Source of the DNA: Candidatus Magasanikiibacteriota bacterium
GTDB lineage: Bacteria; Patescibacteriota; Patescibacteriia; Magasanikbacterales; GWA2-37-8
Assembly: GCA_017991415.1 (NCBI GenBank)
Contig: JAGOQR010000003.1
Coordinates: forward strand, 44,279-108,278
Reading direction: 5' to 3'
Length of the DNA: 64,000 nucleotides
Under the pieces are notes generated by a model that worked only from the letters and a program-made list of their open reading frames with translations, was not told where the DNA came from and did no database searches. Below are positions 1 to 64,000 of this stretch, piece by piece. Within the stretch, counting starts at the first letter, position 1. Every line of letters starts with the position of its first letter. Position numbers and translations under genes: made by a program.

Positions 1-2843
1 GGCTTGTTCTTTGACAAGTCGAATCCATAACATTTACGACAAACTCCCTTTTGCATTTTACACTGTAAAATACTGCGGACTTTTACCGAATCAATCTTAT
101 GCTCATCTATGTAACGAGCAGTTTTGTCATCAATCGCTTCACCCTCTTTAACAATTACTTGATTACCAACCTTAATAGTTTCGAGTACATATCTACCCCA
201 GATACGATCGGATAATTTTTCACCCATTTCTTTGGATTGAGCAGCAGTGAATATCTCACCATTAGTATCACCACAATCGTCCTCAAAAACAATCACATCT
301 TGAGATACATCTACTAAACGACGAGTTAAATAACCGGCGTTAGCAGTACGAAGCGCAGTATCGGTCAAACCTTTTCTAGTACCGTGAGAGGAGATAAAGA
401 ATTCGAGCACTTCGAAACCTTCTTTAAAGTTACCTTTTACTGGCAACTCAATGGTGTCTCCAGATGGAGAGGCCACTAAACCTTTCATACCGATAACCTG
501 ACCAAGCTGACCCCAACTACCACGCGCACCAGAATCAATCATGGCAAATACTGGACCGTCTTTACGTAAAGTTTCTTGATTTTTAGCAACGATTCTTTCT
601 TTGGTTTCAGCCCAAATTTCCAAAATCTTAGCGTGACGTTCAGATTGAGTAAGCAAACCTTCTTGGTATTGCTCTTCTACCAACGCTACAATCTTATCTG
701 ACTCAACCAACATACCTGGTTTTTCCAAGATAGCTGGGAAGTCATCCATACCAAGAGAGTAGCCAGACTTAGTCACATAACGGTAACCAAGATTTTTAAG
801 TTCATCCAAGAAGAACGCAACTTCTTGCTGATCACTTAACAGCTCCAAACATAAACGAATAATGTACCCTAATTTTTTTACATTTATGGTTTCATTAAAA
901 TATGGAAGTTGTGGTGGCAAAATTTTGTTGAACAAAATTCTTCCTACAGAAGTTTCTACAATTGGACGAGTGCCTTCTGGGAAACGACCATTGTCTTGGA
1001 AACGAACTTTAACTCTATCTTGCAAGCCAATTACTCGAGAACGGTAGGCCAAAATAGTTTCTTGTTCTGAACTGAAATATTTTGTTACTTCTTTATTATC
1101 ATCTGTTTCATATCTCGTGAGATAATAACAACCGAGAGCAATATCCTGCTTAGGAGTAATTACTGGACTACCAGTAGCAGGCTTTAAAATATTTTTTTCT
1201 GCTGCCATAAGGTTGTCTGCTTCCCAACGAGCTTCAGCAGTAAGCGGTAAGTGCACAGCCATCTGGTCACCGTCGAAGTCGGCGTTAAAAGCGGTACAAA
1301 CAAGTGGATGCAACTGAATAGCCTTACCTTCAATAAGACGTGGGTGGAAGGCTTGAATACCTAAACGATGCAATGTTGGAGCACGATTTAAGAGCACACG
1401 AGTTTTTCTGGTCAAATCTTCTAGGATATCCCACACTTCATCGTGTTCAGCTTCTATATATTTGGAGGCACTACGTACATTGTGCGCTAATTCACGCTTA
1501 ATTACTTCACTCATGATAAACGGTTTGAAGAGTTCAAGCGCCATGCGTTTTGGCAAACCACATTCATCGATGTTTAAGTTTGGACCAACCACGATTACAG
1601 AACGACCAGAATAGTCTACACGTTTACCAAGTAAGTTTTGACGGAAACGACCTTGCTTACCTTTTAAGATGTCAGCAAGCGATCGCAATTGTCTCTTTTG
1701 ACCAGTAGAAGCAGTTACAGTTTTTGCTTGACGAGCATTATTATCTATCAAAGCATCAACGGCTTCTTGTAACATGCGTTTTTCATTGCGGCAGATAACT
1801 TCTGGAGCATCGAGCTCAAGCAAACGACGCAAACGATTGTTACGATTGATAACACGTCTATATAAATCATTTAAATCTGAAGTAGCAAAGCGGCCACCAT
1901 CAAGCGCCACCATTGGACGTAAATCTGGTGGAATAACTGGAATAGCTTGCATAACCATCCATTCTGGACGAATATCATTGAGGAAGAAGCTCTTCAAAAC
2001 TTTTTTGCGGCGAATAACTCGTTCTAATTTTGAACCTTTTATTTTTTGTTGTTCTTCTTCTAACTTTTTGATAGTGTCGCCCAAATTAATACGAGCTAAC
2101 AAATTTCTAATACCTTCGGCACCAATTGAAGCTTCGAATAAATGACCATATCGTAATGACAATTCCTGATATTTATTTTCAGAAACAATTCTCATTACTT
2201 GCAATTCTTTTAATTCTTTATCAGCTTGCTGGAAATCTTCGTCGAGTGCTTTGAATTTTCGATCTGTTTCTTCTTGAATTTTTTCTAAATCTTTGGCGCC
2301 TAGTTTTTTATCATTAGCACTCTTGAGTTGATCTTGGCCTTCTTTTTCAATTTGTTTTTTCTTGGTCTTGTATTCTTGGCGAAGCATTTCCGCAGTCTTT
2401 TTCTTTTCTTCTTCGTTAACATGGATAATAACAAAAGAAGCAAAGTACACTACTTTTTCCAAAGATTGAGCGGACAAATCGAGCACCAAACCAATCTTGG
2501 AAGGAACAGAGCGCAAGAACCAGATATGGGCTACAGGGGTAGAAAGATCAATATGACCCATACGCTCACGGCGAACAGAAGAATGAGTAACTTCTACACC
2601 ACATTTATCACAAACGATTCCTTTGTAACGAATTTTTTTATACTTACCACAATAGCACTCCCAATCTTTCACAGGTCCAAAAATTTCTTCGGCGAACAAA
2701 CCACCTTTTTCTGGTTTTTGAGTACGATAGTTAATCGTTTCTGGTTTGTTTACTTCACCATAAGACCAGCCTTTGATTACTTCGGGAGAGGCAAGTTTGA
2801 GGCGAATAGCATCAAAGTCTGCTGGGAAAATATTATCATTCAT
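1..2843 (-). CDS. rpoC: DNA-directed RNA polymerase subunit beta' (partial; the C-terminus runs off the window start)
   Basis: A continuous minus-strand reading frame starts at the ATG at 2843 (MNDNIFPADFDAIRLKLASPEVIKGWSYGEV...). It carries conserved beta' motifs (zinc-finger CYCGKYK...CDKCGVEV and NADFDGDQMAVH) and lies directly downstream of rpoB. It is not in the supplied ORF track, probably because it is truncated at the window edge. Confidence 0.9.
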   Translation of the reverse strand, partial: MNDNIFPADFDAIRLKLASPEVIKGWSYGEVNKPETINYRTQKPEKGGLFAEEIFGPVKDWECYCGKYKKIRYKGIVCDKCGVEVTHSSVRRERMGHIDLSTPVAHIWFLRSVPSKIGLVLDLSAQSLEKVVYFASFVIIHVNEEEKKKTAEMLRQEYKTKKKQIEKEGQDQLKSANDKKLGAKDLEKIQEETDRKFKALDEDFQQADKELKELQVMRIVSENKYQELSLRYGHLFEASIGAEGIRNLLARINLGDTIKKLEEEQQKIKGSKLERVIRRKKVLKSFFLNDIRPEWMVMQAIPVIPPDLRPMVALDGGRFATSDLNDLYRRVINRNNRLRRLLELDAPEVICRNEKRMLQEAVDALIDNNARQAKTVTASTGQKRQLRSLADILKGKQGRFRQNLLGKRVDYSGRSVIVVGPNLNIDECGLPKRMALELFKPFIMSEVIKRELAHNVRSASKYIEAEHDEVWDILEDLTRKTRVLLNRAPTLHRLGIQAFHPRLIEGKAIQLHPLVCTAFNADFDGDQMAVHLPLTAEARWEADNLMAAEKNILKPATGSPVITPKQDIALGCYYLTRYETDDNKEVTKYFSSEQETILAYRSRVIGLQDRVKVRFQDNGRFPEGTRPIVETSVGRILFNKILPPQLPYFNETINVKKLGYIIRLCLELLSDQQEVAFFLDELKNLGYRYVTKSGYSLGMDDFPAILEKPGMLVESDKIVALVEEQYQEGLLTQSERHAKILEIWAETKERIVAKNQETLRKDGPVFAMIDSGARGSWGQLGQVIGMKGLVASPSGDTIELPVKGNFKEGFEVLEFFISSHGTRKGLTDTALRTANAGYLTRRLVDVSQDVIVFEDDCGDTNGEIFTAAQSKEMGEKLSDRIWGRYVLETIKVGNQVIVKEGEAIDDKTARYIDEHKIDSVKVRSILQCKMQKGVCRKCYGFDLSKNK

Positions 2844-2872
2844 ATGATTTTGAAGATTAAATCAAATTAGAA

Positions 2873-5800
2873 TTATTTATCACTATTTTTTCCAGCAGCT
2901 GCTTCTGCTCTTTCTCCACTCTCCGACCTTGCGTCTATTTCTTGTTGTTTTTTAACTTCTTCTACCAATCTATACTCACCTGATTCTGATTTTTTGAGCA
3001 ATTCTACGTCTAAGCCCAAACCTTTAAGCTCTCGCACCAAAACATTGAAAGATTCTGGCAAGTTTACTTTACTAATTGGTTCACCTTTAATAATAGCTTC
3101 GTAAGCTTTGGAACGTCCTGGGACGTCATCGGATTTGATAGTTAATATTTCTTGCAAAGTATGGGCAGCACCATATGCTTCAAGTGCCCAAACTTCCATT
3201 TCACCGAATCTCTGTCCACCGAATTGAGCTTTACCACCAAGCGGCTGCTGGGTAATTAAACTGTATGGACCAGTAGATCTTTGGTGAATTTTATCCTCAA
3301 CCATGTGGTTAAGTTTTAACATGTAGTTATAACCAACAGTTACTTTGTGATCATAAGGCTCACCAGTTCGGCCATCAAATAAAGTAACTTGGCCACTTTC
3401 TGGCAGGCCAGCCTTCTTTAATTCTTCTTTAATTTGAGCTTCATTAATACCATTAAGTACTGGAGTTGCTACTTTATAACCCAACGCATTTGCAGCCAAA
3501 CCTAAGTGAGTTTCTAAGAGCTGACCTAAGTTCATACGAGAGATAACACCGAGTGGAGATAAAATAATATCAACCGGTGTACCATCTTCTAAGAAAGGCA
3601 TATCTTCAGCAGGAACAACTTTGGAAATAACACCTTTGTTTCCGTGACGACCAGCCATTTTATCACCAACCTGAACTTTTCTCATGTCAGCTACTCTTAC
3701 TTGCACCTGCTTGATAACACCAGGCTGCAACTTGTCACCATTTTCAGTAGAAAATACTTTGATACCAGTTACTCTTCCGTGCTCACCGTGTTCGAGATAT
3801 AAAGATGAGTCGCGAACGTCGCGAGCTTTTTCACCAAAGATGGCGCGAAGCAATCGTTCTTCGGCTGATAATTCAGTTTCACCTTTAGGAGTGATTTTAC
3901 CAACAAGAATATCTCCAGATTTTGCCTCTGCGCCAATACGGACAATACCTTCGCTATCCAAATTCTTTAATTTTTCTTCACTGACATTTGGAATATCAGC
4001 GGTAATAATTTCTGGACCTAACTTTGTTTCACGAACATCGATTGTATAATCTTCAATATGAATGGAAGTGAAATTATCTTTTTGTACTACACGCTCAGAA
4101 ACAATGATCGCATCTTCATAGTTATAACCATCCCATACCATATAGGCTACCAACATGTTTTGACCAAGTGACAGTTCACCATCTTTGATTCCAGGACCAT
4201 CAGTCAAACCTTGACCTTTTTTAACTTTTTCTCCCAATTTCACAATTGGAGTTTGATTAACACAGGTAGAGTGATTGGAACGAACAAACTTACTTAAGTA
4301 ATATGTATGTTTAACATCTTTTTTATCAGTTACCACAATATGATTACCGTCTACTTCGGTAACTTCACCATCAACTTCGGATAAAATTACATAACCAGAG
4401 TAATAGGCGGCGCTTGCTTCTGTACCAGTACCAACGAGCGGCTGTTGCGGACGAATACATGGCACAGCCTGCCTTTGCATGTTTGTACCCATGAGTGCGC
4501 GAGTCGCATCATCGTGTTCTAGGAACGGAATACAGGAAGTGGCGATACTAATAATTTGGTTGGAAGCCACATCAATATAATCAAGGTCGCTTGTTCTACC
4601 AACACCAGGGTTTCCGTGAATACGAGTTGGCACATTTTCTTCTAAGAAGTAACCATTCTCGTCTACTTTGGTAGTTGCTGCAGCTGTATTTACTCTTTCT
4701 TCTCTAAACGCATTGAGGTATACAATCTCATTAGTAACGCGAGCACGCACAGAAATATTTTTATTTTTTTCTTTAGCCAATTTTACAGCTATTTCTTTGG
4801 TGATTTTTGTACCAGCTTTTACGCCAGCCACTTCGTCTAATAAAATTTCACCTTCGGTAAACTTTGGATCATTAGGAACCTCTCGTAAAACTTTTCTATA
4901 TGGAGTTTCGATAAAACCAAATTCGTTTACGCGCGCAAAACTGGAAAGGTGGTTTACCAAACCGATATTTGGTCCTTCTGGAGTGGCAATCGGACAAATA
5001 CGACCGTAGTGAGTCGTATGTACGTCACGAACTTCAAAGCCTGCACGATCACGAGACAAACCTCCTGGACCCAAGGCACTTACACGGCGTTTGTGCTCAA
5101 GCTCGGACAACGGATTGGTTTGATCCATGAACTGTGATAACTGAGAACTCATGAAGAATTCACGAATAGCAGAGATTACTGGTCGAGCATTAATGAGTTT
5201 GTTTGGAGAGAGTGCTTCCATTTCTTGAGTACTCATTCTGTCTTTAACAATACGTTCCATACGAGCCAACCCTACGCGAAATCTGTTTTGTGCAAGCTCA
5301 CCTACAGCTCTAATACGACGATTACCAAGATGGTCAATATCATCTGGTTCTTCTTGGGTAACATTTAAACGTACAACTTCTTTAAGAACTGCTAATAATT
5401 TTTCTGGAGACAAAACTCGATTATCTTTTTTGTCATAATCTTCATTTTTGTATCCTAAATCAAATTTTGTATTGAATTTATAAACACCAACACGACCCAA
5501 ATCGTAACGGTCAAAGTTAAAAAACATGGCATAAATAAGACTCTTGGCATTGTCGGCAGTAGCCAAATCTCCAGGACGGATTCTTTTGTATACTTCAATA
5601 AGTCCTTCATCTTGATTTTTTGCAATATCTTTTTTAATGGTCGCATCGATATAATCGATACTTGGATGATTATTTACACCTTTAAATAAATCCAAGATTT
5701 TATCGTCTTCTTGAAAACCAAAGGCACGCAAGAGTGATGTAGCTGCCATCTTACGTTTACGATCTACCTTAATCCAGATAACATTATTCATGTCTGTTTC

Positions 5801-6316
5801 AATTTCGATCCAAGCACCGCGATTTGGGATAATTTTAGCACCATAGTATCTGCGGCCACGAATATTTTCTGCAGTAAAAAAAGCACCAGCACTACGAATA
5901 AGCTGGGAAACAACTACACGTTCGATACCATTAACAATAAAGGTACCACGGTGAGTCATCAGAGGAATATCGCCCAAATAAATTTCTTGTGATTTAGTTT
6001 GGTTTGTGCGTTTGTTGAGCAATCTAGCAGTAACGCGAAGCGGTGCTTCGAAAGTTAAATTTCTCTCGCGACAAACTACCTCGTCAAATTTAGGCTCATC
6101 TAAATAATAATTTTCTAGGTAAAGCTCCAGATCACGACCAGTAAAATCGGTCATTGGAGATACTTCTTCGAAAAGATCCTTAATACCAAATTTTAAAAAC
6201 CAATCATACGAACTTTTTTGCACATCAATAAGATCTGGCACTGGCATAGCATCGCGCACATTGGTAAAAAATTTGCGTTCAGCCGTCTTCAGTGCTTGGC
6301 GTTTAAATATGGGCAT
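2873..6316 (-). CDS. rpoB: DNA-directed RNA polymerase subunit beta
   Basis: 1147 aa ORF with rpoB hallmark segments ([27 protein letters not shown]; rifampicin-cluster region [30 protein letters not shown]). Canonical rpoB-rpoC order. Confidence 0.95.
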
Positions 6317-7310
6317 AGGAGTTAATTAAAACTTATTATTTTAAATTAATTTATAAAAAATTTTATATTCCCTGTCATCCTGATAAATCAAATCGCCTGA
6401 TTACAAACAAAAAATGGCGCCTTGAGGGCGTTAACTCTATTTTTTCTTAAAGCTTAGCTAATAAAAGCAAGGCGAGCATGTAAATTTATTTATTCCTTGC
6501 ACGACTTTGCAACCTTTTTGATACTAAGGCTGCTAAATTTGCGCTAATTTAAGGCAAAAACTTTTTCTCTCTCGTTGCAGAAGTTAAAAGTAACTAAATA
6601 TTACGCTAATTTTAAAGTATTGTCAAGGAAAAATTAAAAATGCTTGCTTGTCAAGATATTTCATAATTTTAGCTAAAATTAGCTAAATTAAAGAATTAAA
6701 GCTGAAACTTAAACAAAATTTTCTTCTTTTATCCACAGTTTATACCTAGAAATACCTCTTTTTACCGATTAAGCTAGAAAACCATCCCAAAATCATAGCC
6801 CGGCACCCCCCCCTACTCTCCGAAACAACCGAAGCTGCCCAGAATAGGCATGCTTACAAAATTTTTAATATTGGAGCCTGCTTAGTTTAATAATTTTTTA
6901 TTTGAAAAAGCCTAAAAAAATAATAGGTAAAATAGCTGGGCATTAAACTTGACAAATTATTTTTTAACTATAAAATATAAGCATAATTTTATTTAAAAAT
7001 TTTTCTTCACCAAGTTGCGCAAGAGTTGATGTCTCAACCGAATCGGATTTTTTAAACAAATCTCTCTCTTTTCTCTTGAACATTTTTTTGTTCAAAGAAA
7101 GTTTTCAAAATTAGATTCGCTAGTTAAAACATGCAACTCTTGTCGCAGCTTAATGCAGAAAAGTTCTTAGAGCCACCTTTAAACTTTAACAGATAAAGGT
7201 GGCTTTTTGTTTACGCATCTAATTTGTGATACAATATGGATGCGAAATATTGAAATACACCAGAAGCTCGCCTGACAGAATTCTATTCGATCAATTTCGA
7301 TACATTAAAT

Positions 7311-9623
7311 ATGGGTAGACACCGAACACGAAAGCTGACTTTTTCTGAACAAATAAATTTAAACCCTGATATTAGCCGGGGTCTTTTAGCTATTCTTTTA
7401 TTTATTCTTGGCGGTTTATCAGCTCTTAGTTTTTTTAATCTGGCTGGTCTGGCTGGTCAGTTTATCGATTCATTTCTTGCCATTACCTTTGGTCAGGTGC
7501 GCTATATATTCCCTATCATTGTCATCCTCGTCTCAATTCTCATTGTTCGTGATATGGAATACGAATACCGTGCCACACATTGGCTCGGATCAATTTTATT
7601 TATCTTGGGCTTTAATGGTCTCGTTCACCTCCAAAAACCAGCCGAGGAAATGTTTGCTGCTGCCATGCAGGGATACGGAGGCGGATTAGTTGGGTACGGT
7701 CCAGCTTGGCTGTTCAATAAATACATTGGCTATTGGGGTGCCACCATGTTGCTAGTCGCTTTTTTACTTGTTGGTATTATATTTTTATTTAACACTTCTC
7801 TTGCTCGCATTGTAGAACTTCATAAAAAATTTCTCCTACTTCTTGGTTGGTTCGGACAACAAATTATTAATTTTTTTGCTTCCTTTAAAAAAGGAAAAGA
7901 GGCTGTGGCTTTTAAAATAAAAGGTGACTACCAAGAAGGAACCGAGGAAGAAGATTTAGATGAAGATACCGAAGAAACAGAAGAGACTGAAGAAAAAAGA
8001 ATCTTTGAACAACGCGCTATCGCCAAAAAAGAATCGCAAGAAGAAGTTTTGGAAGACGAAAGCGAAGAGGAACAAAATGTACCTGATCAGGCAGGAAAAC
8101 TAGAGATGGTCAAACCACCCAAACCAATCATTCGTGATTTACCTCCTATTGATTTATTATACACATCAAAAAGTAAACCAACTTCTGGAGACATCAAAGG
8201 CAATGCCGCTATTATCCATGACACATTAGAAAATTTTGGCATCGAAGTTGACATGGGCGAAGTACGGGTTGGTCCAACAGTTACCCAATATTCCTTAAAG
8301 CCCGCTAAAGGCATCAAATTGACCCGTATTACTACCCTTGGCAACGACTTATCCCTCGCACTTGCTGCCCATCCTATTCGTATAGAAGCGCCTATTCCTG
8401 GTCAATCGCTTGTCGGTATCGAAGTTCCAAATCAAAAAGTAGCCATGGTAACACTACGAGAACTACTAGAAAGCCCAGAATTTAAAAATCCAGATGGCCA
8501 TAGCATGATGATAGCTCTTGGAAAAGACGTAGCTGGAAAAGTATGGTTTGGTGATTTACTTAAAATGCCTCACTTGCTTGTAGCTGGATCAACAGGTTCA
8601 GGAAAAACTGTTTGTATTAACACAATTATTTTAAGCTTACTCTATCAAAATACCGCTGCCACTCTACGCATGATAATGGTCGATCCAAAACGCGTAGAAC
8701 TTACGTTATACAACGGCATCCCTCACCTGCTCACACCTGTTATCACCGATGCAGCCAAAACAGTTAACGCATTAAAATGGACAATCGGTGAGATGGACAG
8801 ACGCTTTACTGTTCTAGCCGATGCTGGCAAAAGAGATATTGGCTCTTACAATAAATCTGCTGCGGAACCAATGCCCTATATAGTATTTGTCATCGACGAA
8901 CTTGCCGACCTTATGGCCATGGCAGCCAGCGAAGTTGAAGCTGGAATTATTCGTCTTGCTCAAATGGCTCGTGCAGTTGGTATCCATTTAATTGTTGCAA
9001 CCCAAAGACCAAGTGTCGAAGTAATCACCGGCCTCATGAAAGCAAATATCCCCGCTCGCATTGCTTTTTCAGTCGCATCGCTGGTTGACTCACGCACCAT
9101 CTTGGATTCTTCTGGTGCAGAAAAATTACTTGGACGCGGCGATATGTTATTTTTAACTGCCGACCTCTCCAAACCAAAACGCTTGCAAGGCGCATTTGTT
9201 TCTGAAGAAGAAATGAAACGAGTTATCGACAATTTAAAAGGAGATGAGCCACCAGTCTATGACGATTCTATTACATCTAAAAACAGCGGCTCAAACGGAG
9301 GCACAGCCAATATGTTTGGTGGAAGTAGCAGTGACTTTGACCCTCTCTTTGATGAGGCCAAAAAAGTAATTATTGAATCTGGCAAAGCCAGTGCCTCTCT
9401 ACTACAAAGACGCATGAAAGTTGGTTATGCACGAGCAGCACGGCTCTTGGACGAACTTGAAGAAGCTGGTATAGTAGGACCTGCTGATGGCGCCAAACCA
9501 CGCGAACTGTTTACCGAACATATGCGACCTTCCGAATCAGATGATATTCCAGAAGAAAAACAAACACTTGATGCTGGTGGAGCCCCTGTTTTCACCGATC
9601 CAAATGAAGAAAATACTCAATAA
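7311..9623 (+). CDS. ftsK: DNA translocase FtsK/SpoIIIE (N-terminal membrane domain, acidic linker, C-terminal motor and gamma domain)
   Basis: 770 aa. N-terminal TM helices, a Glu/Asp-rich low-complexity linker, Walker A GSTGSGKTV, and the typical MVDPKRVEL and VIDELADLM FtsK motor motifs. Confidence 0.9.
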   Translation: MGRHRTRKLTFSEQINLNPDISRGLLAILLFILGGLSALSFFNLAGLAGQFIDSFLAITFGQVRYIFPIIVILVSILIVRDMEYEYRATHWLGSILFILGFNGLVHLQKPAEEMFAAAMQGYGGGLVGYGPAWLFNKYIGYWGATMLLVAFLLVGIIFLFNTSLARIVELHKKFLLLLGWFGQQIINFFASFKKGKEAVAFKIKGDYQEGTEEEDLDEDTEETEETEEKRIFEQRAIAKKESQEEVLEDESEEEQNVPDQAGKLEMVKPPKPIIRDLPPIDLLYTSKSKPTSGDIKGNAAIIHDTLENFGIEVDMGEVRVGPTVTQYSLKPAKGIKLTRITTLGNDLSLALAAHPIRIEAPIPGQSLVGIEVPNQKVAMVTLRELLESPEFKNPDGHSMMIALGKDVAGKVWFGDLLKMPHLLVAGSTGSGKTVCINTIILSLLYQNTAATLRMIMVDPKRVELTLYNGIPHLLTPVITDAAKTVNALKWTIGEMDRRFTVLADAGKRDIGSYNKSAAEPMPYIVFVIDELADLMAMAASEVEAGIIRLAQMARAVGIHLIVATQRPSVEVITGLMKANIPARIAFSVASLVDSRTILDSSGAEKLLGRGDMLFLTADLSKPKRLQGAFVSEEEMKRVIDNLKGDEPPVYDDSITSKNSGSNGGTANMFGGSSSDFDPLFDEAKKVIIESGKASASLLQRRMKVGYARAARLLDELEEAGIVGPADGAKPRELFTEHMRPSESDDIPEEKQTLDAGGAPVFTDPNEENTQ

Positions 9624-9726
9624 GCAGTAGACAATCTCAACCACTCTCAACCTCTCCTGCTTTGCACTATACTGACAAAATTTTATTTAAAATTTAAGAC
9701 GTATAGTTTAAACTTATTACATAACC

Positions 9727-10428
9727 ATGGCCATCTTTTGTCTCAAAAATTTAGAGCCCCTCACTCGAGTTGGCGAACGCCTAAAAAAAGCACGCGAACA
9801 ACAAAATCTCAGTTTGGAATATATTTTTAATAAAACAAGAATTCCTTTAAAATATTTAGAGGCCATTGAATCTGCTCGCTTTCAGGAATTACCTCAAGCA
9901 AAAGCACATCGCCTGGCATATGTGCGTGAATACGCAGAAATATTACACTTAAACCCAGCCAGTGTTCTCTATCAATTTTCTCAGGAATCAGACCTTAACA
10001 ACTATACTCCTGTTCACCCAAAACGCTCTCTTAGATTGTGGCCTTTTAATTCCCTACCTAACATCTTTAGACAAGTTGCAGTCGGCGCCCTCCTTCTTGG
10101 TTTTGTTGGCTACCTAATCTGGCAAGTACGGGGCGTGCTCCAACCACCAAAATTATATGTATATACCCCGGCTGACGGATTTATCTCAAACAAACTTGGC
10201 GCACTTGTCCAAGGAGAAACAGAAAAAGAGGTTCGTCTTATGGTAAACGGTAAGGAGGCCATGCTTAACAACCAAGGTAAATTTGAACTGCCAATCGACT
10301 TGTCAAATGGAGTAAATACTATTACTATATCAGCTATCAAAAAGCATGGTAAAACTACCACGGTAACCAGACATGTTATCGTCAAATCAAATGCCCTCAC
10401 GGTAGAAAACATAGAAAGGGGTTTCTAA
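9727..10428 (+). CDS. RodZ-like cytoskeletal protein (N-terminal XRE-type HTH, single TM, C-terminal periplasmic domain)
   Basis: 233 aa. N-terminal HTH (GERLKKAREQQNLSLEYIFNKTRIPLKYLEAIE), a central hydrophobic helix (VAVGALLLGFVGYLIW) and a C-terminal beta-rich domain. The architecture matches RodZ; the assignment is by pattern only. Confidence 0.45.
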   Translation: MAIFCLKNLEPLTRVGERLKKAREQQNLSLEYIFNKTRIPLKYLEAIESARFQELPQAKAHRLAYVREYAEILHLNPASVLYQFSQESDLNNYTPVHPKRSLRLWPFNSLPNIFRQVAVGALLLGFVGYLIWQVRGVLQPPKLYVYTPADGFISNKLGALVQGETEKEVRLMVNGKEAMLNNQGKFELPIDLSNGVNTITISAIKKHGKTTTVTRHVIVKSNALTVENIERGF

Positions 10429-10542
10429 CAACTTCTAAGTCCTAGGTTGTAATAAAAAATAAAGAATTATTTTCAAATGAGCAAAGCTCACAAAAATCCC
10501 GCTCAATGATTCTTGATTTTTAATTATTAATTTTTAGTTAGT

Positions 10543-11607
10543 ATGCCCAAAGTATCCGAGGAGGTAAAGGAGAAATTGAAAGCTGCCGAAAGCGCTATAG
10601 AACAGATTAAAAGTAAATTTGGCGATGGGGCTATCATGAAATTTGGCGAGTCAAAAACCATGGAAGTAGATGCTGTGCCTACCGGATGCTTATCTCTTGA
10701 TATTGCACTCGGAGTTGGCGGAGTACCTCGTGGACGTATTATAGAAATTTACGGACCAGAAGCGAGTGGTAAAACCACATTAGCTCAACACATCGTGGCT
10801 GAAGTACAAAAAATTGGAGGTATCGCAGCCTTTGTTGATGCCGAGCATGCTCTTGATCCAGATTATGCCAAAAAAATTGGCGTAAAAGTAGACGAACTAC
10901 TAATTTCTCAACCAGACACTGGTGAACAAGCACTCGAAATCGTTGAGACACTTGTACGATCTAATGCAGTAGATGTAATTGTAATCGACTCAGTGGCTGC
11001 ACTAGTACCAAAAGCAGAAATCGAAGGTGATATGGGAGATTCGCACATGGGTCTTCAAGCTCGCCTTATGAGTCAGGCATTACGCAAATTAACTGGTATT
11101 ATCAGCAAATCAAAAACAGTGGTAATTTTTATCAACCAGATCAGAATGAAAATCGGTATTGTCTTTGGTAACCCAGAAACAACAACAGGCGGTAATGCTC
11201 TTAAATTTTACTCCTCCCTTCGCATAGAAGTACGACGAGCTGCTCAAATCAAACAGGGCGATAAAATTATCGGCAACCGCGTAAAGACTAAAATAGTAAA
11301 AAATAAAGTTGCCCCACCTTTCCGCACCTGCGAATTTGATATCATGTATAACGAAGGTATTTCAGTTTCTGGTGATGTTCTTGATAACGGTGTAATTTAT
11401 AAAGTAATCCATAAATCTGGAAACTCCTATAGTTATGGAGAAGAAAAATTAGGAGTTGGTAGAGAAACTGCTAAAAAGTTTTTGAGAGATAATCCAAAAC
11501 TAATGAAAGCTATTTCCAAAGATATTTGGGAAGTTGTAGAAAAGGGCGAAGCTCCAGAAGAAGAAGCTCCGAGCGAAGACGAAGTCCCGCCGCCAACAGA
11601 AGAATAA
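10543..11607 (+). CDS. recA: Recombinase RecA
   Basis: 354 aa with Walker [12 protein letters not shown], recA signature regions ([21 protein letters not shown] and [10 protein letters not shown]) and an acidic C-terminal tail. Confidence 0.95.
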
Positions 11608-11623
11608 ATTATAATCACCAAAT

Positions 11624-11656
11624 AAAAAACAGCCGTAGATACGGCTGTTTTTTATT
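11624..11656. terminator. Bidirectional rho-independent terminator between convergent recA and the P-type ATPase
   Basis: Hairpin cagccgta/gat/acggctg flanked by an A-run upstream and a T-run downstream. Confidence 0.6.
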
Positions 11657-11665
11657 TAACTAAAC

Positions 11666-14146
11666 CTATTTATTACGACCGGAACTCCAACGGTAGTATA
11701 GTAATTTTACTGTTTCAGTCGTAGTAATATAACCCAAAACTAGTGCAAATCCAACTAGAAGGGCCGAAGTCGGCTGTACTTTGAATGAAAAAATCTCTCT
11801 TGAAAATCCGATATATGGCAGAGCCAAACTAAGCGGTATTAGAAAAATAGTAAGCACTATTAACAACTTGCTTGGTGTTGCCCCACGTAGAAAAAAACCC
11901 TGGCGGCGAATAGAAAATATAAGTAAAAATTCAGTTAAGACACTACCTACAAACCACATTGTTTGTAAATTTTGTTCACCAAACCTATAAAAATAACTAA
12001 AGAAAGCAAAATCAAAAACAGTACTCACCAATCCTAAAACGGTACAAATTAATACTATTTCCTTTATCTGAAAACCTTTTGGTTTCCGCAACTCCTCTAC
12101 ATCGACATTATCAGTCGCAATAGCGATCATAGGAAAGTCAGTCAAAAAATTTAATAATAAAATTTGTAAAGGCAACATCGGCAAAAAAGGAATAAAGAAA
12201 GAAGCAACCACCATAGCATAGAAATTACCAAAATTTCCTGCCAGCGTACTCTTTATATATTTAAAACTATTTACAAATATTCTTCTTCCTTCTCTTATTC
12301 CATCAATAATTACTTCCAGACTCTTGTTAAGCAAAATAATATCAGCGGTGTCTTTGGCAATATCGGAAGCATTATTTACTACAAGTGCCACATGGGCAGT
12401 TTTGAGTGCGGGCAAATCATTAAACCCCTCTCCTAAATACCCCACAAAATGATTACTTTTTAATAAATTAATGATATCAAATTTTTGCATTGGCGAGACA
12501 CGTGCAAATACATGATATTCCAAAACTGCCTGGTGCTTTGCTTCTCCTAGAGCTTCTAATTCTGATCCAGTAATAACTTTTTCTGGTGAATCTATGAGGC
12601 CAACTTTGCAAGCAATACTACCCGTCACTTCTTTGCTATCTCCAGAGATAATTTTTACCTGAACACCTAAATCTTTTGCTTCTTGCACTGCCTTAATAGT
12701 TGTTGATTTAAGCGGGTCTGCAAAAACAACTAGCCCTACAAAATTAAGCGCCTTTTCTTCTCTCATCAAATCAATTTTTTCTGCAGCGCTCAAATTACAA
12801 TCTAAGTCTTTAATGGCAATAGCAATTACTCTTTTACCTTCTAAACCAAAGGATTTAATTTTTTCTAAAACCTCTTTTTTGGAATAGTCTTCGAACACTG
12901 CACATAAATTTACTAATTCCTCAGCTGCACCTCTTACTACTAATTTACACTGGCCATCTTCTTCAAAAGAAACGCAATTTCTACGACGCTGCGGATCAAA
13001 GGGCATTTCTGCTATTTTTTTAATTTTTTTGACCTCTGCCTGTAGCGCAGCAGATGCATATTCCCAAAGAGCCAAATCAAAAGAATTTTGGCCTGTGTCT
13101 ATTTTATCTTCGGAATTTGAAGCAAGTAAAGCATACCGCAACGTACCATCTTTTTTGATTTCAACAATATTATCTACTTTTAAATGATTTTCAGTAATTG
13201 TTCCAGTCTTATCTGTGCATAAAATATCAATGTTTCCTAAATCCTCAATGGCCGATAATCTTTTTGGCACCACATGTTTTTTGGCCAACTGCAAAGCACC
13301 TCGTGAAAGCGCCATGGTAATAACAAGCGGCAATGCTTCGGGAATAACACCGACTGATAAGGCAATGGCAAATACCACAAACTCAATTACTCGAAAATCG
13401 GATCCGTGTATTAAAAATTGGAATACAAACACCAATACAATAGAAATGACTACCAAACGTAAAATAAAAGAAGAAAACGATTTCATCTCACGCTGAAACG
13501 CACTATCACTTACGGTCTCCAGAGTGACTTTGGCAATTTTTCCTACTTCGGTACTATTTCCTATAGCTACCACTTCACCAGTCGCACTACCCGAGACAAG
13601 TAACGTCCCCCAAAAACCAAGATTATTATTTGAACTCGGAATAACGTCTATACTCTTGGCTGCAGGTAACGACTCTCCTGTAAGAATAGATTCGTCTACC
13701 ATCAAAGAACGAGTTTCTAAAAATTTAATATCAGCAGGAATTTTATCACCAGCTTTTAGCTCAACAATATCCCCCACCACCAAATCTACCACATCAATAA
13801 ATTCTTCTTTGCCATTTCGAATAACATGGGTTTTTTCGGTAATATACTTTTTTAAATCCTGCAAAGATTTTGCCGAATGAAATTCTTGCCAAAAACCAAG
13901 GACTGCGTTAGTTAAAATAAAAATTAAAATAAAAATACCATCTATCTTTTCTCCTAAAACAAAAGAAGCGAGGCCCGCAACAGCCAAAAGATAAATAAAG
14001 GAAGACCTAAACTGATTGATTGCTATATGATACCAACGCACCTCTTTTGAGGTAAGCCTGTTGATACCGTACTGACTACGCCGCGCAAGCACCTCGGTAT
14101 GACTAAGGCCAATTTTATGTTCCATACCAATTATGTTACCGACCAA
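11666..14146 (-). CDS. Cation-transporting P-type ATPase (P2/P3-type, MgtA/Ca2+-ATPase-like)
   Basis: 826 aa with phosphorylation motif DKTGTITEN, hinge motif GDGFNDLPALK, TGES, and about 10 TM segments. The adjacent mgtC suggests Mg2+ specificity, which is an inference. Confidence 0.8.
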   Translation of the reverse strand: MVGNIIGMEHKIGLSHTEVLARRSQYGINRLTSKEVRWYHIAINQFRSSFIYLLAVAGLASFVLGEKIDGIFILIFILTNAVLGFWQEFHSAKSLQDLKKYITEKTHVIRNGKEEFIDVVDLVVGDIVELKAGDKIPADIKFLETRSLMVDESILTGESLPAAKSIDVIPSSNNNLGFWGTLLVSGSATGEVVAIGNSTEVGKIAKVTLETVSDSAFQREMKSFSSFILRLVVISIVLVFVFQFLIHGSDFRVIEFVVFAIALSVGVIPEALPLVITMALSRGALQLAKKHVVPKRLSAIEDLGNIDILCTDKTGTITENHLKVDNIVEIKKDGTLRYALLASNSEDKIDTGQNSFDLALWEYASAALQAEVKKIKKIAEMPFDPQRRRNCVSFEEDGQCKLVVRGAAEELVNLCAVFEDYSKKEVLEKIKSFGLEGKRVIAIAIKDLDCNLSAAEKIDLMREEKALNFVGLVVFADPLKSTTIKAVQEAKDLGVQVKIISGDSKEVTGSIACKVGLIDSPEKVITGSELEALGEAKHQAVLEYHVFARVSPMQKFDIINLLKSNHFVGYLGEGFNDLPALKTAHVALVVNNASDIAKDTADIILLNKSLEVIIDGIREGRRIFVNSFKYIKSTLAGNFGNFYAMVVASFFIPFLPMLPLQILLLNFLTDFPMIAIATDNVDVEELRKPKGFQIKEIVLICTVLGLVSTVFDFAFFSYFYRFGEQNLQTMWFVGSVLTEFLLIFSIRRQGFFLRGATPSKLLIVLTIFLIPLSLALPYIGFSREIFSFKVQPTSALLVGFALVLGYITTTETVKLLYYRWSSGRNK

Positions 14147-14157
14147 CTTTAACTATT

Positions 14158-14583
14158 CTAACTTTTATTACTATTTTTTTCGGCAGCGTTTTTCTTATAC
14201 TCTCCAATTTCCAACATAAAAATACCAAGAACTAGCAAACTAACAACCGAGGCTAAAACATAATATTCAACGCCTACAGCCATACCTATCGCAGCTACCA
14301 TCCACAAACCCGCAGCTGTAGTAAGTCCTTCTACTTTATTTTCTTTATGTAAAATTGTACCTGCACCTAAAAAGCCAATCCCAACTACTATCTGAGAAGC
14401 AATGCGAGAAATATCTGAACCAAAAGCATTAACTGATAAAATTGTGAATAATGCTGAGCCGCCCGCAACGAGTGCATAGGTTCGTGGACCCGCAGATTTA
14501 CCCCAATTTTCTCGCTGCCAACCTAATATGCCCCCTAAAATTATGGCTAAAACCACATGCAAAACCATATACAACTCCCCCAT
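14158..14583 (-). CDS. mgtC: MgtC/SapB family membrane protein
   Basis: 141 aa with the conserved MgtC core (LGGILGWQRE and GIGFLGAGTILHKENKVEGLTTAAGLWMVAAIGMAVG). Confidence 0.75.
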   Translation of the reverse strand: MGELYMVLHVVLAIILGGILGWQRENWGKSAGPRTYALVAGGSALFTILSVNAFGSDISRIASQIVVGIGFLGAGTILHKENKVEGLTTAAGLWMVAAIGMAVGVEYYVLASVVSLLVLGIFMLEIGEYKKNAAEKNSNKS

Positions 14584-14713
14584 ATACTTCTAACATTAAC
14601 TAAATAATAACAGCCTTATTATATCACCAGTTGACGTTTTTGTTAATTATTGATAGAATATTTTTACTTTTTTAAAGCTACTGTACTAAACAGTTTTTTT
14701 CAATCTAAATAAA

Positions 14714-14786
14714 GGGCCCTTAGCTCATTTGGTAGAGCACCGCGTTTGCAACGCGGGGGTGATCGGTTCGAGCCCGATAGGGTCCA
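14714..14786 (+). tRNA. tRNA-Ala (anticodon TGC)
   Basis: Cloverleaf with acceptor GGGCCCT/AGGGTCC, D-loop AGCTCATTTGGTAGAGC, anticodon stem-loop CCGCG-TTTGCAA-CGCGG and T-loop GGTTCGAGCC. Confidence 0.8.
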
Positions 14787-14798
14787 CAAAAAAACCCA

Positions 14799-14871
14799 GC
14801 CGCGGTAGCTCATCGGTAGAGCGCAGCCCTGAAGAGGCTGGCGTGGTCAGTTCGACTCTGACCCGCGGCAC
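14799..14871 (+). tRNA. tRNA-Phe (anticodon GAA)
   Basis: Acceptor GCCGCGG/CCGCGGC, anticodon stem-loop CAGCC-CTGAAGA-GGCTG, T-loop GGTCAGTTCGACTCTGACC. Confidence 0.8.
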
Positions 14872-14882
14872 AAAGAAAATAA

Positions 14883-14956
14883 CGGGGTATGGCTCAATTG
14901 GCTAGAGCACCTGGTTTGGGACCAGGGGATTGTGGGTTCAAGTCCCACTACCCCGA
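14883..14956 (+). tRNA. tRNA-Pro (anticodon TGG)
   Basis: Acceptor CGGGGTA/TACCCCG, anticodon stem-loop CCTGG-TTTGGGA-CCAGG, T-loop GGGTTCAAGTCCC. Confidence 0.8.
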
Positions 14957-14960
14957 CACG

Positions 14961-14987
14961 AAAAAACACCTAATGAGGTGTTTTTTG
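14961..14987 (+). terminator. Rho-independent terminator after the tRNA cluster
   Basis: Hairpin aacacc-taatg-aggtgtt followed by TTTTTT. Confidence 0.55.
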
Positions 14988-15058
14988 ATTGTTCTAGAAT
15001 AGACTATAAGTTGTAGATATGATATTATCGCTACGTTAGTTATTAAAATAACAGAGCT

Positions 15059-15826
15059 ATGAAAAAATTTATTTTGGTTAGTTTGGTTTTAATATTGTTA
15101 GGTGCGGGTTGTAAGAATTCCGAACCAATACAACCAACCACGAACCTAACTAATAACCATACAGATACTACAAACACTGCCAGTCCTAGCATAACACCCT
15201 CTGAAAAAGAACCGGTTTTTATCATTGAAAACACTTCAACGCCATATATAATATTTAACAGCCTTAGAAAAGACATCCATAATTACAGAAAGTTTGATCG
15301 GACGCCTGATGATATGACAGTGGCTAAAAAACGAATACTCGAACTTCCAAGTGACGCCACCCTTCTTGATCAAGTTTATTTTAAAGATCAAAAAGTAATT
15401 GTATTTAGTTTTTTACTTGATGATAGAGAAATTTTGGGCGCTGATCGACCTACAGACACAGCATTGTACTTATATGACTTAAAAAGTCACCGGTTGCAAA
15501 CACTTGGCACAATCAAGAGTCTTCGCCTATCCGCAGATACACCATATTTATTCATAGACAAACTTTCTTCCGACTCTCGTTATCTTAGCATATACAGCAC
15601 TGGTTGCCTTTTCTGCGACGATATTTTTGGATTGTTTGACGGACCCCTGGTTACTCTTTTAGATATACAAACTCTTACTACAAAAAATGTTGGACACTTA
15701 ATTGATTTTGAGTGGCTTTCCAGTGGAAAGTATCAATATAAAGAATTCATCGAAACCGAACCATGCGAAGTAGGTGTTTGCCATAAAGCACCGTCGGAGC
15801 TGCCGTGGAAACAAGGTAGTTTTTAG
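15059..15826 (+). CDS. Putative lipoprotein of unknown function
   Basis: 255 aa. Signal peptide plus lipobox (MKKFILVSLVLILLGAGC) and a Thr/Asn-rich linker. No recognisable catalytic motif. Confidence 0.5.
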   Translation: MKKFILVSLVLILLGAGCKNSEPIQPTTNLTNNHTDTTNTASPSITPSEKEPVFIIENTSTPYIIFNSLRKDIHNYRKFDRTPDDMTVAKKRILELPSDATLLDQVYFKDQKVIVFSFLLDDREILGADRPTDTALYLYDLKSHRLQTLGTIKSLRLSADTPYLFIDKLSSDSRYLSIYSTGCLFCDDIFGLFDGPLVTLLDIQTLTTKNVGHLIDFEWLSSGKYQYKEFIETEPCEVGVCHKAPSELPWKQGSF

Positions 15827-15891
15827 GGTAGTATCAAGCTTCATTCCGAAGTAAATAAGTTCCAACTTCGTCCCACAAGGCCGACACATAT

Positions 15892-15928
15892 AAAAAATAC
15901 ACTCATTAAATTGAGTGTATTTTTTATA
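15892..15928 (+). terminator. Rho-independent terminator of the lipoprotein gene
   Basis: Hairpin atacactca-ttaaat-tgagtgtat followed by TTTTTT. Confidence 0.6.
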
Positions 15929-16146
15929 CTATGTAGATATTTTTTGACCGACATACAAAGCCATGGTAGCATACTGGTGCTTTAATGCTATACTCCAATT
16001 TATTATGCTTCAAAATAAATATACAAATACTTGGTCAGGCTTTACCCACAGCACCCTCCTCCTCCGATAGTCGGGACTGCTTTTTTGTATATGCACCCGC
16101 CCTATCGGCGGTTTTTTTATTTGTGCTTATTTATTAACCTAGCCCT

Positions 16147-16782
16147 ATGATTCAATTTACAGAAAAATCTTTTAAAAAATTAATTATTGTTCTCGGCATC
16201 TATCTTACCTCTTTGTTTGCTGCCAATACCCTTGGACTTAAACTTATGCCATTTATCCTCGGCACCAACTTATCTGTGGCTGTATTTTCTTTCCCAGTAG
16301 TGTTTCTAATGACCGATGTTATCGGCGAAGTCTACGGCAAGCAAGTGGCCAAACTATTTGTCTTGGCTGGTTTTGTTGGCACTGCTTTATTTATCGCCTA
16401 TTCTTTTTTATCTCTTGCTATGCCCTGGTCTCCATCAGAAGAGTGGGCTCGGGATGGATACAACCAAGTTTTTGGTCTTTCCGTGCGCATATCAATCGCT
16501 TCGCTACTCGCCTTCCTTATTGCAGAGTATCAGGATGTCTTTGTTTTTTTCTTTTTCCGAAAAAAACTTAATGGCAAGTTTTTCTGGCTGCAATCTATAC
16601 TCTCCAATATCTGGTCGCAGCTTCTTGACACAGCAATTTTTATGATTGTCGCTTTTGCAGGTGTCTACTCGACAAGTGCTCTTATAAATATTATTATCTC
16701 CTGGTGGCTTTACAAGGTGGTGATGGGTATTTTGTATACACCCCTCTCCTATGTTGGAATTTTTTTACTAAAAAAAGAATAA
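16147..16782 (+). CDS. yhhQ: YhhQ/COG1738 family queuosine-precursor transporter (membrane protein)
   Basis: 211 aa and multi-TM, with the family-typical FPVVFLMTDVIGEVYGK segment. Confidence 0.65.
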   Translation: MIQFTEKSFKKLIIVLGIYLTSLFAANTLGLKLMPFILGTNLSVAVFSFPVVFLMTDVIGEVYGKQVAKLFVLAGFVGTALFIAYSFLSLAMPWSPSEEWARDGYNQVFGLSVRISIASLLAFLIAEYQDVFVFFFFRKKLNGKFFWLQSILSNIWSQLLDTAIFMIVAFAGVYSTSALINIIISWWLYKVVMGILYTPLSYVGIFLLKKE

Positions 16783-16789
16783 TTGTCGT

Positions 16790-17524
16790 ATGCTTATAAA
16801 ACCAATAAAAACACGTATTTTCCAAGAAGGTGAAAATCTCTTACAATTTATAACCAACCACATCAAAAAACTACCTGAGGAGTCTGTGCTCATAATTACC
16901 TCAAAAATCGTAGCTCTCGCAGAAAAACGCACCGCTATAATTACAGACGAGCGTGCTAAAGAAAAATTAATCCGTTCTGAAAGCCAAATAGCTATGCGCA
17001 CCAAATATGTTTGGCTTACCGTAAAAGATAATATGGTAATGCCGTCCGCAGGAATAGATGAATCAAATGCAAATGGCAAATTAATTCTTCTACCGAAAAA
17101 CAGTTTTAAAACTGCCAACTCACTCTGGTTAGCCCTTAGAAAAAAATATAATATAAAAAACTTAGGGGTAATTATTACTGACAGTCACACCATGCCGCTC
17201 CGCGCCGGAGTTATTGCTATGGCGCTCGGATATGCAGGTTTTAAAGGGCTCAAAACATATATTGGTAAGACAGATATCTTTGGCCGTACCTTTCGTTTTT
17301 CTAATGTAAATGTTGCCGATAGTTTGTCCACAGCAGCCGCTTTTACCATGGGCGAAGGTAACGAACAACAGCCGCTTGCGCTGATAACTAAGGCAAAAAT
17401 TGATTTTTGTGAAAAAATAAAAAAGAACGAACTGCATATCGACTTACGAGAAGATATGTATATGCCTCTTTTTTCTACAATGCCTGCTCAAAAAGGAGAC
17501 GCCAAAAAACCTGCCCTACTATAG
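16790..17524 (+). CDS. CofE-like protein (F420-0:gamma-glutamyl ligase family, PF01996-like)
   Basis: 244 aa. IITSKIVALAEKR resembles the CofE VVSQKVVSKAEGR region. The size and Gly-rich C-terminal half fit the family. The function in an organism unlikely to make F420 is unknown. Confidence 0.5.
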   Translation: MLIKPIKTRIFQEGENLLQFITNHIKKLPEESVLIITSKIVALAEKRTAIITDERAKEKLIRSESQIAMRTKYVWLTVKDNMVMPSAGIDESNANGKLILLPKNSFKTANSLWLALRKKYNIKNLGVIITDSHTMPLRAGVIAMALGYAGFKGLKTYIGKTDIFGRTFRFSNVNVADSLSTAAAFTMGEGNEQQPLALITKAKIDFCEKIKKNELHIDLREDMYMPLFSTMPAQKGDAKKPALL

Positions 17525-17589
17525 TGTGTAGTTGACCTGTATCAAATTTTGAAATATAATCCATATATTACTTATATAAACATCTTTCT

Positions 17590-18330
17590 ATGGAACAAGC
17601 CGATCAAAATCTGAGTAAAAAAGAACGCCAAGAATTAAAACGAGAAGAAAAATTAGACAAACAAGCCCAGGAAAGAAATAAAAAAAGACTTACTTCTATA
17701 ATTTTATGGTCATTTATTACTCTCTTTGTAGGAGGAACTACAGCTCTCATGATAGCCTTGGCTGCCAAAAATCCTACCGCTCAATTTGTTGACGGCACAG
17801 TAAAAGCTGCCGACGCAACAGATTGGACAAAAGGAGCGCCACTTACAGAAGCCAAGGTAGTATTAACCGAGTACAGCGACTTCCAATGCCCAGCGTGCGG
17901 AGCCTACTACCCAATGGTCAAAAAACTAGGAACTGATTTTAAAAATGTAACAATTGTCTACCGTCACTTCCCATTACCACAACATAAAAATGCCAGAACC
18001 GCAGCTCAAGCAGCCGAAGCTGCAGGTCGACAAGGAAAATTCTGGGAAATGCATGACATGCTTTTTGAAAATCAAAATTTCTGGTCAGATTCAAATTCCG
18101 CTGAAGAAATATTTTCTACCTATGCCCAAAAACTGGCACTGGATTTAGAAAAATATAAGTCTGATTTCAATTCTAGTGCTGCTAAAACAAAAATTACTTC
18201 TGATTATCAGAGCGGTGCCAACGAAATTGACGGAACCCCTACTTTCTTTTTAAATAATAAAAAAATACAAAACCCAAGAACATATGAAGAATTTAGAAGC
18301 ATCATCCAACAAGCCGGTAGCACCCTCTAA
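17590..18330 (+). CDS. DsbA-family thiol:disulfide oxidoreductase (membrane-anchored, thioredoxin fold)
   Basis: 246 aa with an N-terminal TM, the CxxC active site (FQCPACGAYYP) and a thioredoxin-like remainder. Confidence 0.75.
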   Translation: MEQADQNLSKKERQELKREEKLDKQAQERNKKRLTSIILWSFITLFVGGTTALMIALAAKNPTAQFVDGTVKAADATDWTKGAPLTEAKVVLTEYSDFQCPACGAYYPMVKKLGTDFKNVTIVYRHFPLPQHKNARTAAQAAEAAGRQGKFWEMHDMLFENQNFWSDSNSAEEIFSTYAQKLALDLEKYKSDFNSSAAKTKITSDYQSGANEIDGTPTFFLNNKKIQNPRTYEEFRSIIQQAGSTL

Positions 18331-18766
18331 ACTCCCTCTTTTTGCTTTCCCAGTTTTAGGCGCTGTTGGTTTTTCCGATGCGACCTATCTTACGGTCAAG
18401 CATTTTTTAGGTACAACTGTCCCCTGCTCAATTTTGCATGGTTGCGAACAAGTTCTCTCTAGCAAATATTCCTCCATTTGGGGCATACCAGTGGCTCTTT
18501 TTGGATCTTTATACTACCTCACTATCCTAATCTTGGCGGCTATATACATAGAAACACGAAATGTATTATTCCTTAAAATCTCCGCTGTCTTAACCTGCTT
18601 TGGCTTTGCAGCCTCTCTAGGTTTTGTATACCTGCAAATTTTTGTTATCAAATCAATTTGCTTATACTGCATGGGGTCAGCCCTAACTTCGACCCTGCTA
18701 TTTATAGCAGGTATGATATTTTTAGCAAAACACAAAGCAGCCACCCCTATTACCCAAAATAGCTAG
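18284..18766 (+). CDS. Vitamin K epoxide reductase (VKOR) family protein
   Basis: 160 aa and multi-TM, with the CxxC (CLYC) and conserved VKOR loop cysteines (VPCSILHGCEQV). The annotated start overlaps the dsbA-like gene by 47 bp, so the exact start is uncertain. Confidence 0.65.
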   Translation: MKNLEASSNKPVAPSKLPLFAFPVLGAVGFSDATYLTVKHFLGTTVPCSILHGCEQVLSSKYSSIWGIPVALFGSLYYLTILILAAIYIETRNVLFLKISAVLTCFGFAASLGFVYLQIFVIKSICLYCMGSALTSTLLFIAGMIFLAKHKAATPITQNS

Positions 18767-18787
18767 GTATATAAAACTCAAACAAAA

Positions 18788-18816
18788 AACCGTTGATAAC
18801 GATCAACGGTTTTTTA
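18788..18816. terminator. Bidirectional terminator between VKOR (+) and malic enzyme (-)
   Basis: Perfect hairpin aaccgttgat-aac-gatcaacggtt with an A-run on one side and a T-run on the other. Confidence 0.65.
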
Positions 18817-18818
18817 AT

Positions 18819-19961
18819 TTATTTAATAGCTTTTGCAACCAACTTAGCTACACCTTTATCAAATGGTTTTGGTAATATATTATCTACATCTGGCTTCTTT
18901 ACATACCGAGCCAAATTTTCAGCTGCTTTTACAAGCATCATTTCTGTAATCTGCGTAACATTATTATCAAGTGCTCCTCTAAAAATTCCTGGAAAAGCTA
19001 ACACATTGTTTATTTGGTTAGGAAAATCAGATCTCCCAGTACCTACTATATACGCCCCACCAGCTCGCGCCTCATCTGGCATAATCTCTGGCACAGGGTT
19101 GGCAAGCACCAAAATAATTGGCTTAGCATTCATTGTTCGTACTTCATTTCTCGTAATAATATTTGGCCCACTTAAACCAATAAACACATCTGTATTTTTT
19201 ATCACTTCTTTTAGATCTTTATCGGCTTGTCTACCCTGTCGGGTGAGCTCCGCCAATTCCATTTTGGCAGGATTAATATCTGTTCTACCTTTATGAATAA
19301 GCCCTTTAGAATCACAAATAGCCACATTTGTAATTCCGTAATTAATTAAAATCTTGGCCACAGCTGTTCCTGCTGCACCTGCACCACTAATAGCAACTTT
19401 AGCTTTACTTTTATCTAGTTTTTTTATTTTAAGGGCGTTTATCATGGCCGCCAAAACCACTACGGCTGTTCCGTGCTGGTCATCGTGCATCACTGGAATA
19501 GACAACTCTCTTTTTAACCTTTCTTCGATCTCAAAACATCGTGGCGCCGAAATATCTTCTAGATTTATACCACCAAAAACTGGCGCCAAATATTTTATAG
19601 TCTTAATAATTTCTTCGGTGTCCTGAGTATCCAAACAAATAGGAAAAGCATCTACCCCGCCAAATTCTTTAAACAGAACAGCCTTACCTTCCATAACAGG
19701 AATAGCTGCCTCTGCTCCCAAATTTCCTAAACCCAAAATTGCCGAACCGTCCGAAATAACGGCCACTGTATTTTTCTTTATCGTATATTCACGGGCTAAA
19801 CTTTTATCTTTGCCAATTACTCGACATACTTCAGCCACCCCAGGTGTGTAGGCCAAAGACAAGTCTCTCTTATTTTTTATAGCCACCTTACTTTTTAACT
19901 CCAATTTTCCATGAAATTTTTTATGGAGCTTGAGCGAATCTTTATATACTGTATCTAACAT
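18819..19961 (-). CDS. NAD(P)-dependent malic enzyme (malate dehydrogenase, decarboxylating)
   Basis: 380 aa with malic-enzyme N-terminal (LSLAYTPGVAEVC) and NAD-binding (VAISGAGAAGTAVAKIL) regions. Confidence 0.8.
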   Translation of the reverse strand: MLDTVYKDSLKLHKKFHGKLELKSKVAIKNKRDLSLAYTPGVAEVCRVIGKDKSLAREYTIKKNTVAVISDGSAILGLGNLGAEAAIPVMEGKAVLFKEFGGVDAFPICLDTQDTEEIIKTIKYLAPVFGGINLEDISAPRCFEIEERLKRELSIPVMHDDQHGTAVVVLAAMINALKIKKLDKSKAKVAISGAGAAGTAVAKILINYGITNVAICDSKGLIHKGRTDINPAKMELAELTRQGRQADKDLKEVIKNTDVFIGLSGPNIITRNEVRTMNAKPIILVLANPVPEIMPDEARAGGAYIVGTGRSDFPNQINNVLAFPGIFRGALDNNVTQITEMMLVKAAENLARYVKKPDVDNILPKPFDKGVAKLVAKAIK

Positions 19962-19976
19962 ACGGACAAAATTAAA

Positions 19977-20195
19977 TTAAAAAATTTGAACAACTTTATT
20001 TTTACTCGTAAATCCTTTTTTTACCACCACCGTTGATTGCGCCACGTTAAAGTACTTTGCCACGGCCCGACAGACAGCTTTGTTTGCTAATCCGTTTTGC
20101 GGCGGCTCTTTTACGGCCACTACAAAATGCGTTTCATCTATTTTTTCTATTTTCTCCTCATATGCGTTTGGCTTAACCTTAATATGTATCTGCAT
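19977..20195 (-). CDS. DUF167/YggU family protein
   Basis: Small protein with IKVKPNA...GLANKAVCRAVAKYF...VVVKKGFTSKNKVVQI, which matches the YggU family pattern. The start is placed at the internal Met because the upstream extension overlaps the neighbouring gene. Confidence 0.5.
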   Translation of the reverse strand: MQIHIKVKPNAYEEKIEKIDETHFVVAVKEPPQNGLANKAVCRAVAKYFNVAQSTVVVKKGFTSKNKVVQIF

Positions 20196-21477
20196 ACAAA
20201 ATAAGTACACTTGCGATTAAAATCCAGAATAAAAATGCTAGGTCATTTTTAAAATACGGCACATCTACCAGTCCATGCACAACCAAAACGGTAAAAGCAG
20301 CCATGGTTCCTGCCCCCATTATTACATTATTCTTTCTAATTTTATTCCCCAAATAAAAAATATAGCTTATCATTACCACCACCGCCAACATGCCTAGCAA
20401 ACCAATCTCCGTCCAAAAATTTAACAATATATTATGCGGATAAATAAGCCTCTCCATAACATACTTATCATAATACGGTTTTTGTACTTTTCTAAAAAAC
20501 TGCCGAACACCTGTACCTAAAACAAAATTCTTCGGAGACTCTTTCAAAAAAGTCCAGGAATAGCCCCAGAGTCTAAGGCGATTTTTGTTTGCCTGATCTT
20601 GGAATAAAACCGCCTCACGCATAGAGGGTACTCCTAAAGAAAACACAATTCCTGCTATCGCAAGGCCGACTGCTATTTTTTTATATCCAACAAAAAATAT
20701 AAAGACCAAAATACCTGCCCCCACACCAATCCAAGCACCTTGGGATTTGGTAAAAATTACAGCAAATACAGCCAAGAATGCCATTGCAAAAAGTGCTAAT
20801 GTAGCAGGGCGACGAAATAAGTCTGTCATTTTTACTACCATTCCTTGAGCCTGCTTTATTGTATTAACCAAAACAGTTGTCACCAGCATCAGAATAGGAG
20901 CAACATACAAACCAACAGCATTGGGAGAACTAAAAAATGCAGTTACTCTACGGGTGGCCGCATTTGTCCATTCTGGCGTAGCTATCCCCCAACCAGTAAA
21001 CTTCTGCGCAGCAGAAAAAATAGTAATACTAAGAGTAGAAAGTCCCAAAGCCCAAAACAAATCATTATTTTTAAAAATCTCTTTCCGTCCAATTAGGATA
21101 AAAAAGAATACTACTGGTTCCAAAAAATATGCTCGCCATTCTCCAAAAGAAGGTATAGGCATATCGCTCACAAAAATACTAACAACCGAAGATAAAAAAA
21201 ATACACCTATAGCAACAGAAAACACGCGGTGCAACGTACAAAAATTAACAATTCTAGCAATATCGTAACGACTGTATTTTAAAAACCAAACTAGAAATAT
21301 GGCTGCAAAAGAAAATTCCAATATTGTAGAGGGGAATACTATCTTTCCTACTTGAAAAAGATTAAACCTAACTAGATAGGTCGGAAGCAGCACAACAAAC
21401 AACAAAATAGCCCATCGAAAATTTTTCCAGCTGAGTAAACAAAAAAGTAAAAAATAAATGCTAATCAAAAAAATCAT
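20179..21477 (-). CDS. O-antigen ligase/polymerase-like (Wzy_C family) polytopic membrane protein
   Basis: 432 aa with about 10-12 TM helices and a central periplasmic loop. Confidence 0.5.
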   Translation of the reverse strand: MIFLISIYFLLFCLLSWKNFRWAILLFVVLLPTYLVRFNLFQVGKIVFPSTILEFSFAAIFLVWFLKYSRYDIARIVNFCTLHRVFSVAIGVFFLSSVVSIFVSDMPIPSFGEWRAYFLEPVVFFFILIGRKEIFKNNDLFWALGLSTLSITIFSAAQKFTGWGIATPEWTNAATRRVTAFFSSPNAVGLYVAPILMLVTTVLVNTIKQAQGMVVKMTDLFRRPATLALFAMAFLAVFAVIFTKSQGAWIGVGAGILVFIFFVGYKKIAVGLAIAGIVFSLGVPSMREAVLFQDQANKNRLRLWGYSWTFLKESPKNFVLGTGVRQFFRKVQKPYYDKYVMERLIYPHNILLNFWTEIGLLGMLAVVVMISYIFYLGNKIRKNNVIMGAGTMAAFTVLVVHGLVDVPYFKNDLAFLFWILIASVLILYADTY

Positions 21478-21483
21478 AGGGCC

Positions 21484-22029
21484 TTACCATTTAAACTGTC
21501 CATGCTTTATCATGTAATTAAACTTGATAATATGAAAAGAAATGAACTCATTTTTAATAGTGCCGTCGAGCGCCATTTGTAACGCTTTTGAAAAGGGTGT
21601 TGGCACAACTTTTATAGGATTTTCTTCATCGCCTGTAAGAGGCGCCATATACAAATCCTTAGCCGCATAGATATGAATATCCCAGTGTAACGTAGGGCTC
21701 GGGGACTTTTCATAAATTTTTTTAACTACTCTAGCACCAAAACCTGTCTCTTCTCTAAGCTCTCGCTTGGCTGCCTGCATAGGACTTTCGCCTTCATCTA
21801 CTTTCCCAGCTGGCAAAAACCACACGTCCTTATCATATCCGTGTCTACGCTCTCTAATAAGCAGCAGCCTTCCCTTACTATCAAAGGGCAAAATAGTCAC
21901 TGAATTTGGACGAACACAATATTCAAAAAGCTTGGTAGTACCATCGGAAAAAGAAACATCTCGCTGTAAAATCTTAAAAAGAATGCCACTATACACCTCT
22001 CTCAAAGGCCCTAATTTCTCTTTTTTCAT
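21484..22029 (-). CDS. NUDIX hydrolase
   Basis: Nudix box GKVDEGESPMQAAKRELREETGF. Confidence 0.8.
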   Translation of the reverse strand: MKKEKLGPLREVYSGILFKILQRDVSFSDGTTKLFEYCVRPNSVTILPFDSKGRLLLIRERRHGYDKDVWFLPAGKVDEGESPMQAAKRELREETGFGARVVKKIYEKSPSPTLHWDIHIYAAKDLYMAPLTGDEENPIKVVPTPFSKALQMALDGTIKNEFISFHIIKFNYMIKHGQFKW

Positions 22030-22212
22030 ACCAAAAAATTACCTTACTAAAGCTAAATAGCAACCATACTATAACAAGAAAAATAGCCTATGTCTAACCA
22101 GAAAACCTGTCTCCTGATAGTTGAAAAATAAGCAATAAACTGATACTCTACAGTAACTAAACTTAGGATGAATGTGTATCTATATATAAGCTCTCTCTAA
22201 ACTAAACTTCCT

Positions 22213-23535
22213 ATGAATAACTTTTTTTCAAAACTTATTTTAAGCCTAATTCTTATTGGGACGATTTTTCTCAAACCAGTCTTTGCTCAAGTAGACACAG
22301 GCACTCGCCTGCAACTAGAAACCGAGTTGCAGGCAATTGAAAGCCAGATTGCCGACTTAGAAAAACAAATAACGGTAACTAAGGGTGAAAAACAAACATT
22401 GGCCAATAAAATTAAACAGCTAAAAAGCGAGGGCGACCGGCTCCGATTAGAAATCAAGGCAACTAACATCAAGATTAATGACCTGGAGAGCAAGCTTGTT
22501 AAAACGAGTAAGGCTATAGACGCAAATAAATCTAAAATTGCTCAATTACGAATGGACTTGGCTAAACTACTTCGTAGCATGCAGCAAAAAGACGACAATC
22601 TCTTTTTACTACATCTCTTTGCTGAGAGTGGCATAACCCAAGCTTTTACCGAGGCAAACAACTACGCACAATTATCAATATCTATCAACAACCTCGTTCA
22701 AGAATCAAAAAAAATCCAAAAAGATCTCGGCAATAAACAAGCAGATTACGAAGATCAACAAGATGATGCTGAAAAACTATTAAGCCTAGCGCAAATTCAA
22801 CAAGGTGCATTAGGCGGCAAGCTCCAAGAACAAAACCAGCTCCTTGAACAAACTAAGGGATTAGAAAGCACCTACCAAAACCTACTACAAGATAGCAAAA
22901 AACAAGCGGCTCAAATTCGAAGCCGCATTTACGAACTACTTGGTGTTGGCACTCAGATAAACTTTGGCCAAGCAGTAACTATTGCCCAAGCAGCCAGCAA
23001 ACAAACTGGTGTTTCCCCTGCTTTCCTACTAGCCATACTTACCCAGGAATCAAATTTAGGTAAAAATGTTGGCACATGCAACAGACCTGGCGACCCGCCA
23101 GAAAAAGGCTGGAAGGTAATTATGAAACCGACTCGCGACCAAGAACCATTTCTAACTATTACCTCCGAGCTAGGCCGAGACCCTGACGTAACACCAGTCT
23201 CTTGTCCAATGAAAAATAAAGACGGTTCTCAGCTCGGCTGGGGCGGTGGTATGGGACCAGCTCAATTTATCCCGTCTACCTGGATGGGCTATAAAGACAA
23301 AGTAAGTGCTATTACTGGCAAAACACCAGCTGATCCGTGGGATATTCGCGATGCGTTTATGGCTGCAGCCCTTCTCCTTAAAAACAACGGCGCTGATGGC
23401 ACGCGCGATGGCGAATGGAAAGCAGCCATGCGCTACTTCTCTGGTGGCACCAATGTTCGCTACCGCTTTTACGGCGACAATGTAATGGCTCAGGCAGATA
23501 AATATAAAAAAGATATTGCCGATCTGGAAGGCTAG
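22213..23535 (+). CDS. Secreted lytic murein transglycosylase (MltB/SLT_2-like) with an N-terminal coiled-coil region
   Basis: 440 aa. Signal peptide, heptad-rich region from about residue 30 to 250, and a C-terminal SLT_2-like catalytic region (ILTQESNLG; GGGMGPAQFIPSTW). Confidence 0.65.
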   Translation: MNNFFSKLILSLILIGTIFLKPVFAQVDTGTRLQLETELQAIESQIADLEKQITVTKGEKQTLANKIKQLKSEGDRLRLEIKATNIKINDLESKLVKTSKAIDANKSKIAQLRMDLAKLLRSMQQKDDNLFLLHLFAESGITQAFTEANNYAQLSISINNLVQESKKIQKDLGNKQADYEDQQDDAEKLLSLAQIQQGALGGKLQEQNQLLEQTKGLESTYQNLLQDSKKQAAQIRSRIYELLGVGTQINFGQAVTIAQAASKQTGVSPAFLLAILTQESNLGKNVGTCNRPGDPPEKGWKVIMKPTRDQEPFLTITSELGRDPDVTPVSCPMKNKDGSQLGWGGGMGPAQFIPSTWMGYKDKVSAITGKTPADPWDIRDAFMAAALLLKNNGADGTRDGEWKAAMRYFSGGTNVRYRFYGDNVMAQADKYKKDIADLEG

Positions 23536-23545
23536 AAATAAAAAA

Positions 23546-23575
23546 CCGCTACAAATAAATAGCGGTTTTTTATTT
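23546..23575. terminator. Bidirectional terminator between mltB-like (+) and ribE (-)
   Basis: Hairpin aaccgcta-caaataaa-tagcggtt with flanking A/T runs. Confidence 0.6.
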
Positions 23576-23593
23576 CAATAAATTATAAGGTGC

Positions 23594-24178
23594 TTATTTT
23601 TTCATAAGCTTAAATACATATTTTGCAAGCACGTCTGTTTCAATATTTACGAGATCGCCCTTTTTAACAACCTTAAAGTTTGTATGCTCTACGGTATAGC
23701 TTACGAGCGATACGGTAAACCAGTCGCGGCCAGTATCTACCACCGTCAGACTAATGCCGTTAATTGTTATTGAACCTTTATCCGCCACAAACTTCATAAA
23801 CTGGACTGGCAATTTTACTTTCACAATCCAAGAATCTTTGAGGGGTTTTATCTCTACAATTTTCCCCACGGTATCAACGTGCCCTTGCACAACATGTCCA
23901 TCGAGTAATGTGCTAAGAGTAATACTTGTCTCCAAGTTAACCATTGCATCTTTTTTTAGATATGATACTGCTGTTTTTTTAATAGTTTCTGGCATCCACT
24001 CTACTAAAAAATTGGAGTTCGTAAAACTTTTTACCGTGGAACAGACTCCATTTATAGATATGCTTTGCCCCAACTCAACTGGCCAGTTTTTTTCTTTTTT
24101 AATCAAAGCAAATAAACTACCATTTTTTTCGTATACATCTTCAATTGTGGAAGTTTTTTTGATAATACCCGTAAACAT
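23594..24178 (-). CDS. ribE: Riboflavin synthase (alpha subunit)
   Basis: 194 aa. MFTGII...NGVCSTV plus a duplicated lumazine-binding half (HVVQGHVDTVG). Confidence 0.85.
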   Translation of the reverse strand: MFTGIIKKTSTIEDVYEKNGSLFALIKKEKNWPVELGQSISINGVCSTVKSFTNSNFLVEWMPETIKKTAVSYLKKDAMVNLETSITLSTLLDGHVVQGHVDTVGKIVEIKPLKDSWIVKVKLPVQFMKFVADKGSITINGISLTVVDTGRDWFTVSLVSYTVEHTNFKVVKKGDLVNIETDVLAKYVFKLMKK

Positions 24179-24190
24179 ATAAAAAATTAA

Positions 24191-24535
24191 TTAGGATAAC
24201 GAATGCAAAAAACGAACCCGCCGTATGTCGTCTGCGATTTGTTTTTTTAAATCTTCCTCTCTCTCAAACTTTTTAGAATCTCTAATCTTGGCCTCTACCT
24301 CTACGGTTAAAGTCTGCCCATACAAATCGCCATTAAAATCTAAAATATGTATTTCAAATAATTTCCCCTCAGGATATACAAATATTGCCCCCATATATTC
24401 CTTGCTATTAATAGTGGTCTTTCCCGCATAAATACCACCTTCCATTGGTTCTAACAACGAAATATTGGCCGTAGGAAAGCCAAGCTCTCTGCCTTTTTGC
24501 TTTCCTCTCGTTACTACTCCAGAAATAATTTGCAT
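24191..24535 (-). CDS. Riboflavin kinase (stand-alone kinase domain of the RibF type)
   Basis: 114 aa with GRELGFPTANI and the EVHILDFNGDLYG motif. No FAD-synthetase domain is attached. Confidence 0.7.
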   Translation of the reverse strand: MQIISGVVTRGKQKGRELGFPTANISLLEPMEGGIYAGKTTINSKEYMGAIFVYPEGKLFEIHILDFNGDLYGQTLTVEVEAKIRDSKKFEREEDLKKQIADDIRRVRFLHSLS

Positions 24536-24536
24536 A

Positions 24537-25475
24537 TTAATATGATGACCTTCTTCTTTTTACACTATGTTTAAAAACTGGAAATGTATCTCGCATTTTT
24601 TTGATAAAAGCGCATTTCCAGTTACAAAATGCTTGCCCGTTCTTACTCAAACATTTTTCACAACAAATAAAATGATCATGACAACTTGGCTGAAAGCAAT
24701 TTACAAAATGCTCACTACTCACCCCACATTTTCGACATTTTCCTACTACCACCTGTTCTTTATCTGGGCTATTAAAACCCATAGTTACTCGCCCATCAAA
24801 AACATACAGCTTGCCCAAAAAATCTTCATTTGGATATTTCTCCATATAGCTCACAATACCGTTGTGCAACTGGTATACATCTTTAAATCCATGAGTTACC
24901 AAAAATCCAGAGGCCTTTTCACAACGCACACCACCAGTACAAACTGTCACCACAGTTTTATTTTTAAGATGCTCCAGCTTTGGTAAAATTTTTGGTAAAT
25001 CACGGAAATTTTTGAGTGGTGGTAAAATAGAATTTTTAAAAAATCCAACCGAGTGTTCGTAGTCATTGCGCATGTCTACAATATAAAATTCTTTATCACT
25101 ATGGATCCAGGCGTGCAATTCTTCTGCTGGTAAATATTTACCCGTAGTAATGGTTGGGTTTACATCTTCGCCCCCTAAATGGGCACTCACAATTTCGGTA
25201 CGTGATTTGACTGACAGTTTTGGAAAGGCCGAACCTGTGCCATCACTTCTTTTAAAATTCATATCGACAAATCGAGGGTCTTTAATAATTTCGTCAATAT
25301 ATTTTTGTGTATTCTCTCTAAGCCCTTCTACCGTACCATTAATCCCTTCGGCGGTAACAATTATTCGTCCTTTTAAGCCAAGTTTTTCACATAACACTTT
25401 TTGCGCAGCGCAAAATTCATCAGGATTAATGATGTTAGTATATTTATAATATAAAAGAATTTCGTAATTGCTCAT
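24537..25475 (-). CDS. trhO: Rhodanese-domain tRNA uridine(34) hydroxylase (TrhO/YceA, UPF0176)
   Basis: 312 aa with the family-typical N-terminus (ILLYYKY...GRIIVTAEGINGT), a rhodanese Cys loop (CTGGVRCEK) and C-terminal Cys cluster. Confidence 0.7.
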   Translation of the reverse strand: MSNYEILLYYKYTNIINPDEFCAAQKVLCEKLGLKGRIIVTAEGINGTVEGLRENTQKYIDEIIKDPRFVDMNFKRSDGTGSAFPKLSVKSRTEIVSAHLGGEDVNPTITTGKYLPAEELHAWIHSDKEFYIVDMRNDYEHSVGFFKNSILPPLKNFRDLPKILPKLEHLKNKTVVTVCTGGVRCEKASGFLVTHGFKDVYQLHNGIVSYMEKYPNEDFLGKLYVFDGRVTMGFNSPDKEQVVVGKCRKCGVSSEHFVNCFQPSCHDHFICCEKCLSKNGQAFCNWKCAFIKKMRDTFPVFKHSVKRRRSSY

Positions 25476-25483
25476 ATATAAAA

Positions 25484-26311
25484 CTATAAAATAATATTAG
25501 ATAAAACGAGAATGAAAACCACCAAACCCAGTCCAATCCGATAATAGCCAAAACTCTTAAAATCGTGATTTTGAATATAACGCAGAAAAAATTTAACTAC
25601 AGCAAGAGCAACCAAAAACGCTGTGATAAAACCTGTTACCAAAATTAAAAGCTCGTTGTCTGTTATAACAAAGCCGTGTTTTAATACGCTATAAGCCGAA
25701 GCAGCCAACATAGTTGGAATCGCCAAGAAAAAAGAAAACTCCACCGCAGCTCCACGACTAGCTCCTAAGAGCATTGCTCCAATGATTGTAGCGGCTGACC
25801 TGGAAGTGCCAGGAATCATAGCAAGGCATTGAAATAATCCAATATAAAAAGCCGTACGATATGAAATAGCCGACGTAAGTAGCGGAGCAGAACTAATAGA
25901 CTGTTTTTTTTCTACCGCAATCAAGACAATTCCACCCACTATCAAAGCTATGGCTACAACTATTGGATTAAATAATTTCTCTTCAATTAATCCCCCAAAT
26001 ATTGCACCCAGCACCAAGGCTGGCACTACCGCCAAAATTGTTTTATACCAAATGGTTACACTTAAAACATTTAAGGTCGTAGTTTTTTTAATAGGGTCTT
26101 TGCCAAAAGGCCACAGCTTTTTCCAAAACACAACTATCACAGCCAAAATTGCCCCTAATTGAATTACCACATCAAACAAAGCAGTAAACGATTCACCAAA
26201 ACGTAGCCAGTTATTAATAACAATAAGATGGCCTGTGGAGGAGATAGGTAAAAATTCGGTAACACCTTCTACCAAACCGAGAATAATGGCTTTAACTAGA
26301 TCTAGAAACAT
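25484..26311 (-). CDS. uppP: Undecaprenyl-diphosphatase
   Basis: 275 aa with GVTEFLPISSTGHL and PGTSRSAATI motifs. Confidence 0.85.
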   Translation of the reverse strand: MFLDLVKAIILGLVEGVTEFLPISSTGHLIVINNWLRFGESFTALFDVVIQLGAILAVIVVFWKKLWPFGKDPIKKTTTLNVLSVTIWYKTILAVVPALVLGAIFGGLIEEKLFNPIVVAIALIVGGIVLIAVEKKQSISSAPLLTSAISYRTAFYIGLFQCLAMIPGTSRSAATIIGAMLLGASRGAAVEFSFFLAIPTMLAASAYSVLKHGFVITDNELLILVTGFITAFLVALAVVKFFLRYIQNHDFKSFGYYRIGLGLVVFILVLSNIIL

Positions 26312-26361
26312 AGATTTTAATTTAAAGTGATTATATACGAAGTGAGCAAGAGAAACAAGTC

Positions 26362-26388
26362 TTGACTTATACCCCTAGGGGGTATAAT
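26362..26388 (+). promoter_or_regulatory. csoR promoter with overlapping palindromic CsoR-type operator
   Basis: TTGACT (26362-26367), a 15-nt spacer, then TATAAT (26383-26388). The spacer and -10 carry the near-perfect palindrome TATACCCC-TA-GGGGGTATA. The GC-core dyad matches the known CsoR operator style (TACCC-n-GGGTA). Confidence 0.6.
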
Positions 26389-26415
26389 ATAGCTGTATTA
26401 TATTATTTCAATTTT

Positions 26416-26682
26416 ATGCATAATAAAAATAAACCTACGTTGGCGCGCCGCCTCAAATTAATTGAAGGCCAAGTTCGTGGCTTACAAAAAATGATTGAGA
26501 ATGACACCTATTGCATAGACGTAATAACTCAAACCTCGGCGGTTAAACAAGCTCTTTCGAATGTAGAAGATTTGCTTATGGAAAATCATCTTGGTAGCTG
26601 CATTATAAACCAAATCAAATCTGGCCAAACAGACAAGGCTACACAAGAAATCCTTAAAGTATACAAACTTAAAAGAAAATAA
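26416..26682 (+). CDS. csoR: CsoR/RcnR family copper-sensing transcriptional repressor
   Basis: 88 aa from the ATG at 26416. The ORF-track start at 26362 is a TTG inside the promoter. The conserved C-H-C metal ligand pattern sits in LKLIEGQVRGL...TYCIDVITQ...HLGSC. Confidence 0.75.
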   Translation: MHNKNKPTLARRLKLIEGQVRGLQKMIENDTYCIDVITQTSAVKQALSNVEDLLMENHLGSCIINQIKSGQTDKATQEILKVYKLKRK

Positions 26683-26692
26683 TTTTAATTAT

Positions 26693-28984
26693 ATGCAAAC
26701 AAAAACCTACCAAATAAAAGGCATGCACTGCGCCTCTTGTGCAGGTATTATTGAAAAAACATTTAAAAAAACTAAGGGAGTACACTCGGCCGAAGTAAAC
26801 TATGGTACCGAAACTGCCAAGGTATCTTTTGACGAATTAACGATAACACCCCATCACTTATCCCAAACAGTCGAACCACTCGGATACTCTTTACTCATAC
26901 CTACAACCGAAGAAATGAGTATGCCAACTAATGAGCACACCGAACATCTTGGACTCACACAATCTAAAAAAGATAAACTGGCTGAAATAGCTGCTCTACG
27001 CACAACCGTTATTACTTCTATTCGCTTAGCTCTTATCGCTATTTTTATTATGGGCTGGGATATTTTAGGCCAACTTAATTATATCTCACCCCCAAACGAA
27101 ACCATAAGTGAATTTTTTCATCATTTACTCCCAATTCTGGCTACCTACATGCTCTTTGTAGCAGGCAAACCATACCTCCTTGGTTTTTACCGCTTTTTAC
27201 GGTACGGAAAAGCAAATATGGATACGCTTATTGGCATCGGCACATCAGCTGCTTTCTTATACAGTTTTATTATTTCAGCTTTTGAAAATAATTTGAGCCC
27301 CTATATAAATGTAGAGCACAGCTACTACGACGTAACAATAGTAGTTATAGCATTTATTACTCTCGGCAAATATTTAGAGGCCCGATCAAAAATAAAAACT
27401 GGGGATGCTATAGAAAAACTTCTCAATCTTCAGGTAAAAACCGCCCTAGTTATTCGTGATGAAAAAGAAATTGAAATTCCAATTCAAGATGTGAAACATG
27501 GCGATGTAATCGTTATAAAACCTGGAGCAAAGATTCCAGTGGACGGCATAGTTATCCATGGCAACTCTTTTGTTGATGAATCTATGGTAACGGGAGAACC
27601 CATGCCTGCTCAAAAAAATACAGGGGCCTCCGTAGTAGCTGGCACTATCAATACCACCGGATCATTCACCTTTAAAACAACCAAGATCGGCTCCGAGACC
27701 ATGCTCGCTCAAATAATCAAAATGGTAAGCGAAGCTCAAGGCAGCAAGGCACCTATCCAAGCCTTAGCCGATAAAATCTCGAGCGTCTTTGTGCCTTCTG
27801 TACTATTTATATCATTTCTAGCTTTGGCAGCCTGGCTACTGTTTGGCACTGGCCCACTTGGATTTTCTCAAGCATTATCATATGGTCTAGTTTCTTTTGT
27901 AGGCGTACTAGTTATTGCCTGTCCGTGCGCGCTTGGTTTAGCCACCCCCACTGCAATTATTGTTGGTGTGGGTAAGGGGGCCAAGGAGGGCATCCTTATA
28001 AGAGATGCCGCAACTCTAGAAAAACTACATAAAATAAATACACTGGTAATAGATAAAACAGGAACAATTACCCTTGGCAAACCAACGCTTGTTGATATAC
28101 AAAATCAAACCGATATATCTGATGCCGAACTTATCTCTATCCTTACTTCCTTAGAACAAAAATCTGAACACCCGATCGCACGTGCCATAACAAATTATGC
28201 TCAAGAAAAAAATATCACCATAAAAGATATTAATGATTTTGAAAGCATAAGCGGAAAAGGTATCGCTGGAGTCTTGGATGGAAAAAAATATTATGCTGGC
28301 AATATAAAGCTAATTCAAGATCTGGGGCTTATGTTCGACCCGCTAAAGATCGAACGATTTACTATTCAAGGCAAAACTCCAATAATTATAGCAACTAAAG
28401 AAAAAATACTAGGATTTATAACTGTATCTGATGAAATAAAACCAACTGCCAAACAAGCAGTGAATGATCTCCACCGGCTTGGAATTAAAGTAATAATGCT
28501 CACCGGTGATGAAGAAAAAACAGCAGCATATATTGCCTCACTTGTTGGTATTGACCAGGTAGCAGCCCATCTCCTACCTCAAGATAAATTAACAAAAATA
28601 AAAGAACTGCAATCGCAGCACAATATTGTAGCTATGGCAGGAGACGGTATCAACGATGCCCCTGCTCTCGCCCAAGCTGATATAGGCATAGCTATGGGTA
28701 ATGGCACAGACATAGCAATTGAATCTGCTGGTATCACCTTGCTTGGCGGTGATATTTCAAAACTAGTCAAAGCAGTCAAGTTATCCAAAATAACCATGCG
28801 AGGAATAAAACAGAATCTTTTCTGGGCATTTATTTATAACATCGTTGGGATTCCGCTTGCAGCAGGATTATTTTATCCAATTTTCGGCTGGCTACTCAAC
28901 CCAATTTTTGCGGGATTAGCCATGGCATTTTCGAGCGTATCTGTTGTAGCAAATTCACTGCGTATAAAAACTAAAAAAATATAG
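26693..28984 (+). CDS. copA: Copper-translocating P1B-type ATPase
   Basis: 763 aa with an N-terminal HMA (GMHCASCAG), the CPC transmembrane motif, DKTGTIT, HP and GDGINDAPAL. Confidence 0.9.
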   Translation: MQTKTYQIKGMHCASCAGIIEKTFKKTKGVHSAEVNYGTETAKVSFDELTITPHHLSQTVEPLGYSLLIPTTEEMSMPTNEHTEHLGLTQSKKDKLAEIAALRTTVITSIRLALIAIFIMGWDILGQLNYISPPNETISEFFHHLLPILATYMLFVAGKPYLLGFYRFLRYGKANMDTLIGIGTSAAFLYSFIISAFENNLSPYINVEHSYYDVTIVVIAFITLGKYLEARSKIKTGDAIEKLLNLQVKTALVIRDEKEIEIPIQDVKHGDVIVIKPGAKIPVDGIVIHGNSFVDESMVTGEPMPAQKNTGASVVAGTINTTGSFTFKTTKIGSETMLAQIIKMVSEAQGSKAPIQALADKISSVFVPSVLFISFLALAAWLLFGTGPLGFSQALSYGLVSFVGVLVIACPCALGLATPTAIIVGVGKGAKEGILIRDAATLEKLHKINTLVIDKTGTITLGKPTLVDIQNQTDISDAELISILTSLEQKSEHPIARAITNYAQEKNITIKDINDFESISGKGIAGVLDGKKYYAGNIKLIQDLGLMFDPLKIERFTIQGKTPIIIATKEKILGFITVSDEIKPTAKQAVNDLHRLGIKVIMLTGDEEKTAAYIASLVGIDQVAAHLLPQDKLTKIKELQSQHNIVAMAGDGINDAPALAQADIGIAMGNGTDIAIESAGITLLGGDISKLVKAVKLSKITMRGIKQNLFWAFIYNIVGIPLAAGLFYPIFGWLLNPIFAGLAMAFSSVSVVANSLRIKTKKI

Positions 28985-29045
28985 ATTGACAACTAATATA
29001 ATATCTACTACAATATGTAGTAGATAAATAAAACTATTTTGTTCT

Positions 29046-30065
29046 ATGCAAACATACAAATTTCACGTCAACGGCATGCACTGTAATTCTTGTGTCTTGC
29101 TCACCGAGAGCGAGCTCGGTGATGTACCAGAAGTACAAAAAGCGAAAGCGTCGCTCTCCGACCTTAGTGTTGAAGTAAGTGGTGAATTTGGAAACAAAAC
29201 AAATATAGAGGTTGCAGAAAAATTAAGCGAGGTACTAAAACCTCACGGCTACACCTTAAGTCCAGAAAAACAAACAAAGGTTGTGGTATGGTCTGATTTT
29301 TATCTGGCTCTACCCATTGCAGCTGTTTTTATACTATTATTTATCACATTACAAAAACTCGGATTGGTAAACATAATTACCTCTGATAAAATCAGCTACA
29401 GCACTTCTTTTATTGTTGGGCTGATCGCCTCGGTCTCTAGCTGTATGGCCGTAGTAGGCGGCCTCGTACTGTCTATGTCAGCTAATTTTGCCAAACAAAA
29501 TGACAGGACTAAACCACAATTACTCTTTCATATCGGCAGGCTTGTCTCATTTTTTATATTAGGAGGCGTAGTCGGCGCGCTTGGCTCAACTTTCCAACTC
29601 GGCATTACTGGTACTTTTATCTTAAGCCTACTAGTAGCCCTCACCTTACTCATCTTAGGGTTCAATCTTCTAGAAATTTTCCCTTGGGCCAAAAAATTAC
29701 AACCAACTATTCCCGCTTTTATTGGCAAGCATGCGCTTGGTCTAAAAAATATTAACCACACACTTACGCCGCTTCTTGTAGGCGTGGCCACATTTTTCCT
29801 TCCTTGCGGCTTTACTCAATCTATGCAAATTTACTCTCTTAGTACCGGTAACTTTTGGACGGGAGCTTTTACCATGCTTACCTTTGCACTTGGAACTGCA
29901 CCTGTTTTAGCGATGCTTAGTTTTAGCACTTTGAGCATTACCAAAAAAGCTCAGTCTGGCGTATTCTTCAAAACAGCAGGAATTATAGTTATATTCTTTG
30001 GACTTTTTAATATTCTAAGCAGTCTCGCAAGCATTGGCATCATTCCGCCACTATTTAGTTTTTAA
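29046..30065 (+). CDS. HMA-domain fused to a DsbD_2/TauE-like polytopic membrane domain (putative copper-handling membrane protein)
   Basis: 339 aa with an N-terminal HMA (GMHCNSCV) followed by 6-8 TM helices containing FFLPCGFTQSMQIY. Confidence 0.55.
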   Translation: MQTYKFHVNGMHCNSCVLLTESELGDVPEVQKAKASLSDLSVEVSGEFGNKTNIEVAEKLSEVLKPHGYTLSPEKQTKVVVWSDFYLALPIAAVFILLFITLQKLGLVNIITSDKISYSTSFIVGLIASVSSCMAVVGGLVLSMSANFAKQNDRTKPQLLFHIGRLVSFFILGGVVGALGSTFQLGITGTFILSLLVALTLLILGFNLLEIFPWAKKLQPTIPAFIGKHALGLKNINHTLTPLLVGVATFFLPCGFTQSMQIYSLSTGNFWTGAFTMLTFALGTAPVLAMLSFSTLSITKKAQSGVFFKTAGIIVIFFGLFNILSSLASIGIIPPLFSF

Positions 30066-30085
30066 TAGCATCTGACATTTCAAAT

Positions 30086-30478
30086 ATGAAAAAAATTATT
30101 GCCCTTATAATTCTAGCCACTTTGGCATCAATACCAATTATCATACTTACCAAAAAAACCTCCTCAACTCCTTCAACCGAACAAATATCAAAAAACATAA
30201 CCACAGTAGATGGCAAACAAGTAATTACCATTGATGCTAAAGGTGGGTATACTCCTCGAAAAACAGATGCCAAAGCCAACACACCAACTCTTCTAAAAAT
30301 AAAAACGAGTGGTACGTTTGACTGCTCATCTGCCTTAGTTATACCGAATCTTAATTACCGAAAAAATTTACCGCCCTCTGGTGAAACAATAGTCGAAGTA
30401 CCCCCACAAAAACCTGGCACAAATATTCGCGGCTTATGCTCTATGGGAATGTTTAGTTTTAATATCATGTTTAATTAA
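30086..30478 (+). CDS. Secreted cupredoxin-like domain protein
   Basis: 130 aa with a signal peptide and Cys/Met ligand candidates (FDCSS; GLCSMGMFSF). It is co-located with copA. Confidence 0.5.
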   Translation: MKKIIALIILATLASIPIIILTKKTSSTPSTEQISKNITTVDGKQVITIDAKGGYTPRKTDAKANTPTLLKIKTSGTFDCSSALVIPNLNYRKNLPPSGETIVEVPPQKPGTNIRGLCSMGMFSFNIMFN

Positions 30479-30488
30479 CAACAAATCA

Positions 30489-30518
30489 AAAAACCTGGGC
30501 TAGCCCAGGTTTTTTGAT
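30489..30518. terminator. Bidirectional terminator ending the copper operon
   Basis: Hairpin cctgggc-tagc-ccagg flanked by A6 and T7. Confidence 0.65.
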
Positions 30519-30535
30519 TGAGAAAATAAAGGTAC

Positions 30536-30907
30536 TTATTTTACTTTGGGAACAAATTTTAAAGAAATAGAATTTACACAATGGCGAGTATTTTTATCAG
30601 TATATTGCTCGCCAACAAAAACATGACCTAAATGACCACCACATGCGGCACAGGTAATTTCGGTACGCATACCATCGGCATCTACCGTCTTTTTTACTGC
30701 ACCCGAAATCTCTTGATCAAAACTAGGCCACCCACAACCTGAGTGAAATTTACTATCCGAAGTATATAAGGGCGTTTCACATCTTCGGCACACGTATGTT
30801 CCTTCTACAAAAAAATCATCGTATTCTCCTGTAAAGGGCCTTTCAGTACCTTTATCCACAATAACTCGTTCTTCTTCTAGAGAGAGGGTATTATTTTTCA
30901 TATACAC
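30536..30907 (-). CDS. msrB: Peptide-methionine (R)-S-oxide reductase
   Basis: 123 aa with HSGCGWPSF and a CxxC...CxxC zinc motif. Confidence 0.85.
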
Positions 30908-30917
30908 TTATTAAATA

Positions 30918-31499
30918 TTAACCTGTTTTTAAGCTGTATTTTTTCAATGCTCTCCTAATTTTTTTATGATCTGGAATCGTTCGAGCAACTAAACTCCAAA
31001 ATTTATCCGAATGGTTAAATTGACCTAAATGGCTCAGCTCGTGGACTATAATATAGTCCACCATCTGCTCAGGCAGCAGTGCGATTTTATAATTAAAATT
31101 TATATTGCCTTGCTTAGAACAACTCCCCCAACGAGTGCTTTGATTTTTGATAGAAATTTTATTCCAATTATAGTTATAGAACTGATTAAAATAAAGCATC
31201 TTATCTCTAGCAATTTTCTTGGCTACTGCCTTATACCGTATATAATCTAGCTTGGAGCTTTTTACCTTTAACGGTTTTTGAACAGAAGACATCTGGCTAA
31301 TTTTTTTTAAAACCCAATCAGACTTATCAATAATAAAACGCTCAATGGCGGGTAAGCTCAAGAACCGAGGGGCTGTCACAGTTACGCTGCCCCCTGGGTA
31401 AACAGCCAGCCTGAGATGCCGAGACGCATTACTCACCTTAAGTGTATACTCTATATTTTTTGCTGCCAACTCAATAGTTTTTAACATACCCAAAAGCAC
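30918..31499 (-). CDS. YgjP/DUF45 (M48/SprT-like) metal-dependent hydrolase
   Basis: 193 aa with HEXXH as IVHELSHL. Confidence 0.6.
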   Translation of the reverse strand: MLLGMLKTIELAAKNIEYTLKVSNASRHLRLAVYPGGSVTVTAPRFLSLPAIERFIIDKSDWVLKKISQMSSVQKPLKVKSSKLDYIRYKAVAKKIARDKMLYFNQFYNYNWNKISIKNQSTRWGSCSKQGNINFNYKIALLPEQMVDYIIVHELSHLGQFNHSDKFWSLVARTIPDHKKIRRALKKYSLKTG

Positions 31500-31502
31500 A
31501 TC

Positions 31503-31784
31503 TTAAAATGGCAGCTGGCCCACTTCGGCGGCCTCTGATTCCTCTTCTTCATCAACATCTTCTTCAGCACCTGCTTCAATATCTTTTTTAATTTCTTCAA
31601 ATTCATTCTCTATCTCTGCTAAACGACTATTACTTTCTTTTATGAGAGTCGCTGCTTCTTTTACTTTTTTTAGGCCTTCTTCTACGTCTACTTCATCTTG
31701 ATTATCAAACCAAGCAGCAATAGCCGAAAGTGACGCCAAATTTTTACTTAAGTTTATATCTTTTGTTTTTTCTTTTTTAGACAT
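31503..31784 (-). CDS. xseB: Exodeoxyribonuclease VII small subunit
   Basis: 93 aa, helical and acidic, immediately downstream of xseA. Confidence 0.6.
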   Translation of the reverse strand: MSKKEKTKDINLSKNLASLSAIAAWFDNQDEVDVEEGLKKVKEAATLIKESNSRLAEIENEFEEIKKDIEAGAEEDVDEEEESEAAEVGQLPF

Positions 31785-31788
31785 ATAT

Positions 31789-33042
31789 TTATTTTTTATT
31801 AATATTTTTTATAACTGATTCAATTTCACCGTCTACTACACGTATATTTAGTTGCTCACCAGGCAATACGTCCTTAACACTTCGCACTACCCTATCTTTT
31901 ACAAAGACTAGGCTATAGCCTAACCGTAGTTGCCGCTCTGGATTATTTGCTTCTACCAAACGAACCAAATTAGCTATCTTATTACTAGCGGCCTTAAGCG
32001 CAGTTCCGTATAGCTGGTTAATTTCTTGTGGCATAGTATATATATATCGAGCTCGAACCATGCTTAGAGCACTAACAAATGATTTTATAATTAAGTTTTG
32101 ATTATTAATAATATGATGTTCCAGTCCCGTTATAGCCACCTGTATTTTAGCAAGACTATTTTTTACAATATCTTTTACATCTTTATACGTCGCCAAAACC
32201 ATATGCAAAGCTTGTACCACTCTTCTTGCGTCCTTCTCAAGTGCATAGGTTGCTTCAAGCCACGACTTTGAGAGCAGCGCTGCAACCAGTGACGGCGTAG
32301 ACTCAGTAGCATCAGCAACAAGTGTTGCGAGCGGCACATCCTGATGATGGCCAATACCAGTTACCACTGGCACAGGAAACGCAGCGATTTCTCGCACCAA
32401 CTTTTCGTTATCAAAACCAGCCAGCGACTGCATAGATCCACCGCCCCGAATGAGCACAAGCACATCCAAATCTTCATCGCGCATAGCCCGCACACTAAGC
32501 GCCAACGCCCGCCCACATTCAGGACCTTCCACGCGACAATCTAAAATTTTAATTTTAAAACCCGATCGGCGTAAATTGTTACTAAAATCATGAATTACTG
32601 CTCCATGCACTGACGTAATAACCCCTATCTTTTGAGGAAACAACGGTAGAGGTCTCTTACGAGACAAGTCAAACAAACCTTCTTCTGCCAATTTTTTCTT
32701 TAACTTCTCATACGCTTTTTTAAGTGCGCCCTCACCTACCACCTCCATAGCATCTGCAACAAAAGACATTCTGCTAAAACGTCCACTAAAACTAGGAGCG
32801 CCTTTTAACTGCACTTCCATACCAACTTCCAAATCAACACCACTATACATGTACTTTCCCTTCCACATGATACAAGGCAGAACATCGCCTGTATCTTTAT
32901 CTTTAAGAGAAAAATAAACATGCCCGCTCGCTGGCACTTTCACCTCAGAAACTTCACCAATAATCTGGACTTGCAGTGTACCCAATGTTGAATTTATTAT
33001 TTCTATAAATTCAGAAATTTTATACGGTTCATTTTGATGCAT
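31789..33042 (-). CDS. xseA: Exodeoxyribonuclease VII large subunit
   Basis: 417 aa with an N-terminal OB-fold (GEVSEVKVPASGHVYFSLKD) and the catalytic region GRGGGS. Confidence 0.8.
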   Translation of the reverse strand: MHQNEPYKISEFIEIINSTLGTLQVQIIGEVSEVKVPASGHVYFSLKDKDTGDVLPCIMWKGKYMYSGVDLEVGMEVQLKGAPSFSGRFSRMSFVADAMEVVGEGALKKAYEKLKKKLAEEGLFDLSRKRPLPLFPQKIGVITSVHGAVIHDFSNNLRRSGFKIKILDCRVEGPECGRALALSVRAMRDEDLDVLVLIRGGGSMQSLAGFDNEKLVREIAAFPVPVVTGIGHHQDVPLATLVADATESTPSLVAALLSKSWLEATYALEKDARRVVQALHMVLATYKDVKDIVKNSLAKIQVAITGLEHHIINNQNLIIKSFVSALSMVRARYIYTMPQEINQLYGTALKAASNKIANLVRLVEANNPERQLRLGYSLVFVKDRVVRSVKDVLPGEQLNIRVVDGEIESVIKNINKK

Positions 33043-33069
33043 AAACTATAATTACAGCAACAGGTAATT

Positions 33070-33528
33070 TTATTTGTTCTTATAGCGGCCAGGCCAACAT
33101 TTGGGGCAGCTTGGATGGGTACTATCCTTATAAAATATATGACCACGGCTACAAATCTTTTGTGCAGCCTTTTGAAGTTCTTTAGCTTTAAACAAAACAA
33201 TTTTTTTCACCAATGTGTACGGAATCGACTTATCTAACAAAAACTGAATCGCTCCTTTTGAAACCTTAAATCCTACTAGCTCTTTTTCAAAAGCAGCGTT
33301 TGCAGAAGGTGTTGCATAAAAACCAATATGTTTTTCCCAGGCCGCAAAATAGACTAAGGGCTTACCATACAATTTAAAGGCTGGCATACCATAACTTATC
33401 GATCCTACTGCCTTTGGAGCAAACGCCTCTACAATTTGTCTTATTTTTTTCAAAATAATCCGAGTACCTTTTGGAGCATTTTGAATATACTCACCTATGG
33501 TATTAATTGTTTTTTTATTTTTTAACAT
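33070..33528 (-). CDS. DUF1801/YdhG-like protein
   Basis: 152 aa with a DUF1801-like core (YGMPAFKLYGKPLVYFAAWEKHIGFY) plus a C-terminal Cys/His zinc-ribbon-like tail. Confidence 0.45.
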   Translation of the reverse strand: MLKNKKTINTIGEYIQNAPKGTRIILKKIRQIVEAFAPKAVGSISYGMPAFKLYGKPLVYFAAWEKHIGFYATPSANAAFEKELVGFKVSKGAIQFLLDKSIPYTLVKKIVLFKAKELQKAAQKICSRGHIFYKDSTHPSCPKCWPGRYKNK

Positions 33529-33577
33529 ATATCAGGTTATTATGGAACGGTTTTTCAACGTAGAATAATTATTCTAG

Positions 33578-33650
33578 CAAATACTTAAAATGAGCGCCCA
33601 TTAATTACAATTAGTGTAAGGGTTTCTGGAACTTCTGTCTAGACATAAAT
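33578..33650 (+). repeat. Direct repeat copy A flanking the GC-rich cassette
   Basis: aaaatgagcgcccattaattacaattagtgtaagggtttctggaacttctgtctagac aligns at about 80% identity with copy B at 34845-34936 (ttacaatcagtgtaaggatttctggggattctgtacagac). Confidence 0.6.
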
Positions 33651-33731
33651 TTAGGATACTTGGATCAGGTTTGAAATTTAAAATAAAAAAAACGAAACAG
33701 TAAAACAGGTGTTTGGAAAGCAATTCTTCCA

Positions 33732-33760
33732 TTGACAAAACACTATTTTTATGCTAATAT
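33732..33760 (+). promoter_or_regulatory. Near-consensus sigma70 promoter driving the GC-rich lipoprotein gene
   Basis: TTGACA (33732-33737), a 17-nt spacer, then TAATAT (33755-33760), all in AT-rich DNA. A leader of about 100 nt contains the SD AAAGGA. Confidence 0.6.
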
Positions 33761-33863
33761 AATGTGTTCTTTTTCAACACTTGATACCCTTATCGACCCC
33801 AACTTTACCGAGGCTAATGCTATCGGTGGGTCTGAGGGGTTTCAAGCCACGAAAGGAATCGAC

Positions 33864-34640
33864 ATGACCCGCATCTCGATCATTCTCGCCGCTGCCTTCG
33901 CCGTCGCCGCCTGCACCGAGACCGAGGTGGTCGTCAACGACCACTACGGCGTCTGCACGGCCGACGAGCAGTGCCCGGGCACCTACGTGTGCCAGGACGG
34001 CATCTGCATCGAGCCGGAGGAGCCGCCACAGTCGGTCGCGGACTGTGCGACCTACGAGTGGGCCGGTCGGGAGACGCCCTGGCACTGCTGGTGCGAGGGC
34101 GACAACTGCATCGGCACCGATGCCGAGCTCCCCTGGGAGTGCCCGCTCGACTTGCTGGACTCCGATCCCAACGACGGCGTCTGCGGTGTGCAGTGCCACG
34201 ACCACTTCTGGCTCGACGCCCAAGCGGTCGGTCTCGACCCCAACACCTCGCCCCCGTCCCTGACCTTCGACGTCGGTAACGGTGTGGTGACATGCACCCA
34301 GTACGTCGACATCTCGCCCTTGCGCTTCGTGCGCAGCCAGACCGAGATCTACCTGGATGCGCCCGACGGCCGTACCGTCCAGATCGACTATCGGATGACG
34401 GCCCCGGCCATCGTCGAGGTGTTCATCCGGTACAACGAGGGTGCCCAGTGGATCAACGGCGGACTTGCCTTCACCTACACCTTCCCGGGCGGCCCCACCA
34501 ACATCGGTGGCGTGCGGTACGGGTTCCGGCCGGAAGAGTCATTCCCTTCGGGGACCACCACCTACTGGAAGCTCGAGGCTCATCGGTGGATCAACAACGA
34601 GCTGTTCGACACCTGGACGGGGAGCATCACGCTCCCCTGA
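33864..34640 (+). CDS. Cysteine-rich secreted lipoprotein of unknown function, encoded in a compositionally foreign (about 65% GC) segment
   Basis: ATG at 33864 preceded by AAAGGA. Lipoprotein signal MTRISIILAAAFAVAAC. At least 12 Cys in the N-terminal half (CTADEQCPGTYVCQDGICIEPEE; WHCWCEGDNCIG). Codons are strongly GC3-biased, unlike all neighbouring genes. The opposite-strand and other-frame ORFs listed in the track here are high-GC artefacts. Confidence 0.7.
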   Translation: MTRISIILAAAFAVAACTETEVVVNDHYGVCTADEQCPGTYVCQDGICIEPEEPPQSVADCATYEWAGRETPWHCWCEGDNCIGTDAELPWECPLDLLDSDPNDGVCGVQCHDHFWLDAQAVGLDPNTSPPSLTFDVGNGVVTCTQYVDISPLRFVRSQTEIYLDAPDGRTVQIDYRMTAPAIVEVFIRYNEGAQWINGGLAFTYTFPGGPTNIGGVRYGFRPEESFPSGTTTYWKLEAHRWINNELFDTWTGSITLP

Positions 34641-34646
34641 ACACTG

Positions 34647-34744
34647 CCTCTGGCTGCGCTCTCACGAGAGAGCGCAGCCCCATCCGAGTTGTTTGCACAA
34701 CAGAATAATTAATTTGTTATGTTGTGCAAACTCGGATGCAGAGG
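34647..34744 (+). repeat. Composite inverted-repeat structure at the 3' end of the GC-rich gene
   Basis: An outer pair cctctg...cagagg encloses a GC hairpin (ggctgcgctctc-acgag-agagcgcagcc, 34652-34679) and a 19-22 bp AT-richer imperfect IR (catccgagttgtttgcacaaca ... tgttgtgcaaactcggatg, 34681-34738). Confidence 0.6.
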
Positions 34745-34757
34745 AAGTATAAATTTA

Positions 34758-34792
34758 AAAAGCCCTTCTTATTCAGAAGGGCTTTTTAGTTA
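34758..34792. terminator. Bidirectional rho-independent terminator
   Basis: aaaaagcccttc-ttattca-gaagggcttttt. Confidence 0.65.
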
Positions 34793-34844
34793 AAAAACTA
34801 AACAATAAAAATTAAACCTTACGAAACATGTCAACTAAAATCTA

Positions 34845-34936
34845 GGATTTAAAAGATGACGCACTGCGGGCCACTCGGGTTAAGTACCCGTTAGTTACAA
34901 TCAGTGTAAGGATTTCTGGGGATTCTGTACAGACTT
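34845..34936 (+). repeat. Direct repeat copy B flanking the GC-rich cassette
   Basis: Matches copy A, with an internal GC-rich insertion of about 23 bp. Lies between the cassette terminator and a hypothetical gene next to tRNA-Ser. Confidence 0.6.
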
Positions 34937-35034
34937 AGAGTCGAGGCACGTGGGTCTAGCCTGGATTTTAACAGGTCATCTAATAAAGAACGCCTAATAT
35001 TGAGAGCATGTGATAGTATCCGAATTGGAACAAT

Positions 35035-35475
35035 TTAACTGTTGACAATTGCAGAATCCGGTAATGATGGAAAATCTTTTAATTTTATTGTTACCTCTTT
35101 ATCAAGAAAAGCGCGGGTAAGGCGATGCATGCCATTAAATATTTGTCCATCCACAGTTCTCCATATGGGATTGGATAAATCTGCATGCTGGATTGTTGCT
35201 ACGTGATCGGCGTAGGCTTGATTTTGTTTTGCTGCGTCCCAATCTTTAAGAAGATCGTATGGGCCTAATAAATCCCCGTTTCTATCAGTCCAATAATAAT
35301 TCCCTTCAGATACTGCTTCAGCTAATTCATTCAATGGCACTTCTCGCGTAGGAAGCAGTTCAGCGACGCGCTCTAAAAGTTCAACATTATAAAGCTGGTC
35401 TCCAACAGTGGTTGTTTCAAAGTTATGACCATGCAATCCATCTTGATATCCAGCTGGCGGTTTTCCTTCTAGCAT
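35035..35475 (-). CDS. Hypothetical protein (147 aa) adjacent to tRNA-Ser
   Basis: The ORF-track version (35035-35586) runs through the tRNA-Ser gene. The start is placed at the internal Met (MLEGKPPAGYQDG...). No recognisable motif. Confidence 0.4.
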   Translation of the reverse strand: MLEGKPPAGYQDGLHGHNFETTTVGDQLYNVELLERVAELLPTREVPLNELAEAVSEGNYYWTDRNGDLLGPYDLLKDWDAAKQNQAYADHVATIQHADLSNPIWRTVDGQIFNGMHRLTRAFLDKEVTIKLKDFPSLPDSAIVNS

Positions 35476-35499
35476 AATTATTTGATTTTTTAAAAAATG

Positions 35500-35584
35500 C
35501 GGAGAGGGTGGGATTCGAACCCACGAGGCCTTGCAGCCTACCGCTTTTCGAGAGCGGCACTTTCGACCACTCAGACACCTCTCC
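35500..35584 (-). tRNA. tRNA-Ser (anticodon CGA), type II tRNA with a long variable arm
   Basis: Reverse complement is GGAGAGGTGTCTGAGTGGTCGAAAGTGCCGCTCTCGAAAAGCGGTAGGCTGCAAGGCCTCGTGGGTTCGAATCCCACCCTCTCCG. Anticodon loop CTCGAAA. Long variable arm. Confidence 0.85.
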
Positions 35585-35625
35585 ATTTTAAATTGCTCTT
35601 ATCCTAACACGAATTAGCTGGACCT

Positions 35626-36249
35626 TCAACGATTATCCAAACTAGCCCATAAATATAGCGAAGCGGTCGTGCGATACGGTTGCCAACGAGAAGATAGTTG
35701 TTTTAATTTTTTAGGAGATGGATCCTTACGTAAACCATACAATTTCTTAACTGCATTTCGCAAACCCAAATCACCAAAAGAAAATACATCTGGCCTACCA
35801 AGCGAAAAAATCAAAAACATTTCTGCCGTCCATCGCCCGATTCCTTTTACTTTTACAAGCATCTCAATTATTTCTTCGTCTGTTTTTTTATTTACCTGCC
35901 TAAAATCCAATGCGCCCTCCTCAAACGCAGTGGCAAGATTTTTAATATATGAAGCCTTAGAACCAGACACTCCTACCGATCGAAGCTCCTCATTACTTTT
36001 TGCCAAAACCTGAGCAGGCAAAGGAAATTTACCCTGAGGGAACAAAGCTTTGAATCGTTTTATAATTGTACTAGCTGCCTTGCCTGAGAGCTGTTGGCTT
36101 ATAATAGCGTCGGCCAAAGATTCAAAATAGTTTTTGCTCGAACGCAAAATTGTTGGCTTAGCCAACAAAAATAGTGTGGCAAGTAGCGGATCTGCTTTTT
36201 TTAAAAAAACCATAGCTGGCGACATAGATACTTTTTTCTGTACTGACAT
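35626..36249 (-). CDS. DNA-3-methyladenine glycosylase II-like (HhH-GPD superfamily, AlkA-type)
   Basis: 207 aa with an HhH-GPD motif region (VKVKGIGRWTAEMFLIFSLGRPDVFSFGDLGL). Confidence 0.7.
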   Translation of the reverse strand: MSVQKKVSMSPAMVFLKKADPLLATLFLLAKPTILRSSKNYFESLADAIISQQLSGKAASTIIKRFKALFPQGKFPLPAQVLAKSNEELRSVGVSGSKASYIKNLATAFEEGALDFRQVNKKTDEEIIEMLVKVKGIGRWTAEMFLIFSLGRPDVFSFGDLGLRNAVKKLYGLRKDPSPKKLKQLSSRWQPYRTTASLYLWASLDNR

Positions 36250-36250
36250 A

Positions 36251-37801
36251 TTACAATTCTATACACGGTTTTACTTTATTATTAAACCCTTCAAGCTGCG
36301 CAATTTGATCTACGGTAATATTTTGCAATTTTTTATCTCGCTTATTCTCTGGGTACATTACTTCATAAAAAAGCGGCATCATACTATCTACTCCGTTTTG
36401 CAAAGACATACCCTTGGCTGACTCTACGATTTTGTTCCAGGTGCTATTTGTACCATAGAGCATAAGATCTAAGCCCGTAGCTTGGAATAAGCTACCATTT
36501 TTATCTTGCAAAAACGCAAGCGCGATATCCCCGCCCATAATCTTGGTTTCTATTTGTTTACACATACCTGCTTCCTCGCTTTCTCCTATCTCCTGGAGCA
36601 ACTGCAGATACCCTGCTTTCATAGCAGTTAAGTAACTTGGCTGAGAAAAACCACCTAGACAAGTTACGCCGTAATAAAACGAAATAAGTATAAAGGTAAG
36701 GAGCATAGAGGGGACGAGCTCTCCTGACTGTAATTTTTCACTAATAACCAAAGCTGTTAAGGGCACACAGAAAGTACCGTCCGCATTTATTAGCCCTCCA
36801 TTTTTTTTCCATAATCGCTGCCTATACTTTTCTCCTTTGGGTTTTGCCCAAAACAAAAAAGTTCCAATATCATTTTTTGAAAAAGCGCCAATAATGCCTT
36901 CAAAATATTTTATCAGTAGCTGCTGATATTTGGCATTAAAAATAATTTGATTAACGATTGTATTCTGATTGAGGTGATACTTGATAAGTAAATTACTTGT
37001 AATTGTTTCCTGATCAATGTAGACAAGATTTGGTAATTTTTTGTACGGGGCAAACAACTGTTGCCAAAACCTGAAGTTAGTCTTGGTAATTTGTTCAGAA
37101 TAATTCTTGCTCTCTAACACATCAGACTGACCATAAACTACATCAATTAATCTTGTAATTTTTTCTACTGTCTCATGACGAATGAGACCGTCTAACACTT
37201 TGTGCTTTAGCATTTTTTTAATACGGGTTAAATCTTTTTGCGTATAACCCTCAAGTCCATAGACAGCCCGCTGACTATCTTTGGCTGGGAAAAAAGACAA
37301 ACGATGCAGCTCTTGAGTGTTCCCTATATCACTATGAAAAATGAGTCCACGTGGAAAAGAAGAATTGTTAAGCGAGACATTAGCGCAGGACAAAACAATA
37401 ATATTTTCTAAATTAAAATCTGCTTGGGGTGTGGCAGTAATTAAATTAGCATTTAAAAAAAATGGATGACAAATTGGCCCATGATGATCGACAGTGGAAA
37501 CAAAATAATTTTGCTCTAACTGCCTTTCGACACTGTGCGCAACCTCAACACCAAGCAGCCGCTCTACCTGCTCCACAACAACAGCAACAAATTCTGCCTG
37601 ACGATCTTTTGCAGCAGGGCTCTTCTCAATTTCTTTATACCGCAAGGCATGGTCATACAATGTTTCATTGCCTTTCTTTTCAAGAGTTTCTTGAAGGGCA
37701 GGGGCGGTACGAAGCACTTGGTTTTTAAGTTGCGCAAAATCTAACCCAAGCTGGCTTGAATCAATAAAATTTCTTTCTCGGGCTATATTCATAGAAGACA
37801 A
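36251..37801 (-). CDS. Hypothetical protein (516 aa), likely co-transcribed with the upstream ATP-grasp gene
   Basis: Long ORF without recognisable motifs (no P-loop, no Mur-ligase GxxGKT). Ends 2 bp before alkA-like and starts 16 bp after the ATP-grasp gene. Confidence 0.4.
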   Translation of the reverse strand: MSSMNIARERNFIDSSQLGLDFAQLKNQVLRTAPALQETLEKKGNETLYDHALRYKEIEKSPAAKDRQAEFVAVVVEQVERLLGVEVAHSVERQLEQNYFVSTVDHHGPICHPFFLNANLITATPQADFNLENIIVLSCANVSLNNSSFPRGLIFHSDIGNTQELHRLSFFPAKDSQRAVYGLEGYTQKDLTRIKKMLKHKVLDGLIRHETVEKITRLIDVVYGQSDVLESKNYSEQITKTNFRFWQQLFAPYKKLPNLVYIDQETITSNLLIKYHLNQNTIVNQIIFNAKYQQLLIKYFEGIIGAFSKNDIGTFLFWAKPKGEKYRQRLWKKNGGLINADGTFCVPLTALVISEKLQSGELVPSMLLTFILISFYYGVTCLGGFSQPSYLTAMKAGYLQLLQEIGESEEAGMCKQIETKIMGGDIALAFLQDKNGSLFQATGLDLMLYGTNSTWNKIVESAKGMSLQNGVDSMMPLFYEVMYPENKRDKKLQNITVDQIAQLEGFNNKVKPCIEL

Positions 37802-37816
37802 AACTTGGTCGACTTA

Positions 37817-39007
37817 TTAAAACGCATCAATATACTGCTCTACATAATCCCACAAAGGTTGGGCCACATTATTTGTCGCCCCTTCAACAGGATCATAGTG
37901 CAAATTAATAAACGGTAAACCATTACACTCTATAATGCCCCATTTTTGCTCATCTGGATTACGAGAAATATCGTTAATAATAAAATCAAAACCAATTACA
38001 GGGTCGGCAACTACTTCCGCTGCTTTTTCTAAAATTTTTATAGTTTCTGGATGGGTAATACTCGTTACTTCCGCTGCACAGCCCCCATAGGAAACGCCGA
38101 TTTTTTCTAGCAGATCAATAGTCTGATTGTTCGGCAGAACGCTCTCCAAGTTTAATCCAAGTCTAGCTAGAAAATTTTTATGCTCTTCTGTGACCACTAC
38201 ATCTTTAACACCTGTTGGCTTGTTGGAATTTTTTATTTCAATTAAACGAGCAACGGAACTATTACCATCACCTGTAATTCGTGGCGGATCCCCGCGTAAT
38301 ACACCCGCTACTTTTCCGTTTATGACGGTACCGCGATAGACACTACCCACCAAATGTTCTTCTAAAATTACCCAGTAGCAGAGCTGTTTGGCTGACTCAA
38401 ATGCTTTTTTTAAATCTTCTTCAGTATATATGTGCGTGGTAGTATGTCGCCCTCGTGAACCAAGACGCGGCTTTATAATGACTGGCTTTTCTAATTCTTT
38501 AAACTTGTTGAGCAGTGGTGAAAAACGAGAAAATACTCCGCCTCGAGCTACAGGCAAACCCTCATCTTGTAAAGTTTTTTTAAAAAGCGCCTTATCATCC
38601 AACCACCATTCGGAGTTTTTTGGGGTACGAAGCGGCCTTGGCAACCCGTTAAAATAAATCTTTTTACCATGTACAGTCGCCCCATACAAGTCGACTACTT
38701 TTCCAAATGCATAGAAATTATGCATAGGTATACCACGACGCAGAGCCTCTTGCCAGAGCACCTTGCCGCGCTGATTTACTGTTTTGCTTGGATCATTATT
38801 AACCTTAAGCACACCCACGGCGCTATACAACCACACAAAAAATTTAAGTAGCGGATTGGTAATAGCCGCTGCCAATCGAGATAAAAAACTTTTTGACAAC
38901 CAAACATGCATTGGCGAACTAAAAACCGAGCTCGTCTGACTAAACCACGAAAGAGCGTGTGATACTTGATTATTGCCACAGGCTAAACAGCGTTGTTTTT
39001 CAGACAT
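37817..39007 (-). CDS. ATP-grasp ligase resembling the N-terminal ATP-grasp half of cyanophycin synthetase (CphA), without a Mur-ligase domain
   Basis: 396 aa. Segments VIIKPRLGSRGRHTT, VINGKVAGVLRGDPPRITGDGNSSVARLIEIKN and GVSYGGCAAEVTSITHPETIKILEKAAEVVADPVIGFDFIINDISRNPDEQKWGIIECNGLPF are collinear with CphA ATP-grasp regions (VVKP..G..G.GV, VVNGKLVAAA.R.P..V.GDG..TI.ELI and NLSTGG.A.DVTD..HP.N...A..AA.AIGLDIAGID...DIS.P). Confidence 0.55.
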   Translation of the reverse strand: MSEKQRCLACGNNQVSHALSWFSQTSSVFSSPMHVWLSKSFLSRLAAAITNPLLKFFVWLYSAVGVLKVNNDPSKTVNQRGKVLWQEALRRGIPMHNFYAFGKVVDLYGATVHGKKIYFNGLPRPLRTPKNSEWWLDDKALFKKTLQDEGLPVARGGVFSRFSPLLNKFKELEKPVIIKPRLGSRGRHTTTHIYTEEDLKKAFESAKQLCYWVILEEHLVGSVYRGTVINGKVAGVLRGDPPRITGDGNSSVARLIEIKNSNKPTGVKDVVVTEEHKNFLARLGLNLESVLPNNQTIDLLEKIGVSYGGCAAEVTSITHPETIKILEKAAEVVADPVIGFDFIINDISRNPDEQKWGIIECNGLPFINLHYDPVEGATNNVAQPLWDYVEQYIDAF

Positions 39008-39040
39008 ACTAGAGAGTTAATAACCTTCATATAATATACG

Positions 39041-39077
39041 AAAATGAGCCTGTTGCAAACAGGCTCATTTCTTTTTT
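39041..39077. terminator. Hairpin terminator between VIT1 and the ATP-grasp gene
   Basis: aatgagcctgtt-gcaa-acaggctcatt followed by tcttttttg. Confidence 0.5.
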
Positions 39078-39090
39078 GCAGGTTAGCCTT

Positions 39091-39879
39091 TTAGGCCAAG
39101 CCACCAAGCAGTATCCCAACACCATAAGCAGAAGCTGCTGCAAAACCACCAAGCAACAACATCTCGAGACCAGCTTGATACCAAGGCTGACGAGTAAAGT
39201 AAATTTTAAGAGTACCAAGGATAAATAACGTAATACCCGTTAGAACGCAGGCCATCACAAAAGTATGAGCAGCAAAAAAAGGAACAAAGCGAGCTGCTAC
39301 ATAAATTAAAACGGGGATGGATCCAAAAAAAATGAAAGAACCAAATGTAACAGCTGCATTTTTTATTGGAGACTCCTTACTTTCCACCATACCCAACTCT
39401 TCTACCATCATAATATCTACCCACGATTTTTCATATTTCGACAAAGCTTGAACCGCGATTTTTGCATCTTCTTCGGCAATACCTTTTTCCATATACAGCT
39501 CCACCATTTCTTGCTTTTCACCTTCTGGGTAATTACGAACTTCCCATGTCTCTCGCACTCGTTCAGCAGCCATATAATCATTTTCTGCTTTGGTACTTAA
39601 ATAATCACCAAAGGCCATCGATATGCCATCGGCAATCAAATTGGCTACACCCAAAATTAAAACGACCGTAGAAGTTAAGCTTGCTCCAGCTACTCCAGCC
39701 ACCACGGCAAATGTAGTTATAATTCCATCCAAGCCGCCATAAACAAAGCTTTTAATATATTGCCCTCCTCCAGAAAAATGATTCTCAGGCGCTCGGCCAC
39801 CTTGATGAGCTTTTTTACTCGCCTCAGCATCATTATTACGAAAAGCATCTCGTGCCTGATCCAAATTTCGAGTAATCAT
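39091..39879 (-). CDS. VIT1/CCC1 family iron/manganese transporter
   Basis: 262 aa with a VIT1 signature region (GGLDGIITTFAVVAGVAGASL...LGVANLIADGISMAFGDYLS) and a C-terminal TM bundle. Confidence 0.75.
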   Translation of the reverse strand: MITRNLDQARDAFRNNDAEASKKAHQGGRAPENHFSGGGQYIKSFVYGGLDGIITTFAVVAGVAGASLTSTVVLILGVANLIADGISMAFGDYLSTKAENDYMAAERVRETWEVRNYPEGEKQEMVELYMEKGIAEEDAKIAVQALSKYEKSWVDIMMVEELGMVESKESPIKNAAVTFGSFIFFGSIPVLIYVAARFVPFFAAHTFVMACVLTGITLFILGTLKIYFTRQPWYQAGLEMLLLGGFAAASAYGVGILLGGLA

Positions 39880-39904
39880 ACATCATTTTTTATAAAATAA
39901 TTTA

Positions 39905-40513
39905 TCATTTACCATTTTCTGCCATTAAAAATTTATATGATTGAAAACCTAGCACTGCTCCAATAACTGGGGCCAGAACATAGACAACTGTTACAGAATT
40001 GAGTGCAAGAGCGACTGCTGGGTTGAGAATTCCAGCTGCACCACACACAGACGCTACTAGCACACCAAGGAGAAGCGACCCACCCACAACCAGTCCAGAC
40101 ATTTGCTCTTTGGCTTTTCCGTAAACCACTGCAGCAATTCCAAAATTAAAGAAAAAAGCTCCTAGCATTTCTGCTAAAAACACCTTGCCATTAAACACTG
40201 CTCCGACCGCCGGACTTACCACAACAAAAACTTTGGCTAACATAATTGCCATCAAAGTACCTGCAAGCTGCGCAAGAATATAAAATACTGCCTCTTTGGT
40301 AGATATTTTTTTCACTGACAATTGCGCCAACGTAACAGCAGGGTTAATATGGCACCCTGAAATTGGTCCTATAGAATAAACAAATAGCGTCAGTGTAAGG
40401 CCTGCAATAAGCGGAACCGCCATAGGTAAGCTACCTGTAAAAGATACTGCCATTAGAACAACAAAGACTAAGGCAAACGTACCGATAAATTCTGCCAAGT
40501 ATTTTTTATACAT
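39905..40513 (-). CDS. Aquaporin/MIP family channel
   Basis: 202 aa with two NPA boxes (HINPAVTL; ILNPAVAL). Confidence 0.85.
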   Translation of the reverse strand: MYKKYLAEFIGTFALVFVVLMAVSFTGSLPMAVPLIAGLTLTLFVYSIGPISGCHINPAVTLAQLSVKKISTKEAVFYILAQLAGTLMAIMLAKVFVVVSPAVGAVFNGKVFLAEMLGAFFFNFGIAAVVYGKAKEQMSGLVVGGSLLLGVLVASVCGAAGILNPAVALALNSVTVVYVLAPVIGAVLGFQSYKFLMAENGK

Positions 40514-40541
40514 AATCCTAGATTGATATTAATAATAATGA

Positions 40542-43262
40542 TTAAAATCTATAGTATATATCAAACTGTTCGGTAAGTTTCTCAACTCTTTTTACACTAG
40601 ATTCTAGCGCTTCTTTAAATCTGCCAAAATTTAAATTGTCTTTTTCTACGGCAATTAGAGCAATAATCTCATCAACTTCTTGAGTTATTTTTAATTTTAA
40701 ATCCTGCAGATGTGTGTCATTAAGTAACAAACTTCTGGTCGGGATAAGTGCTTTAAATCCATCTGCCTCCTGCTCAATTAACCTAAAAAAAGTACTTTCT
40801 AAAGCCTCGACTGCTGCCTGAATATCCGAATCTATTTTTTGAAGAAGTTCAGTTTGCGCTTGGCTTTGAGGATCTTTTTTAGAAAAATCTTGTTTAATAA
40901 ATTTTCTTACAAAAAGTTCGAGTTCTTTTTCAGAGAATCCAACCCGCAAAGTCTTTGCGCTATCTGAATATAGCTGATCAAATTTTTCTTCAGAAAAACC
41001 TCGGCGCCGAAACTCGTAAGGCAAAATATTAATAAGGTTCTCTGGAGTAAATCCAACAAGTTTTATTAAACGATCTTTAAGAGTAAACTCTATTTTTTCC
41101 AGTTCTTTTTCTTTTTTATGCCTTTCTTTATCTGCCTCTATACCTGGATCGGGGTCAGGCTCTGTAGCAATACCTGAATCAACAAGCTCCTTCGAAAGCG
41201 CCTGACGCATTTTATCAACAGCTCTTTTTAAAATCTGCCTAACTCTTTCACGACCAATTCGCAACCCCCCTCTTTCTCCTATCTCTTTTAAAGTAGCGCC
41301 ATTAATGGTTTCTATTAAAATAAAAGCCTCGATTGGCCTTAAATCTTCAAAGGCTTTCAGAATAGCTCTGTTAAGAAGCGGATCATTTACATCTTCCAAG
41401 CGATATACTTCATTTAAACCTGGGCCAAGCAGAGTTCTCAAACCTTGGCGCGCTTCTATAGAATCTGGGTACTTGACCAACTCATTAGCTAAATGCTCAA
41501 AATCCTCTGATACTGAACGCTCGCCAATGGCTGCACTTATAACTTCACGGCGCTTATCTTTTTTTGGTAATAAGTAGCCTTTATCGGCCTGCAAAAGTAA
41601 CATTGTCCCACGCTGCTCAGGAAAAAACTCTGTAACCATATTCTTAAAATCCTCTTTATTTTTCACTCCTATGCTCCACAACAAAATACGTCCATAGCCA
41701 GTAAAGGCTGGATGTTTAAAAAATGTATTTTGGAAATTACGATAAGAATGCAGAACTTCCATTAACTGTGCATCCTCTGTTTCGTTGGTATTATCATTTA
41801 TAAGCCCTGTGTTAATAATTTCTCTTATCTGAGCTTGGTTCCCCCTGTCAATTTTTACAGCGCCTAGCCCCCCGTATTCTCGTATATTAGCCACCAATCT
41901 AACATTCACATTTTCCACTCTTTCTGGAAGAGGCAGAACTTTACTTTCTGTACTTTGATTATCTTTTTTTACTGTTCCTATCACCTTGCCAACTGGCAAA
42001 TCTACATCGTCACGATCTAATAATATATTGGGTGGAAGAAGCGGGGGATATTTTAACTTACTAGGAACAACTGAATAAATCTTAGCTATTTTTTGATCTT
42101 CAAATTGGCTTTTAGTTAAAGGGCGGGTAAATTTTTGACCAGCTCGGACAGGTGAAGTTGTAGGATCAAAATCAATCAATAATTTACAGCGCTCGGCATC
42201 CCATCCCTGCAACAGAACTCTGACCGTAATCAAAGTATCATATTTACCATCTAAATAATCCTGAAGTTTCTTTGCGCGATCTTTAGTATCTTCCGTAATA
42301 ACTGCGACTCGCACTGCTTCTTCCGGCCGCAAACGCTCTAAATACGCTCTAGCATCTTCGGCTTGTTGTTTAACACGAAAACATATTAATCCTGGTATAT
42401 CTTTATTTCCTTTATCATACCTAATTTTTTCCATGAGTTTAAACACTGGCAAACCTGTTATAAGACGGCCCATATCTTCTGCTTTATAATCCCCGCCACT
42501 CAAATCTATTTCTGACCCATCTAAATCTAGCTCATACACCCAATATTGAAAAGGGGAAAGCATATCAAGACTCACTGCTTCGGGTATAGATATACTACCA
42601 ATAAGATTTGGATAGAAATGTTCAAGCTTTCGTGATTCACTATAATCAGGCGTACCAGTAAGTGCTATACGAATAGCATGTGGGTCAAACTCTTCACGCA
42701 TAATACGTATTCGACTTTCTGTAGTAGATTCATGGCCTTCATCTGCAAAAACAAGAGGCTTAGTTCTCAGCTCTACCGGCAAACTATCTTGAGTACGAAT
42801 ATTTGCTTGTGAAATCTGATAGGTCGCAACGATTATATCAGCCCCCTCTAAATCCCCCTTTTCTTTACCCGTATACTTAACTATTATTTTCCCAGGTAGT
42901 AATTCTTCAAGCTCTTTAACGGCCTGATCAATCAGATTAGTTGAAGGCGCAAAAAATACCGCACCCAAATCAGTGCGACGCAATATCTCTGCAGCTATAG
43001 TTGTTTTGCCCGTACGAGGCGCAGAAACAACTCTGGCCATATGCATATCTACAGAATCATTACCCTGCTTACGAGAATTAACAACTTCTTTGAAGTATTC
43101 AACAAAACGATCCACAAAATCTACTTGGTGAGACCTCAGCTCACGGACTTCGTCACCTTTTTCTTCTACAGACAATCTGGCCGCAGCTAACTCTTGCTGC
43201 TCATCTACACCAGACTGTTTAACTGCAACCTCTCCATGATATGGACTTAGGCGTTCTGACAT
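40542..43262 (-). CDS. SF2 (DEAD/DEAH-like, ResIII-type) helicase fused to a C-terminal sigma70 region-4-like HTH domain
   Basis: 906 aa with Walker A APRTGKTTIA and motif II FADEGHES. Near the C-terminus, LLNRAILKAFEDLRPIEAFILIETINGATLKEIGERGGLRIGRERVRQILKRAVDKMRQ matches the sigma70 region-4 pattern (L..RE..VL..R.GL.....TLEEIG..LG..RERVRQIE..AL.KLR). Confidence 0.6.
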   Translation of the reverse strand: MSERLSPYHGEVAVKQSGVDEQQELAAARLSVEEKGDEVRELRSHQVDFVDRFVEYFKEVVNSRKQGNDSVDMHMARVVSAPRTGKTTIAAEILRRTDLGAVFFAPSTNLIDQAVKELEELLPGKIIVKYTGKEKGDLEGADIIVATYQISQANIRTQDSLPVELRTKPLVFADEGHESTTESRIRIMREEFDPHAIRIALTGTPDYSESRKLEHFYPNLIGSISIPEAVSLDMLSPFQYWVYELDLDGSEIDLSGGDYKAEDMGRLITGLPVFKLMEKIRYDKGNKDIPGLICFRVKQQAEDARAYLERLRPEEAVRVAVITEDTKDRAKKLQDYLDGKYDTLITVRVLLQGWDAERCKLLIDFDPTTSPVRAGQKFTRPLTKSQFEDQKIAKIYSVVPSKLKYPPLLPPNILLDRDDVDLPVGKVIGTVKKDNQSTESKVLPLPERVENVNVRLVANIREYGGLGAVKIDRGNQAQIREIINTGLINDNTNETEDAQLMEVLHSYRNFQNTFFKHPAFTGYGRILLWSIGVKNKEDFKNMVTEFFPEQRGTMLLLQADKGYLLPKKDKRREVISAAIGERSVSEDFEHLANELVKYPDSIEARQGLRTLLGPGLNEVYRLEDVNDPLLNRAILKAFEDLRPIEAFILIETINGATLKEIGERGGLRIGRERVRQILKRAVDKMRQALSKELVDSGIATEPDPDPGIEADKERHKKEKELEKIEFTLKDRLIKLVGFTPENLINILPYEFRRRGFSEEKFDQLYSDSAKTLRVGFSEKELELFVRKFIKQDFSKKDPQSQAQTELLQKIDSDIQAAVEALESTFFRLIEQEADGFKALIPTRSLLLNDTHLQDLKLKITQEVDEIIALIAVEKDNLNFGRFKEALESSVKRVEKLTEQFDIYYRF

Positions 43263-43349
43263 ATATAAATGATTTCAGATTATTAATCTCAGTATTCTGA
43301 TTCAATTCTAACACATAATACTGCTTGGTCAACTAGCAACATTCCTAAA

Positions 43350-45488
43350 TTAATTTTTCTTCAAATGACTAATAACAGCTCTAATCTCACCGTAGCTAAC
43401 ATCTTCACCCAAAGATTCTTTTAGAGGGAAAATCGGAAAATGGCCGTATTTTTCTACGGCACCGCTTATACGAGAAATTTTCTCATCCGATACAAGATCT
43501 GTAATTTTTAACCTGCCGTCCTCAACATAAAAAATAAGGTGTGCTTCGATCGTAGAAGGACTGAGTTGCCGAATACTTGCAATCTCAGCAACAGTATTAC
43601 CTTTTTTAAATAAATCTAAAGAGACTGCTCGCGTATTATTTTCCGTTTTTTGATCTGTTTTGGAACGAGACTCTCGTTTTGGAATTTTTTCTAAAATTTT
43701 GGAAACTAAATTGCGATCTTTGCAATAAGAAACAACTGCACTCAAAAAGTCTTGACCGTACTTGGCAATTTTAACTTCACCGAAGCCTGATATTTTTCTC
43801 ATCTCATCTTGGTTTTGCGGCAGATAAGTTGCCAGTTCGAGCAGCGTAGCATCTGAAAAAATAATGTAAGCTGGAACTTGTTCTTGTGTTGCAATATGAG
43901 CACGCAAGTCTTTGAGGGTCACCAATAATTCTTTTTCAAATGGCAATTCCTGATAAGTAGTGTTTTCTTTTTTACCAACAGCTCTTATCATCGTCACTTT
44001 TTCGGTACCATTTAAAACAGCGGTGCTTTTTTTGGTCAATTTAATTACAGGATATTCTGCGCCGCTTTGCTCCAAATAACCAAGGCCAATCAAATTTTTG
44101 ATATAGCTAAATAAATCTTCCTTGGAAATATCTGCACCAATACCGTAGGTAGAAAGCTGCCTATGATATAATTTTATTTTTTCTGATTTTGATCCACGTA
44201 AAAAATCTACTAGGTAGGTTAGGCCATGAGGAGTATCAAAGCGAGCTACCGCGGAAAGAATTTTTTGCGCAACTACCGTACCGTCAAATTGTTCAAAATT
44301 TCCTAGACACACATCACAACTTTGGCAATTACCCTCTATCTGCTCGCCAAAATAAGCCAAGACCTTTTGTCGACGACATACTGACATTTCGCACAAGTCT
44401 GCCATCTGGGCTAATTTATGAAGCATTATTTTGGACTGCTGCGGATTACCTTCAATCGTGGCAAACTTACGCAACTTAATGACATCTCCTCCGCTATAAA
44501 AAAGAATAGCTTCACTTTTAAGCCCATCTCGGCCTGCTCGACCGGTTTCTTGATAATAACTTTCAATATTTTTTGGCAGATCAACATGGGCTACAAAACG
44601 AACATTGGATTTATTAATCCCCATACCAAACGCAATAGTCGCTACCATTATTTTTACTTCATCTTTCAAAAACTGTGCCTGATGACGACTTCTTTTTTCT
44701 TGGCTTAGGCCTGCATGATATGGAAGCGCTTTAAACCCATCGGCAGTTAATTTTCGAGAAAGATCTTCAGTAGACTGACGCGATAAAGCATAAATAATCC
44801 CAGCGTCATCGTGGTGCTTAATAAGATAATTTAAGAGCCGTGGATACATGTTGCGCTTAGGCTCAATATAATAATAAATATTTTTTCGATTAAAGCTTGA
44901 GATAAATGTTTGTGGATTTCTAAGAGCAAGCTTAGCAACAATATCGTCGGCTGTTATTTTATCAGCCGTCGCAGTAAGCGCAATGGTAGGAACACCAGGA
45001 AATTCTTTTTTGAGACGAGCCAATTCGCGATATTCTGGTCGAAAATCATGCCCCCAGGAAGAAATACAGTGCGCTTCATCGATGGCAAAAAGTGATATTG
45101 GATATTTTTTAATAAAATTTAAAAACTGCCCTTCACCAAACAGTCGTTCTGGCGCAACATATAATAATTTAAGCCGACCAGCTTCAAGCGCACGATAGAT
45201 ATCCGAGCGCTCTTCGGTCGTAGTAGAAGAATTTAAATAAGCGGCTTCGATACCATTTACTCGTAACGCATCGACCTGATCTTTCATAAGCGCAATGAGC
45301 GGTGAAATCACGATAGTAAGGCCTTTAAAAATCAAAGCTGGAATCTGATAGCAAAGCGACTTACCTCCGCCGGTGGGCATTAGAACAAAAGAGTCTTTTT
45401 TATCTAGGGTACGCAAAATTATCTCTTCCTGATTAGCACGGAAAGAATTATAACCAAATTTATTTTGAAGAATATCAAGGGGAACCAT
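43350..45488 (-). CDS. recQ: ATP-dependent DNA helicase RecQ
   Basis: 712 aa with the DEAH box (FAIDEAHCISSWGHDFRPEY), the RecQ zinc-binding Cys cluster (C...C..C..C) and C-terminal HRDC-like regions. Confidence 0.85.
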   Translation of the reverse strand: MVPLDILQNKFGYNSFRANQEEIILRTLDKKDSFVLMPTGGGKSLCYQIPALIFKGLTIVISPLIALMKDQVDALRVNGIEAAYLNSSTTTEERSDIYRALEAGRLKLLYVAPERLFGEGQFLNFIKKYPISLFAIDEAHCISSWGHDFRPEYRELARLKKEFPGVPTIALTATADKITADDIVAKLALRNPQTFISSFNRKNIYYYIEPKRNMYPRLLNYLIKHHDDAGIIYALSRQSTEDLSRKLTADGFKALPYHAGLSQEKRSRHQAQFLKDEVKIMVATIAFGMGINKSNVRFVAHVDLPKNIESYYQETGRAGRDGLKSEAILFYSGGDVIKLRKFATIEGNPQQSKIMLHKLAQMADLCEMSVCRRQKVLAYFGEQIEGNCQSCDVCLGNFEQFDGTVVAQKILSAVARFDTPHGLTYLVDFLRGSKSEKIKLYHRQLSTYGIGADISKEDLFSYIKNLIGLGYLEQSGAEYPVIKLTKKSTAVLNGTEKVTMIRAVGKKENTTYQELPFEKELLVTLKDLRAHIATQEQVPAYIIFSDATLLELATYLPQNQDEMRKISGFGEVKIAKYGQDFLSAVVSYCKDRNLVSKILEKIPKRESRSKTDQKTENNTRAVSLDLFKKGNTVAEIASIRQLSPSTIEAHLIFYVEDGRLKITDLVSDEKISRISGAVEKYGHFPIFPLKESLGEDVSYGEIRAVISHLKKN

Positions 45489-45523
45489 GGGAGAAATATT
45501 TAGATGCAGAAAAATTTCAACGT

Positions 45524-47152
45524 TTATTCAGGTCTTGTCGGAATTCCCAGGAATTTTAAGGCGTATTCTGTTTTTTGAAAAATTAAGCCTTTTTTCTTTA
45601 ATGCCAAATATCCGCTCGACATTTGCTCTAATAATCCAACTATAGCGGGGTCAATACTGGTAATTAACACCTGCTGCCCTCGCGCTTCAGTAATATTTAT
45701 TACTTCGTCGAGCGCTTCCACACCGTCCATATCAATAAAATATACTTCCCGTAAACGCAGAATTATGTACTTATACTTTATTAAACTAGACTCAAAACGA
45801 GCCACATGCGCGCGACTATTAATATAGCATAATTTGCCTCTGACTGAATAAAGTAACACATCCACATTTTCTACAATTTCTTTTTTTTCTTCTCCGGCCG
45901 CGGCATCTACAATTCCATCTTCAAACTTATTAACCCGCAAATCAAACTGGCCACGAGATAAATGATTAACAAATATAAGCAAGGACAACGCCACCCCAAG
46001 TAAAATACCAAAAATTGGATCTTCGATGATAGTGGCTACAGCAACCAAAAGCGCCACAAAAAATCCAGATCGCTCATATCGCCAGAACTTTGCAAAATGC
46101 TCAGCTTCAACCATCTGCACGGCTACAAATACCAAAATGGCTGCAATAACGGCCATTGGTATATATTTAAAATAGCCAAGAAAAAAAGCAGAGATCAGCG
46201 CCACCCCCAGCACACTTACTACACCAGAGGTTCTGTGAGTTGCACCCGTTTTAATATTAAGTGATGTGCGTGCCAAAGCAGCCGTAGCCGGCATACCACC
46301 CATAAAACCAGACGCAATATTGGCCAGCCCCAAACCCAACATCTCTTTTCTTTCGTTGTGTTTGGTATGCGTCATACCATCGGCAATTTTTGCAGAAAGC
46401 ATTGTTTCCAAAATAGCGATAAGCGCCACTACCATAGCTGTTTGCACCATAAAGATAGAAGGCACCCACTGATGCATTTCAAAAATTCTAAACGGTATAT
46501 TCCCAAACTTATCACCCAACGTTTGTACCCCAAGCGAAACAACCTCCGTCTTGCTTAAATATCCTAACATAATTCCAATTGGAGTCAGGATAATTGCACC
46601 CGGGATTTTTGGCGCGATTTTTTTAAATATTATGAGTCCAATAAAAAACAGGGAAAAAACTACAAATGTGGACCAGGAGATATTGCTAATATGCTGAATG
46701 GATTCAATTAAATTTGAAAAAAAAATTTCATGCTGGGGCAGCCCTTGTAATCCCAGTGCGAAATTAAACTGATTAAGACCAATAATAAAAGCCACGCCCA
46801 AAGTAAAGCCATGAATAACACTGGAAGGAATAAGAACCAAATATCGTTCCAATTTCAAAAAATAAGCGGCTAAAATAATAAGACCAGCCATAATAGTAAG
46901 CATGGGTAGGCCGATAATACCGTGCAAAATAACATAGGTAGCCACGATACCAGAGAGTGCCCCCGTTGGGCCAACAATATTAAAATTACTACCGCCAAAA
47001 ACAGCTGCAATAAGCCCCGCCCAAATAGCCGTAATAATGCCAATACGTGGCGATGCACTAGAAGCAACGGCCAGAGAAATAGACAAGGGAATAGAAATAA
47101 GCGCAACTGTAAGACCGGATTTAAAATTATTTTTGATATTTTGCAAAATCAT
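45524..47152 (-). CDS. SulP family anion permease with a C-terminal STAS domain
   Basis: 542 aa with about 11 TM segments and a C-terminal STAS-like region. Confidence 0.75.
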   Translation of the reverse strand: MILQNIKNNFKSGLTVALISIPLSISLAVASSASPRIGIITAIWAGLIAAVFGGSNFNIVGPTGALSGIVATYVILHGIIGLPMLTIMAGLIILAAYFLKLERYLVLIPSSVIHGFTLGVAFIIGLNQFNFALGLQGLPQHEIFFSNLIESIQHISNISWSTFVVFSLFFIGLIIFKKIAPKIPGAIILTPIGIMLGYLSKTEVVSLGVQTLGDKFGNIPFRIFEMHQWVPSIFMVQTAMVVALIAILETMLSAKIADGMTHTKHNERKEMLGLGLANIASGFMGGMPATAALARTSLNIKTGATHRTSGVVSVLGVALISAFFLGYFKYIPMAVIAAILVFVAVQMVEAEHFAKFWRYERSGFFVALLVAVATIIEDPIFGILLGVALSLLIFVNHLSRGQFDLRVNKFEDGIVDAAAGEEKKEIVENVDVLLYSVRGKLCYINSRAHVARFESSLIKYKYIILRLREVYFIDMDGVEALDEVINITEARGQQVLITSIDPAIVGLLEQMSSGYLALKKKGLIFQKTEYALKFLGIPTRPE

Positions 47153-47310
47153 ATAAATATTTAAAACAAAGTTCCCTTATCCTATCAGAAAAAACCCCTT
47201 AGAGCTAGCCCCTTGACTATAACGTTGCGTAATAGTTTATAGTATGATACGGTGAGTCTATAAAAATAAACAGACCTGGTCGACACCACCAAAAATACCT
47301 ATTTTGTACT

Positions 47311-48078
47311 ATGTCCTATACAGTACAACAACTTGCAAACATGGCTGGAGTAAGTATACGCACACTCCATTATTATGATAGTGTCAATCTGCTTAAACCA
47401 GCTGGGATACAAAAAAATAGGTACCGCTATTACGAGGAGGCAGAGCTACTACGCCTACAACAAATACTATTCTTTCGCGAGCTCGATTTTTCTCTCGATG
47501 ATATTAAACGCGTTTTATCTTCACCAAACTTTGACATGAGGATTGCCTTAAACGATCAAAGAAAACTAATCAAGCTCAAACGAAATCGTTTAGACCGACT
47601 CGTACAAACGATTGATAAGACTATTAAAAAAATTAACAAAGAAATACATATGGAAGACAAAGAATTATACGGCAATTTTTCCAAAGAAGAGATGGATAAA
47701 TATGCCGAAGAAGCACGTCAAAAATGGGGTAATACCGAAGCTTTTAAACAGTCTCAGGAAAGGGTACAGAAAATGGGCAAAGCTGGGTTAGCAAAAGTTA
47801 TCCAAGAAGCAGGCAAACTAACCCAAGAAATTGCCACAGCAATGAAAAGTGGCCAAGACCCAAAAAGTGAAGCGGTGCAACAACTTATAGCCAGACACTA
47901 CAATGGCTTGCGCGCTTTCTACGAACCAAACCTAGCCATGTATCGCGGCATGGCCAAAATGTACGTAGACGATCCAAGATTTAAAACAAACTACGAAAAT
48001 GTAGCGGTGGGGCTCGCACAATTTATGCGAGACGGCATGCTCCACTTTGCTCAAGCAAATGAGGGTAAACAAATCTAA
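47311..48078 (+). CDS. MerR-family transcriptional regulator with a TipAS-like C-terminal domain
   Basis: 255 aa with N-terminal MerR HTH (YTVQQLANMAGVSIRTLHYYD) and a C-terminal TipAS-like region. Confidence 0.7.
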   Translation: MSYTVQQLANMAGVSIRTLHYYDSVNLLKPAGIQKNRYRYYEEAELLRLQQILFFRELDFSLDDIKRVLSSPNFDMRIALNDQRKLIKLKRNRLDRLVQTIDKTIKKINKEIHMEDKELYGNFSKEEMDKYAEEARQKWGNTEAFKQSQERVQKMGKAGLAKVIQEAGKLTQEIATAMKSGQDPKSEAVQQLIARHYNGLRAFYEPNLAMYRGMAKMYVDDPRFKTNYENVAVGLAQFMRDGMLHFAQANEGKQI

Positions 48079-48079
48079 A

Positions 48080-48112
48080 TTAAAAAAACGGAGCTTATAC
48101 CTCCGTTTTTTT
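48080..48112. terminator. Bidirectional terminator between merR-like (+) and mutY-like (-)
   Basis: aaaaaaacggag-cttatac-ctccgttttttt. Confidence 0.65.
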
Positions 48113-48114
48113 AA

Positions 48115-48933
48115 TTACACTATTACCAGTTTACCTTTTATATTTTTTATAAAACCATCTTTTTCTAGACCAGAAATAATTTTTTCTACCAGTTCATTAT
48201 CACCACCTAATATACGCTCAACATCTTTCTTGGCGCACGGTTTCTCTAAAATAAATCGCAGCACTTGGGCCCTTTTCTGACGGAAAGACCCGATAAATTT
48301 TGTCTGCTTAGCATAATGAATACTTTTCTTATTAGGATTACCAGTTTTTTTGAGCAATACGCCATAATCAAATAAAGCCCAATACCACTCGCGGGGATTT
48401 TTGGCATCAAGCGTCTTTTCTACTAAGGGCAAAATTTCCTTATCGCTTACCTGCTCTATACCCTTGAAGAAAAAATGAATAAACACCGAACGGATATTAG
48501 TTTCTATAAACACAGTGGGTATATTCCATGCAAAGGCCATAATATCTCCAGCTGTAGCTTTACCAATACCAGGAAGCTCAAGCAAGGTATTTAAATCTTT
48601 AGGAAATTTACCGCTATACTCTTTTACAAGAGTTTCCGCACACTTCTTTAAATACAAAGCACGACGGTTGTAGCCAAGACCTTGCCATTCTTGTAGCACA
48701 TCATGAAGTCTTGCCTTAGCAAGCATTTCTACAGTTGGAAATTTTTCTAAGAAGGATTTATATTTTGGCTCTACCCGATAACTCTGTGTTTGTTGCAGCA
48801 TGATTTCAGAAACCAAAATTTTGTACGGGTTACGAGTTTTACGCCACGGAAGATTACGTTTATTTTGTTTGTAATGAGACCAGATAGTTTTTTTAAATTC
48901 TAGAATATTCATAACAGATAAAGTGTATAACAA
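48115..48933 (-). CDS. HhH-GPD adenine DNA glycosylase (MutY/Nth-like)
   Basis: 272 aa. KILVSEIMLQQTQ and LPGIGKATAGDIMAFAW match the MutY N-terminal catalytic domain. Confidence 0.65.
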   Translation of the reverse strand: MLYTLSVMNILEFKKTIWSHYKQNKRNLPWRKTRNPYKILVSEIMLQQTQSYRVEPKYKSFLEKFPTVEMLAKARLHDVLQEWQGLGYNRRALYLKKCAETLVKEYSGKFPKDLNTLLELPGIGKATAGDIMAFAWNIPTVFIETNIRSVFIHFFFKGIEQVSDKEILPLVEKTLDAKNPREWYWALFDYGVLLKKTGNPNKKSIHYAKQTKFIGSFRQKRAQVLRFILEKPCAKKDVERILGGDNELVEKIISGLEKDGFIKNIKGKLVIV

Positions 48934-48971
48934 AATAACCCTAGCTGTATAGGGTTATTTTGAATAGCTTT

Positions 48972-50729
48972 TTAACTCTTTCGATTGTGGTGTAAAAGCA
49001 TTTCCATGGCATGATCCATCGAACCAGCTTGTACCACCTCGCCTGCATTTACAAAGAAAATTTCATCTGCATTTTGAATGGTATTCAACCGATGAGCAAT
49101 TATCACCTTGGTAGTGCTAGACGGTAAATTACGTAAAATATCCTCTAACAGCTGTTCAGTTACCGTATCAATATTAGCAGTCGCTTCATCCAAAATTAGC
49201 AGTTCGGGATTGCGCAGCACCGCCCGAATAAAGGCAATTAACTGTTTTTGGCCGAGGCTTACCGCATCACCCGCAGCAGTTAATTTTGTTTCTAAACCTT
49301 TATCAAATCGATCAAGTAAACGCTGCAGCCCTGCCTTATTAATAACTGCTTCCAACTGCTCATTGTTATAGGAAACATATTCTTCATTGCCATACAAAAT
49401 ATTTTCTCTTACAGAACCTGTAAATAATACTGGTTCCTGTAAAATAAAACCAATCTTTTTTGTTCGCCCTTCTGTTGTATAACTACGAATATCTTTGCCA
49501 TCGAGCAGCACGTCCCCAGTAGTAGCGTCGTATAAACGAGCCATTAGAGATGCAGTGGTGGTTTTACCACCACCAGTTGGACCAACAAGGGCATAGGTTT
49601 TTCCTTTTTGCAGATTGATATTAACATGATGCAAAACCTCTTTACCATTAGGATAGGCAAAATTTACGTTCTTAAATTCCAGAATTCCACTACTGCTAAC
49701 TGCGGCTGTACTTGTAATAACTGGCAAATCATTTTCCATGATTAAAATTTCATGCACTCTATCCCAACTAGCCATGGCTGCTTGAAAACTTGCCCAAAGC
49801 GCTGCCAATTGACGTAACGGCATATAGAAGTTATTGGCATACGACAAAAAACTAATAAGAAGCCCGATGGTAAACTGACCAGAAGAAATAAGCGCGATAC
49901 CGTAGGCAAGCACAATCAACTGTCCAAGGTTGGCAGCCAAACCATAAATTGGCACAAAAGTATTATTAGCGACGCCTGCTCCAACTGAAGCTGTATAATT
50001 TTGATTATTAACTTCTTGAAAACGTTTCTTAAAATAATCACGGCGATTGAAAGCGATAATTACTTTAAAATTATTTAAACTCTCTTGAATTTCAGAACTT
50101 AAACCCCCGAGCGACTGAGCGCTAACCAAATTTTTTCGCTTTACCCAAGCAGAGAGCCCTAAAGTAACAAACAATAAAACTACAGCGGGCATAAGTGTGG
50201 CGGCGCCAAGTTTTAGATTAAGGCTTAACAAAAATATAGTAGCCCCAACCATCATAAAAATATTGCCAAAAAACTGCACAAACGACTGAGAGAAAAACTG
50301 GTTAATTTTATCCGTATCATTATTAATACGAGAAATAAGATCACCAGCTTTGTTTTGGTTAAAAAATGCGATTGGTAATGACTGTAATTTATTAAATATC
50401 TGGTTGCGCAATCTATAGAGAACGCGCTGACCTACACCGCCCATGAGACGTATCTGCATATAGCTTGTACCAAGACCAAACAAATATATAACCAAAATTA
50501 TGCCTGCATATACAAGTACTCCGTGATAGTCACGTACCACAATAAATGTATCAATTGCATGCGCAACAAGCCGTGGCGCAGTTAGGTTTAAGCCCGAGTT
50601 TATAACCACTGCAATAAGCGCAATTATAATTATATTTTTTTCTTCAACAATGAGTGGCCATAATTTTCTGGCCGCACTCCAAACAGAACTCTTCTCGGAT
50701 TTGTCGGTTTTGTTTAAGTCGTAATTCAT
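48972..50729 (-). CDS. ABC exporter, fused permease-ATPase subunit (MsbA/MdlB type)
   Basis: 585 aa with 6 TM, Walker A GPTGGGKTT, signature LSLGQKQ and Walker B LILDEAT. Confidence 0.85.
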   Translation of the reverse strand: MNYDLNKTDKSEKSSVWSAARKLWPLIVEEKNIIIIALIAVVINSGLNLTAPRLVAHAIDTFIVVRDYHGVLVYAGIILVIYLFGLGTSYMQIRLMGGVGQRVLYRLRNQIFNKLQSLPIAFFNQNKAGDLISRINNDTDKINQFFSQSFVQFFGNIFMMVGATIFLLSLNLKLGAATLMPAVVLLFVTLGLSAWVKRKNLVSAQSLGGLSSEIQESLNNFKVIIAFNRRDYFKKRFQEVNNQNYTASVGAGVANNTFVPIYGLAANLGQLIVLAYGIALISSGQFTIGLLISFLSYANNFYMPLRQLAALWASFQAAMASWDRVHEILIMENDLPVITSTAAVSSSGILEFKNVNFAYPNGKEVLHHVNINLQKGKTYALVGPTGGGKTTTASLMARLYDATTGDVLLDGKDIRSYTTEGRTKKIGFILQEPVLFTGSVRENILYGNEEYVSYNNEQLEAVINKAGLQRLLDRFDKGLETKLTAAGDAVSLGQKQLIAFIRAVLRNPELLILDEATANIDTVTEQLLEDILRNLPSSTTKVIIAHRLNTIQNADEIFFVNAGEVVQAGSMDHAMEMLLHHNRKS

Positions 50730-52453
50730 AAAGTATTAGTGCTTTGTTGTGAATTATAAATCTGCACATATTCAGGTGACGTATCCATTAGGTGCTGGTG
50801 CGTACCGACTCCCACCAACTCCCCTTCCATCAAGACTACAATCTGATCGTAACTTTCAACCGACGCTATCTTTTGGGTAACTGAGACAAGAGTTAACCCA
50901 GGATAATTAGTGGATACATTATCCAAAATTTTCTTTTCAGTGCTCGTATCAACTCGAGCTGTAAAATCATCAAGTAATAATACTTTTGGGTTAATAGCAA
51001 GTGCACGAGCAAGCATAATACGCTGCTTTTGTCCGCCCGACAAACTAGTGCCACGTTCGGACACAATCGTATTTAAACCTTCTGGTAAGCTGCTAATAAA
51101 ATCTGACAGCTCAGCGGTCTCAATTGCCTTTTGCAGATCTACTTCTGCAACGGCAGTATTAAAAGCAATATTTTCTCGCAAAGAAATATTAAAGATAATA
51201 CTATCTTGAAATACCAGCCCCACTTGTTTATATAAATTTTCTCGTTTATATTCGGCGAGTGGATGGCTGTCGTACTTAATCACACCAGTTGTAGGTGAAA
51301 TAAGTCCAACTAACAAGTTGAGCAACTGGGTTTTACCTGCAGCTGTAGGGCCGATAATAGCCACCTTACTGCCTGGGGTAATAGTAAGCGAAACATCTTT
51401 AAGGGCTGATTTTTCTCCATACTGCAGACCTACTTTTTCTATTTGAATACTACCATGTAATGGAGCAATAATTGTACCGTCATCTTTTGGCTCTGGCGCG
51501 GCGAGCACCGCAGCAATACGTCCATACGAAGCTTGGGCTTGGGCCATAATATTACTCACAAAACCGAGGATAAAAATAGGAAAGATTAAAATAACTAAAT
51601 AACTATTAAACGAAGCAAAATCTCCCAAACTCATAGTGCCATTAATAATGAATTTACCACCTAACACTAAAATAATAAGCACTGCCAAGTTGGAGGCAAA
51701 TGTAATTATCGGAATCATAGCCGAAAAAAGTTTAAGAATACTAATACCCACATCTCTCGCTTTACTATTAGCTTCGGCAAATTTATTATGCTCTAGTTTG
51801 TGCGAGTTAAGCACACGAATCAAGGCTGCGCCCAAAATAGTTTCGTTAATCACTTTATTAAGCCAATCAATAACTTCGCGGGTTTGCAAAAACAAGGTGC
51901 GAACTTTACCAAGAATTATAAAAAATGTAGCTCCAATAATTGGCAGGATAACAAGCACTGCCAAGCCTAATTTCCAATTAATAGAGATAAGTAAAATACT
52001 ACCGCCGATAATAAGAAAAATAGAAGAGACGACGTTAACCACAGCTTGTGAAACAAAGTTTTTAACAGAATCTATATCTGAAGTTAAGTTGGTAAGCAGT
52101 TTGGATGGAGTAACCTCTTGCACCTGAGCAAAGGTATGATTAGAAATTTTTTCAGACAAATCATTGCGTAAATCCCGGGCTACTCGTTCGGAAGCATAGG
52201 TCTGCACAATGTTTTGCAAATAAACAAAAATAAAAATTAAAGCCGAAGCAATACCAAATTGCCACAAGATGACAGTAAGAGACCCTGCACGTAAAAAACT
52301 ATCAATACCATGAGACATTAAGCGTGGCAACCAGAGAGCAAGGGCATTACTCGCAATAGTAAGCACGACGAGCGGAATAATTAGCTTTCGATACGGTTTA
52401 AGCAGGGAAAATAAGTTTGGCTGGCCGGGTTTTTGCGCTTCAGGTTTGTTCAT
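50726..52453 (-). CDS. ABC exporter, fused permease-ATPase subunit (heterodimer partner)
   Basis: 575 aa with Walker A GPTAAGKTQ, signature LSGGQKQR and Walker B LLLDDFT. The 4-bp overlap with the downstream partner indicates an operon. Confidence 0.85.
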   Translation of the reverse strand: MNKPEAQKPGQPNLFSLLKPYRKLIIPLVVLTIASNALALWLPRLMSHGIDSFLRAGSLTVILWQFGIASALIFIFVYLQNIVQTYASERVARDLRNDLSEKISNHTFAQVQEVTPSKLLTNLTSDIDSVKNFVSQAVVNVVSSIFLIIGGSILLISINWKLGLAVLVILPIIGATFFIILGKVRTLFLQTREVIDWLNKVINETILGAALIRVLNSHKLEHNKFAEANSKARDVGISILKLFSAMIPIITFASNLAVLIILVLGGKFIINGTMSLGDFASFNSYLVILIFPIFILGFVSNIMAQAQASYGRIAAVLAAPEPKDDGTIIAPLHGSIQIEKVGLQYGEKSALKDVSLTITPGSKVAIIGPTAAGKTQLLNLLVGLISPTTGVIKYDSHPLAEYKRENLYKQVGLVFQDSIIFNISLRENIAFNTAVAEVDLQKAIETAELSDFISSLPEGLNTIVSERGTSLSGGQKQRIMLARALAINPKVLLLDDFTARVDTSTEKKILDNVSTNYPGLTLVSVTQKIASVESYDQIVVLMEGELVGVGTHQHLMDTSPEYVQIYNSQQSTNTL

Positions 52454-52893
52454 ATAGTATTAGTAATATTACTTGCAATTTTTTTATTAATAGCAGCATA
52501 CTGCACCAGCTCTTCGTCGGTCAAGACACTAAACAGTTTTTTCATTTTCTCTTGGCTCTGCTCTTCAAACTCTTTGAATAATTTTTTGGCTTTTGTAGAT
52601 AAGGACAAGGCAATTACCCGCCGATCGATAGGGTTATCGGTCCGTACCAAATACCCATTATTAGCCAGGCCGTCTACCAGTTGAGTAGCAGCACTACTGG
52701 TAATATGGAGCGACTGGGCTATAGCTTTAACATTGGTATTGTTATGCTCGGCAATAAACCGCAAAACAAACCCCTGCGAAGGGGTAATGGCTCTATCTTT
52801 TTCTTTTTTGCCTGTATAACCAACCATGAGCTTGTGCCGCATGGCATGCAAGTTACACAGAAGTTCTTCCGTTACTTTTTTACGGTTTACCAT
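52450..52893 (-). CDS. MarR-family transcriptional regulator
   Basis: 147 aa winged HTH. Overlaps the start of the ABC operon by 4 bp. Confidence 0.75.
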   Translation of the reverse strand: MVNRKKVTEELLCNLHAMRHKLMVGYTGKKEKDRAITPSQGFVLRFIAEHNNTNVKAIAQSLHITSSAATQLVDGLANNGYLVRTDNPIDRRVIALSLSTKAKKLFKEFEEQSQEKMKKLFSVLTDEELVQYAAINKKIASNITNTI

Positions 52894-53016
52894 AGTAAAC
52901 GCTTTATATATTAGATACTTAATATATTAGCAGCTTATTTAATTTATGTCAACATGCCTATACTAGAATAAACGAAATTAAAAAAGCCCCATAAAAGGGC
53001 TTATTAAGAATAGGTT

Positions 53017-53259
53017 TTATACCCTCACCCCAAACATACCTAGTGCCAATCGTACAAAATAGAATGTAGCCACCTGCATCGCATAAAGCCAAATTTCTCC
53101 AAACATCTGCACGTTCCAAACCTTATAAGAAATAAATAGAACGGTAGAATGAGCTAGAAAATAAGCTGTATTGTTAATAAATCGTTTTGTAGAAAGGCTT
53201 AGAGTTTTCTTAGGTTTATAAGTTCTCCAAGTTTGAGACATATACATCGCTTTATACAT
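53017..53259 (-). CDS. Small hydrophobic protein (80 aa) immediately downstream of lexA
   Basis: Basic N-terminus (KPKKTLSLSTKRF) followed by two predicted TM helices. Lies 17 bp after the lexA stop. A terminator hairpin (agccc-cataaaa-gggct) follows at 52984-53010. Confidence 0.4.
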   Translation of the reverse strand: MYKAMYMSQTWRTYKPKKTLSLSTKRFINNTAYFLAHSTVLFISYKVWNVQMFGEIWLYAMQVATFYFVRLALGMFGVRV

Positions 53260-53276
53260 ACTAGTAGATATAATAA

Positions 53277-53912
53277 TTAATTTTTAATAACTCGTACCAC
53301 TACTCCATTGAGCAAATACCCAGATGTTTCTAGATCGTCTTTGTGCATAATAATGGGCGGGAAGTCTTTGGTCGATTCTGATACCAGCCGGATTTCTTGT
53401 TTTTTATCGTCTTTAAAAAACTTTTTAAAGTTGGCCATGCCATCTATGATTGAGAGTACATAGTTGCCATTTATTGGCCGTTGCTTACTATCTACAATTA
53501 CATAGTCTCCGTTTTCGATACTGTCGCCATCTATATTTGCCTTATTGAGCGAATCCCCCACTGCACGGACCGCGATAAGCCCTTCGGGTTTTGATTTCTG
53601 CAGCGACCGCGGCGAAATTTTGAGATATCCGGTAATGTCTTCCTGCGCTAGCTGCGCGGCCGGACCACAGTTGGCCGCACCGACAATGGGAATGTTAAAG
53701 AAACTATCCACGACAAAGGCTTTTGGTTTGGCAACGCGTTGTTTTTTGTGCGTATCCAGATACAAGAGCCCTTTTTTCTTTAACTGTTCCAAGTGGTAGA
53801 TAACAGTCTGTGGATTGGGAATACCGAGCTCTCGGCCAATCTCCCGAAAATTCATTTTGGAAATATCTTTTTTCTTGGCCAGGTCTATAATTTTTTCTTG
53901 GTTCTCATTCAT
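53277..53912 (-). CDS. lexA: LexA repressor
   Basis: 211 aa with an N-terminal winged HTH, an Ala-Gly cleavage site (VGAANCG) and S24 peptidase Ser/Lys motifs (GDSLN...K). Confidence 0.85.
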   Translation of the reverse strand: MNENQEKIIDLAKKKDISKMNFREIGRELGIPNPQTVIYHLEQLKKKGLLYLDTHKKQRVAKPKAFVVDSFFNIPIVGAANCGPAAQLAQEDITGYLKISPRSLQKSKPEGLIAVRAVGDSLNKANIDGDSIENGDYVIVDSKQRPINGNYVLSIIDGMANFKKFFKDDKKQEIRLVSESTKDFPPIIMHKDDLETSGYLLNGVVVRVIKN

Positions 53913-54032
53913 ACAAGCATTGTTAATGAGTTAGAAATTTTACCTTTCATTCTAGGCGCAGAGAAGGATCCTTATACTTAGTAACCAGTACCATGCTTAA
54001 GGGATTCTTCACTTTGCTCAGAATGATAAAGA

Positions 54033-54062
54033 TAGTATAACACACATTATTTATCTTGTCAA
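54033..54062 (-). promoter_or_regulatory. lexA promoter (consensus-like sigma70)
   Basis: Read on the minus strand: TTGACA, a 17-nt spacer, then TATACT. Upstream is a dyad ACACT-N6-AGTGT (54074-54089). Downstream of the -10 is TGAGCAAAGTGAA (54008-54020), sharing a 9-mer with the recA upstream region. Confidence 0.55.
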
Positions 54063-54118
54063 GAGATTTATTGACACTATTGACAGTGTTTATATTATTA
54101 ACAATAATATAGCTAAGA

Positions 54119-54160
54119 TAAAACAAAATAACCACCTGGAATGGTGATTATTTTGTTTTA
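54119..54160. terminator. Bidirectional terminator after the large FN3 surface-protein gene
   Basis: aaaacaaaataaccacc-tggaa-tggtgattattttgtttt. Confidence 0.55.
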
Positions 54161-54186
54161 TCGAGTGGATAACTATTTTAGTTTTA

Positions 54187-57100
54187 CTAGTTGCCTGCTT
54201 TTATTTCTAGAGCCAAAGCACTGGACTCCCAAACATCTGCACCAGCCGGATCGGTCATATCATTCCAGGTTACGTTCGTTGAACTACTACCTGTTCGTGT
54301 TTGAGTTTCCATATCTCCGTATCCATACGAAGTTGCTTGATCAAATATTTCTGTCCAACCAGTACCTGGAGTTGCAAGACTATTAGTGTTATTGTTGTCG
54401 GTCGTACCCTTGGTAGCTACCACCACACTATTAGTGGCTGGTGCAGCTGACAAGTTAATAGTTGCGGCGGCCATTCCAAGGCTTGATCCACTTGCAGTAG
54501 CTCCAACTGGAGATGCAGTGTCATGCCCCGTAAATGCTATCACTTGAATATTAACGCGAGTTGGGTCGCTCCCCGAAGTGCCAGTGCCAGCAAAGGTGAT
54601 GGCCATTGGCGCAGCTGTACCAACTTGAGCTGTCCAAATTTCCTGCACATACTCATAACCAAATGGATGGTTTGGTGAGGTAAAAGATAGTTGTCTTGTC
54701 CAGGTTAATCCACCACCTGATACGGCGATAGTACCTTGTGTTTGATTGTTAACTGATAATGTACTGACAACCAACAATGAATTACTTGGCGGGGTAAAGG
54801 TTGCGCCAGTTACGGAAATTGGAGAGTTGGCTGCCTCAGTCAGTAATTGACTTTGAATATTTGTCTGAGTAAGGGTACCACTACCAGGATTTGCTACGGA
54901 AAATGAAACTGACGAATCATTGGAAGTGTTAGTAGCTGCGTCTTGGCATTTTACATAATATGTATACGAACTTCCATTAGTTAGACCAGAAAGCGTTGTG
55001 CTGTGTGCTGTTGCGCCCGTTGTACCAAACGGAGTCATTGCAGCAAATGAAGCACCGGAAACTGTAGCATACCTACAAATAGCATTTTCATTTGTTGTAA
55101 CACTTAAAGTTGTATTAGTAGTTCCAGAAGACAAAACCGCATTTTGAGCAGGCGCAGCGACAATCACCGTTGGTGGAGTAGTGTCTGCAGGAGGTACTGC
55201 TAAAGTAGTGGTGGAAACAGGAGTAGATGTATCAGAAACATTGCTAGCAGCATCTACGGCTTTCACTGTATAGCTATACAATGTAGAGGCAGTTAAGCCA
55301 GTGTCATTAAAAGAATTTGAAGCTGGGGTTGCAATTGGCGTAGTGTTACCATCACGGAAAACTTGATAACCAGTTACCCCGACATTGTCTGTGGAAGCAG
55401 CCCAACTTAGATTAATTTGTGTATCTGATGCTGGGATTGCAATAAGACTGGTTGGAACAGATGGAGCGATGGTATCAGGAGCAGCAGACTGCACAGCAAT
55501 TAGCCACAGATGCGCTCCCTGTACTGGCGAAGCTGTCCAGGTAACATTATAGGTACCAGCAGTAGTTACTTCTTTTGAAGCAATTACTGTTTGGATTGCA
55601 CAGGTAGTATTAACAAGCTGTGATTCAACTACTGTAAAGCCGTTATTAGGAACTGCAGTCATGCCTTCTTGAGCACCATCTCCAGCCCACAACGCAATGA
55701 GTGTAGCTGGGCCATTAACTGTTACATTAGCACTTGTATTTGGAGCGCTTCCGACTGTTTTAACCCACTGCGCATCAGCAATTACACCGCCATTTTTAAT
55801 TTCTACAACACCCATCGTAACTTCGTCTGAAGATGGTAATTGAGTGCTAAAAATATGATTTGCTCCGCCATTTGCAGATGTTACTTGGTACATCGCTTCA
55901 CCAGAAGTAGGCCAGTACGGAGAATAATCATGCACTGTACCAATCATATTAAACACGTTCCCTTTATTGTCTGTAGGAACAGCCGTAAAATCACCAATCA
56001 CACCACGTGCTACCCAAGCAAGTAATGTACTATTTGAAGTTTGTGTAGTAATTGGGGCGGTTGTTAGTGTGCCATTACTATTACATGGGTACCAAGCAAT
56101 TGCATGAGCGCCGAGTGAGGCCGCACCAGTTGATGTGTTAGCTTCGGAAGTTGTAGCAGAAGCACCGAGCGAAAATCCAGAGCGATTTCCAGCTGCATCA
56201 TAAGCTCTAACAGTAAAGTTATAACCAGTGGCTGCGGAAAGACCAAAATTACTAAAAGTAGTATTTGCACTGGTACCTACCTGAACACCATCGCGGAAAA
56301 TTTCATACCCAGTTACCGCAACATTATCAGTAGAAGCAGTCCAATTAAGATCTACTTGAGAGCTAGACATCACCGCAGCTGCCAAATTTGTTGGAACTGA
56401 TGGTGCTGTAGTATCTACAGCGGCGGCAGTAGTAAATACTACATTACTGCCTACTCGCTCATTTCCAGCTGCATCTTTGGAACGAACGCGAAAATTGTAC
56501 GTAGTATTTGGATTAAGACCAGAGATAACATGCGAGTGAGAAGTGAGGAGCGTATTGTCGATTGCGGTTGTAGAACCATAACTTGTAGTCAACCCATAAT
56601 TTGCCTGAGACGTAGCAGGTTCATCTGTTGTCCAAGTTATTGTTGCGCTTGTACCTGTAATATTTGTAGCAGCGACTACAGAAATAGTTGGAGCGGTCGT
56701 ATCAAGAATAATAGTTGCGCTTGAAACTGGCGACCAGTTCCCGGCGGCATCTTTAAATTGTGCATACACAGTTTTGACCCCTGCTCCAGTAGCGAGCGTC
56801 CATGAAGCAGTAGTATTATATGCAACTGCAGTGTTAAAACTAGTACCGTTATTTGAAAAACGCATTTGGGTAATGGAAGTTACTGCGTCGGTAGCAGATA
56901 AGGTAAGAGTAGCTGCCGTACTATTAGTATAGGCGGCACCACCATTGATTACTATCGTTCCGGCTGCAGGCACTTCGTTATCTACCGTAACATTTATAAT
57001 ACTCGTCGCACTATTACGAGCTGCATCCCGACCACGCGCAGAAATTGTATGTAAACCATTTGAAACTAAGGTAGAGTTCCAACTCATTGTATATGGCGAA

Positions 57101-57345
57101 ACAGTGTCCTCAACACCTAAATTAATACTTTCATCCAGAATAAACTGTACACCTACCACCCCAACCGCATCAGAAGCGGTGGCAGTAAGAGTAAGCGCAC
57201 TACCGGCCACAAATGTGTCGGCAACTGGCACCGTGGCTCTAACCACAGGTGGAGTATTATCGGCGGCAAGTGCTGCCGAACCAAAACCTAACACGGCGAC
57301 GACACCTACCAAAATCGCCGAGAGACGTACGTATGCATGCTGCAT
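54187..57345 (-). CDS. Very large secreted Thr/Ala/Ser-rich surface protein with repeated fibronectin type III-like and Ig-like domains
   Basis: 1052 aa with a signal peptide (VGVVAVLGFGSAALAADN) and at least three FN3-like units (e.g. TAPTISVVAATNITGTSATITWTTDEPATSQANYGLTTSYG...YNFRVRSKDAAGN; APSVPTNLAAAVMSSSQVDLNWTAS...YNFTVRAYDAAGN). Confidence 0.65.
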   Translation of the reverse strand: MQHAYVRLSAILVGVVAVLGFGSAALAADNTPPVVRATVPVADTFVAGSALTLTATASDAVGVVGVQFILDESINLGVEDTVSPYTMSWNSTLVSNGLHTISARGRDAARNSATSIINVTVDNEVPAAGTIVINGGAAYTNSTAATLTLSATDAVTSITQMRFSNNGTSFNTAVAYNTTASWTLATGAGVKTVYAQFKDAAGNWSPVSSATIILDTTAPTISVVAATNITGTSATITWTTDEPATSQANYGLTTSYGSTTAIDNTLLTSHSHVISGLNPNTTYNFRVRSKDAAGNERVGSNVVFTTAAAVDTTAPSVPTNLAAAVMSSSQVDLNWTASTDNVAVTGYEIFRDGVQVGTSANTTFSNFGLSAATGYNFTVRAYDAAGNRSGFSLGASATTSEANTSTGAASLGAHAIAWYPCNSNGTLTTAPITTQTSNSTLLAWVARGVIGDFTAVPTDNKGNVFNMIGTVHDYSPYWPTSGEAMYQVTSANGGANHIFSTQLPSSDEVTMGVVEIKNGGVIADAQWVKTVGSAPNTSANVTVNGPATLIALWAGDGAQEGMTAVPNNGFTVVESQLVNTTCAIQTVIASKEVTTAGTYNVTWTASPVQGAHLWLIAVQSAAPDTIAPSVPTSLIAIPASDTQINLSWAASTDNVGVTGYQVFRDGNTTPIATPASNSFNDTGLTASTLYSYTVKAVDAASNVSDTSTPVSTTTLAVPPADTTPPTVIVAAPAQNAVLSSGTTNTTLSVTTNENAICRYATVSGASFAAMTPFGTTGATAHSTTLSGLTNGSSYTYYVKCQDAATNTSNDSSVSFSVANPGSGTLTQTNIQSQLLTEAANSPISVTGATFTPPSNSLLVVSTLSVNNQTQGTIAVSGGGLTWTRQLSFTSPNHPFGYEYVQEIWTAQVGTAAPMAITFAGTGTSGSDPTRVNIQVIAFTGHDTASPVGATASGSSLGMAAATINLSAAPATNSVVVATKGTTDNNNTNSLATPGTGWTEIFDQATSYGYGDMETQTRTGSSSTNVTWNDMTDPAGADVWESSALALEIKAGN

Positions 57346-57410
57346 AGATTATATTAAATGAATAAATTTAAATTAACGACTGATGATGAGTATAACAAAA
57401 TTGAATATTA

Positions 57411-57451
57411 AAAACAAATACTGTGCAAGGGGTGCTCGCACAGTATTTGTT
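57411..57451. terminator. Strong hairpin terminator (perfect 15-bp stem) downstream of the methyltransferase gene
   Basis: aaacaaatactgtgc-aaggggtgctc-gcacagtatttgttt. Confidence 0.6.
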
Positions 57452-57471
57452 TAAACAACTCAGAATTTTTG

Positions 57472-58266
57472 CTAGCCTATCTTCTTGGTAAAATAGAAAG
57501 TTGAACTGTGTCGACTCTCAAAAATAGCCTTGCTTAAATCTCCGTCATTTACCTCCGCTCTATTAATTTGATAATCTATGTTAAACTCGTCACTTGCCCC
57601 TATCTGCCATTTTTTCAATTCTTTTAACTCACGAACGCTCCAGTCTGGATCTAAACTAGTAATGGTTTTTCCGCACTCTCCTACCATGGTTAAATCACCA
57701 ATAATTACATATCTTGAAATTTTTGTAGTTTCTCTAATTATTTTTGCCCAATTAGATTCATAAGGCGGCCAAGACATCAATACTAAATCGGGCTCTGTAC
57801 CATTTTTACTTAAATCAGACAGAATACTCTGTGCATCTTTTCTAACTACTACATCATTAATAACGGTGGTCTTGTTCGCAACTTGTTCCGCAGGATAACC
57901 ATCTGTTGTTACAAATGATAATGTTCCTGCATCTACATATTTAGAAAGTTTCTTAGTTAAAAAAAGGCTCAACATACCAGAACCTGCACCCAACTCTAAT
58001 ATCACCTTAGGCTTTTTATCACTATCAAGCGCTAACTCACCGACTAAAAACTGACAAAATTTGTTTATATACTCTTCTGTCCAGTATTCCCATTCTGCGA
58101 CGTCAGGGCGGTTAGTACTTTTTATAAACTCTAGAATTTTTTTAGCTACCTCGGCAAATTTTAGGGGGGGACCATTATACTTAGGACCGTATAAGCAAAA
58201 CGGTGGCTTTTCTTGCCATTTTTTTTCGTCCATTTCTATTTCCTGTGGAGTTCTTCTACCTTCCAT
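57472..58266 (-). CDS. Class I SAM-dependent methyltransferase (substrate unknown)
   Basis: 264 aa with motif I VILELGAGSGMLS and a downstream acidic motif II-like DLVLMSWPP. Confidence 0.55.
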   Translation of the reverse strand: MEGRRTPQEIEMDEKKWQEKPPFCLYGPKYNGPPLKFAEVAKKILEFIKSTNRPDVAEWEYWTEEYINKFCQFLVGELALDSDKKPKVILELGAGSGMLSLFLTKKLSKYVDAGTLSFVTTDGYPAEQVANKTTVINDVVVRKDAQSILSDLSKNGTEPDLVLMSWPPYESNWAKIIRETTKISRYVIIGDLTMVGECGKTITSLDPDWSVRELKELKKWQIGASDEFNIDYQINRAEVNDGDLSKAIFESRHSSTFYFTKKIG

Positions 58267-58450
58267 AAAAAAATATTTTGATTATATAAAAAAACCAAGT
58301 ACAGCACTTAAAATATTCTAAGTTACATTCAATGCGAACCGATCGGATTACGCACCCATTGTACCATAATCAACATAGTGCTCTCTAACACTTCTACCCA
58401 AATTTAAATTGATACACTCAGGCCATTGAATCAAGCGGGATTACTAGTAA

Positions 58451-59314
58451 CTAGTTTAAAGCGCAACACTGAGGATTCTTTCCATTTACCGTACCTGAGT
58501 CAACAATTATACCTAGATCTATATCATTTTTAAAACAGGCTGTACCTACACTTGTAACGGCTGCTGCGTAACCTTTCTGCGCAACACAATCTTCCATAGT
58601 TACAGTCTTTGAAACATTTGCCTTTTGTCCACCTGTGCCAAAATATTCTCCCCAGCAATCCATGCCGCTAAAATCTGCTGTAGAAAAATTACCCTCTTTC
58701 CAGTTGCTAAATACTTTTAGCAAGTCTGCCGCATTATAAAATTTGCAACTGCCTTCACGGCCTACCAAAGATCGAGCTGCCTTGTTTGACTCCTGCTGTT
58801 GTTGCGCAACTTCTTCATTTGTCATGCCGCTATCCAACATCTGCTGAACTGCTTCTTTAGTAAAAGAAACACTGCCATCTGTAACTTTCAGATAAAATAC
58901 ACACTCATTTCCTTGCCTCCCTTTAATTTCATAAACTGCAGCGGATTTAGAAAACATGCCGAATATTTCACCTTCATCTTTACTAATTATTTTTGCTAAC
59001 GTGCAATTTTTAACAGCGCTGTTAAAACAATTAAAATTTTGATAATTCAGCGAAGTACCACAGTTAACTACGGGTAGCTGGGTAAGTTGTTTTGACGTGG
59101 TATTAGATGAAGTGCTAGACGAAATTACAGGTGTAAACGCCGCTGACTCATCCGACACCACAGAATTTCTGTCGGTTTTTACAAATTTTTGAAAAGCGGT
59201 ATAAGCTCCGCCGCCAATGAGCACGCCTACGATTATAGAAATAGCGATAATTTTCCATGTAGCTAAAACTTGTTTTATGTTTACCTGATTGTTCTGTCCA
59301 AACTGGTTATTCAT
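58451..59314 (-). CDS. Hypothetical membrane-anchored secreted protein
   Basis: 287 aa with an N-terminal TM (IIAISIIVGVLIGGGAY) and a Cys-containing extracellular domain. No recognisable motif. Confidence 0.4.
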   Translation of the reverse strand: MNNQFGQNNQVNIKQVLATWKIIAISIIVGVLIGGGAYTAFQKFVKTDRNSVVSDESAAFTPVISSSTSSNTTSKQLTQLPVVNCGTSLNYQNFNCFNSAVKNCTLAKIISKDEGEIFGMFSKSAAVYEIKGRQGNECVFYLKVTDGSVSFTKEAVQQMLDSGMTNEEVAQQQQESNKAARSLVGREGSCKFYNAADLLKVFSNWKEGNFSTADFSGMDCWGEYFGTGGQKANVSKTVTMEDCVAQKGYAAAVTSVGTACFKNDIDLGIIVDSGTVNGKNPQCCALN

Positions 59315-59391
59315 ATTTTTTAATTTAGAGAATATATAAAATTTTTAGATATGTAATTATTGATAGTAAACTGGAAGAAAAATATTAAACT

Positions 59392-60189
59392 CTACAAATC
59401 AACCTCAACTGCTACCGGACAATGGTCGGAGCCAAGAACATCTTTATGGATTGTCGCTTTGGTAACTTTTGATACTAATTTTTTACTGACAAAGAAGTAA
59501 TCAATTCTCCAGCCAACATTACGGGCACGAGCGTCACCAAAATGACTCCACCATGTATAGTGCCCATTGCCTTTGGTAAAAATACGGAAAGTGTCCGCAA
59601 AACCACGCTTAATTATATTATCTATCCCTTCTCGTTCCTCGTACGTAAAACCGTGTCCGCCGATATTTTCTTTGGGCCGCGCCAAATCATCTTCGGTATG
59701 AGCAACGTTTAAGTCGCCACAAAACACAACTGGTTTCTTTTTTTCCAACTGGCACATATATTCCAAAAATGCCGGATCCCACTGCTTGTGGCGTAATGGA
59801 ATGCGAGAGAGATCTTCTTTGGCATTAGGTGTATATACGGTAACAACGTAGAATTTTTTGAATTCAAGAACCGTGACTCGACCCTCGGCATTAGCATCAC
59901 CATACTTATCACTCACTAGTTTATATTTCTTGGCAATATCTTCTGGAATACCCAACACTACCGAAATCGGTTTAATTTTGGTAAATATAGCCGTCCCGCT
60001 GTACCCTGGTCGCTCTGCCGAATTCCAATACTCTTCATAGTCCGGTAAATCAACTTCGCTCTGATGCTGCTTGGCTTTTGTTTCTTGCAAACACAAAATA
60101 TCGGGTTTGTACTTTTCAATAAAAGGCAGGAACATGCCCTTTTTGTGGACTGCCCGAATTCCGTTGATGTTCCAAGACATTATACGCAT
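59392..60189 (-). CDS. xth: Exodeoxyribonuclease III (AP endonuclease, Xth family)
   Basis: Start reassigned to [13 protein letters not shown]. The ORF-track N-terminal extension runs through tRNA-Ser. Xth motifs include LQETK, GDLNVAH and the C-terminal SDHCPV. Confidence 0.8.
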
Positions 60190-60205
60190 GGTGCTTTTAA
60201 AAAAT

Positions 60206-60291
<86 letters not shown>

Positions 60292-60342
60292 AAAAAGTAT
60301 GATTAGATTAACATAAAGAAATTGAGAAATCAATAGTCATAG

Positions 60343-62934
60343 TTACCTTCTTTTAAAGAATTTTTCCTTTGCTTGTTTTACCCACCCTGCAATTATAACA
60401 CCTTTAAATCTGATTAAAAAAGCAAGGACAAGGGCACTTATACCACCCAATGTAACTAAACTATATTTTTTAACAACGTTTTCTTTAGTATTGCTAATTT
60501 TTTCGCCTAAAACCTTGGCGTCTGGCGCCACATCTATTACCTGAACATCGTCATTGGACCTTGGCCAAAGCTGCCATTCACTAGCTGTTTTTTCTAAAAT
60601 TCCTACAACCCAAACCCTCTCGCCTTCTTTTAAGTTTTGCTTATTAATTTGAGCGTTCTTTTTAAAAGTGACTTTTATTTCCGCTTCACCATTATCAACA
60701 AACATAAAGCTGGATTTAAGCTCTGTAATCTCGCCTTCAACCTGAACTAAGGCGCCAGCATTACTATCTTCTAAGCCCGACAAACTGACTTCAGTTTTTG
60801 GTACCACATTGCCAAGCGATAAAATATCAACACTCTGACTATTTTTAATATTTACTCTTTTTATTCCACTGACCTCGGAAACAGTTCCAGAAACTTCTAC
60901 CAGGTCACCAACACCTAGCGGCGGAAAGTCTTTTTTACTCTGATAAATTTGCACTCCTGCATTATCATTATTTATATAAAAAAACTGGCTACCAAATATA
61001 TTTGGCACAACCGAGACTATACCTTTTATTTTCACTGGCTGGCCTTTGACAGCACTTCGCACATCCCCGATATTTATAACAAGCGCTCCAACAGATTTGG
61101 TTGCGGTTTTTTGATTAGTGTTACTATTTTTTTCTTCTGCCAACAAACTTTCTGATTCTAATGTTAAAATCTTACCTGGATTTGGTTTTACCCATCGCCA
61201 CTCTCCCCGAACTAATGCAAAACTTTTACCAGATAATGGTTTTTCGTATTTTACCAAATCAACAAGGGTTTTATCTTTATTAAATAACTCAACTTTTCCA
61301 ACCGTGTTTACCAGACTAATCTTGGTGGCCGCTTTATAAAAAACCAACGTACCGTTCGGAGCAATAATCGTATTATCTACAAAAGTATATTTTTTATCAC
61401 CAACTTTTAAAAACCAGCCGGCCAGATTAACAACTGTAGCAGAATTATTTTTCAACTCAATAAACTCTGCGCTATCATCGCCTTCTGGATTTGGTAATAT
61501 TTCCGAAATAATTATATCGGCGTTCTGAGCCAAACCACTCCCTACACTAATTTCTATTTTTTTATTTTCTCCATACCCACTTGTGCTTGTTACAAACAAC
61601 GAGACGGTATGCGTGCCGGAGGTGGCAAAACTAGTCTTTATTTCTGGCCCCACTACCTGCTGACCATTTTCTAAGGTCCAAAAAAAGTGCAGCTGCCCAC
61701 CACGCGGATCGGCTACATCTTCGGCATTAAGGGTTATTGTTTCGTTTATATCAGCCGAGGAAGGCGCTATAATATTCCATACAAAAATAGCTGGTGTTTT
61801 TTTAATGGTTTTGACTGTGCTTGAAACTACTTTTTGAGAAAAGCTACTATCGCTGCTTACCGTTTCTTCTACAACTATTACATTCGCTGCGCCTGGAGAA
61901 ATTTTATTTGTCACAAGCCAATCTGCCTCATTATCTGTATCCAACCCATCTACAATTCGAGCGAGTGACTGGCCTTCGTCTGGAGACAGCTCATCGTTAT
62001 AATCTATCCTATCTATTACCACCCCACGAACATCTTTTAAAATAACACTATCTCCAGAATTATTTAAAAAACTTTTACTTTGCAGATCTATCTGCAACCA
62101 CCCATACGGCCCCACAGCCCCAGTTATTTTTTTACAGGTAGAGGTGGTGTTGCGAGAATCACATACCATAGCCCCACCTATATCAACAGAAAGCCCCGAA
62201 GAATTAAACAGTTCTACCCATTCATTTCCATCTTCGGGATCTGACACTATCTCGTTTAGAGAGAGCGCAGTTAAATCAGCTGGAGTAACCGCCACTAACC
62301 CAGATTGCGAAGCACTAGATCCATACGGATTTATAAAAGAAGATGTACTTGTTACAACCTCTTCTTGCGCAAGAACAGTTGTGGTAATACTTGTTGTACT
62401 AACAAAAGAAGTAAAATTATTTACAAATCCAACAGTATTACTTGCCAGATGTTCAGCCCAATTAACCGATGTATAATCGGATAAAAAAGAATCTTTTCTT
62501 TGCAAAGAAAAATTAGCAGCAATGGGGTATGTAAACTGTTCTACAAAATTTCCTTGCGCATCCTTTAACCCTATTACTTCTCCGCTTTCATTTAGGCTGC
62601 TCCAAGAAGAATCAAAAACCGAACCAGCAAAAAATGGATAATCTATAATAAACTGGGTGGCATCCTGTACAATTACTCCGTATTCACCAGCATCAAGAAT
62701 AGAATTTGTGGTACTCACCGACAAGCTATGATTTGTATTGTTTTCCCAAAATTTCCAACTTAACAAGTCTACTGGCTCGCTTCCCTTATTCCAAATTTCT
62801 ATCCACTCATGCCCACTGGGTTCGTATGCACCTATTTCATTAATAACAATATCGGAGTTAGCAGAAAAAGCATACTGGCCAACAAAAAAACTACTTGCCA
62901 ATAAAAACAAAATAAAAACTATCCTCCGCTTCAT
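60343..62934 (-). CDS. Large secreted protein with multiple lamin-tail domains (LTD) and a C-terminal membrane anchor
   Basis: 863 aa with a signal peptide. Three LTD-like units (IVINEIGAYEPSGHEWIEIWNKGSEPVDLLSWKF; SLNEIVSDPEDGNEWVELFNSSGLSVDIGG; IIISEILPNPEGDDSAEFIELKNNSATVVNLAGWFL). C-terminal TM (LVTLGGISALVLAFLI) followed by a basic tail. Confidence 0.65.
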   Translation of the reverse strand: MKRRIVFILFLLASSFFVGQYAFSANSDIVINEIGAYEPSGHEWIEIWNKGSEPVDLLSWKFWENNTNHSLSVSTTNSILDAGEYGVIVQDATQFIIDYPFFAGSVFDSSWSSLNESGEVIGLKDAQGNFVEQFTYPIAANFSLQRKDSFLSDYTSVNWAEHLASNTVGFVNNFTSFVSTTSITTTVLAQEEVVTSTSSFINPYGSSASQSGLVAVTPADLTALSLNEIVSDPEDGNEWVELFNSSGLSVDIGGAMVCDSRNTTSTCKKITGAVGPYGWLQIDLQSKSFLNNSGDSVILKDVRGVVIDRIDYNDELSPDEGQSLARIVDGLDTDNEADWLVTNKISPGAANVIVVEETVSSDSSFSQKVVSSTVKTIKKTPAIFVWNIIAPSSADINETITLNAEDVADPRGGQLHFFWTLENGQQVVGPEIKTSFATSGTHTVSLFVTSTSGYGENKKIEISVGSGLAQNADIIISEILPNPEGDDSAEFIELKNNSATVVNLAGWFLKVGDKKYTFVDNTIIAPNGTLVFYKAATKISLVNTVGKVELFNKDKTLVDLVKYEKPLSGKSFALVRGEWRWVKPNPGKILTLESESLLAEEKNSNTNQKTATKSVGALVINIGDVRSAVKGQPVKIKGIVSVVPNIFGSQFFYINNDNAGVQIYQSKKDFPPLGVGDLVEVSGTVSEVSGIKRVNIKNSQSVDILSLGNVVPKTEVSLSGLEDSNAGALVQVEGEITELKSSFMFVDNGEAEIKVTFKKNAQINKQNLKEGERVWVVGILEKTASEWQLWPRSNDDVQVIDVAPDAKVLGEKISNTKENVVKKYSLVTLGGISALVLAFLIRFKGVIIAGWVKQAKEKFFKRR

Positions 62935-63168
62935 AAATTAAAGTTTAACGTAACTTAATTTATCAAATATAGAGTATGGGATGTCAAAAATATTTAACAT
63001 AAATTTAAAATTTGTATCAAAAATTAAATAACACCTAGCAACTTACCTGTCCGCTTTGAAAAAACCAAAGTAAACTTGAGGAATTATATCACTTTTCAAA
63101 CACGAATTGTCAAGGATCTTGGTGTAACTAAAAACACTCCACTTTCATGGAATGTTTTTAAAAATTTT

Positions 63169-63230
63169 CTGAGATCTCCGTAATTCTATATACAAGTATT
63201 TATATAGAGAATTACGGCGGAGATCTCAGG
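63169..63230. repeat. 62-bp imperfect inverted repeat abutting the second GC-rich segment
   Basis: ctgagatctccgtaattctatata ... tatatagagaattacggcggagatctcagg. The right arm carries two 2-nt insertions. Composition switches to GC-rich immediately after the IR. Confidence 0.6.
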
Positions 63231-63293
63231 CATCCTCCACCGCACTGTTGGGGTTGGAGGTTGATGCGTTGTTGGGCGCGGGCCGACGCGGCG

Positions 63294-63692
63294 CTACTTG
63301 ACGGTGAAGGTGACCCTCGACCAGTCGATCTCGACCGGTCGTGCGACGTAGCTGAAGTCGCACTGGCCGACGTGCCCGTTCTTGTCGATGAACTCGCTGA
63401 GCGTCACCGGCTTGAGCTGGTAGGCCAACGCGGTGAACTTGGGAGCCGCCTTGGCGCAGTTGTCGTAGGTCAGACCGGAGGCGCTGGTGTCTCGAGCGCG
63501 GACGATGATATCGACCATCGCCGACATGATGCGCTCCTCGCAACTGGCGTTCTTGCACTGCTTGGGCGCCGACTTGTCGGCCTTGGACGACGCCTGCGTC
63601 TTGGCACTGACGACAGTCTCCGCTCCGGCGACCGAAGCGATGGTGCCGAACAGGAGGGTGAAGAACATGCAGAGCTTGAGAGTGGTATTCAC
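63294..63692 (-). CDS. Small secreted protein of unknown function, encoded in a compositionally foreign (about 60-65% GC) segment
   Basis: 132 aa with a GTG start at 63690-63692 preceded by the SD AGGAGA. Signal peptide LKLCMFFTLLFGTIASVAGAE. Several Cys (CKNASCEE; DNCAKAAP; VGQCDF). Strong GC3 bias. The overlapping + strand ORFs in the track are high-GC artefacts. Confidence 0.65.
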   Translation of the reverse strand: MNTTLKLCMFFTLLFGTIASVAGAETVVSAKTQASSKADKSAPKQCKNASCEERIMSAMVDIIVRARDTSASGLTYDNCAKAAPKFTALAYQLKPVTLSEFIDKNGHVGQCDFSYVARPVEIDWSRVTFTVK

Positions 63693-63830
63693 GACAGTCT
63701 CCTACGTGGGGGTTTTGGAAATTGAACCTTTGTACAAGCCAGCAGGCTTTACCAAGGTAAAAGAAAGCCTAGTTTTGGATCTCTTTTCCCCTGGCAAAGC
63801 CTGGTTTGTTATTTAAAAGAGCAACAGACA

Positions 63831-63859
63831 ATTATACACCAAAACAAGAATTTTGTCAA
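63831..63859 (-). promoter_or_regulatory. Consensus sigma70 promoter driving the second GC-rich gene
   Basis: Read on the minus strand: TTGACA, a 17-nt spacer, then TATAAT, in AT-rich DNA. A structured leader of about 130 nt precedes the SD. Confidence 0.6.
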
Positions 63860-64000
63860 TCCCCCTACGAGAGTGATAATATATTTTGGCTAAGATAAAA
63901 GATTTTTGTAGTACCCCCCCCTATAGACACGGCTTATTCCAAAGGATAGGTTAAACAAAAAATACCTTCACTCAATTACAGAGACAGGGCTGAACAACAT

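Follow-up and report, generated by a model that had tools for sequence, protein, structure and literature searches.

How a strongly GC-rich gene comes to lie, and to persist, in an AT-rich genome is the question raised by a 64-kb stretch of DNA (hereafter the window) on a Candidatus Magasanikbacteria contig of 38% GC. An earlier note on this DNA had described a discrete cassette of deviant composition encoding a cysteine-rich lipoprotein, and had explained it by recent transfer from a high-GC donor under a native AT-rich promoter, not yet ameliorated. The description holds, the segment at 33786-34680 being 62-71% GC: sliding windows of 200 nt range from 0.62 to 0.71 in GC between ~33800 and 34700, compared with 0.27-0.45 in the surroundings. 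Composition changes sharply at both ends, and the island is the stronger of just two in the 64 kb. The lipoprotein gene has GC1/2/3 values of 0.59/0.49/0.90, against a GC3 of 0.28-0.34 in seven neighbouring genes; the cassette has a GC content of 0.66 and a GC3 of 0.90, versus ~0.38 and ~0.30 in its neighbours. An assembly chimera, in which reads of a high-GC organism were joined to a CPR contig, would account for the abrupt switch at either end but can be set aside with near certainty, because three independent per-run Logan assemblies from separate SRR runs (L026, L027 and L028, spanning window positions 30490-35517, 31082-35517 and 31082-33958) are 100% identical to the window and agree across the AT/GC junctions, both of which are covered by L026 and L027, and because homologous cassettes in more than 10 other assemblies have matching junction positions. 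The same AT/GC mosaic was found in separate samples (L001, L003-L006, L007-L010, L015, L021 and L022).

The island contains an ORF of 258 aa on the forward strand (33864-34640, GC3 0.90) with a single lysine; its assignment as a lipoprotein stands, its earlier length of 259 aa does not. By inspection, the signal peptide MTRISIILAAAFAVAAC ends in a lipobox, VAAC (residues 14-17, Cys17), which fits the bacterial lipoprotein pattern [LVI][ASTVI][GAS]C and whose cysteine is kept in at least 90% of homologues. The mature protein continues with a Cys-rich N-terminal module, in keeping with the very cysteine-rich N-terminal half noticed before (13 Cys in the protein), a disulfide-rich middle domain with a QCHDHFWL motif and a C-terminal beta-sandwich of FN3-like fold. 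No family in the Pfam, NCBIfam or PHROG profiles matched the lipoprotein above cut-off, and sub-threshold matches to EB and DUF7107 were confined to the first Cys module. The product is probably a disulfide-stabilised surface lipoprotein for binding or adhesion, and appears to evolve fast. It was rejected as the target of a diversity-generating retroelement, no template repeat (a second copy of any segment of the CDS) being present in the 64-kb window.

Long spurious ORFs do arise in several frames of GC-rich DNA, and the whole transcript folds far better than shuffled sequences (z = -7.7), as would be expected if the segment were a large structured non-coding RNA with an ORF as a mere by-product of GC-richness. 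However, homologues at 41-88% identity all keep the same reading frame, the signal peptide with its lipobox and the framework of 13 Cys, dN/dS is below 1, GC is piled up at codon position 3 (0.90) compared with position 2 (0.49), there is no Rfam match, and the CDS has no RNA structure beyond that given by its codon usage (z = -1.7 to +0.1 against synonymous-codon shuffles), which makes a non-coding RNA very improbable. Selection for mRNA secondary structure inside the CDS was likewise rejected as not significant against these shuffles.

Around the gene lies a unit with the order element E, near-consensus sigma-70 promoter, pyrimidine leader, 66-nt 5'UTR hairpin, GC3 = 0.9 gene, 3' hairpin and terminator, all on the forward strand. 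The promoter (33732-33760) consists, as had been noted, of TTGACA (33732-33737), a 17-nt spacer and TAATAT (33755-33760), with an extended TG. It is followed by a conserved, pyrimidine-rich and anti-SD-like leader motif, GTTCTTTTTCAA (33766-33777), and by an extended hairpin of 66 nt with an invariant block, GCTATCGGTGGGTCTGAGGGGT (33780-33846; folding z = -5.0), at which the GC-rich segment starts. Downstream of the gene, the nested inverted repeats and canonical terminator previously remarked upon were both recovered. The structured 3'UTR (34646-34745; MFE -83 kcal/mol, z = -12.4) has an outer stem, 34646-34652 with 34739-34745, around a GC-rich hairpin H1 (34652-34679) and a 57-nt hairpin H2 (34681-34738), and the bidirectional intrinsic terminator (34756-34793) has a hairpin with a 14-bp stem (34756-34788) and a T run. 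In H2, 8 of the 26 pairs show compensatory changes across 5 genomes; for the 5'UTR hairpin the figure is just 2 of 23 pairs in 8 sequences. Folding also predicts pairing of the leader motif with the Shine-Dalgarno region (33851-33859), with a summed pair probability of at least 6 in 10/15 cassettes; the prediction is thermodynamic, and a tendency to pair with a Shine-Dalgarno sequence is to be expected of any U-rich motif. On these foldings, a 5'-terminal UUCUUUU motif that encloses the long hairpin by pairing with the Shine-Dalgarno region could act as a gate on translation and guard the 5' end, and the 3' hairpins would shield the 3' end. A uORF within the 5'UTR hairpin (ATG at 33830) was rejected, the codon being ACG or GCG in L003, L009 and L015. 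Among the Rfam 15 covariance models solely tRNAs reached the gathering threshold, and a search of 33400-35100 up to E 10 gave nothing credible for element E, the 5'UTR or the 3'UTR; a known RNA family for the repeats or UTRs was therefore rejected. The conserved leader and the 5' and 3' hairpins are candidates for new cis-regulatory RNA elements, and could serve as signatures to find more such genes.

The regulatory parts are inherited with the gene. A TTGACA-17-TAnAAT promoter, a GTTCTTTT(A)CAA leader and the 5'UTR hairpin accompany it in L003, L006, L009, L010, L015 and L021, whose genomic contexts differ from one another, and in ~187 kb of related sequence scanned, the promoter and leader signature was found solely upstream of GC-rich cassette ORFs. 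In L003, positions 724-1947 match L021 at 88.4%, in an unrelated genomic context, and the homology ends outside the unit, which runs from the E core to the terminator. Because they move with the gene into unrelated contexts, the promoter, leader, 5'UTR hairpin and 3' hairpin are, on sequence comparison, parts of the cassette and not native DNA, contrary to what had been supposed for the promoter. Further copies of the cassette lie next to corA and next to a tRNA-Asn gene, tandem cassettes occur in L007 and L009, and ~20 loci are known, many of them on short contigs. The second GC island of the window is also a cassette of the same design, on the reverse strand (63171-63859), with a promoter at 63831-63859, a leader GTTGCTCTTTTAAA, a long 5'UTR hairpin, a CDS for a secreted ORFan (63294-63692, GC3 0.89) and an AT-rich 3' hairpin of 57 nt (63171-63227). 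The feature is probably an autonomous expression cassette of ~1.2 kb (33597-34793) with a recurring mosaic family. It also seems probable that this family of GC-rich cassettes for secreted proteins is small and, within the sampling so far, restricted to Magasanikbacteria-like CPR bacteria. No match to the lipoprotein family was found in the metagenome contigs scanned, and a full-text search of the literature returned no account of GC-rich cassettes in Magasanikbacteria or Patescibacteria.

The composition and relatives of the gene bear on its origin. Codon third positions (C3 0.58, G3 0.32) are typical of high-GC bacteria, as recent transfer from a high-GC donor would predict. Repeated modules with 47-51% identity to the N-terminal Cys module occur in P0014 and P0015, representative matches that share this module only and apparently come from GC-rich organisms; the tail of P0014 resembles what we take to be a MYXO-CTERM tag, and this too would suit a donor of that kind, as would the ORFan status of the second cassette's protein. 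However, no full-length relative in a GC-rich genome was found among 5.8 billion proteins or 1.84 billion representatives. All of the 11 relatives in the former set whose context was readable lie in AT-rich CPR-like contigs, as do all the full-length or central-domain relatives with readable contexts in the latter, and every homologue examined is a GC island in an AT-rich CPR contig. Co-inheritance of the promoter, leader and UTRs in differing contexts also speaks against a foreign gene placed under a native promoter.

The alleles provide a further comparison. Their GC3 ranges from 0.68 to 0.93, with some C-terminal halves lower, and it declines from 5′ to 3′ in 11/12 family-related genes (the exception being L015), a pattern that partial amelioration of a transferred gene would give. 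The spread of 0.68-0.93 also fits ongoing amelioration of imported DNA. However, the window and L021 alleles are as synonymously diverged as flanking housekeeping genes (pS 0.42 in the lipoprotein gene, F, and 0.46 in xseA) and both have a GC3 of 0.90, where neutral decay would, by our estimate, have led to ~0.6. Moreover, fourfold sites between members with a GC3 of ~0.9 are near random expectation, and one third-position spectrum is common to four unrelated cargos. At the protein level the same pair differs more strongly (pN 0.30 in F versus 0.05 in xseA), dN/dS of the alleles is high, and the alleles are mosaic, with incongruent segment-wise identities. Polarised substitutions between L021 and L003 number 17 S-to-W versus 1 W-to-S, but this count is biased and cannot decide between maintenance and decay, because the sole outgroups are saturated and GC-rich; contigs encoding identical proteins have no synonymous polymorphism. 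With near-saturated synonymous divergence at a GC3 kept at ~0.9, and relatives in AT-rich CPR-like contigs, a recent foreign gene is not borne out and recent transfer from a high-GC donor is improbable. We infer instead that the cassette lineage has long been GC-rich and has stayed so inside AT-rich genomes, its composition not being the mark of a recent import.

A second question is how the cassette reached its locus. It had been placed two genes from tRNA-Ser(CGA); the proximity is correct (the tRNA gene lies at 35499-35584 on the reverse strand) but only one ORF intervenes, an AT-rich reverse-strand ORF of 146 aa (35035-35475, GC3 0.28) that is related to phage protein family phrog_17560 (E = 3.7e-8). 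Comparison of the window with L021, L022 and L024 bears out a tRNA-anchored variable region. In all four, xseA and DUF1801 lie on one side and tRNA-Ser and HhH-GPD on the other, and the interval from tRNA-Ser to DUF1801 is hypervariable. L021 has element E and an F allele followed by an 18-nt fragment of the tRNA-Ser 3′ end, L022 has E and a different GC-rich lipoprotein of 280 aa with a homologous 3'UTR, and L024 has neither cassette nor E. The 3′ end of the tRNA gene forms the right-hand boundary of this islet: the window and L022 are 98.5% identical to the right of it, from exactly 35499, and 87% identical to the left of the islet. In the window the 146-aa ORF fills the islet from the second copy of E to the tRNA. 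No integrase, recombinase or transposase was found in the gene tables for ~10 kb either side in colinear relatives, and a 17-mer taken from the 3′ end of the tRNA is present in the window only within the two tRNA-Ser genes, with no distal repeat.

The cassette had been reported to lie between imperfect direct repeats, attributed to site-specific insertion or repeat-mediated capture. The repeats exist, but at shifted positions: not 33578-33650 and 34845-34936 but, best placed, 33597-33681 and 34887-34971 (85 nt, 71% identity ungapped), with a gapped alignment reaching 33585-33690 and 34862-34985 (62% identity over 106 aligned positions). They are no general intergenic motif, as their 18-nt core occurs at just these two places in the 64-kb window, versus 0.06 expected. 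Copy 1 (33597-33681), a degenerate one, contains the palindromes TTACAattagTGTAA (33605-33619) and TTCTGTCTAGA; copy 2 (34862-34985) is fuller and includes a 5′ part, GGGCCACTCGGGTTAAGTACCCGTTAG. Copies of this element, E, also sit upstream of the cassette promoter in L003, L021 and L022, each with a single E and none downstream, and E is missing from the cassette-free locus L024. Copy 2 is nearer to the copy in L003 (77%; 84% identical to L003 693-803) than to its partner (62%). The attribution to insertion thus fails: comparison of the copies indicates that the repeats are one cassette-linked element present twice, with copy 1 as a standard component of the cassette, and not insertion duplications. 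The pair may be what is left of the boundary with an adjacent or tandem cassette, or may have come from recombination of E by E. Scans of metagenome contigs for E, and of viral contigs for E and the 5'UTR block, gave no match. As a structured RNA E was rejected, since the closing stem predicted for copy 2 (z = -2.4) is not kept in L003.

Integration at an att-like E, whereby a circular molecule of E plus cassette entered a resident E through a recombinase acting in trans and so yielded direct repeats, would account for E on both sides of the cassette and for a core found nowhere else in the 64 kb, but identity between the copies is just 62% (gapped) to 71% (ungapped), the copy of L003 is nearer to copy 2 than copy 1 is, and L003, L021 and L022 have no downstream copy. 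The two short palindromes in E are typical of protein-binding sites, although E matches no known RNA family. tRNA genes are a recurrent neighbour: the islet begins exactly at the tRNA-Ser 3′ end, the tRNA-Ser fragment lies just past the cassette in L021, and in L009 two cassettes, each preceded by a 26-nt repeat, lie between 66-nt direct repeats (91% identity) adjoining the 3′ end of tRNA-Asn, the right copy overlapping the tRNA by 5 nt. However, the window lacks a tRNA-derived repeat, and the colinear relatives lack an integrase or recombinase within ~10 kb. Such integration is unlikely, if somewhat less so than recent transfer from a high-GC donor.

We can only infer how the cassette moves, because the gene tables of the colinear relatives list neither a recombinase nor a transposase nor an integrase beside it. 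Recombination would pass whole cassettes, or segments of them, from one genome to another within the islet anchored at tRNA-Ser; it would probably be homologous, follow DNA uptake and use E, the promoter/leader and the 3'UTR as conserved anchors. The mosaic of flank identities (98.5% versus 87%) and the mosaic alleles are both compatible with homologous recombination. Candidate causes of a GC3 of ~0.9 are biased gene conversion, mRNA selection and an unsampled donor. Our preferred cause is GC-biased gene conversion at a recombination hot spot, with mRNA selection as the alternative. We tentatively propose that the GC islands arise, and are upheld, where they now lie. They would belong to a system of cassettes for surface and secreted proteins of hypervariable sequence. 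Conserved AT-rich scaffolds, namely E, the promoter with its anti-SD leader and the 5' and 3' hairpins, would serve there as expression controls and recombination anchors alike, and frequent recombination would drive the divergent coding segment to a GC3 of ~0.9, by GC-biased conversion or mRNA selection.

It is routine to read an island of deviant composition as recent horizontal transfer. In this case a gene of GC3 = 0.9 and the AT-rich elements that control it have apparently come through deep divergence together in GC3 = 0.3 genomes, and we know of no description of a GC3 0.9 island within a GC3 0.3 genome. If the island is made in place, a recombination hot spot would have given it its foreign look as a by-product, and the composition would not be evidence of horizontal origin. 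If the persistence is real, it calls for caution in composition-based calls of horizontal transfer in CPR genomes, and local processes that drive GC may be as strong in bacteria as the gBGC hot spots are in eukaryotes. The predicted products of the cassettes are secreted proteins and fast-evolving, mosaic surface lipoproteins rich in Cys. CPR bacteria are thought to live attached to other cells, and these products are therefore candidate host-contact or adhesion factors.

Several known systems resemble the cassette in part. Like integron cassettes, it is a single-ORF module with a 3′ palindrome of conserved structure and variable sequence, and tandem arrangement is possible (L007, L009). However, each cassette here has its own promoter and terminator, no IntI/attI platform was seen in the gene tables for ~10 kb either side in colinear relatives, and an attC site was rejected, as the R''/R' cores (RYYYAAC/GTTRRRY) are absent at the base of the 3′ hairpin (CATCCGAG/CTCGGATG). 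The islet is like other tRNA-anchored ones in that the variable region begins exactly at a tRNA 3′ end and in the tRNA-3′-end tracts beside cassettes in L021 (18-nt fragment) and L009 (66-nt repeat); it differs in its size of only ~2 kb and in having neither an integrase (colinear relatives) nor a tRNA-derived repeat in the window. In the 5'UTR, the U-rich tract predicted to pair with the Shine-Dalgarno sequence recalls fourU/ROSE-type RNA thermometers and 5′ stabiliser stem-loops, as does the stable hairpin near the 5′ end. Unlike in these elements, the predicted pairing is long-range and closes around a 66-nt hairpin, and there is no sequence or Rfam similarity.

Phage morons are independent transcription units added to phage genomes (PMC3594210). 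The cassette is likewise one gene between its own promoter (33732-33760) and terminator (34756-34788), departs in GC from neighbouring genes, and shares with morons a frequent surface or lipoprotein function and horizontal spread as a unit. In contrast to morons, it lies outside any recognisable prophage, flanked by housekeeping genes and a tRNA with one phage-like ORF of 146 aa, its family has structured UTRs, conserved at both the 5′ and the 3′ end, together with an upstream element, and its GC excess is extreme and common to unrelated cargos. In its composition the cassette resembles gBGC islands and the compositionally deviant 'large GC-rich genes' (lgr) of Protochlamydia (PMC2216083): a local GC3 excess tied to recombination, a gradient from 5′ to 3′, raised dN/dS and loss of lysine. 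However, reported gBGC effects in bacteria are modest and genome-wide (PMC4450053), whereas the excess here is extreme and local. In the minimal mobile elements of Neisseria (PMC3082526), two conserved genes enclose differing whole-gene cassettes, which are swapped by homologous recombination. Close relatives here similarly have differing cassettes, or none, between conserved tRNA-Ser/HhH-GPD and DUF1801/xseA flanks, with a mosaic of flank identity and no dedicated mobility gene. In contrast to the Neisseria elements, the unit is also found at other loci (corA, tRNA-Asn), the composition of its cargo is strongly biased, and the cassettes bring with them conserved regulatory scaffolds that may be internal recombination anchors.

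Both GC scans bore out the GC-rich segment described in the earlier note. In 200-nt windows, GC content was 0.62-0.71 over ~33800-34700 and 0.27-0.44 outside it, and against a background of ~0.38 the sole 1-kb outliers were 34001-35000 (0.565) and 63001-64000 (0.48). The segment carries a lipoprotein ORF (33864-34640, plus strand) of 258 aa rather than the 259 aa first read, whose N-terminus MTRISIILAAAFAVAAC provides a signal peptide and lipobox. GC1/GC2/GC3 of this gene are 0.59/0.49/0.90, compared with a GC3 of 0.28-0.34 in seven adjacent genes. Three 23-nt repeats within the coding sequence (33989-34215, spacing 102 nt) fit three tandem Cys modules of ~34 residues each. A 100% match to KBC69_04130 identifies the window as part of a Candidatus Magasanikbacteria MAG. 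Chimeric assembly could be ruled out, because within 30490-35517 the window agrees at 100% identity with three run-level assemblies made independently (L026-L028), two of which (L026, L027) cross both AT/GC junctions.

The direct repeats reported on either side of the gene are copies of an element, E (33597-33681 and 34887-34971, plus strand; 85 nt, 71% identity), the 18-nt core of which occurs at only these two sites in 64 kb, against 0.06 expected. Of the five known copies of E, window copy 1 and those of the related loci L003, L021 and L022 each precede a cassette promoter by ~90-125 nt. The only downstream copy is window copy 2, with 77% identity to the L003 copy versus 62% to copy 1. Moreover, L003 and L021, whose flanking genes differ, are 88.4% identical over a stretch that begins precisely at the E core and stops at the terminator (L003 724-1947), with no identity beyond it; this shared stretch therefore defines the cassette unit. 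From these alignments we conclude that E is linked to the cassette, rather than being an intergenic motif of general occurrence or a duplication from this insertion. The repeats are real, but their supposed origin by insertion does not hold, since copy 2 is nearer that of L003 and E lies upstream elsewhere.

A sequence match places the promoter TTGACA-17-TAATAT, with a TG extension, at 33732-33760 (plus strand). In front of genes of this lipoprotein family (F), the promoter is kept together with the leader GTTCTTTT(A)CAA right behind the -10 box and a ~66-nt 5′UTR hairpin containing the invariant block GCTATCGGTGGGTCTGAGGGGT. All three are conserved in L003, L006, L009, L010, L015 and L021, and modified in L007. 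The promoter and leader signature was found at two sites only in the window, the F cassette and a second GC island, and in ~187 kb of related sequence 10/10 matches were upstream of GC-rich ORFs. This conservation of promoter, leader and UTRs with the gene, and the restriction of the signature to GC-rich ORFs, argue that the promoter is a cassette part and not, as had been proposed, native DNA. In 10 of 15 cassettes, some of which have unrelated leaders, folding predicts that a 5′-terminal UUCUUUU tract reaches around the long hairpin to pair with the Shine-Dalgarno region. The folding model suggests that this pairing may provide translational gating and 5′-end protection.

Downstream of the gene, hairpins H1 (34652-34679) and H2 (34681-34738) lie one after the other inside the outer stem of a nested fold, which is followed by a 14-bp terminator hairpin (34756-34788; all plus strand). 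The predicted fold of this region (MFE -83 kcal/mol, z = -12.4) agrees with the nested inverted repeats and terminator originally noticed. Compensatory double changes at 8 of 26 H2 pairs (window, L003, L021, L022 and L009) indicate that the H2 structure is conserved. A second 3′UTR type (TTAAATTTCTAAACTTCTTGGAAATTT) stands behind F genes in L006, L007, L008, L010 and L015, and in L007 and L008 also behind an unrelated GC-rich lipoprotein, cargo A. The 3′ hairpins would plausibly protect the 3′ end. No RNA element of the cassette matched any curated family. With its strong signals and its conserved, structured UTRs, the cassette forms a self-contained unit for transcribing a lipobox-protein gene.

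The cassette type is real, non-artefactual and recurrent. The same design is repeated in another GC-rich cassette of the window (63171-63859, minus strand), where a TTGACA..TATAAT promoter and the leader GTTGCTCTTTTAAA precede a long 5′ hairpin, and an AT-rich hairpin of 57 nt lies on the 3′ side; the cargo is a secreted ORFan of 132 aa (GC3 0.89), and the window ends ~140 nt upstream of the promoter. Every homologue with readable DNA context (L001, L003-L006, L007-L009, L010-L014, L015-L018, L019, L021, L022) is a 57-68% GC island in ~36-45% GC CPR-like DNA. The F slot adjoins corA in L007, L008, L010, L011 and L015-L018, and in L009, F and another cassette lie between 66-nt direct repeats abutting tRNA-Asn. 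The L009 repeats (5163-7069) are 91% identical and enclose a small non-secreted ORF (minus strand) and the F lipoprotein (plus strand), both GC-rich cassettes being preceded by the 26-nt repeat GCTCCGTTTRTGCACTGATGTTAGAA; the right-hand 66-nt repeat overlaps the tRNA-Asn 3′ end by 5 nt. Upstream of corA in L007 (3640-6920) and L008 (3450-6950) are three consecutive genes for secreted Cys-rich proteins, namely cargo A, a 349-aa protein and F. Cassettes A and F there have the 3′UTR type TTAAATTTCTAAAnnTTTGGAAATTT in common, and a VirD4/TraG-like ATPase lies just past corA. A serine recombinase is found ~7 kb away in L015. L008 (CAZUFD010000002.1) and L009 (CAZETA010000006.1), titled 'uncultured Gammaproteobacteria', are probably mislabelled bins, because L008 is syntenic with L007, a Magasanikbacteria locus, and both are ~42-44% GC with CPR-like gene content.

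The proximity to tRNA-Ser(CGA) (35499-35584, minus strand) was confirmed, at a distance of one ORF rather than two genes. Close relatives are colinear with the window on both sides, and the interval itself differs. L021 (XseA identity 90%) has E and a divergent F allele; L022 (89%) has E and a different 280-aa GC-rich lipoprotein, G, with a homologous 3′UTR; L024 (77%) has neither cassette nor E. In L021, an 18-nt fragment identical to the tRNA-Ser 3′ end (75-91) lies ~30 nt past the terminator, just before the contig end, and could be an att-like remnant. The alignment of window 35499-40238 with L022 1-4740, which begins precisely at the tRNA-Ser 3′ end, shows 98.5% identity and is perfect for its initial 802 nt, compared with 87% on the left flank (30490-33033); this switch in identity suggests that a recombination breakpoint lies at the islet. 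An AT-rich ORF of 146 aa (35035-35475, minus strand), located between the tRNA and E copy 2, has a match in the phage family phrog_17560 (E = 3.7e-8); its NGMHR motif may be DGxHR/ParB-like. The ORF is probably a relic of phage origin within a tRNA-anchored islet. No recombinase was seen within ~10 kb of the locus in colinear relatives. On comparative grounds, we conclude that a hypervariable islet occupies the interval between tRNA-Ser and DUF1801.

The F protein family is very small, with 11 clusters among 5.8 billion proteins and 7 matches in an exhaustive scan of 1.84 billion representatives, and no family could be assigned in Pfam, NCBIfam or PHROG. Along with a QCHDHFWL motif, homologues keep the lipobox Cys and 12 more Cys. 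The first Cys module resembles the repeated CTxDxQCPGxxxCxxGxC modules of proteins P0014 and P0015, whose sources look as if they were GC-rich organisms. We infer a disulfide-rich surface lipoprotein for binding, under diversifying or relaxed selection. Lysine is nearly absent from cargos F (1/258; window 33864-34640), G (1/280; L022 7286-8128, minus strand) and A (3/252; L007 3787-4545), against 4-16% in proteins of neighbouring genes. The database calls P0009 (L006 1344) and P0004 (L010 860) begin inside the 5′UTR hairpin, giving an N-terminal extension ..LSVGLRGL..; other members lack a conserved ATG in the hairpin, so these starts are probably mis-called.

F alleles are mosaic, the closest relative of the window protein changing by segment: L003 in the N-terminal part (82%, vs 51% for P0002), L010 and P0002 in the middle (87% and 86%, vs 60% for L003), and P0002 and P0003 in the C-terminal domain (78% and 74%, vs 39% for L003). 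When the window is compared with L021 at their shared locus, pS in the cassette gene (0.42) is similar to that of flanking xseA (0.46) and DUF1801 (0.49), and pN is raised six-fold (0.30 vs 0.05). Four-fold sites agree barely above chance between alleles with a GC3 of 0.9. GC3 is 0.90 in both the window and L021 alleles, where neutral decay toward the background of ~0.3 is estimated to give ~0.6 over their divergence. Four unrelated cargos share a third-position spectrum (C 0.46-0.58, G 0.31-0.35, A 0.03-0.09, T 0.07-0.16), and GC3 is 0.95-1.00 in the conserved 5′ part but only 0.52-0.90 in the variable 3′ part of 11 of the 12 family-related genes examined, the exception being L015. Our preferred explanation of the GC-richness is GC-biased conversion in a hot spot of recombination, for which there is bacterial precedent (PMC4450053). 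Such conversion would explain why the spectrum is independent of cargo, why GC3 declines from 5′ to 3′, why the edges are sharp at conserved anchors, why dN/dS is high and why lysine has been lost. Selection on the mRNA is a possible alternative source of the GC-richness; the CDS has no RNA structure in excess of its codon usage. An unsampled GC-rich reservoir is also possible. Simple foreign origin was not borne out, as GC islands recur in AT-rich CPR-like DNA and both alleles retain their GC3. The observation that opened this analysis is confirmed, and its interpretation only partly supported, with native promoter, insertion-generated repeats and simple foreign origin the points in question.

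The cassette behaves as one movable unit whose cargo and segments are swapped, by analogy with MME-like systems presumably through recombination on conserved scaffolds. It is not an integron cassette, having its own promoter and no attC core, with no IntI seen within ~10 kb in colinear relatives; nor is the locus a classical tRNA island, with no integrase in those relatives and no tRNA-derived repeat in the window. The cassette gene was also rejected as a DGR target. Phage morons likewise carry their own promoter and terminator and deviate in GC content (PMC3594210), whereas the cassette is not in a prophage. The tRNA-Ser/DUF1801 locus behaves like a minimal mobile element (MME) of Neisseria (PMC3082526), and the cassette resembles known cassette or moron-like elements but has an unusual compositional regime.

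What the first reader, a model, noticed from the sequence alone, without database searches (positions are those of the whole stretch)
33578..63870. Shared cassette grammar of the two foreign segments (native consensus promoter, structured leader, foreign SD and ORF, large imperfect IR)
- Across the window only these two loci combine four features: extreme compositional contrast, textbook sigma70 promoters (stronger than most native promoters seen here), leaders of about 100-130 nt, and large bulged inverted repeats at the 3' boundary.
- The bulged IRs are reminiscent of recombination sites recognised as folded single strands, but they lack the integron attC core motifs (see the rejected list).
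- This may be an undescribed gene-capture or cargo system. Alternatively it is a family of repeat-delimited islets carrying host-derived genes.
Basis: inference. Interest (0 to 1): 0.7.

Follow-up and report, generated by a model that had tools for sequence, protein, structure and literature searches.

The report
Conserved GC-rich secreted-protein genes in CPR
Two genes for secreted or surface proteins in this low-GC Candidate Phyla Radiation (CPR) genome use almost only G/C-ending codons; related genomes carry the same genes with the same promoter and folded RNA flanks, so they are old resident genes kept GC-rich, not newly imported cargo.

Summary
ORF1 (33864-34640, +) and ORF2 (63692-63294, -) have GC3 of 0.90. 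The other 50 ORFs in this Candidatus Magasanikbacteria window have GC3 of 0.21-0.51.

Both genes share one layout:
- a near-consensus sigma70-type promoter;
- a structured leader of about 98 or 133 nt;
- a GC-rich ORF;
- GC-rich hairpin(s);
- a long AT-rich hairpin;
- a separate intrinsic terminator.

The "foreign cassette or gene-capture" reading is not supported.
- All ORF1 relatives whose contigs I read sit in low-GC CPR-like contigs behind a near-consensus sigma70-type promoter (identical hexamers in most). None comes from a GC-rich genome.
- ORF2 relatives (40-46% identity) in two diverged genomes keep the same promoter, leader, long hairpin, terminator and GC3 of 0.88. One keeps the same downstream gene, which is 58% identical.
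- The long inverted repeats keep their pairing through compensatory changes and carry sense-strand G·U pairs, so they look like 3'-UTR RNA elements.
- I found no recombinase between 30 and 64 kb.
- The ORF1 leader is an RNA family absent from Rfam. It pairs the 5' end with the Shine-Dalgarno sequence and also precedes two unrelated GC-rich lipoprotein genes.

Why GC-richness persists is unresolved.

The parts
33597..33681 (+). D1', the degenerate upstream copy of an 85-nt direct repeat. Its role is unknown. An equivalent copy lies upstream of the promoter in locus L006.
   Evidence: It is 71% identical to 34887-34971. It aligns with L006 693-803. It has no Rfam match.
33732..33760 (+). Locus 1 promoter: TTGACA-17-TAATAT with a TG extended -10.
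   Evidence: It matches 10 of 12 consensus positions. Promoter-like hexamers stand before every homologue unit; TTGACA with 17-nt spacing is exact in L004, L006, L010 and L012.
33766..33863 (+). Locus 1 5' leader RNA: a three-tier hairpin. Its outer helix pairs the 5' GUUCUUUU with the Shine-Dalgarno region AAAGGAA (33852-33858).
   Evidence: Its folding z-score is -4.2. RNAalifold and covariation analyses support the structure. Covariance model R1 scores it at 100 bits. It has no Rfam family.
33864..34640 (+). ORF1: 258 aa, with a lipoprotein-type signal (lipobox VAAC), a Cys-rich N-terminal module and an FN3/Ig-like C-terminal beta-sandwich. GC3 is 0.90.
34652..34679 (+). GC-rich 12-bp hairpin directly after the stop codon. 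This part of the 3' UTR has GC 0.68.
   Evidence: See (inverted repeat I20). Equivalent GC-rich hairpins occur in the homologue units.
34681..34738 (+). Long AT-rich 3'-UTR hairpin: base CATCCGAG/CTCGGATG, conserved loop AATAATTAATTTGTTA, and a covarying upper stem.
   Evidence: The window, L006 and L012 keep 26 pairs, 8 of them through double (compensatory) changes, with G·U pairs on the sense strand.
34757..34787 (+). Intrinsic terminator of unit 1. It is flanked by A and T runs, so it could act in both directions.
   Evidence: It is conserved in L006 and L012.
34862..34971 (+). D1, the better-preserved downstream copy of the direct repeat. It may be a small structured RNA, but its function is unknown.
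   Evidence: It is 84% identical to L006 693-803. Its folding z-score is -2.2. It has no Rfam match.
63860..63892 (-). Conserved element upstream of the ORF2 promoter (TAGCCAAAATAT.ATTATCACTCT...GGGGGA). It is a candidate operator or UP element.
   Evidence: It is shared by the window, L147 and L151.
63831..63859 (-). Locus 2 promoter: TTGACA-17-TATAAT.
   Evidence: It is the only 12/12 match in the window. L147 and L151 conserve the -35 hexamer, the 17-nt spacing and the upstream element; their -10 hexamers differ by one base (TATAGT, TATACT).
63693..63825 (-). Locus 2 5' leader. It starts GUUGCUCUUUUAAA and has a conserved central hairpin (UUGCCAGGGGAAAAGA / UCUUUU.CC..GG). The Shine-Dalgarno GGAG lies 8 nt before the GTG start.
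   Evidence: Its folding z-score is -4.1 to -4.4. The hairpin is conserved in L147 and L151, but covariation is weak with only 3 sequences.
63294..63692 (-). ORF2: 132 aa, with a GTG start (the N-terminal MNT is shared with L147), a Sec-type signal peptide and 4 Cys. GC3 is 0.895.
   Evidence: It is 46% identical to the L147 orthologue, which lies next to the orthologous LTD gene. The AlphaFold2 model is poor (pLDDT 56.5).
63230..63293 (-). GC-rich part of the 3' UTR (GC 0.69), with a hairpin at 63260-63234.
63169..63229 (-). Long AT-rich 3'-UTR hairpin: base CUGAGAUCUCC/GGAGAUCUCAG with a covarying inner stem.
   Evidence: The window, L147 and L151 keep 28 pairs, 7 of them through compensatory changes, with sense-strand G·U pairs.
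63130..63159 (-). Intrinsic terminator of unit 2 (AAAAACAUUCC...GGAGUGUUUUU).
   Evidence: See (inverted repeat I5). It is conserved in L147 and L151.

Best explanation
These are not imported cassettes. They are resident, long-conserved, self-contained single-gene expression units. They encode secreted or surface proteins of Magasanikbacteria-like CPR bacteria.

Proposed way of working:
1. A strong sigma70-type promoter of the lineage's standard form starts a transcript whose 5' end is GUUCUUUU or GUUGCUCUUUU.
2. In the ORF1-type unit this 5' end pairs with the Shine-Dalgarno region and closes a long three-tier hairpin. This would protect the 5' end and gate translation initiation until the helix is opened by a factor, temperature or the ribosome. 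That last step is inferred.
3. The coding region is written almost wholly in G/C-ending codons.
4. The 3' UTR carries GC-rich hairpins and then a long AU-rich hairpin of about 26-28 pairs. These act at the RNA level, for example as exonuclease barriers or as a site for a double-strand-specific RNase or binding protein (inferred).
5. A canonical terminator follows.

The extreme GC3 is a maintained property of these genes over genus-level divergence, not a trace of recent transfer. What maintains it is not shown. Candidates are selection on codon usage for conditional translation, recombination-associated GC-biased conversion at fast-evolving surface-protein loci, and mRNA stability.
For: Shown by tool results:
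- The GC3 contrast is confined to two ORFs.
- The ORF1 family is tiny (12 proteins). Every member whose contig I read is GC-rich (GC3 0.69-0.93) inside 0.38-0.43 GC flanks, behind a promoter-like TTGACA-type site, with the R1 leader in most units and the same order of 3' hairpins and terminator.
- ORF2 orthologues in L147 and L151 keep the upstream element, promoter, leader start, GC3 of 0.88, GC-rich 3' UTR, long hairpin and terminator.
- L147 also keeps the LTD gene (58% aa identity; its NG86 dS could not be computed, which suggests saturation) and the tRNA after it.
- Leader structure: 93.9% of cells paired, against 39-59% when the partners are slid. Ten pairs have double changes, three of them among the 6 pairs of the Shine-Dalgarno helix.
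- The same leader family precedes three unrelated GC-rich lipoprotein ORFs.
- The 3' hairpins keep pairing by compensatory change and use sense-strand G·U pairs.
- The promoter-plus-GTTCTTTT pattern is generic in low-GC, CPR-like metagenome contigs. It also precedes ordinary genes such as rplM.
- There is no recombinase at 30-64 kb, and no plasmid or phage homologue.
Against: - Transcription starts, transcript ends and expression are all inferred. I examined no RNA data.
- The reason for GC-richness is unexplained.
- Synonymous-codon shuffles show no mRNA structure beyond what composition gives (z -0.5 to -1.8, like a native control).
- Synonymous divergence of GC-rich unit A between two close genomes (dS 0.18) is no lower than in native neighbours (0.07-0.37). 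Strong purifying selection on synonymous sites is therefore not evident on that timescale.
- ORF1 units lie in different gene neighbourhoods in different genomes, and one was swapped between near-identical genomes. Some mobility is real.
- Covariation for the 3' hairpins and the ORF2 leader rests on only three sequences each.
- The alignment used for the leader counts was fitted to the model.
Confidence: 0.6

Rival explanations
1. Recombination-driven GC enrichment at variable surface-protein loci, in the manner of Borrelia vls. Frequent allele exchange or gene conversion at these fast-evolving surface or secreted protein genes, with a GC bias in heteroduplex repair or selection linked to the recombination mechanism, keeps the exchanged segment GC-rich. 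This rival concerns the cause of the GC-richness. It is compatible with the resident-unit architecture.
For: - ORF1 is a predicted surface lipoprotein with an FN3-like domain.
- Between L010 and L011, with flanks 92-99% identical, only the ORF1-type unit is divergent. It is 63-80% identical, with dS 1.03 and dN 0.147, against native dS 0.07-0.37 and dN of 0.033 or less. The divergent stretch ends near the promoter and terminator.
- The window and L006 share a near-identical leader and N-terminus but a divergent C-terminus.
- GC-richness extends about 40-65 nt into the non-coding 3' UTR, as a regional process would predict.
- Precedent: the vls cassettes of Lyme Borrelia have 49% G+C against 28.6% for the genome, with inverted repeats at the junction (PMC11499132).
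Against: - There are no silent cassettes or second copies in the window or in the 12-kb homologue loci.
- There is no strong GC skew, unlike vls.
- GC-rich unit A diverges at the same rate as its native flanks.
- The ORF2 unit is syntenic and apparently stable.
- No process is known to hold GC3 at 0.9 against an AT-biased background by conversion alone.
Confidence: 0.15
2. Recently imported host-derived or other foreign genes that landed behind native promoters.
For: - The compositional contrast is extreme, includes GC1 and GC2, and extends to a GC-rich hairpin just after the stop codon that resembles a high-GC organism's terminator.
- CPR bacteria are reported to live on GC-rich hosts (preprint 10.64898/2026.06.21.733656).
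- Unit 1 is flanked by direct repeats and has a tRNA-Ser gene 860 nt downstream.
Against: - No homologue lies in a GC-rich context. This holds for 5.8 billion proteins, 1.84 billion representatives and 185,579 species genomes.
- Every relative I read has low-GC flanks and its own sigma70-type promoter, and most share the same leader family, which points to common ancestry inside CPR genomes.
- Relatives only 40-50% identical are still at GC3 0.88-0.93. That is incompatible with amelioration after one old transfer, and independent transfers into the same promoter and leader are implausible.
Confidence: 0.1
3. Mobile gene cassettes moved by a site-specific recombinase that recognises the large bulged inverted repeats as folded single strands.
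For: - The inverted repeats have conserved bases, variable upper stems and bulges.
- The ORF1 unit occupies different neighbourhoods in different genomes and was exchanged between close genomes.
- L010 and L011 carry three GC-rich ORFs in a row.
Against: - Each unit has its own promoter and terminator.
- The repeat lies inside the transcript, before a real terminator.
- Sense-strand G·U pairs outnumber A·C cells about 11 to 3.
- There are no attC core motifs (read directly).
- No recombinase, integrase or transposase lies at 30-64 kb.
- The ORF2 unit is syntenic across deep divergence.
- There is nothing in viral contigs, phages or plasmids.
- The exchanged segment in L010 against L011 ends in conserved promoter and terminator sequence, as ordinary homologous recombination would give.
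Confidence: 0.06
4. Assembly chimera or contamination: GC-rich reads from another organism joined into a low-GC metagenome-assembled contig.
For: The source is a metagenome-assembled genome.
Against: - The same junctions occur in three independent assemblies.
- The same architecture occurs in many unrelated samples and in a 394-kb contig.
- The promoter, leader and 3' elements bridge the composition boundary and are conserved together with the ORFs.
Confidence: 0.01

Closest known systems
Borrelia vlsE/vls antigenic-variation locus (surface lipoprotein genes with G+C far above the genome)
   Same: A surface lipoprotein gene in an AT-rich genome is kept at much higher G+C. For vls the values are 49% against 28.6%, which the authors ascribe to strong selective pressure. 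Inverted repeats adjoin the expression site (PMC11499132). Here there is also evidence of allele replacement and fast protein evolution.
   Different: I found no array of silent cassettes and no strong GC skew. The contrast here is larger, about 0.9 against 0.3 at third codon positions. The inverted repeats are at the 3' end and behave as RNA hairpins. ORF2 and unit A look stable rather than variable.
Phage morons and other autonomous promoter-ORF-terminator insertions with atypical composition (from my own knowledge of the moron concept, Hendrix and colleagues)
   Same: A single ORF with its own promoter and its own terminator, compositionally unlike its surroundings and placed between unrelated genes.
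   Different: There is no phage context (no PHROG hits; no phage or viral-contig matches). The flanks are housekeeping genes. The units are conserved and syntenic across deep divergence instead of being recent additions.
Integron gene cassettes with attC sites
   Same: Imperfect, bulged inverted repeats with a conserved base and a variable centre lie at the 3' end of single ORFs.
   Different: The units carry their own promoters. I found no integrase or attI, and no RYYYAAC/GTTRRRY cores. The repeats tolerate sense-strand G·U pairs and lie upstream of a terminator. There is no cassette array in the window.
Shine-Dalgarno-sequestering 5'-UTR elements (RNA thermometers such as ROSE or FourU, and 5' stabilisers such as the ompA leader or Bacillus thuringiensis cry3A STAB-SD; from my own knowledge)
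   Same: A pyrimidine-rich 5' segment (UUCUUU) pairs with the Shine-Dalgarno region in a conserved helix. The transcript's 5' end is buried in a stem. This is combined with 3' stem-loops, as in long-lived cry mRNAs.
   Different: No Rfam family matches. The element is a long three-tier hairpin of about 100 nt, specific to GC-rich lipoprotein genes of CPR-like contigs. The trigger that opens it is unknown.
Large G+C-rich (lgr) genes of Protochlamydia amoebophila (PMC2216083)
   Same: A small family of genes markedly GC-richer than their AT-rich symbiont genome, with no homologues of the whole protein in other organisms, and thought to act in host interaction.
   Different: The lgr genes are 5.6-kb leucine-rich-repeat genes produced by recent duplication within one genome. 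Here the genes are short and single-copy, belong to several unrelated families, and share UTR architecture across genomes.

Membership tests
Integron gene cassette / attC | An IntI-type tyrosine recombinase with attI and Pc next to the cassettes | tested here: not met
   Pfam scans of the ORFs between 30 and 64 kb gave only housekeeping families. The genome outside the window could not be examined.
Integron gene cassette / attC | attC with inverse core RYYYAAC and core GTTRRRY at the base of the imperfect repeat, recombined as a folded bottom strand | tested here: not met
   The stem bases are CATCCGAG/CTCGGATG and CTGAGATCTCC/GGAGATCTCAG. Sense-strand G·U pairs outnumber A·C cells about 11 to 3.
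Integron gene cassette / attC | Promoterless ORFs arranged in an array | tested here: not met
   Each unit has its own near-consensus promoter and its own terminator. The window holds single units 29 kb apart.
Recently transferred genomic islet | Homologues in genomes whose composition matches the insert (a plausible donor) | tested here: not met
   All relatives lie in low-GC CPR-like contigs. Plasmids and phages gave nothing.
Recently transferred genomic islet | Absent from, or of native composition in, related genomes at the same locus | tested here: not met
   The ORF2 orthologue lies next to the orthologous LTD gene with GC3 of 0.88 in L147. The same unit is present in L151.
Recently transferred genomic islet | Bounded by direct repeats, a tRNA gene or mobility genes | tested here: inconclusive
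   Unit 1 lies between two D1 copies (85 nt, 71% identical) and has tRNA-Ser(CGA) 860 nt downstream. There is no integrase. The repeat geometry does not fit integration into the 3' end of a gene. L006 has only the upstream copy.
Phage moron | Located within a phage or prophage genome | tested here: not met
   There are no PHROG hits and no phage or viral-contig matches. The neighbours are housekeeping genes.
Phage moron | Own promoter and own terminator around one ORF of atypical composition | tested here: met
vls-like antigenic variation system | One expression site plus nearby silent cassettes with high identity to it | tested here: not met
   There are no further copies in the 64-kb window at the DNA or protein level. 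None appears in the 12-kb homologue loci. The rest of the genome was not available.
vls-like antigenic variation system | High G+C and a strong GC skew on the coding strand | tested here: inconclusive
   High G+C is met. A strong skew is not. Third positions are C 0.54-0.58 and G 0.32-0.35, and local skew stays within about 0.2 in either direction.
Shine-Dalgarno-sequestering 5'-UTR regulatory RNA | The Shine-Dalgarno sequence is paired in a phylogenetically conserved helix | tested here: met
   The outer helix (UUCUUU with GGAGAA or AAAGGAA) is 93.8% paired across 11 sequences. Three of its 6 pairs have double changes. For the ORF2-type leader the Shine-Dalgarno sequence is not clearly sequestered.
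Shine-Dalgarno-sequestering 5'-UTR regulatory RNA | Translation responds to a signal (temperature, ligand, protein or sRNA) | not testable with these tools
   This needs reporter assays or structure probing.
Any described RNA family (Rfam 15) | A match at or above the gathering score | tested here: not met
   Only tRNAs were found in the window and in 21 related loci. E-value searches of both loci gave only weak hits to terminator-like hairpins and similar weak chance-level hits.
Intrinsic (rho-independent) terminator | A G+C-containing stem directly followed by a U tract | tested here: met
   This is met for 34757-34787 and 63159-63130. The long inverted repeats themselves are not followed directly by a U tract and were not called.

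The most novel reading that the evidence does not exclude
The inverted codon usage may itself be the regulatory device. These CPR epibionts keep a small set of secreted or surface-protein genes written in the codon dialect of their GC-rich hosts, behind translation-gating leaders. The genes would then be translated efficiently only when host-derived RNA, tRNAs included, or another host-contact signal is present. That would amount to host sensing encoded in codon usage. A recent preprint reports that Patescibacteria take up host RNA and that their codon usage is complementary to that of GC-rich hosts (10.64898/2026.06.21.733656). The present genes would be the deliberate exceptions to that rule. 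Nothing in my data tests this directly. It is compatible with the conserved GC3 of about 0.9, the near-absence of A-ending codons (2-3%), the Shine-Dalgarno-sequestering leader, and the secreted or surface nature of the products.
Probability: 0.08. Interest if true: 0.9.

Novelty: new variant of a known kind. Interest (0 to 1): 0.62.

Why it matters
- Compositional outliers are routinely read as recent horizontal transfer. Here GC3 of about 0.9 in a genome with GC3 of about 0.3 is a conserved property of resident genes over genus-level divergence. HGT detectors and bin-cleaning tools would misjudge these genes, and some force must hold them far from mutational equilibrium.
- The genes encode secreted or surface proteins of uncultivated, probably host-dependent CPR bacteria, so they are candidates for host interaction.
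- The work yields concrete, testable RNA elements:
  - a 5' leader family absent from Rfam that sequesters the Shine-Dalgarno sequence;
  - two conserved long 3'-UTR hairpins;
  - a generic promoter-proximal GTTCTTTT motif found in low-GC, CPR-like contigs.
- About a third of the strong promoters of this type sampled from metagenomes drive GC-rich ORFs with long structured leaders. The phenomenon may therefore be widespread.

Tried and rejected
- Rfam, at gathering score and at E-value up to 5, on both loci and on 21 related loci: only tRNAs and weak chance-level hits, mostly to terminator-like hairpins.
- Pfam, NCBIfam and PHROGs on ORF1, ORF2 and two other cargo ORFs: nothing above cut-off. 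The only hit was a sub-threshold EB-module match.
- Exact-sequence look-up of ORF1 and ORF2: neither is on record under my start codons.
- A donor search for ORF1 by profile and for ORF2 by phmmer against 1.84 billion representatives: no relative from a GC-rich genome.
- tblastn against phages and plasmids: no match.
- A viral-contig scan with the promoter motif: 19 chance-like hits, none followed by a GC-rich block.
- A test for selected mRNA structure inside the coding regions, by synonymous-codon shuffling: no signal beyond composition. The first attempt timed out.
- Synonymous-rate and substitution-class comparison of unit A between L010 and L011: uninformative about what maintains GC.
- An AlphaFold2 model of ORF2 without an alignment: too poor to search with.
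- The afdb50 fold library was unavailable.
- Literature searches for a description of GC-rich genes or leader motifs in Patescibacteria: none found.
- I rejected integration at D1 as an att site. The partial copy lies on the wrong side for insertion into the 3' end of a gene, and L006 has only the upstream copy.
- I rejected GTTCTTTT as a cassette-specific signal. It also follows the -10 of ordinary genes such as rplM.

Full report
SOURCE AND OBSERVATION

The window is part of a 183.6-kb contig of a Candidatus Magasanikbacteria (CPR/Patescibacteria) metagenome-assembled genome. ORF1 is KBC69_04130 and ORF2 is KBC69_04250. Mean GC is 0.39.

Two blocks stand out, at about 33.8-34.7 kb and 63.2-63.75 kb.
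- ORF1 (33864-34640, plus strand, 258 aa) has GC1/GC2/GC3 of 0.59/0.49/0.90.
- ORF2 (63692-63294, minus strand, 132 aa) has 0.50/0.46/0.895.
- Native genes have GC3 of about 0.3.
- Of 52 ORFs called, only these two are outliers.
- Codon choice mirrors native usage: AAG 100% against 17%, TTC 100% against 12%, and A-ending codons at 2-3%.

The same ORF1 junctions occur in three independent assemblies, so this is not a chimera.

THE GRAMMAR

Both loci read in the same order.
- Promoter: TTGACA-17-TAATAT with TG at 33732-33760, and TTGACA-17-TATAAT at 63859-63831. The second is the only 12/12 match in the window.
- Five nucleotides after the -10, the sequence is GTTCTTTT (locus 1) or GTTGCTCTTTT (locus 2).
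- Leader: about 98 nt and about 133 nt, with folding z-scores near -4.
- A Shine-Dalgarno sequence, then the GC-rich ORF.
- A GC-rich stretch of 3' UTR with hairpins (GC 0.68-0.69).
- A long AT-rich hairpin (34681-34738; 63229-63169; GC about 0.35).
- A canonical terminator flanked by A and T runs (34757-34787; 63159-63130).

The two loci have no sequence similarity to each other.

ORF1 RELATIVES

The family has only 12 members in 5.8 billion proteins. It has three loci among 185,579 species genomes.

Every contig I read shows a GC-rich ORF (GC3 0.69-0.93) inside flanks of 0.38-0.43 GC. These contigs are L004, L006, L009-L012, L138, L141 and L142. One of them is a named Magasanikbacteria genome (L010).

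The AT-rich promoter, the leader, the post-stop GC hairpins, an AT-rich hairpin and the terminator travel with the ORF. Homology to the window stops at the unit's borders, 33597 to about 34800. The flanking genes differ. No relative comes from a GC-rich genome, plasmid or phage.

ORF2 RELATIVES AND SYNTENY

An exhaustive phmmer search found three distant relatives.
- P0014 (46% identity) lies in a 394-kb contig (L147), directly upstream of the orthologue of the window's LTD gene (58% aa identity; its NG86 dS could not be computed, which suggests saturation) and of the tRNA that follows it.
- P0015 (L151) has the same dksA-like upstream neighbour as L147.

All three genomes share:
- an upstream element (TAGCCAAAATAT.ATTATCACTCT...GGGGGA);
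- the -35 hexamer and its 17-nt spacing, with -10 hexamers that differ by one base;
- the GTTGCTCTTT start;
- a central leader hairpin;
- a GC-rich ORF (GC3 of 0.88 in L147) and a GC-rich 3' UTR;
- the long hairpin and the terminator.

A gene that keeps GC3 of about 0.9 at the same locus, while its neighbour has diverged to 58% protein identity, is not recent foreign DNA. The composition is maintained.

THE INVERTED REPEATS

For each type I aligned three diverged sequences.
- The ORF2-type hairpin keeps 28 pairs, 7 of them through compensatory double changes. Its base CUGAGAUCUCC/GGAGAUCUCAG is invariant.
- The ORF1-type hairpin keeps 26 pairs, 8 of them with double changes. Its base and loop are conserved.
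- G·U cells on the sense strand outnumber A·C cells about 11 to 3.
- The hairpins lie inside the transcription unit, ahead of a separate terminator.

This favours RNA elements in the 3' UTR over single-stranded DNA recombination sites. The attC cores are absent, each unit has its own promoter, and I found no recombinase between 30 and 64 kb.

THE LEADER

Seven ORF1-type leaders fold into one three-tier hairpin. Its outer helix pairs the transcript's 5' UUCUUU with the Shine-Dalgarno region.

A covariance model built from them found further copies in front of two unrelated GC-rich lipoprotein ORFs:
- unit A of L010 and L011;
- a 125-aa ORF in L104.

On 11 sequences, 93.9% of cells pair, against 39-59% when the partners are slid. 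Ten pairs show double changes, against 5.6 +/- 1.5 in shuffles. Three of the 6 pairs in the Shine-Dalgarno helix covary. One caveat applies: the alignment was fitted to the model.

No Rfam family matches. This is a candidate new cis-regulatory leader. I infer that it protects the 5' end and gates translation.

THE PROMOTER MOTIF IS GENERIC

The pattern TTGACA-N17-TANNNT-N5-GTTCTTTTWMAW gave 106 metagenome hits. Most look like real promoters of low-GC, CPR-like contigs. Many stand before ordinary genes such as rplM. GTTCTTTT is therefore a lineage-wide feature next to the promoter, not a cassette signal.

Of 69 non-redundant hits, 24 drive ORFs with GC3 of at least 0.65. Their leaders are longer (median 142 nt against 76 nt, p = 0.049) and far more structured (-0.36 against -0.12 kcal/mol per nt). 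These ORFs belong to many families, and not all are secreted. Their 3' UTRs are again made of several hairpins. The viral-contig scan gave only chance-like hits.

VARIABILITY

L010 and L011 are 92-99% identical in their flanks. The ORF1-type unit, from leader to 3' UTR, is only 63-80% identical. Its dS is 1.03 and dN 0.147, against native dS 0.07-0.37 and dN of 0.033 or less. The neighbouring GC-rich unit A diverges like the flanks (dS 0.18).

The ORF1 unit has therefore undergone allele replacement bounded by its conserved promoter and terminator. Ordinary homologous recombination is enough to explain this.

Family-wide dN/dS is high, as expected for surface proteins. Note that dS is underestimated when codon bias is this strong.

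PRODUCTS

ORF1 has a lipoprotein signal (lipobox VAAC), 13 invariant cysteines and an FN3/Ig-like beta-sandwich. ORF2 has a Sec-type signal and 4 cysteines, but its model is poor. Neither belongs to a described family.

WHY GC-RICH? (UNRESOLVED)

- Synonymous shuffling shows no specific mRNA structure beyond composition.
- GC-richness extends 40-65 nt into the 3' UTR, and GC1 and GC2 are also raised. Both facts fit a regional process as well as selection.
- Highly expressed native genes are not GC3-rich (rplM GC3 0.39), so general translational selection is unlikely.
- Analogies are the GC-rich vls lipoprotein cassettes of Borrelia, which have adjacent inverted repeats (PMC11499132), and the lgr genes of Protochlamydia (PMC2216083).
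- A recent preprint reports that Patescibacteria use codons complementary to those of their GC-rich hosts and import host RNA. That makes host-like codon usage in a few secreted-protein genes an attractive hypothesis, but I did not test it.

VERDICT

It describes resident, armoured single-gene transcription units with new UTR RNA elements. It does not describe a gene-capture system for foreign DNA. The persistent codon inversion is the surprising part and remains unexplained.

Noticed in passing
window 33597-33681 and 34862-34971; L006 693-803: A direct repeat, D1 (core TTACAATYAGTGTAAGG), brackets unit 1. The downstream copy is 84% identical to a copy upstream of the L006 unit and folds moderately well (z -2.2). 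The upstream copy is degenerate. D1 has no Rfam match and occurs nowhere else in the 151 loci I fetched. It may be a small RNA or the remnant of a tandem duplication.
   Followed up: partly
metagenome loci L032-L137 (e.g. L051, L105, L114 before an rplM-like gene); window 33766-33773: GTTCTTTT(A/T)(A/C)A(A/T) lies exactly 5 nt after the -10 of TTGACA-17-TAnnnT promoters. It recurs in more than 100 low-GC, CPR-like contigs, before ordinary genes as well as GC-rich ones. It looks like a lineage-wide motif at the promoter or initial transcribed region, and it is complementary to GGAGAA-type Shine-Dalgarno sequences.
   Followed up: partly
L050, L056, L073, L076, L094, L095, L096, L109, L123 (leaders after the promoter hit): A second recurrent leader hairpin, CCCAGCYTTCTTTTGG...AGAAGGCTGGGAA, precedes other GC-rich ORFs, several of which look cytoplasmic. 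It has no Rfam match. The locus 2 leader contains a similar AGGCUUUCUUUU segment.
   Followed up: partly
window 63860-63892 (minus strand); L147 about 5128-5160; L151 about 2180-2212: A sequence upstream of the ORF2 promoter (TAGCCAAAATAT.ATTATCACTCT...GGGGGA) is conserved across three diverged genomes. It is a candidate regulator binding site.
   Followed up: partly
L010 3647-4690 and 4713-5762; L011 equivalents: Two more compositionally raised genes lie just upstream of the ORF1-type unit. The first is unit A, a 252-aa lipoprotein with GC3 0.78, the same leader family and the AAATTTCTAA...GGAAATTT hairpin. The second is a 349-aa, very Cys-rich membrane-anchored protein with GC of about 0.52 and a short leader.
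   Followed up: partly
L011 (CAZUFD010000002.1) and L012 (CAZETA010000006.1): These genome bins are labelled 'uncultured Gammaproteobacteria'. L011 is 90-95% identical over 12 kb to the Magasanikbacteria contig L010, and both loci are low-GC. The taxonomic labels look wrong.
   Followed up: no
window 35499-35584 and 60206-60291; L147 8635-8721: tRNA-Ser(CGA) lies 860 nt downstream of unit 1. It reads UCG, the commonest Ser codon of the GC-rich ORFs (45% against 9% in native genes). tRNA-Ser(UGA) follows the LTD gene, and L147 also has a tRNA at that position. The ORF lists show spurious ORFs overlapping both tRNAs.
   Followed up: no
L104 5600-6203: Two GC-rich ORFs lie in tandem with no terminator or promoter between them. 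The R1-type hairpin acts as the element between the two ORFs, so the leader structure can also occur inside an operon.
   Followed up: no
L151 about 1380-1560: A 180-nt block of 0.5-0.6 GC with many hairpins lies in an otherwise AT-rich intergenic region upstream of the ORF2-type unit. It has no Rfam match at gathering score.
   Followed up: no
window 54187-57345 (minus strand): A 1052-aa surface protein with FN3, Big_7 and Big_13 domains has GC 0.45 but native GC3 of 0.28. This shows that amino-acid composition alone does not produce the GC3 signal seen in ORF1 and ORF2.
   Followed up: no

Follow-up and report, generated by a model that had tools for sequence, protein, structure and literature searches.

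Cyanophycin synthetase (CphA1) combines a primer-anchoring N domain (residues 1-160), a middle ATP-grasp domain, called G, and a Mur-ligase-like, arginine-adding M domain, and its residues that handle ATP, Mg, the acyl-phosphate and aspartate have been assigned (PMC9427784). In GshF (GshAB) a glutamate-cysteine ligase is followed by an ATP-grasp module that extends a C-terminal carboxylate. BshC, the cysteine-adding enzyme of bacillithiol synthesis, has never had its own reaction reconstituted (PMC5790435). MshC and other paralogues of class I aminoacyl-tRNA synthetases have been recruited as amide ligases, sometimes sharing an operon with ATP-grasp ligases, and ATP-grasp ligases that make D-amino-acid cross-links are an established theme (PMC2922099).

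The locus described here lies on a 64,000-nucleotide stretch of DNA (the window) from a Candidatus Magasanikiibacteriota bacterium. It pairs a 396-aa ATP-grasp ligase, whose nearest relatives are the CphA G domain, CphA2 and GshF, with a 516-aa protein from an unnamed family. We favor the reading, with a probability of roughly 0.55, that the two constitute a conserved, CPR-specific, two-enzyme module for amide bond formation, whose proteins cooperate in a single cytoplasmic pathway and probably form a complex. Literature searches turned up nothing relevant on the pair itself, on stand-alone enzymes of the CphA G-domain type, or on BshC-like proteins of Patescibacteria.

Results

Organization of the locus

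The ORF list for the window shows both genes on the minus strand (Table 1). A public gene model 100% identical to the 516-aa ORF (P0001, Candidatus Magasanikbacteria KBC69_04150) takes the ATG at 37792 as its start, for a length of 513 aa. A search for a terminator-like site between the two genes found none, and co-transcription is plausible from this layout. Promoter-like consensus matches, such as the one listed, occur no more often here than they do in shuffled sequence. The next gene, encoding an HhH-GPD glycosylase, is spaced equally tightly, at 1 nt from the pair.

Table 1. Coordinates of the gene pair, its motifs and flanking signals, in positions of the window
Feature	Position	Strand	Remarks
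516-aa ORF, counted from first TTG	36251..37801	-	member of an unnamed CPR-wide family
Motif LGGFSQPSYL	36629..36658	-	G383, G384, Q387, Y390, L391 at least 90% family-wide
Motif STVDHHGP	37475..37498	-	directly after first strand of Rossmann-like sheet; T103, H106 conserved family-wide
Intergenic spacer	37802..37816	-	15 nt; 24 nt with ATG 37792 as start
ATP-grasp ligase, CphA-G / GshF type, stand-alone, 396 aa	37817..39007	-	ATG start
K179 (ATP alpha-phosphate lysine) and phosphate loop KPRLGSRGRH	38444..38473	-	R185 at CphA His267 position; SuCphA1 residue map
N-terminal signature CLACGNNQVSH	38957..38989	-	C7, C10, G11, N13, H17 invariant in family alignment
Promoter-like site TTGCAA-16-TATTAT	39031..39058	-	just 5' of ATP-grasp start; consensus match only
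Terminator-like hairpin, 14-bp stem and T run	39041..39071	-	end of upstream VIT1 transcription unit

The ATP-grasp ligase

The NCBIfam model for cyanophycin synthetase, TIGR02068, aligns to the 396-aa protein with an E-value of 5.8e-55 (residues 136-388 to model positions 211-469 of 862), and the CphA1 structure PDB 7lg5 does so with an E-value of 5e-35 (residues 138-388 to chain residues 219-478). Judged by these alignments, the likeness to CphA is real and far beyond chance. The earlier note had placed it in an "N-terminal ATP-grasp half" of CphA; the ATP-grasp likeness stands, but the matched region is the middle G domain only, and the N domain, for which neither TIGR02068 nor 7lg5 gave an alignment, is missing as well. 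The description as a stand-alone ligase lacking the Mur-ligase half is borne out, as the protein stops after the G domain and the M domain is absent. With its fold, its two ATP-binding lysines and its acidic Mg ligands the protein belongs to the ATP-grasp superfamily of carboxylate-amine ligases; without N and M domains it is no cyanophycin synthetase, and its TIGR02068 score of 186.7 bits does not reach the curated whole-protein cut-off of 850 bits.

A comparison with RimK and D-Ala-D-Ala ligase (Ddl), which the earlier note had proposed, comes down on the side of CphA. NCBIfam scores are 186.7 bits for CphA vs 31 bits for Ddl (E 9e-8) and 19.7 bits for RimK (E 4e-4), and the ligase half of a fusion model (see below) yields Foldseek E-values of 1e-22 for CphA vs 1e-9 for RimK and Ddl. 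A homologue 50% identical to the window ligase superposes on the G domain of TeCphA1 (rmsd 3.4 A, 328 columns), and superpositions were likewise obtained with structures of CphA1, GshF, Ddl, LysX and RimK.

The catalytic residues, likewise singled out earlier for checking, are in place: K139, K179, E216, R225, D341, E360 and N362, corresponding respectively to CphA1 K220, K261, E300, R309, D431, E450 and N452, are invariant in 22 members of the ligase family. With the ATP, Mg and acyl-phosphate residues intact, the protein is predicted to be an active ligase. The G-omega insertion and the TGDG motif are kept too. CphA residues His267, R323, N394 and R458 are represented in the ligase by R185, G239, G304 and N368 (the first three invariant, the last found in 21 of 22 family members), and CphA G456 is replaced by Phe. 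As the aspartate-recognizing residues and His267 are replaced, nothing indicates a cyanophycin-like poly-Asp product. The JGI label "cyanophycin synthetase" on several of these ligases is likely an annotation error; the residue and domain tests do not support it.

Residues 1-70 differ from the CphA1 N domain. They consist of a CxxCGNN..H motif, a signature that is absent from CphA and GshF and possibly represents a metal site, followed by variable amphipathic helices. A membrane anchor in this region was considered and rejected, since no consistent transmembrane helix emerges: the highest 19-residue Kyte-Doolittle means run from 0.9 to 1.96, in segments that contain charged residues. A consistent membrane segment occurs in neither the ligase nor the 516-aa protein. 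Pfam and NCBIfam find a GshA-like domain in neither. Readings of the pair as an anti-phage defence or phage element were dropped after PADLOC and PHROGs models gave zero matches for either protein.

The 516-aa protein family

The 516-aa protein has 306 homologues, and clusters at 50% identity number 1,247; the named matches come exclusively from CPR. Neither single sequences of this protein and 21 relatives nor a 119-sequence profile matched anything in Pfam (up to an E-value of 1), NCBIfam or PDB sequences. The family is covered by no model in Pfam or NCBIfam, and the earlier description of an ORF with no recognizable motifs holds true at the level of sequence.

The AlphaFold model of the protein (pLDDT 94.3, pTM 0.93) does have matches. 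A Foldseek search of the PDB finds BshC (4wbd) with an E-value of 1.2e-5, a probability of 1.00 and 400 aligned columns, at a TM-score of 0.41, and class I LysRS (1irx) with an E-value of 0.019; TyrRS is among the matches too. The model thus suggests a Rossmann fold like that of BshC or the class I aminoacyl-tRNA synthetases, a similarity at fold level only. Such a fold would suit the "novel second ligase" that had been guessed at; Mur ligases appear neither in the protein's Pfam results nor among its fold matches, which are to BshC and LysRS. Membership in the BshC family itself was rejected. The 516-aa family was compared by hhalign with the sequence of 4wbd by itself and with six aligned BshC sequences taken from plasmid and chromid records; local mode gave a probability of 0.2 and global mode nothing useful, and no Pfam match exists. 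A search of the BFVD viral structures found nothing significant, the top non-significant matches again being class I synthetases.

The motif STVDHHGP occupies the HIGH position of class I synthetases, and only one of its histidines, H106, is invariant family-wide. Neither a canonical HIGH motif nor a KMSKS-like motif is conserved in the family, and ATP use by the 516-aa protein is therefore unproven. LGGFSQPSYL is the sole stretch that hhalign paired with BshC (IAGPGEINYW), in a pairing that is not significant. A zinc site for cysteine recognition was another candidate to be rejected, as C139 and C381 are kept in the long subfamily only and not family-wide.

Linkage of the two families

The ATP-grasp family was found at 80 metagenome loci, which form 64 clusters at 90% identity; 52 of the loci are informative and the other 28 have too little flanking DNA. 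The 516-aa family is directly beside the ligase, or fused to it, in 29 of the 80 (29 of 52 informative), and it is absent from 23 of the 52. Linked ligases are 44-72% identical to the window ligase. The 516-aa gene comes first in 19 of the 29 linked loci, often with an overlap of 4-11 nt (e.g. L096), while the order seen in the window, ligase first, occurs in 3. The remainder comprise five single-ORF fusions (e.g. L141), one divergent arrangement, and one three-gene operon in which a racemase gene separates the 516-aa gene from the ligase gene downstream (L143). Consecutive locus tags also occur in other Magasanikbacteria and Falkowbacteria (HZC26_00970/00975, HY933_01025/01020).

Six fusion proteins of 818-862 aa (P0341, P0351, P0371, P0390, P0391 and P0392) join the 516-aa family to a full-length ligase homologue, whose identity to the window ligase is 48-50% over residues 1-387, the CxxCGN..H motif included; P0341 was found on two independent assemblies. 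A structure model of a fusion is confident in both halves (pLDDT 90.7), and its ligase half matches TeCphA1, GshF and CphA2. The pTM is only 0.65, and a fixed interface between the halves is therefore not demonstrated. A rough neighbour-joining tree of the ligases shows linked loci dispersed over most clades, at least three origins of fusions, and the gene order of the window as a derived subclade within the 516-first arrangement.

The pairing of ligase and 516-aa gene is no chance event, and the neighbouring ORF is a real functional partner of the ligase. The conservation of this neighbourhood across CPR genomes, on which the earlier note had staked its idea, is seen in the 29 of 52 informative loci that show adjacency, in the two gene orders, and in the fusions from several lineages. 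Adjacency is recurrent but not universal: besides the 23 informative ligase loci that lack the partner, the ligase accompanies the 516-aa family in only 5 of its 79 genome loci. Loci of the 516-aa family in Peregrinibacteria, Gracilibacteria and Kerfeldbacteria are without it, whole ligase clades, e.g. in Kaiserbacteria, have no partner within 10 kb, and there are large clades with one of the two genes alone, either way round.

The racemase and other neighbours

A racemase resembling CntK and HisR is encoded directly downstream of the 516-aa family in 10 of the 79 genome loci and is fused to it in one protein (P0060). It matches CntK with E-values of 7e-26 and 5e-25 and keeps both catalytic Cys motifs. 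Its scores of 88-91 bits fall far under the equivalog cut-offs of 300-400 bits, and its substrate is therefore not assignable. The window does not contain this gene, an optional third component seen in other lineages. A RimK-like ATP-grasp protein, different from the window ligase, is fused in P0285 and adjacent in L025.

Neighbour clustering around the 79 genome and 80 metagenome loci showed the racemase and one RimK-like ligase as the only recurring neighbours and found no third conserved gene (carrier, transporter or substrate peptide). The remaining neighbours represent lineage synteny (IF-2, PabB/PabC, NDK, ribonucleotide reductase/NrdR, HtpX). No BshA- or BshB-like protein is among the conserved neighbours in loci of up to 20 kb and the one 64-kb window; no cyanophycinase or Mur-type domain was found close to the pair, whose conserved neighbours include no gene related to Mur, Fem or lipid II.

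Discussion

A proposed function

The recurrence of the two genes across CPR bacteria, side by side or fused, leads us to think that the pair probably makes a short peptide-like product. As its conserved catalytic residues suggest, the ATP-grasp enzyme would spend ATP on converting a free carboxylate to an acyl-phosphate; the carboxylate is most likely that of an amino acid or short peptide. Attack by an amino group would then yield a peptide bond, the chemistry also seen in the CphA G domain and in the ATP-grasp module of GshF. The site that receives the incoming amino acid is altered, which suggests that the residue added is probably not aspartate. The 516-aa protein, to judge by its fold and gene context, would perform the other amino-acid-handling step; it may make the first amide bond, or it may activate or present a substrate. 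For the order of events we infer a GshF-like layout, in which a first ligase is followed by the CphA-G-type ATP-grasp enzyme. In some lineages a cofactor-independent racemase is encoded between the two genes, or beside the 516-aa family gene or fused to it, which suggests that one building block may be a D-amino acid. Rather than cyanophycin, the pathway would yield a short peptide or pseudopeptide that serves as a small metabolite or as a precursor for the cell envelope.

A more specific proposal, which we offer tentatively and consider unlikely to hold as it stands, is that a BshC-fold enzyme in physical association with a CphA-G/GshF-type ligase, with an optional racemase, forms a widespread CPR module for lineage-specific D-amino-acid peptides. 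These might be new small protective metabolites or thiols, or new cell-wall peptide elements. If this is true, the natural fusions would show that BshC-fold enzymes work with a carboxylate-activating partner, which would be a concrete lead on why the BshC reaction has never been reconstituted.

Alternative explanations

The racemase, adjacent or fused, would also fit a module that served cell-wall chemistry. Such a module would attach a short peptide or a (D-)amino acid to peptidoglycan precursors, thereby varying the stem peptide or building a cross-bridge, and the racemase would supply the D-amino acid. Enterococci provide a parallel in their pair of an aspartate racemase and an ATP-grasp D-aspartate ligase. 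The wide spread of the 516-aa family amid housekeeping genes agrees with such a role, as do some of its loci that adjoin PBP2, MurB or MurD and the established use of ATP-grasp enzymes in D-amino-acid cross-links (PMC2922099). However, those peptidoglycan neighbours, confined to a handful of related lineages, have the look of shared synteny, and with no consistent membrane segment in either protein, no conserved Mur, Fem or lipid II-related gene alongside, and a ligase nearest to CphA and GshF rather than Ddl, we rate this possible but rather unlikely. It is improbable that the pair is a split cyanophycin-like polymerase, along lines suggested in the earlier note. In this reading, extension of a poly-amino-acid backbone would fall to the G-like ligase, with the 516-aa enzyme standing in for the M domain and attaching side-chain residues. 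CphA is indeed the top match in sequence and structure, the G-omega insertion and TGDG motif are retained, and a ligase-like partner fold, sometimes fused, recalls multidomain CphA; but R323, N394, R458 and the catalytic His267 have all been swapped for other conserved residues, the primer-anchoring domain is gone, the score is 186.7 bits against a family cut-off of 850, and cyanophycinase and Mur-type domains are lacking close by.

Similarly doubtful is a CPR-specific low-molecular-weight thiol, or similar protective metabolite, built by a BshC-like cysteine-adding step and a GshF-type ATP-grasp step. While the partner's closest solved fold is that of BshC, GshF is among the nearest relatives of the ligase, and the fused architecture mirrors GshF, the partner has no sequence-level relation to BshC and no family-wide Cys/His cluster able to bind a cysteine thiol via zinc, and genes for BshA- or BshB-like proteins, thiol-transferases or reductases are not conserved nearby. 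Modification of a macromolecule, with the synthetase-like protein binding tRNA or protein and the ATP-grasp enzyme adding amino acids in the manner of RimK, LysX or ArgX, would account for the LysRS and TyrRS fold matches, for LysX, ArgX and RimK as weaker structural relatives of the ligase, and for the position of the genes amid housekeeping genes such as those for IF-2 and IleRS. We think it very unlikely, given the missing HIGH and KMSKS motifs, the lack of a conserved carrier-protein or target gene close by, and a racemase association that favors free amino acids as substrates. Hardly credible at all is that these are unrelated neighbours in a compact genome. Long same-strand gene arrays are found in CPR genomes, the glycosylase gene abuts the pair just as tightly, and the ligase is missing from the majority of the genome loci of the 516-aa family, but independent full-length fusions already contradict the notion, as do adjacency in two gene orders with ligases so diverged from that of the window and the existence of a three-gene operon.

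Significance

A two-enzyme module for a short peptide-like product would be of interest for several reasons. CPR bacteria are ultra-small and mostly uncultured, with very small genomes and little biosynthetic capacity. That such genomes nevertheless keep the module across many lineages, and have repeatedly fused it, argues that its product is likely needed. For the unnamed 516-aa family, with its 1,247 clusters, the link to a ligase and a racemase is the first testable functional context, and a single fused protein of 860 aa would be a defined target for expression and assay. Such work could reveal a new peptide metabolite or cell-wall component, and it may inform the unsolved chemistry of BshC-type enzymes.

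Comparison with known systems

The racemase of other lineages shares both catalytic cysteine motifs with the histidine racemases CntK and HisR (DapF fold), but unlike CntK it has no CntL or CntM opine-metallophore genes alongside. MshC offers a parallel in concept, as a synthetase-like Rossmann enzyme that forms an amide bond outside translation, the reaction of the 516-aa partner being a proposed one; MshC, however, is a clear CysRS paralogue with canonical motifs, whereas the 516-aa family has no sequence relation to any synthetase. BshC (4wbd) is the best solved-structure match, and both proteins are about 510-540 aa in length, Rossmann-type, related to class I synthetases, and without canonical HIGH and KMSKS. 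The two differ in that sequence and profile similarity is lacking, the TM-score is only 0.41, and no bshA or bshB lies near the pair. The analogy thus leans on an enzyme of unsettled chemistry, given that no one has reconstituted what BshC does.

The CphA1 G domain (PDB 7lg5, 7wae) shares with the ligase the ATP-grasp fold with G-omega insertion and the residues for ATP, Mg and acyl-phosphate, and the 50%-identical ligase homologue is 25-26% identical to it, with an rmsd of 3.0-3.4 A over about 327 columns. The chemistry implied, carboxylate activation followed by amino-acid addition, would be alike. In contrast to CphA1, the window ligase lacks the N and M domains, has its own N-terminal CxxCGNN..H motif and helices, and carries Arg, Gly, Gly, Phe and Asn for His267, R323, N394, G456 and R458; its partner, adjacent or fused, is an unrelated BshC-like protein, and nothing points to a polymer. 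GshF (PDB 3ln6, 3ln7) has an unrelated first module, a glutamate-cysteine ligase where the present system has a Rossmann-type fold, and the window ligase scores 121.3 bits against the GshF model (NF002688; cut-off 425 bits), matching the C-terminal module only. That ATP-grasp module is nonetheless a close relative (NCBIfam E 4e-35, PDB E 1e-20, Foldseek E 3e-22), and the arrangement of GshF, a first ligase and then an ATP-grasp module that extends a C-terminal carboxylate, is the layout of the natural fusions described here.

Gene layout of the pair

The Candidatus Magasanikbacteria (CPR / Patescibacteria) host of the window encodes an ATP-grasp ligase followed by a protein of 516 aa, both at the minus-strand positions where an earlier note, made from the sequence alone, had placed a 396-aa ATP-grasp protein and an ORF of 516 aa. 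Two MAG entries, KBC69_04155 and KBC69_04150, are 100% identical to the two proteins. The intergenic spacer is 15 nt, or 24 nt if measured to ATG 37792, the start chosen in the public gene model of the second gene (giving 513 aa). Between the VIT1 gene upstream and the ligase gene lie a hairpin (stem 14 bp) that resembles a terminator and a promoter-like site, so the pair probably begins its own transcript. The gene for an HhH-GPD base-excision glycosylase starts 1 nt past the stop of the 516-aa gene (TAA-t-ATG) and is therefore probably co-transcribed with it. This adjacency is not kept in relatives, where the glycosylase gene lies kilobases distant, and the glycosylase is thus probably a passenger outside the module.

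Coordinates of the paired genes, their neighbors, other features of the window, and related loci elsewhere
Feature	Location	Coordinates	Strand	Remark
396-aa ligase	window	37817..39007	-	ORF
516-aa protein	window	36251..37801	-	ORF
VIT1 gene	window	39091..39879		upstream of pair
Terminator-like hairpin	window	39071..39041		after VIT1
Promoter-like site	window	39058..39031		between VIT1 and ligase gene
HhH-GPD glycosylase gene	window	35626..36249	-	downstream of 516-aa gene
High-GC island	window	33,800-34,750		58-68% GC
Island ORF	window	33732..34640	+	302 aa
Second islet	window	63,250-63,700		62-64% GC
Islet ORF	window	63261..63725	+	
183-aa ORF	window	35035..35586	-	overlaps tRNA at 5' end
tRNA-Ser(cga)	window	35499..35584	-	
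516-family gene, racemase, ligase	L143	5316..8853		operon
Racemase, cofactor-independent, CntK/HisR-like	L027-L029, L036, L046, L047, L053-L055, L080			racemase loci
RimK-like ATP-grasp	L088	3311..6139		fused to 516-family (P0285)
RimK-like ATP-grasp	L025	10001..12779		adjoining 516-family gene
GNAT acetyltransferase	L084 (Kaiserbacteria)	5276..5842		divergent from ligase
NAD-binding membrane protein	L096	7085..8620		upstream of module
NAD-binding membrane protein	L085	4469..5947		upstream of unlinked ligase

Elsewhere in the window, a high-GC island of about 0.9 kb in this genome of about 38% GC lies some 750 nt from tRNA-Ser(cga). Its ORF has a Cys-rich N-terminal part and no Pfam match above cut-off, and the island may have been inserted from a foreign source or come from a chimeric assembly. 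A second short islet, also with an ORF, is not similar to the first at either the nucleotide or the translated level. The first ~30 residues of the 183-aa ORF are translated tRNA, so the real start of that gene must be further downstream.

A stand-alone ligase related to cyanophycin synthetase

Residues 136-388 of the ligase align to the G (ATP-grasp) domain of cyanophycin synthetase (CphA), while the CphA N domain and M domain are both absent. The match to the CphA model TIGR02068 has an E-value of 5.8e-55 (186.7 bits, against a cut-off of 850), followed by PDB 7lg5 (CphA1; 5e-35), the GshF C-terminal module (4e-35) and N-acetylglutaminylglutamine synthetase (7e-30); Ddl (9e-8) and RimK (4e-4) are far weaker. 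In structure comparison, the model of a 50%-identical homologue of the ligase superimposes on the TeCphA1 G domain (E 1e-22; rmsd 3.4 A across 328 columns); the matches after it are GshF and CphA2, and Ddl, LysX and RimK reach only ~1e-9. The placement in the earlier note, closer to CphA than to RimK or Ddl, is borne out by both sequence and structure scores. A search at E <= 0.001 yields 1,128 family matches, of which the best 120 are full length at 49-100% identity; the named matches are all CPR. Family members share an invariant N-terminal motif, C7-x2-C10-G-N-N-x3-H17, followed by variable amphipathic helices with no consistent membrane segment. JGI names several stand-alone ligases of ~394 aa "cyanophycin synthetase" and others "D-alanine-D-alanine ligase-like"; neither label agrees with the results for domains and residues. 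The ligase is a new subfamily within a known enzyme class.

Roles of TeCphA1 G-domain residues (PMC9427784) were carried onto the ligase through pairwise alignment, and invariance was scored in 22 family members. All 22 conserve K139 and K179 (ATP lysines), E216 (hinge Glu), R225 (acyl-phosphate Arg) and D341, E360 and N362 (Mg ligands) without change, so the ligase should be active, forming an acyl-phosphate on a carboxylate. CphA residues His267, Arg323, Asn394, Gly456 and Arg458 are replaced by R185, G239, G304, F366 and N368, the first four invariant and N368 kept in 21/22; from these replacements, the pocket for the incoming amino acid should differ from that of CphA.

A partner with a BshC-like fold

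The 516-aa protein has no Pfam, NCBIfam or PDB sequence match, whether searched as a single sequence or as a profile. Its family comprises 306 homologues by word search (about 40% identity across CPR classes) and 1,247 clusters at 50% identity by exhaustive profile search, with named members from Magasanik-, Peregrini-/Peri-, Gracili-, Kerfeld- and Falkowbacteria and Parcubacteria. Conserved polar positions across the family are T103, H106, S143, N146, R151, Q237, N242, E265, H276, W318, R327, Q387 and D445. An AlphaFold2 model built from 119 sequences (pLDDT 94.3, pTM 0.93) has BshC 4wbd as its sole significant fold match in the PDB (E 1.2e-5, probability 1.00, TM 0.41, 400 columns); class I LysRS is second (E 0.019) and TyrRS weaker. 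The segment STxDHHGP directly follows the first sheet strand, the HIGH position in class I enzymes, with H106 alone invariant within it in the family; no KMSKS equivalent is conserved. By its model, then, the protein has a BshC-like / class I aaRS-like fold. We do not adopt membership in the BshC or class I aaRS families, since the likeness is one of fold and profile-profile comparison with BshC finds nothing (probability 0.2). The partner is an uncharacterized family whose fold is of known type.

Pairing, fusion and further partners

Of 79 GTDB genome loci of the 516-aa family, five have the ligase gene immediately upstream, the arrangement of the window, and these are the closest relatives (49-53% identity); the Peregrini-, Gracili- and Kerfeldbacteria loci that make up the rest have no ligase within 10 kb of the 516-family gene. 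Exhaustive search finds three proteins of 845-860 aa (P0341, P0351, P0371) in which a 516-family domain precedes a full-length ligase homologue, 48-50% identical over residues 1-387 with the CxxCGN..H motif included. P0341 occurs on two independent assemblies, and further search adds the fusions P0390, P0391 and P0392.

A ligase-centered survey of 80 metagenome loci, which group into 64 clusters at 90% identity, places the 516-family gene immediately upstream of the ligase in 19, frequently with a 4-11 nt overlap. Five loci encode one fused ORF, three have the ligase first, as in the window, and one each has divergent genes or an operon with a racemase gene between the two; 23 have no partner despite sufficient flank, and 28 have too short a flank to judge. 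On a rough, midpoint-rooted neighbor-joining tree of the ligase, linked loci appear in most clades, fusions have at least three origins, and the gene order of the window is a derived subclade nested in the 516-first arrangement. Unlinked ligase loci group into a few coherent clades, and each gene is also found alone in large clades. The pair has consecutive locus tags in other Magasanikbacteria and in Falkowbacteria. Because fusion recurs and the genes adjoin in two orders across deep divergence, a joint function of the ligase and the 516-aa protein is strongly supported.

A DapF-fold racemase, with both catalytic Cys motifs present, is encoded directly downstream of the 516-family gene in 10/79 genome loci, and is fused to the 516-family in P0060. 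It is most similar to the histidine racemases CntK and HisR, with matches to CntK at E 7e-26 and 5e-25 whose scores lie below the equivalog cut-offs. A second, RimK-like ATP-grasp is fused to the 516-family in one protein and adjoins it at another locus; apparently, the family can pair with ATP-grasp ligases of more than one type. Through these racemase and ATP-grasp associations, the 516-aa family is repeatedly tied to enzymes acting on free amino acids. No recurring carrier, transporter or precursor-peptide gene is found near these loci.

Several single neighbors are recorded. An Orn/DAP/Arg decarboxylase gene adjoins the P0285 fusion on the opposite strand. The GNAT gene just upstream of a Kaiserbacteria ligase without 516-aa partner is of note: N-acetylglutaminylglutamine synthetase, an enzyme with GNAT and ATP-grasp domains, has an ATP-grasp part that the ligase also resembles. 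At two loci, the gene directly upstream encodes a membrane protein of ~500 aa whose NAD-binding domain is of the ferredoxin-reductase type; this may reflect synteny or a functional link. MAG records L006, L007, L009, L030 and others are titled "uncultured Gammaproteobacteria bacterium" despite their CPR-specific genes, which looks like mislabelled taxonomy.

Proposed function

The pair probably constitutes a two-step amide-ligase module. Given its conserved catalytic residues, the ligase would use ATP to activate a carboxylate, to which an amino group would then be added. Judging only from fold and gene context, the BshC-fold partner would perform the other amino-acid-handling step, either forming the first bond or activating or presenting the substrate; the BshC reaction itself has never been reconstituted, which limits that analogy. 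A fusion model (pTM 0.65) establishes no fixed interface between the halves. The racemase would provide a D-amino acid in some lineages, and the product may be either a metabolite that stays soluble or a precursor for the cell wall. Cyanophycin is rejected as the product because the aspartate-binding residues, N domain and M domain are all missing from the ligase. Of the earlier interpretation, then, two parts stand, the pairing and the proposal of a second ligase, but the analogy to cyanophycin synthesis fails.

A literature search found no paper on the 516-aa family, on the pair, or on CPR enzymes with a stand-alone CphA G domain. The combination of ligase and partner is new among non-ribosomal amino-acid ligase systems. 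In architecture it comes closest to GshF, where one chain joins a first ligase and a CphA-G-type ATP-grasp, the latter extending the C-terminal carboxylate.
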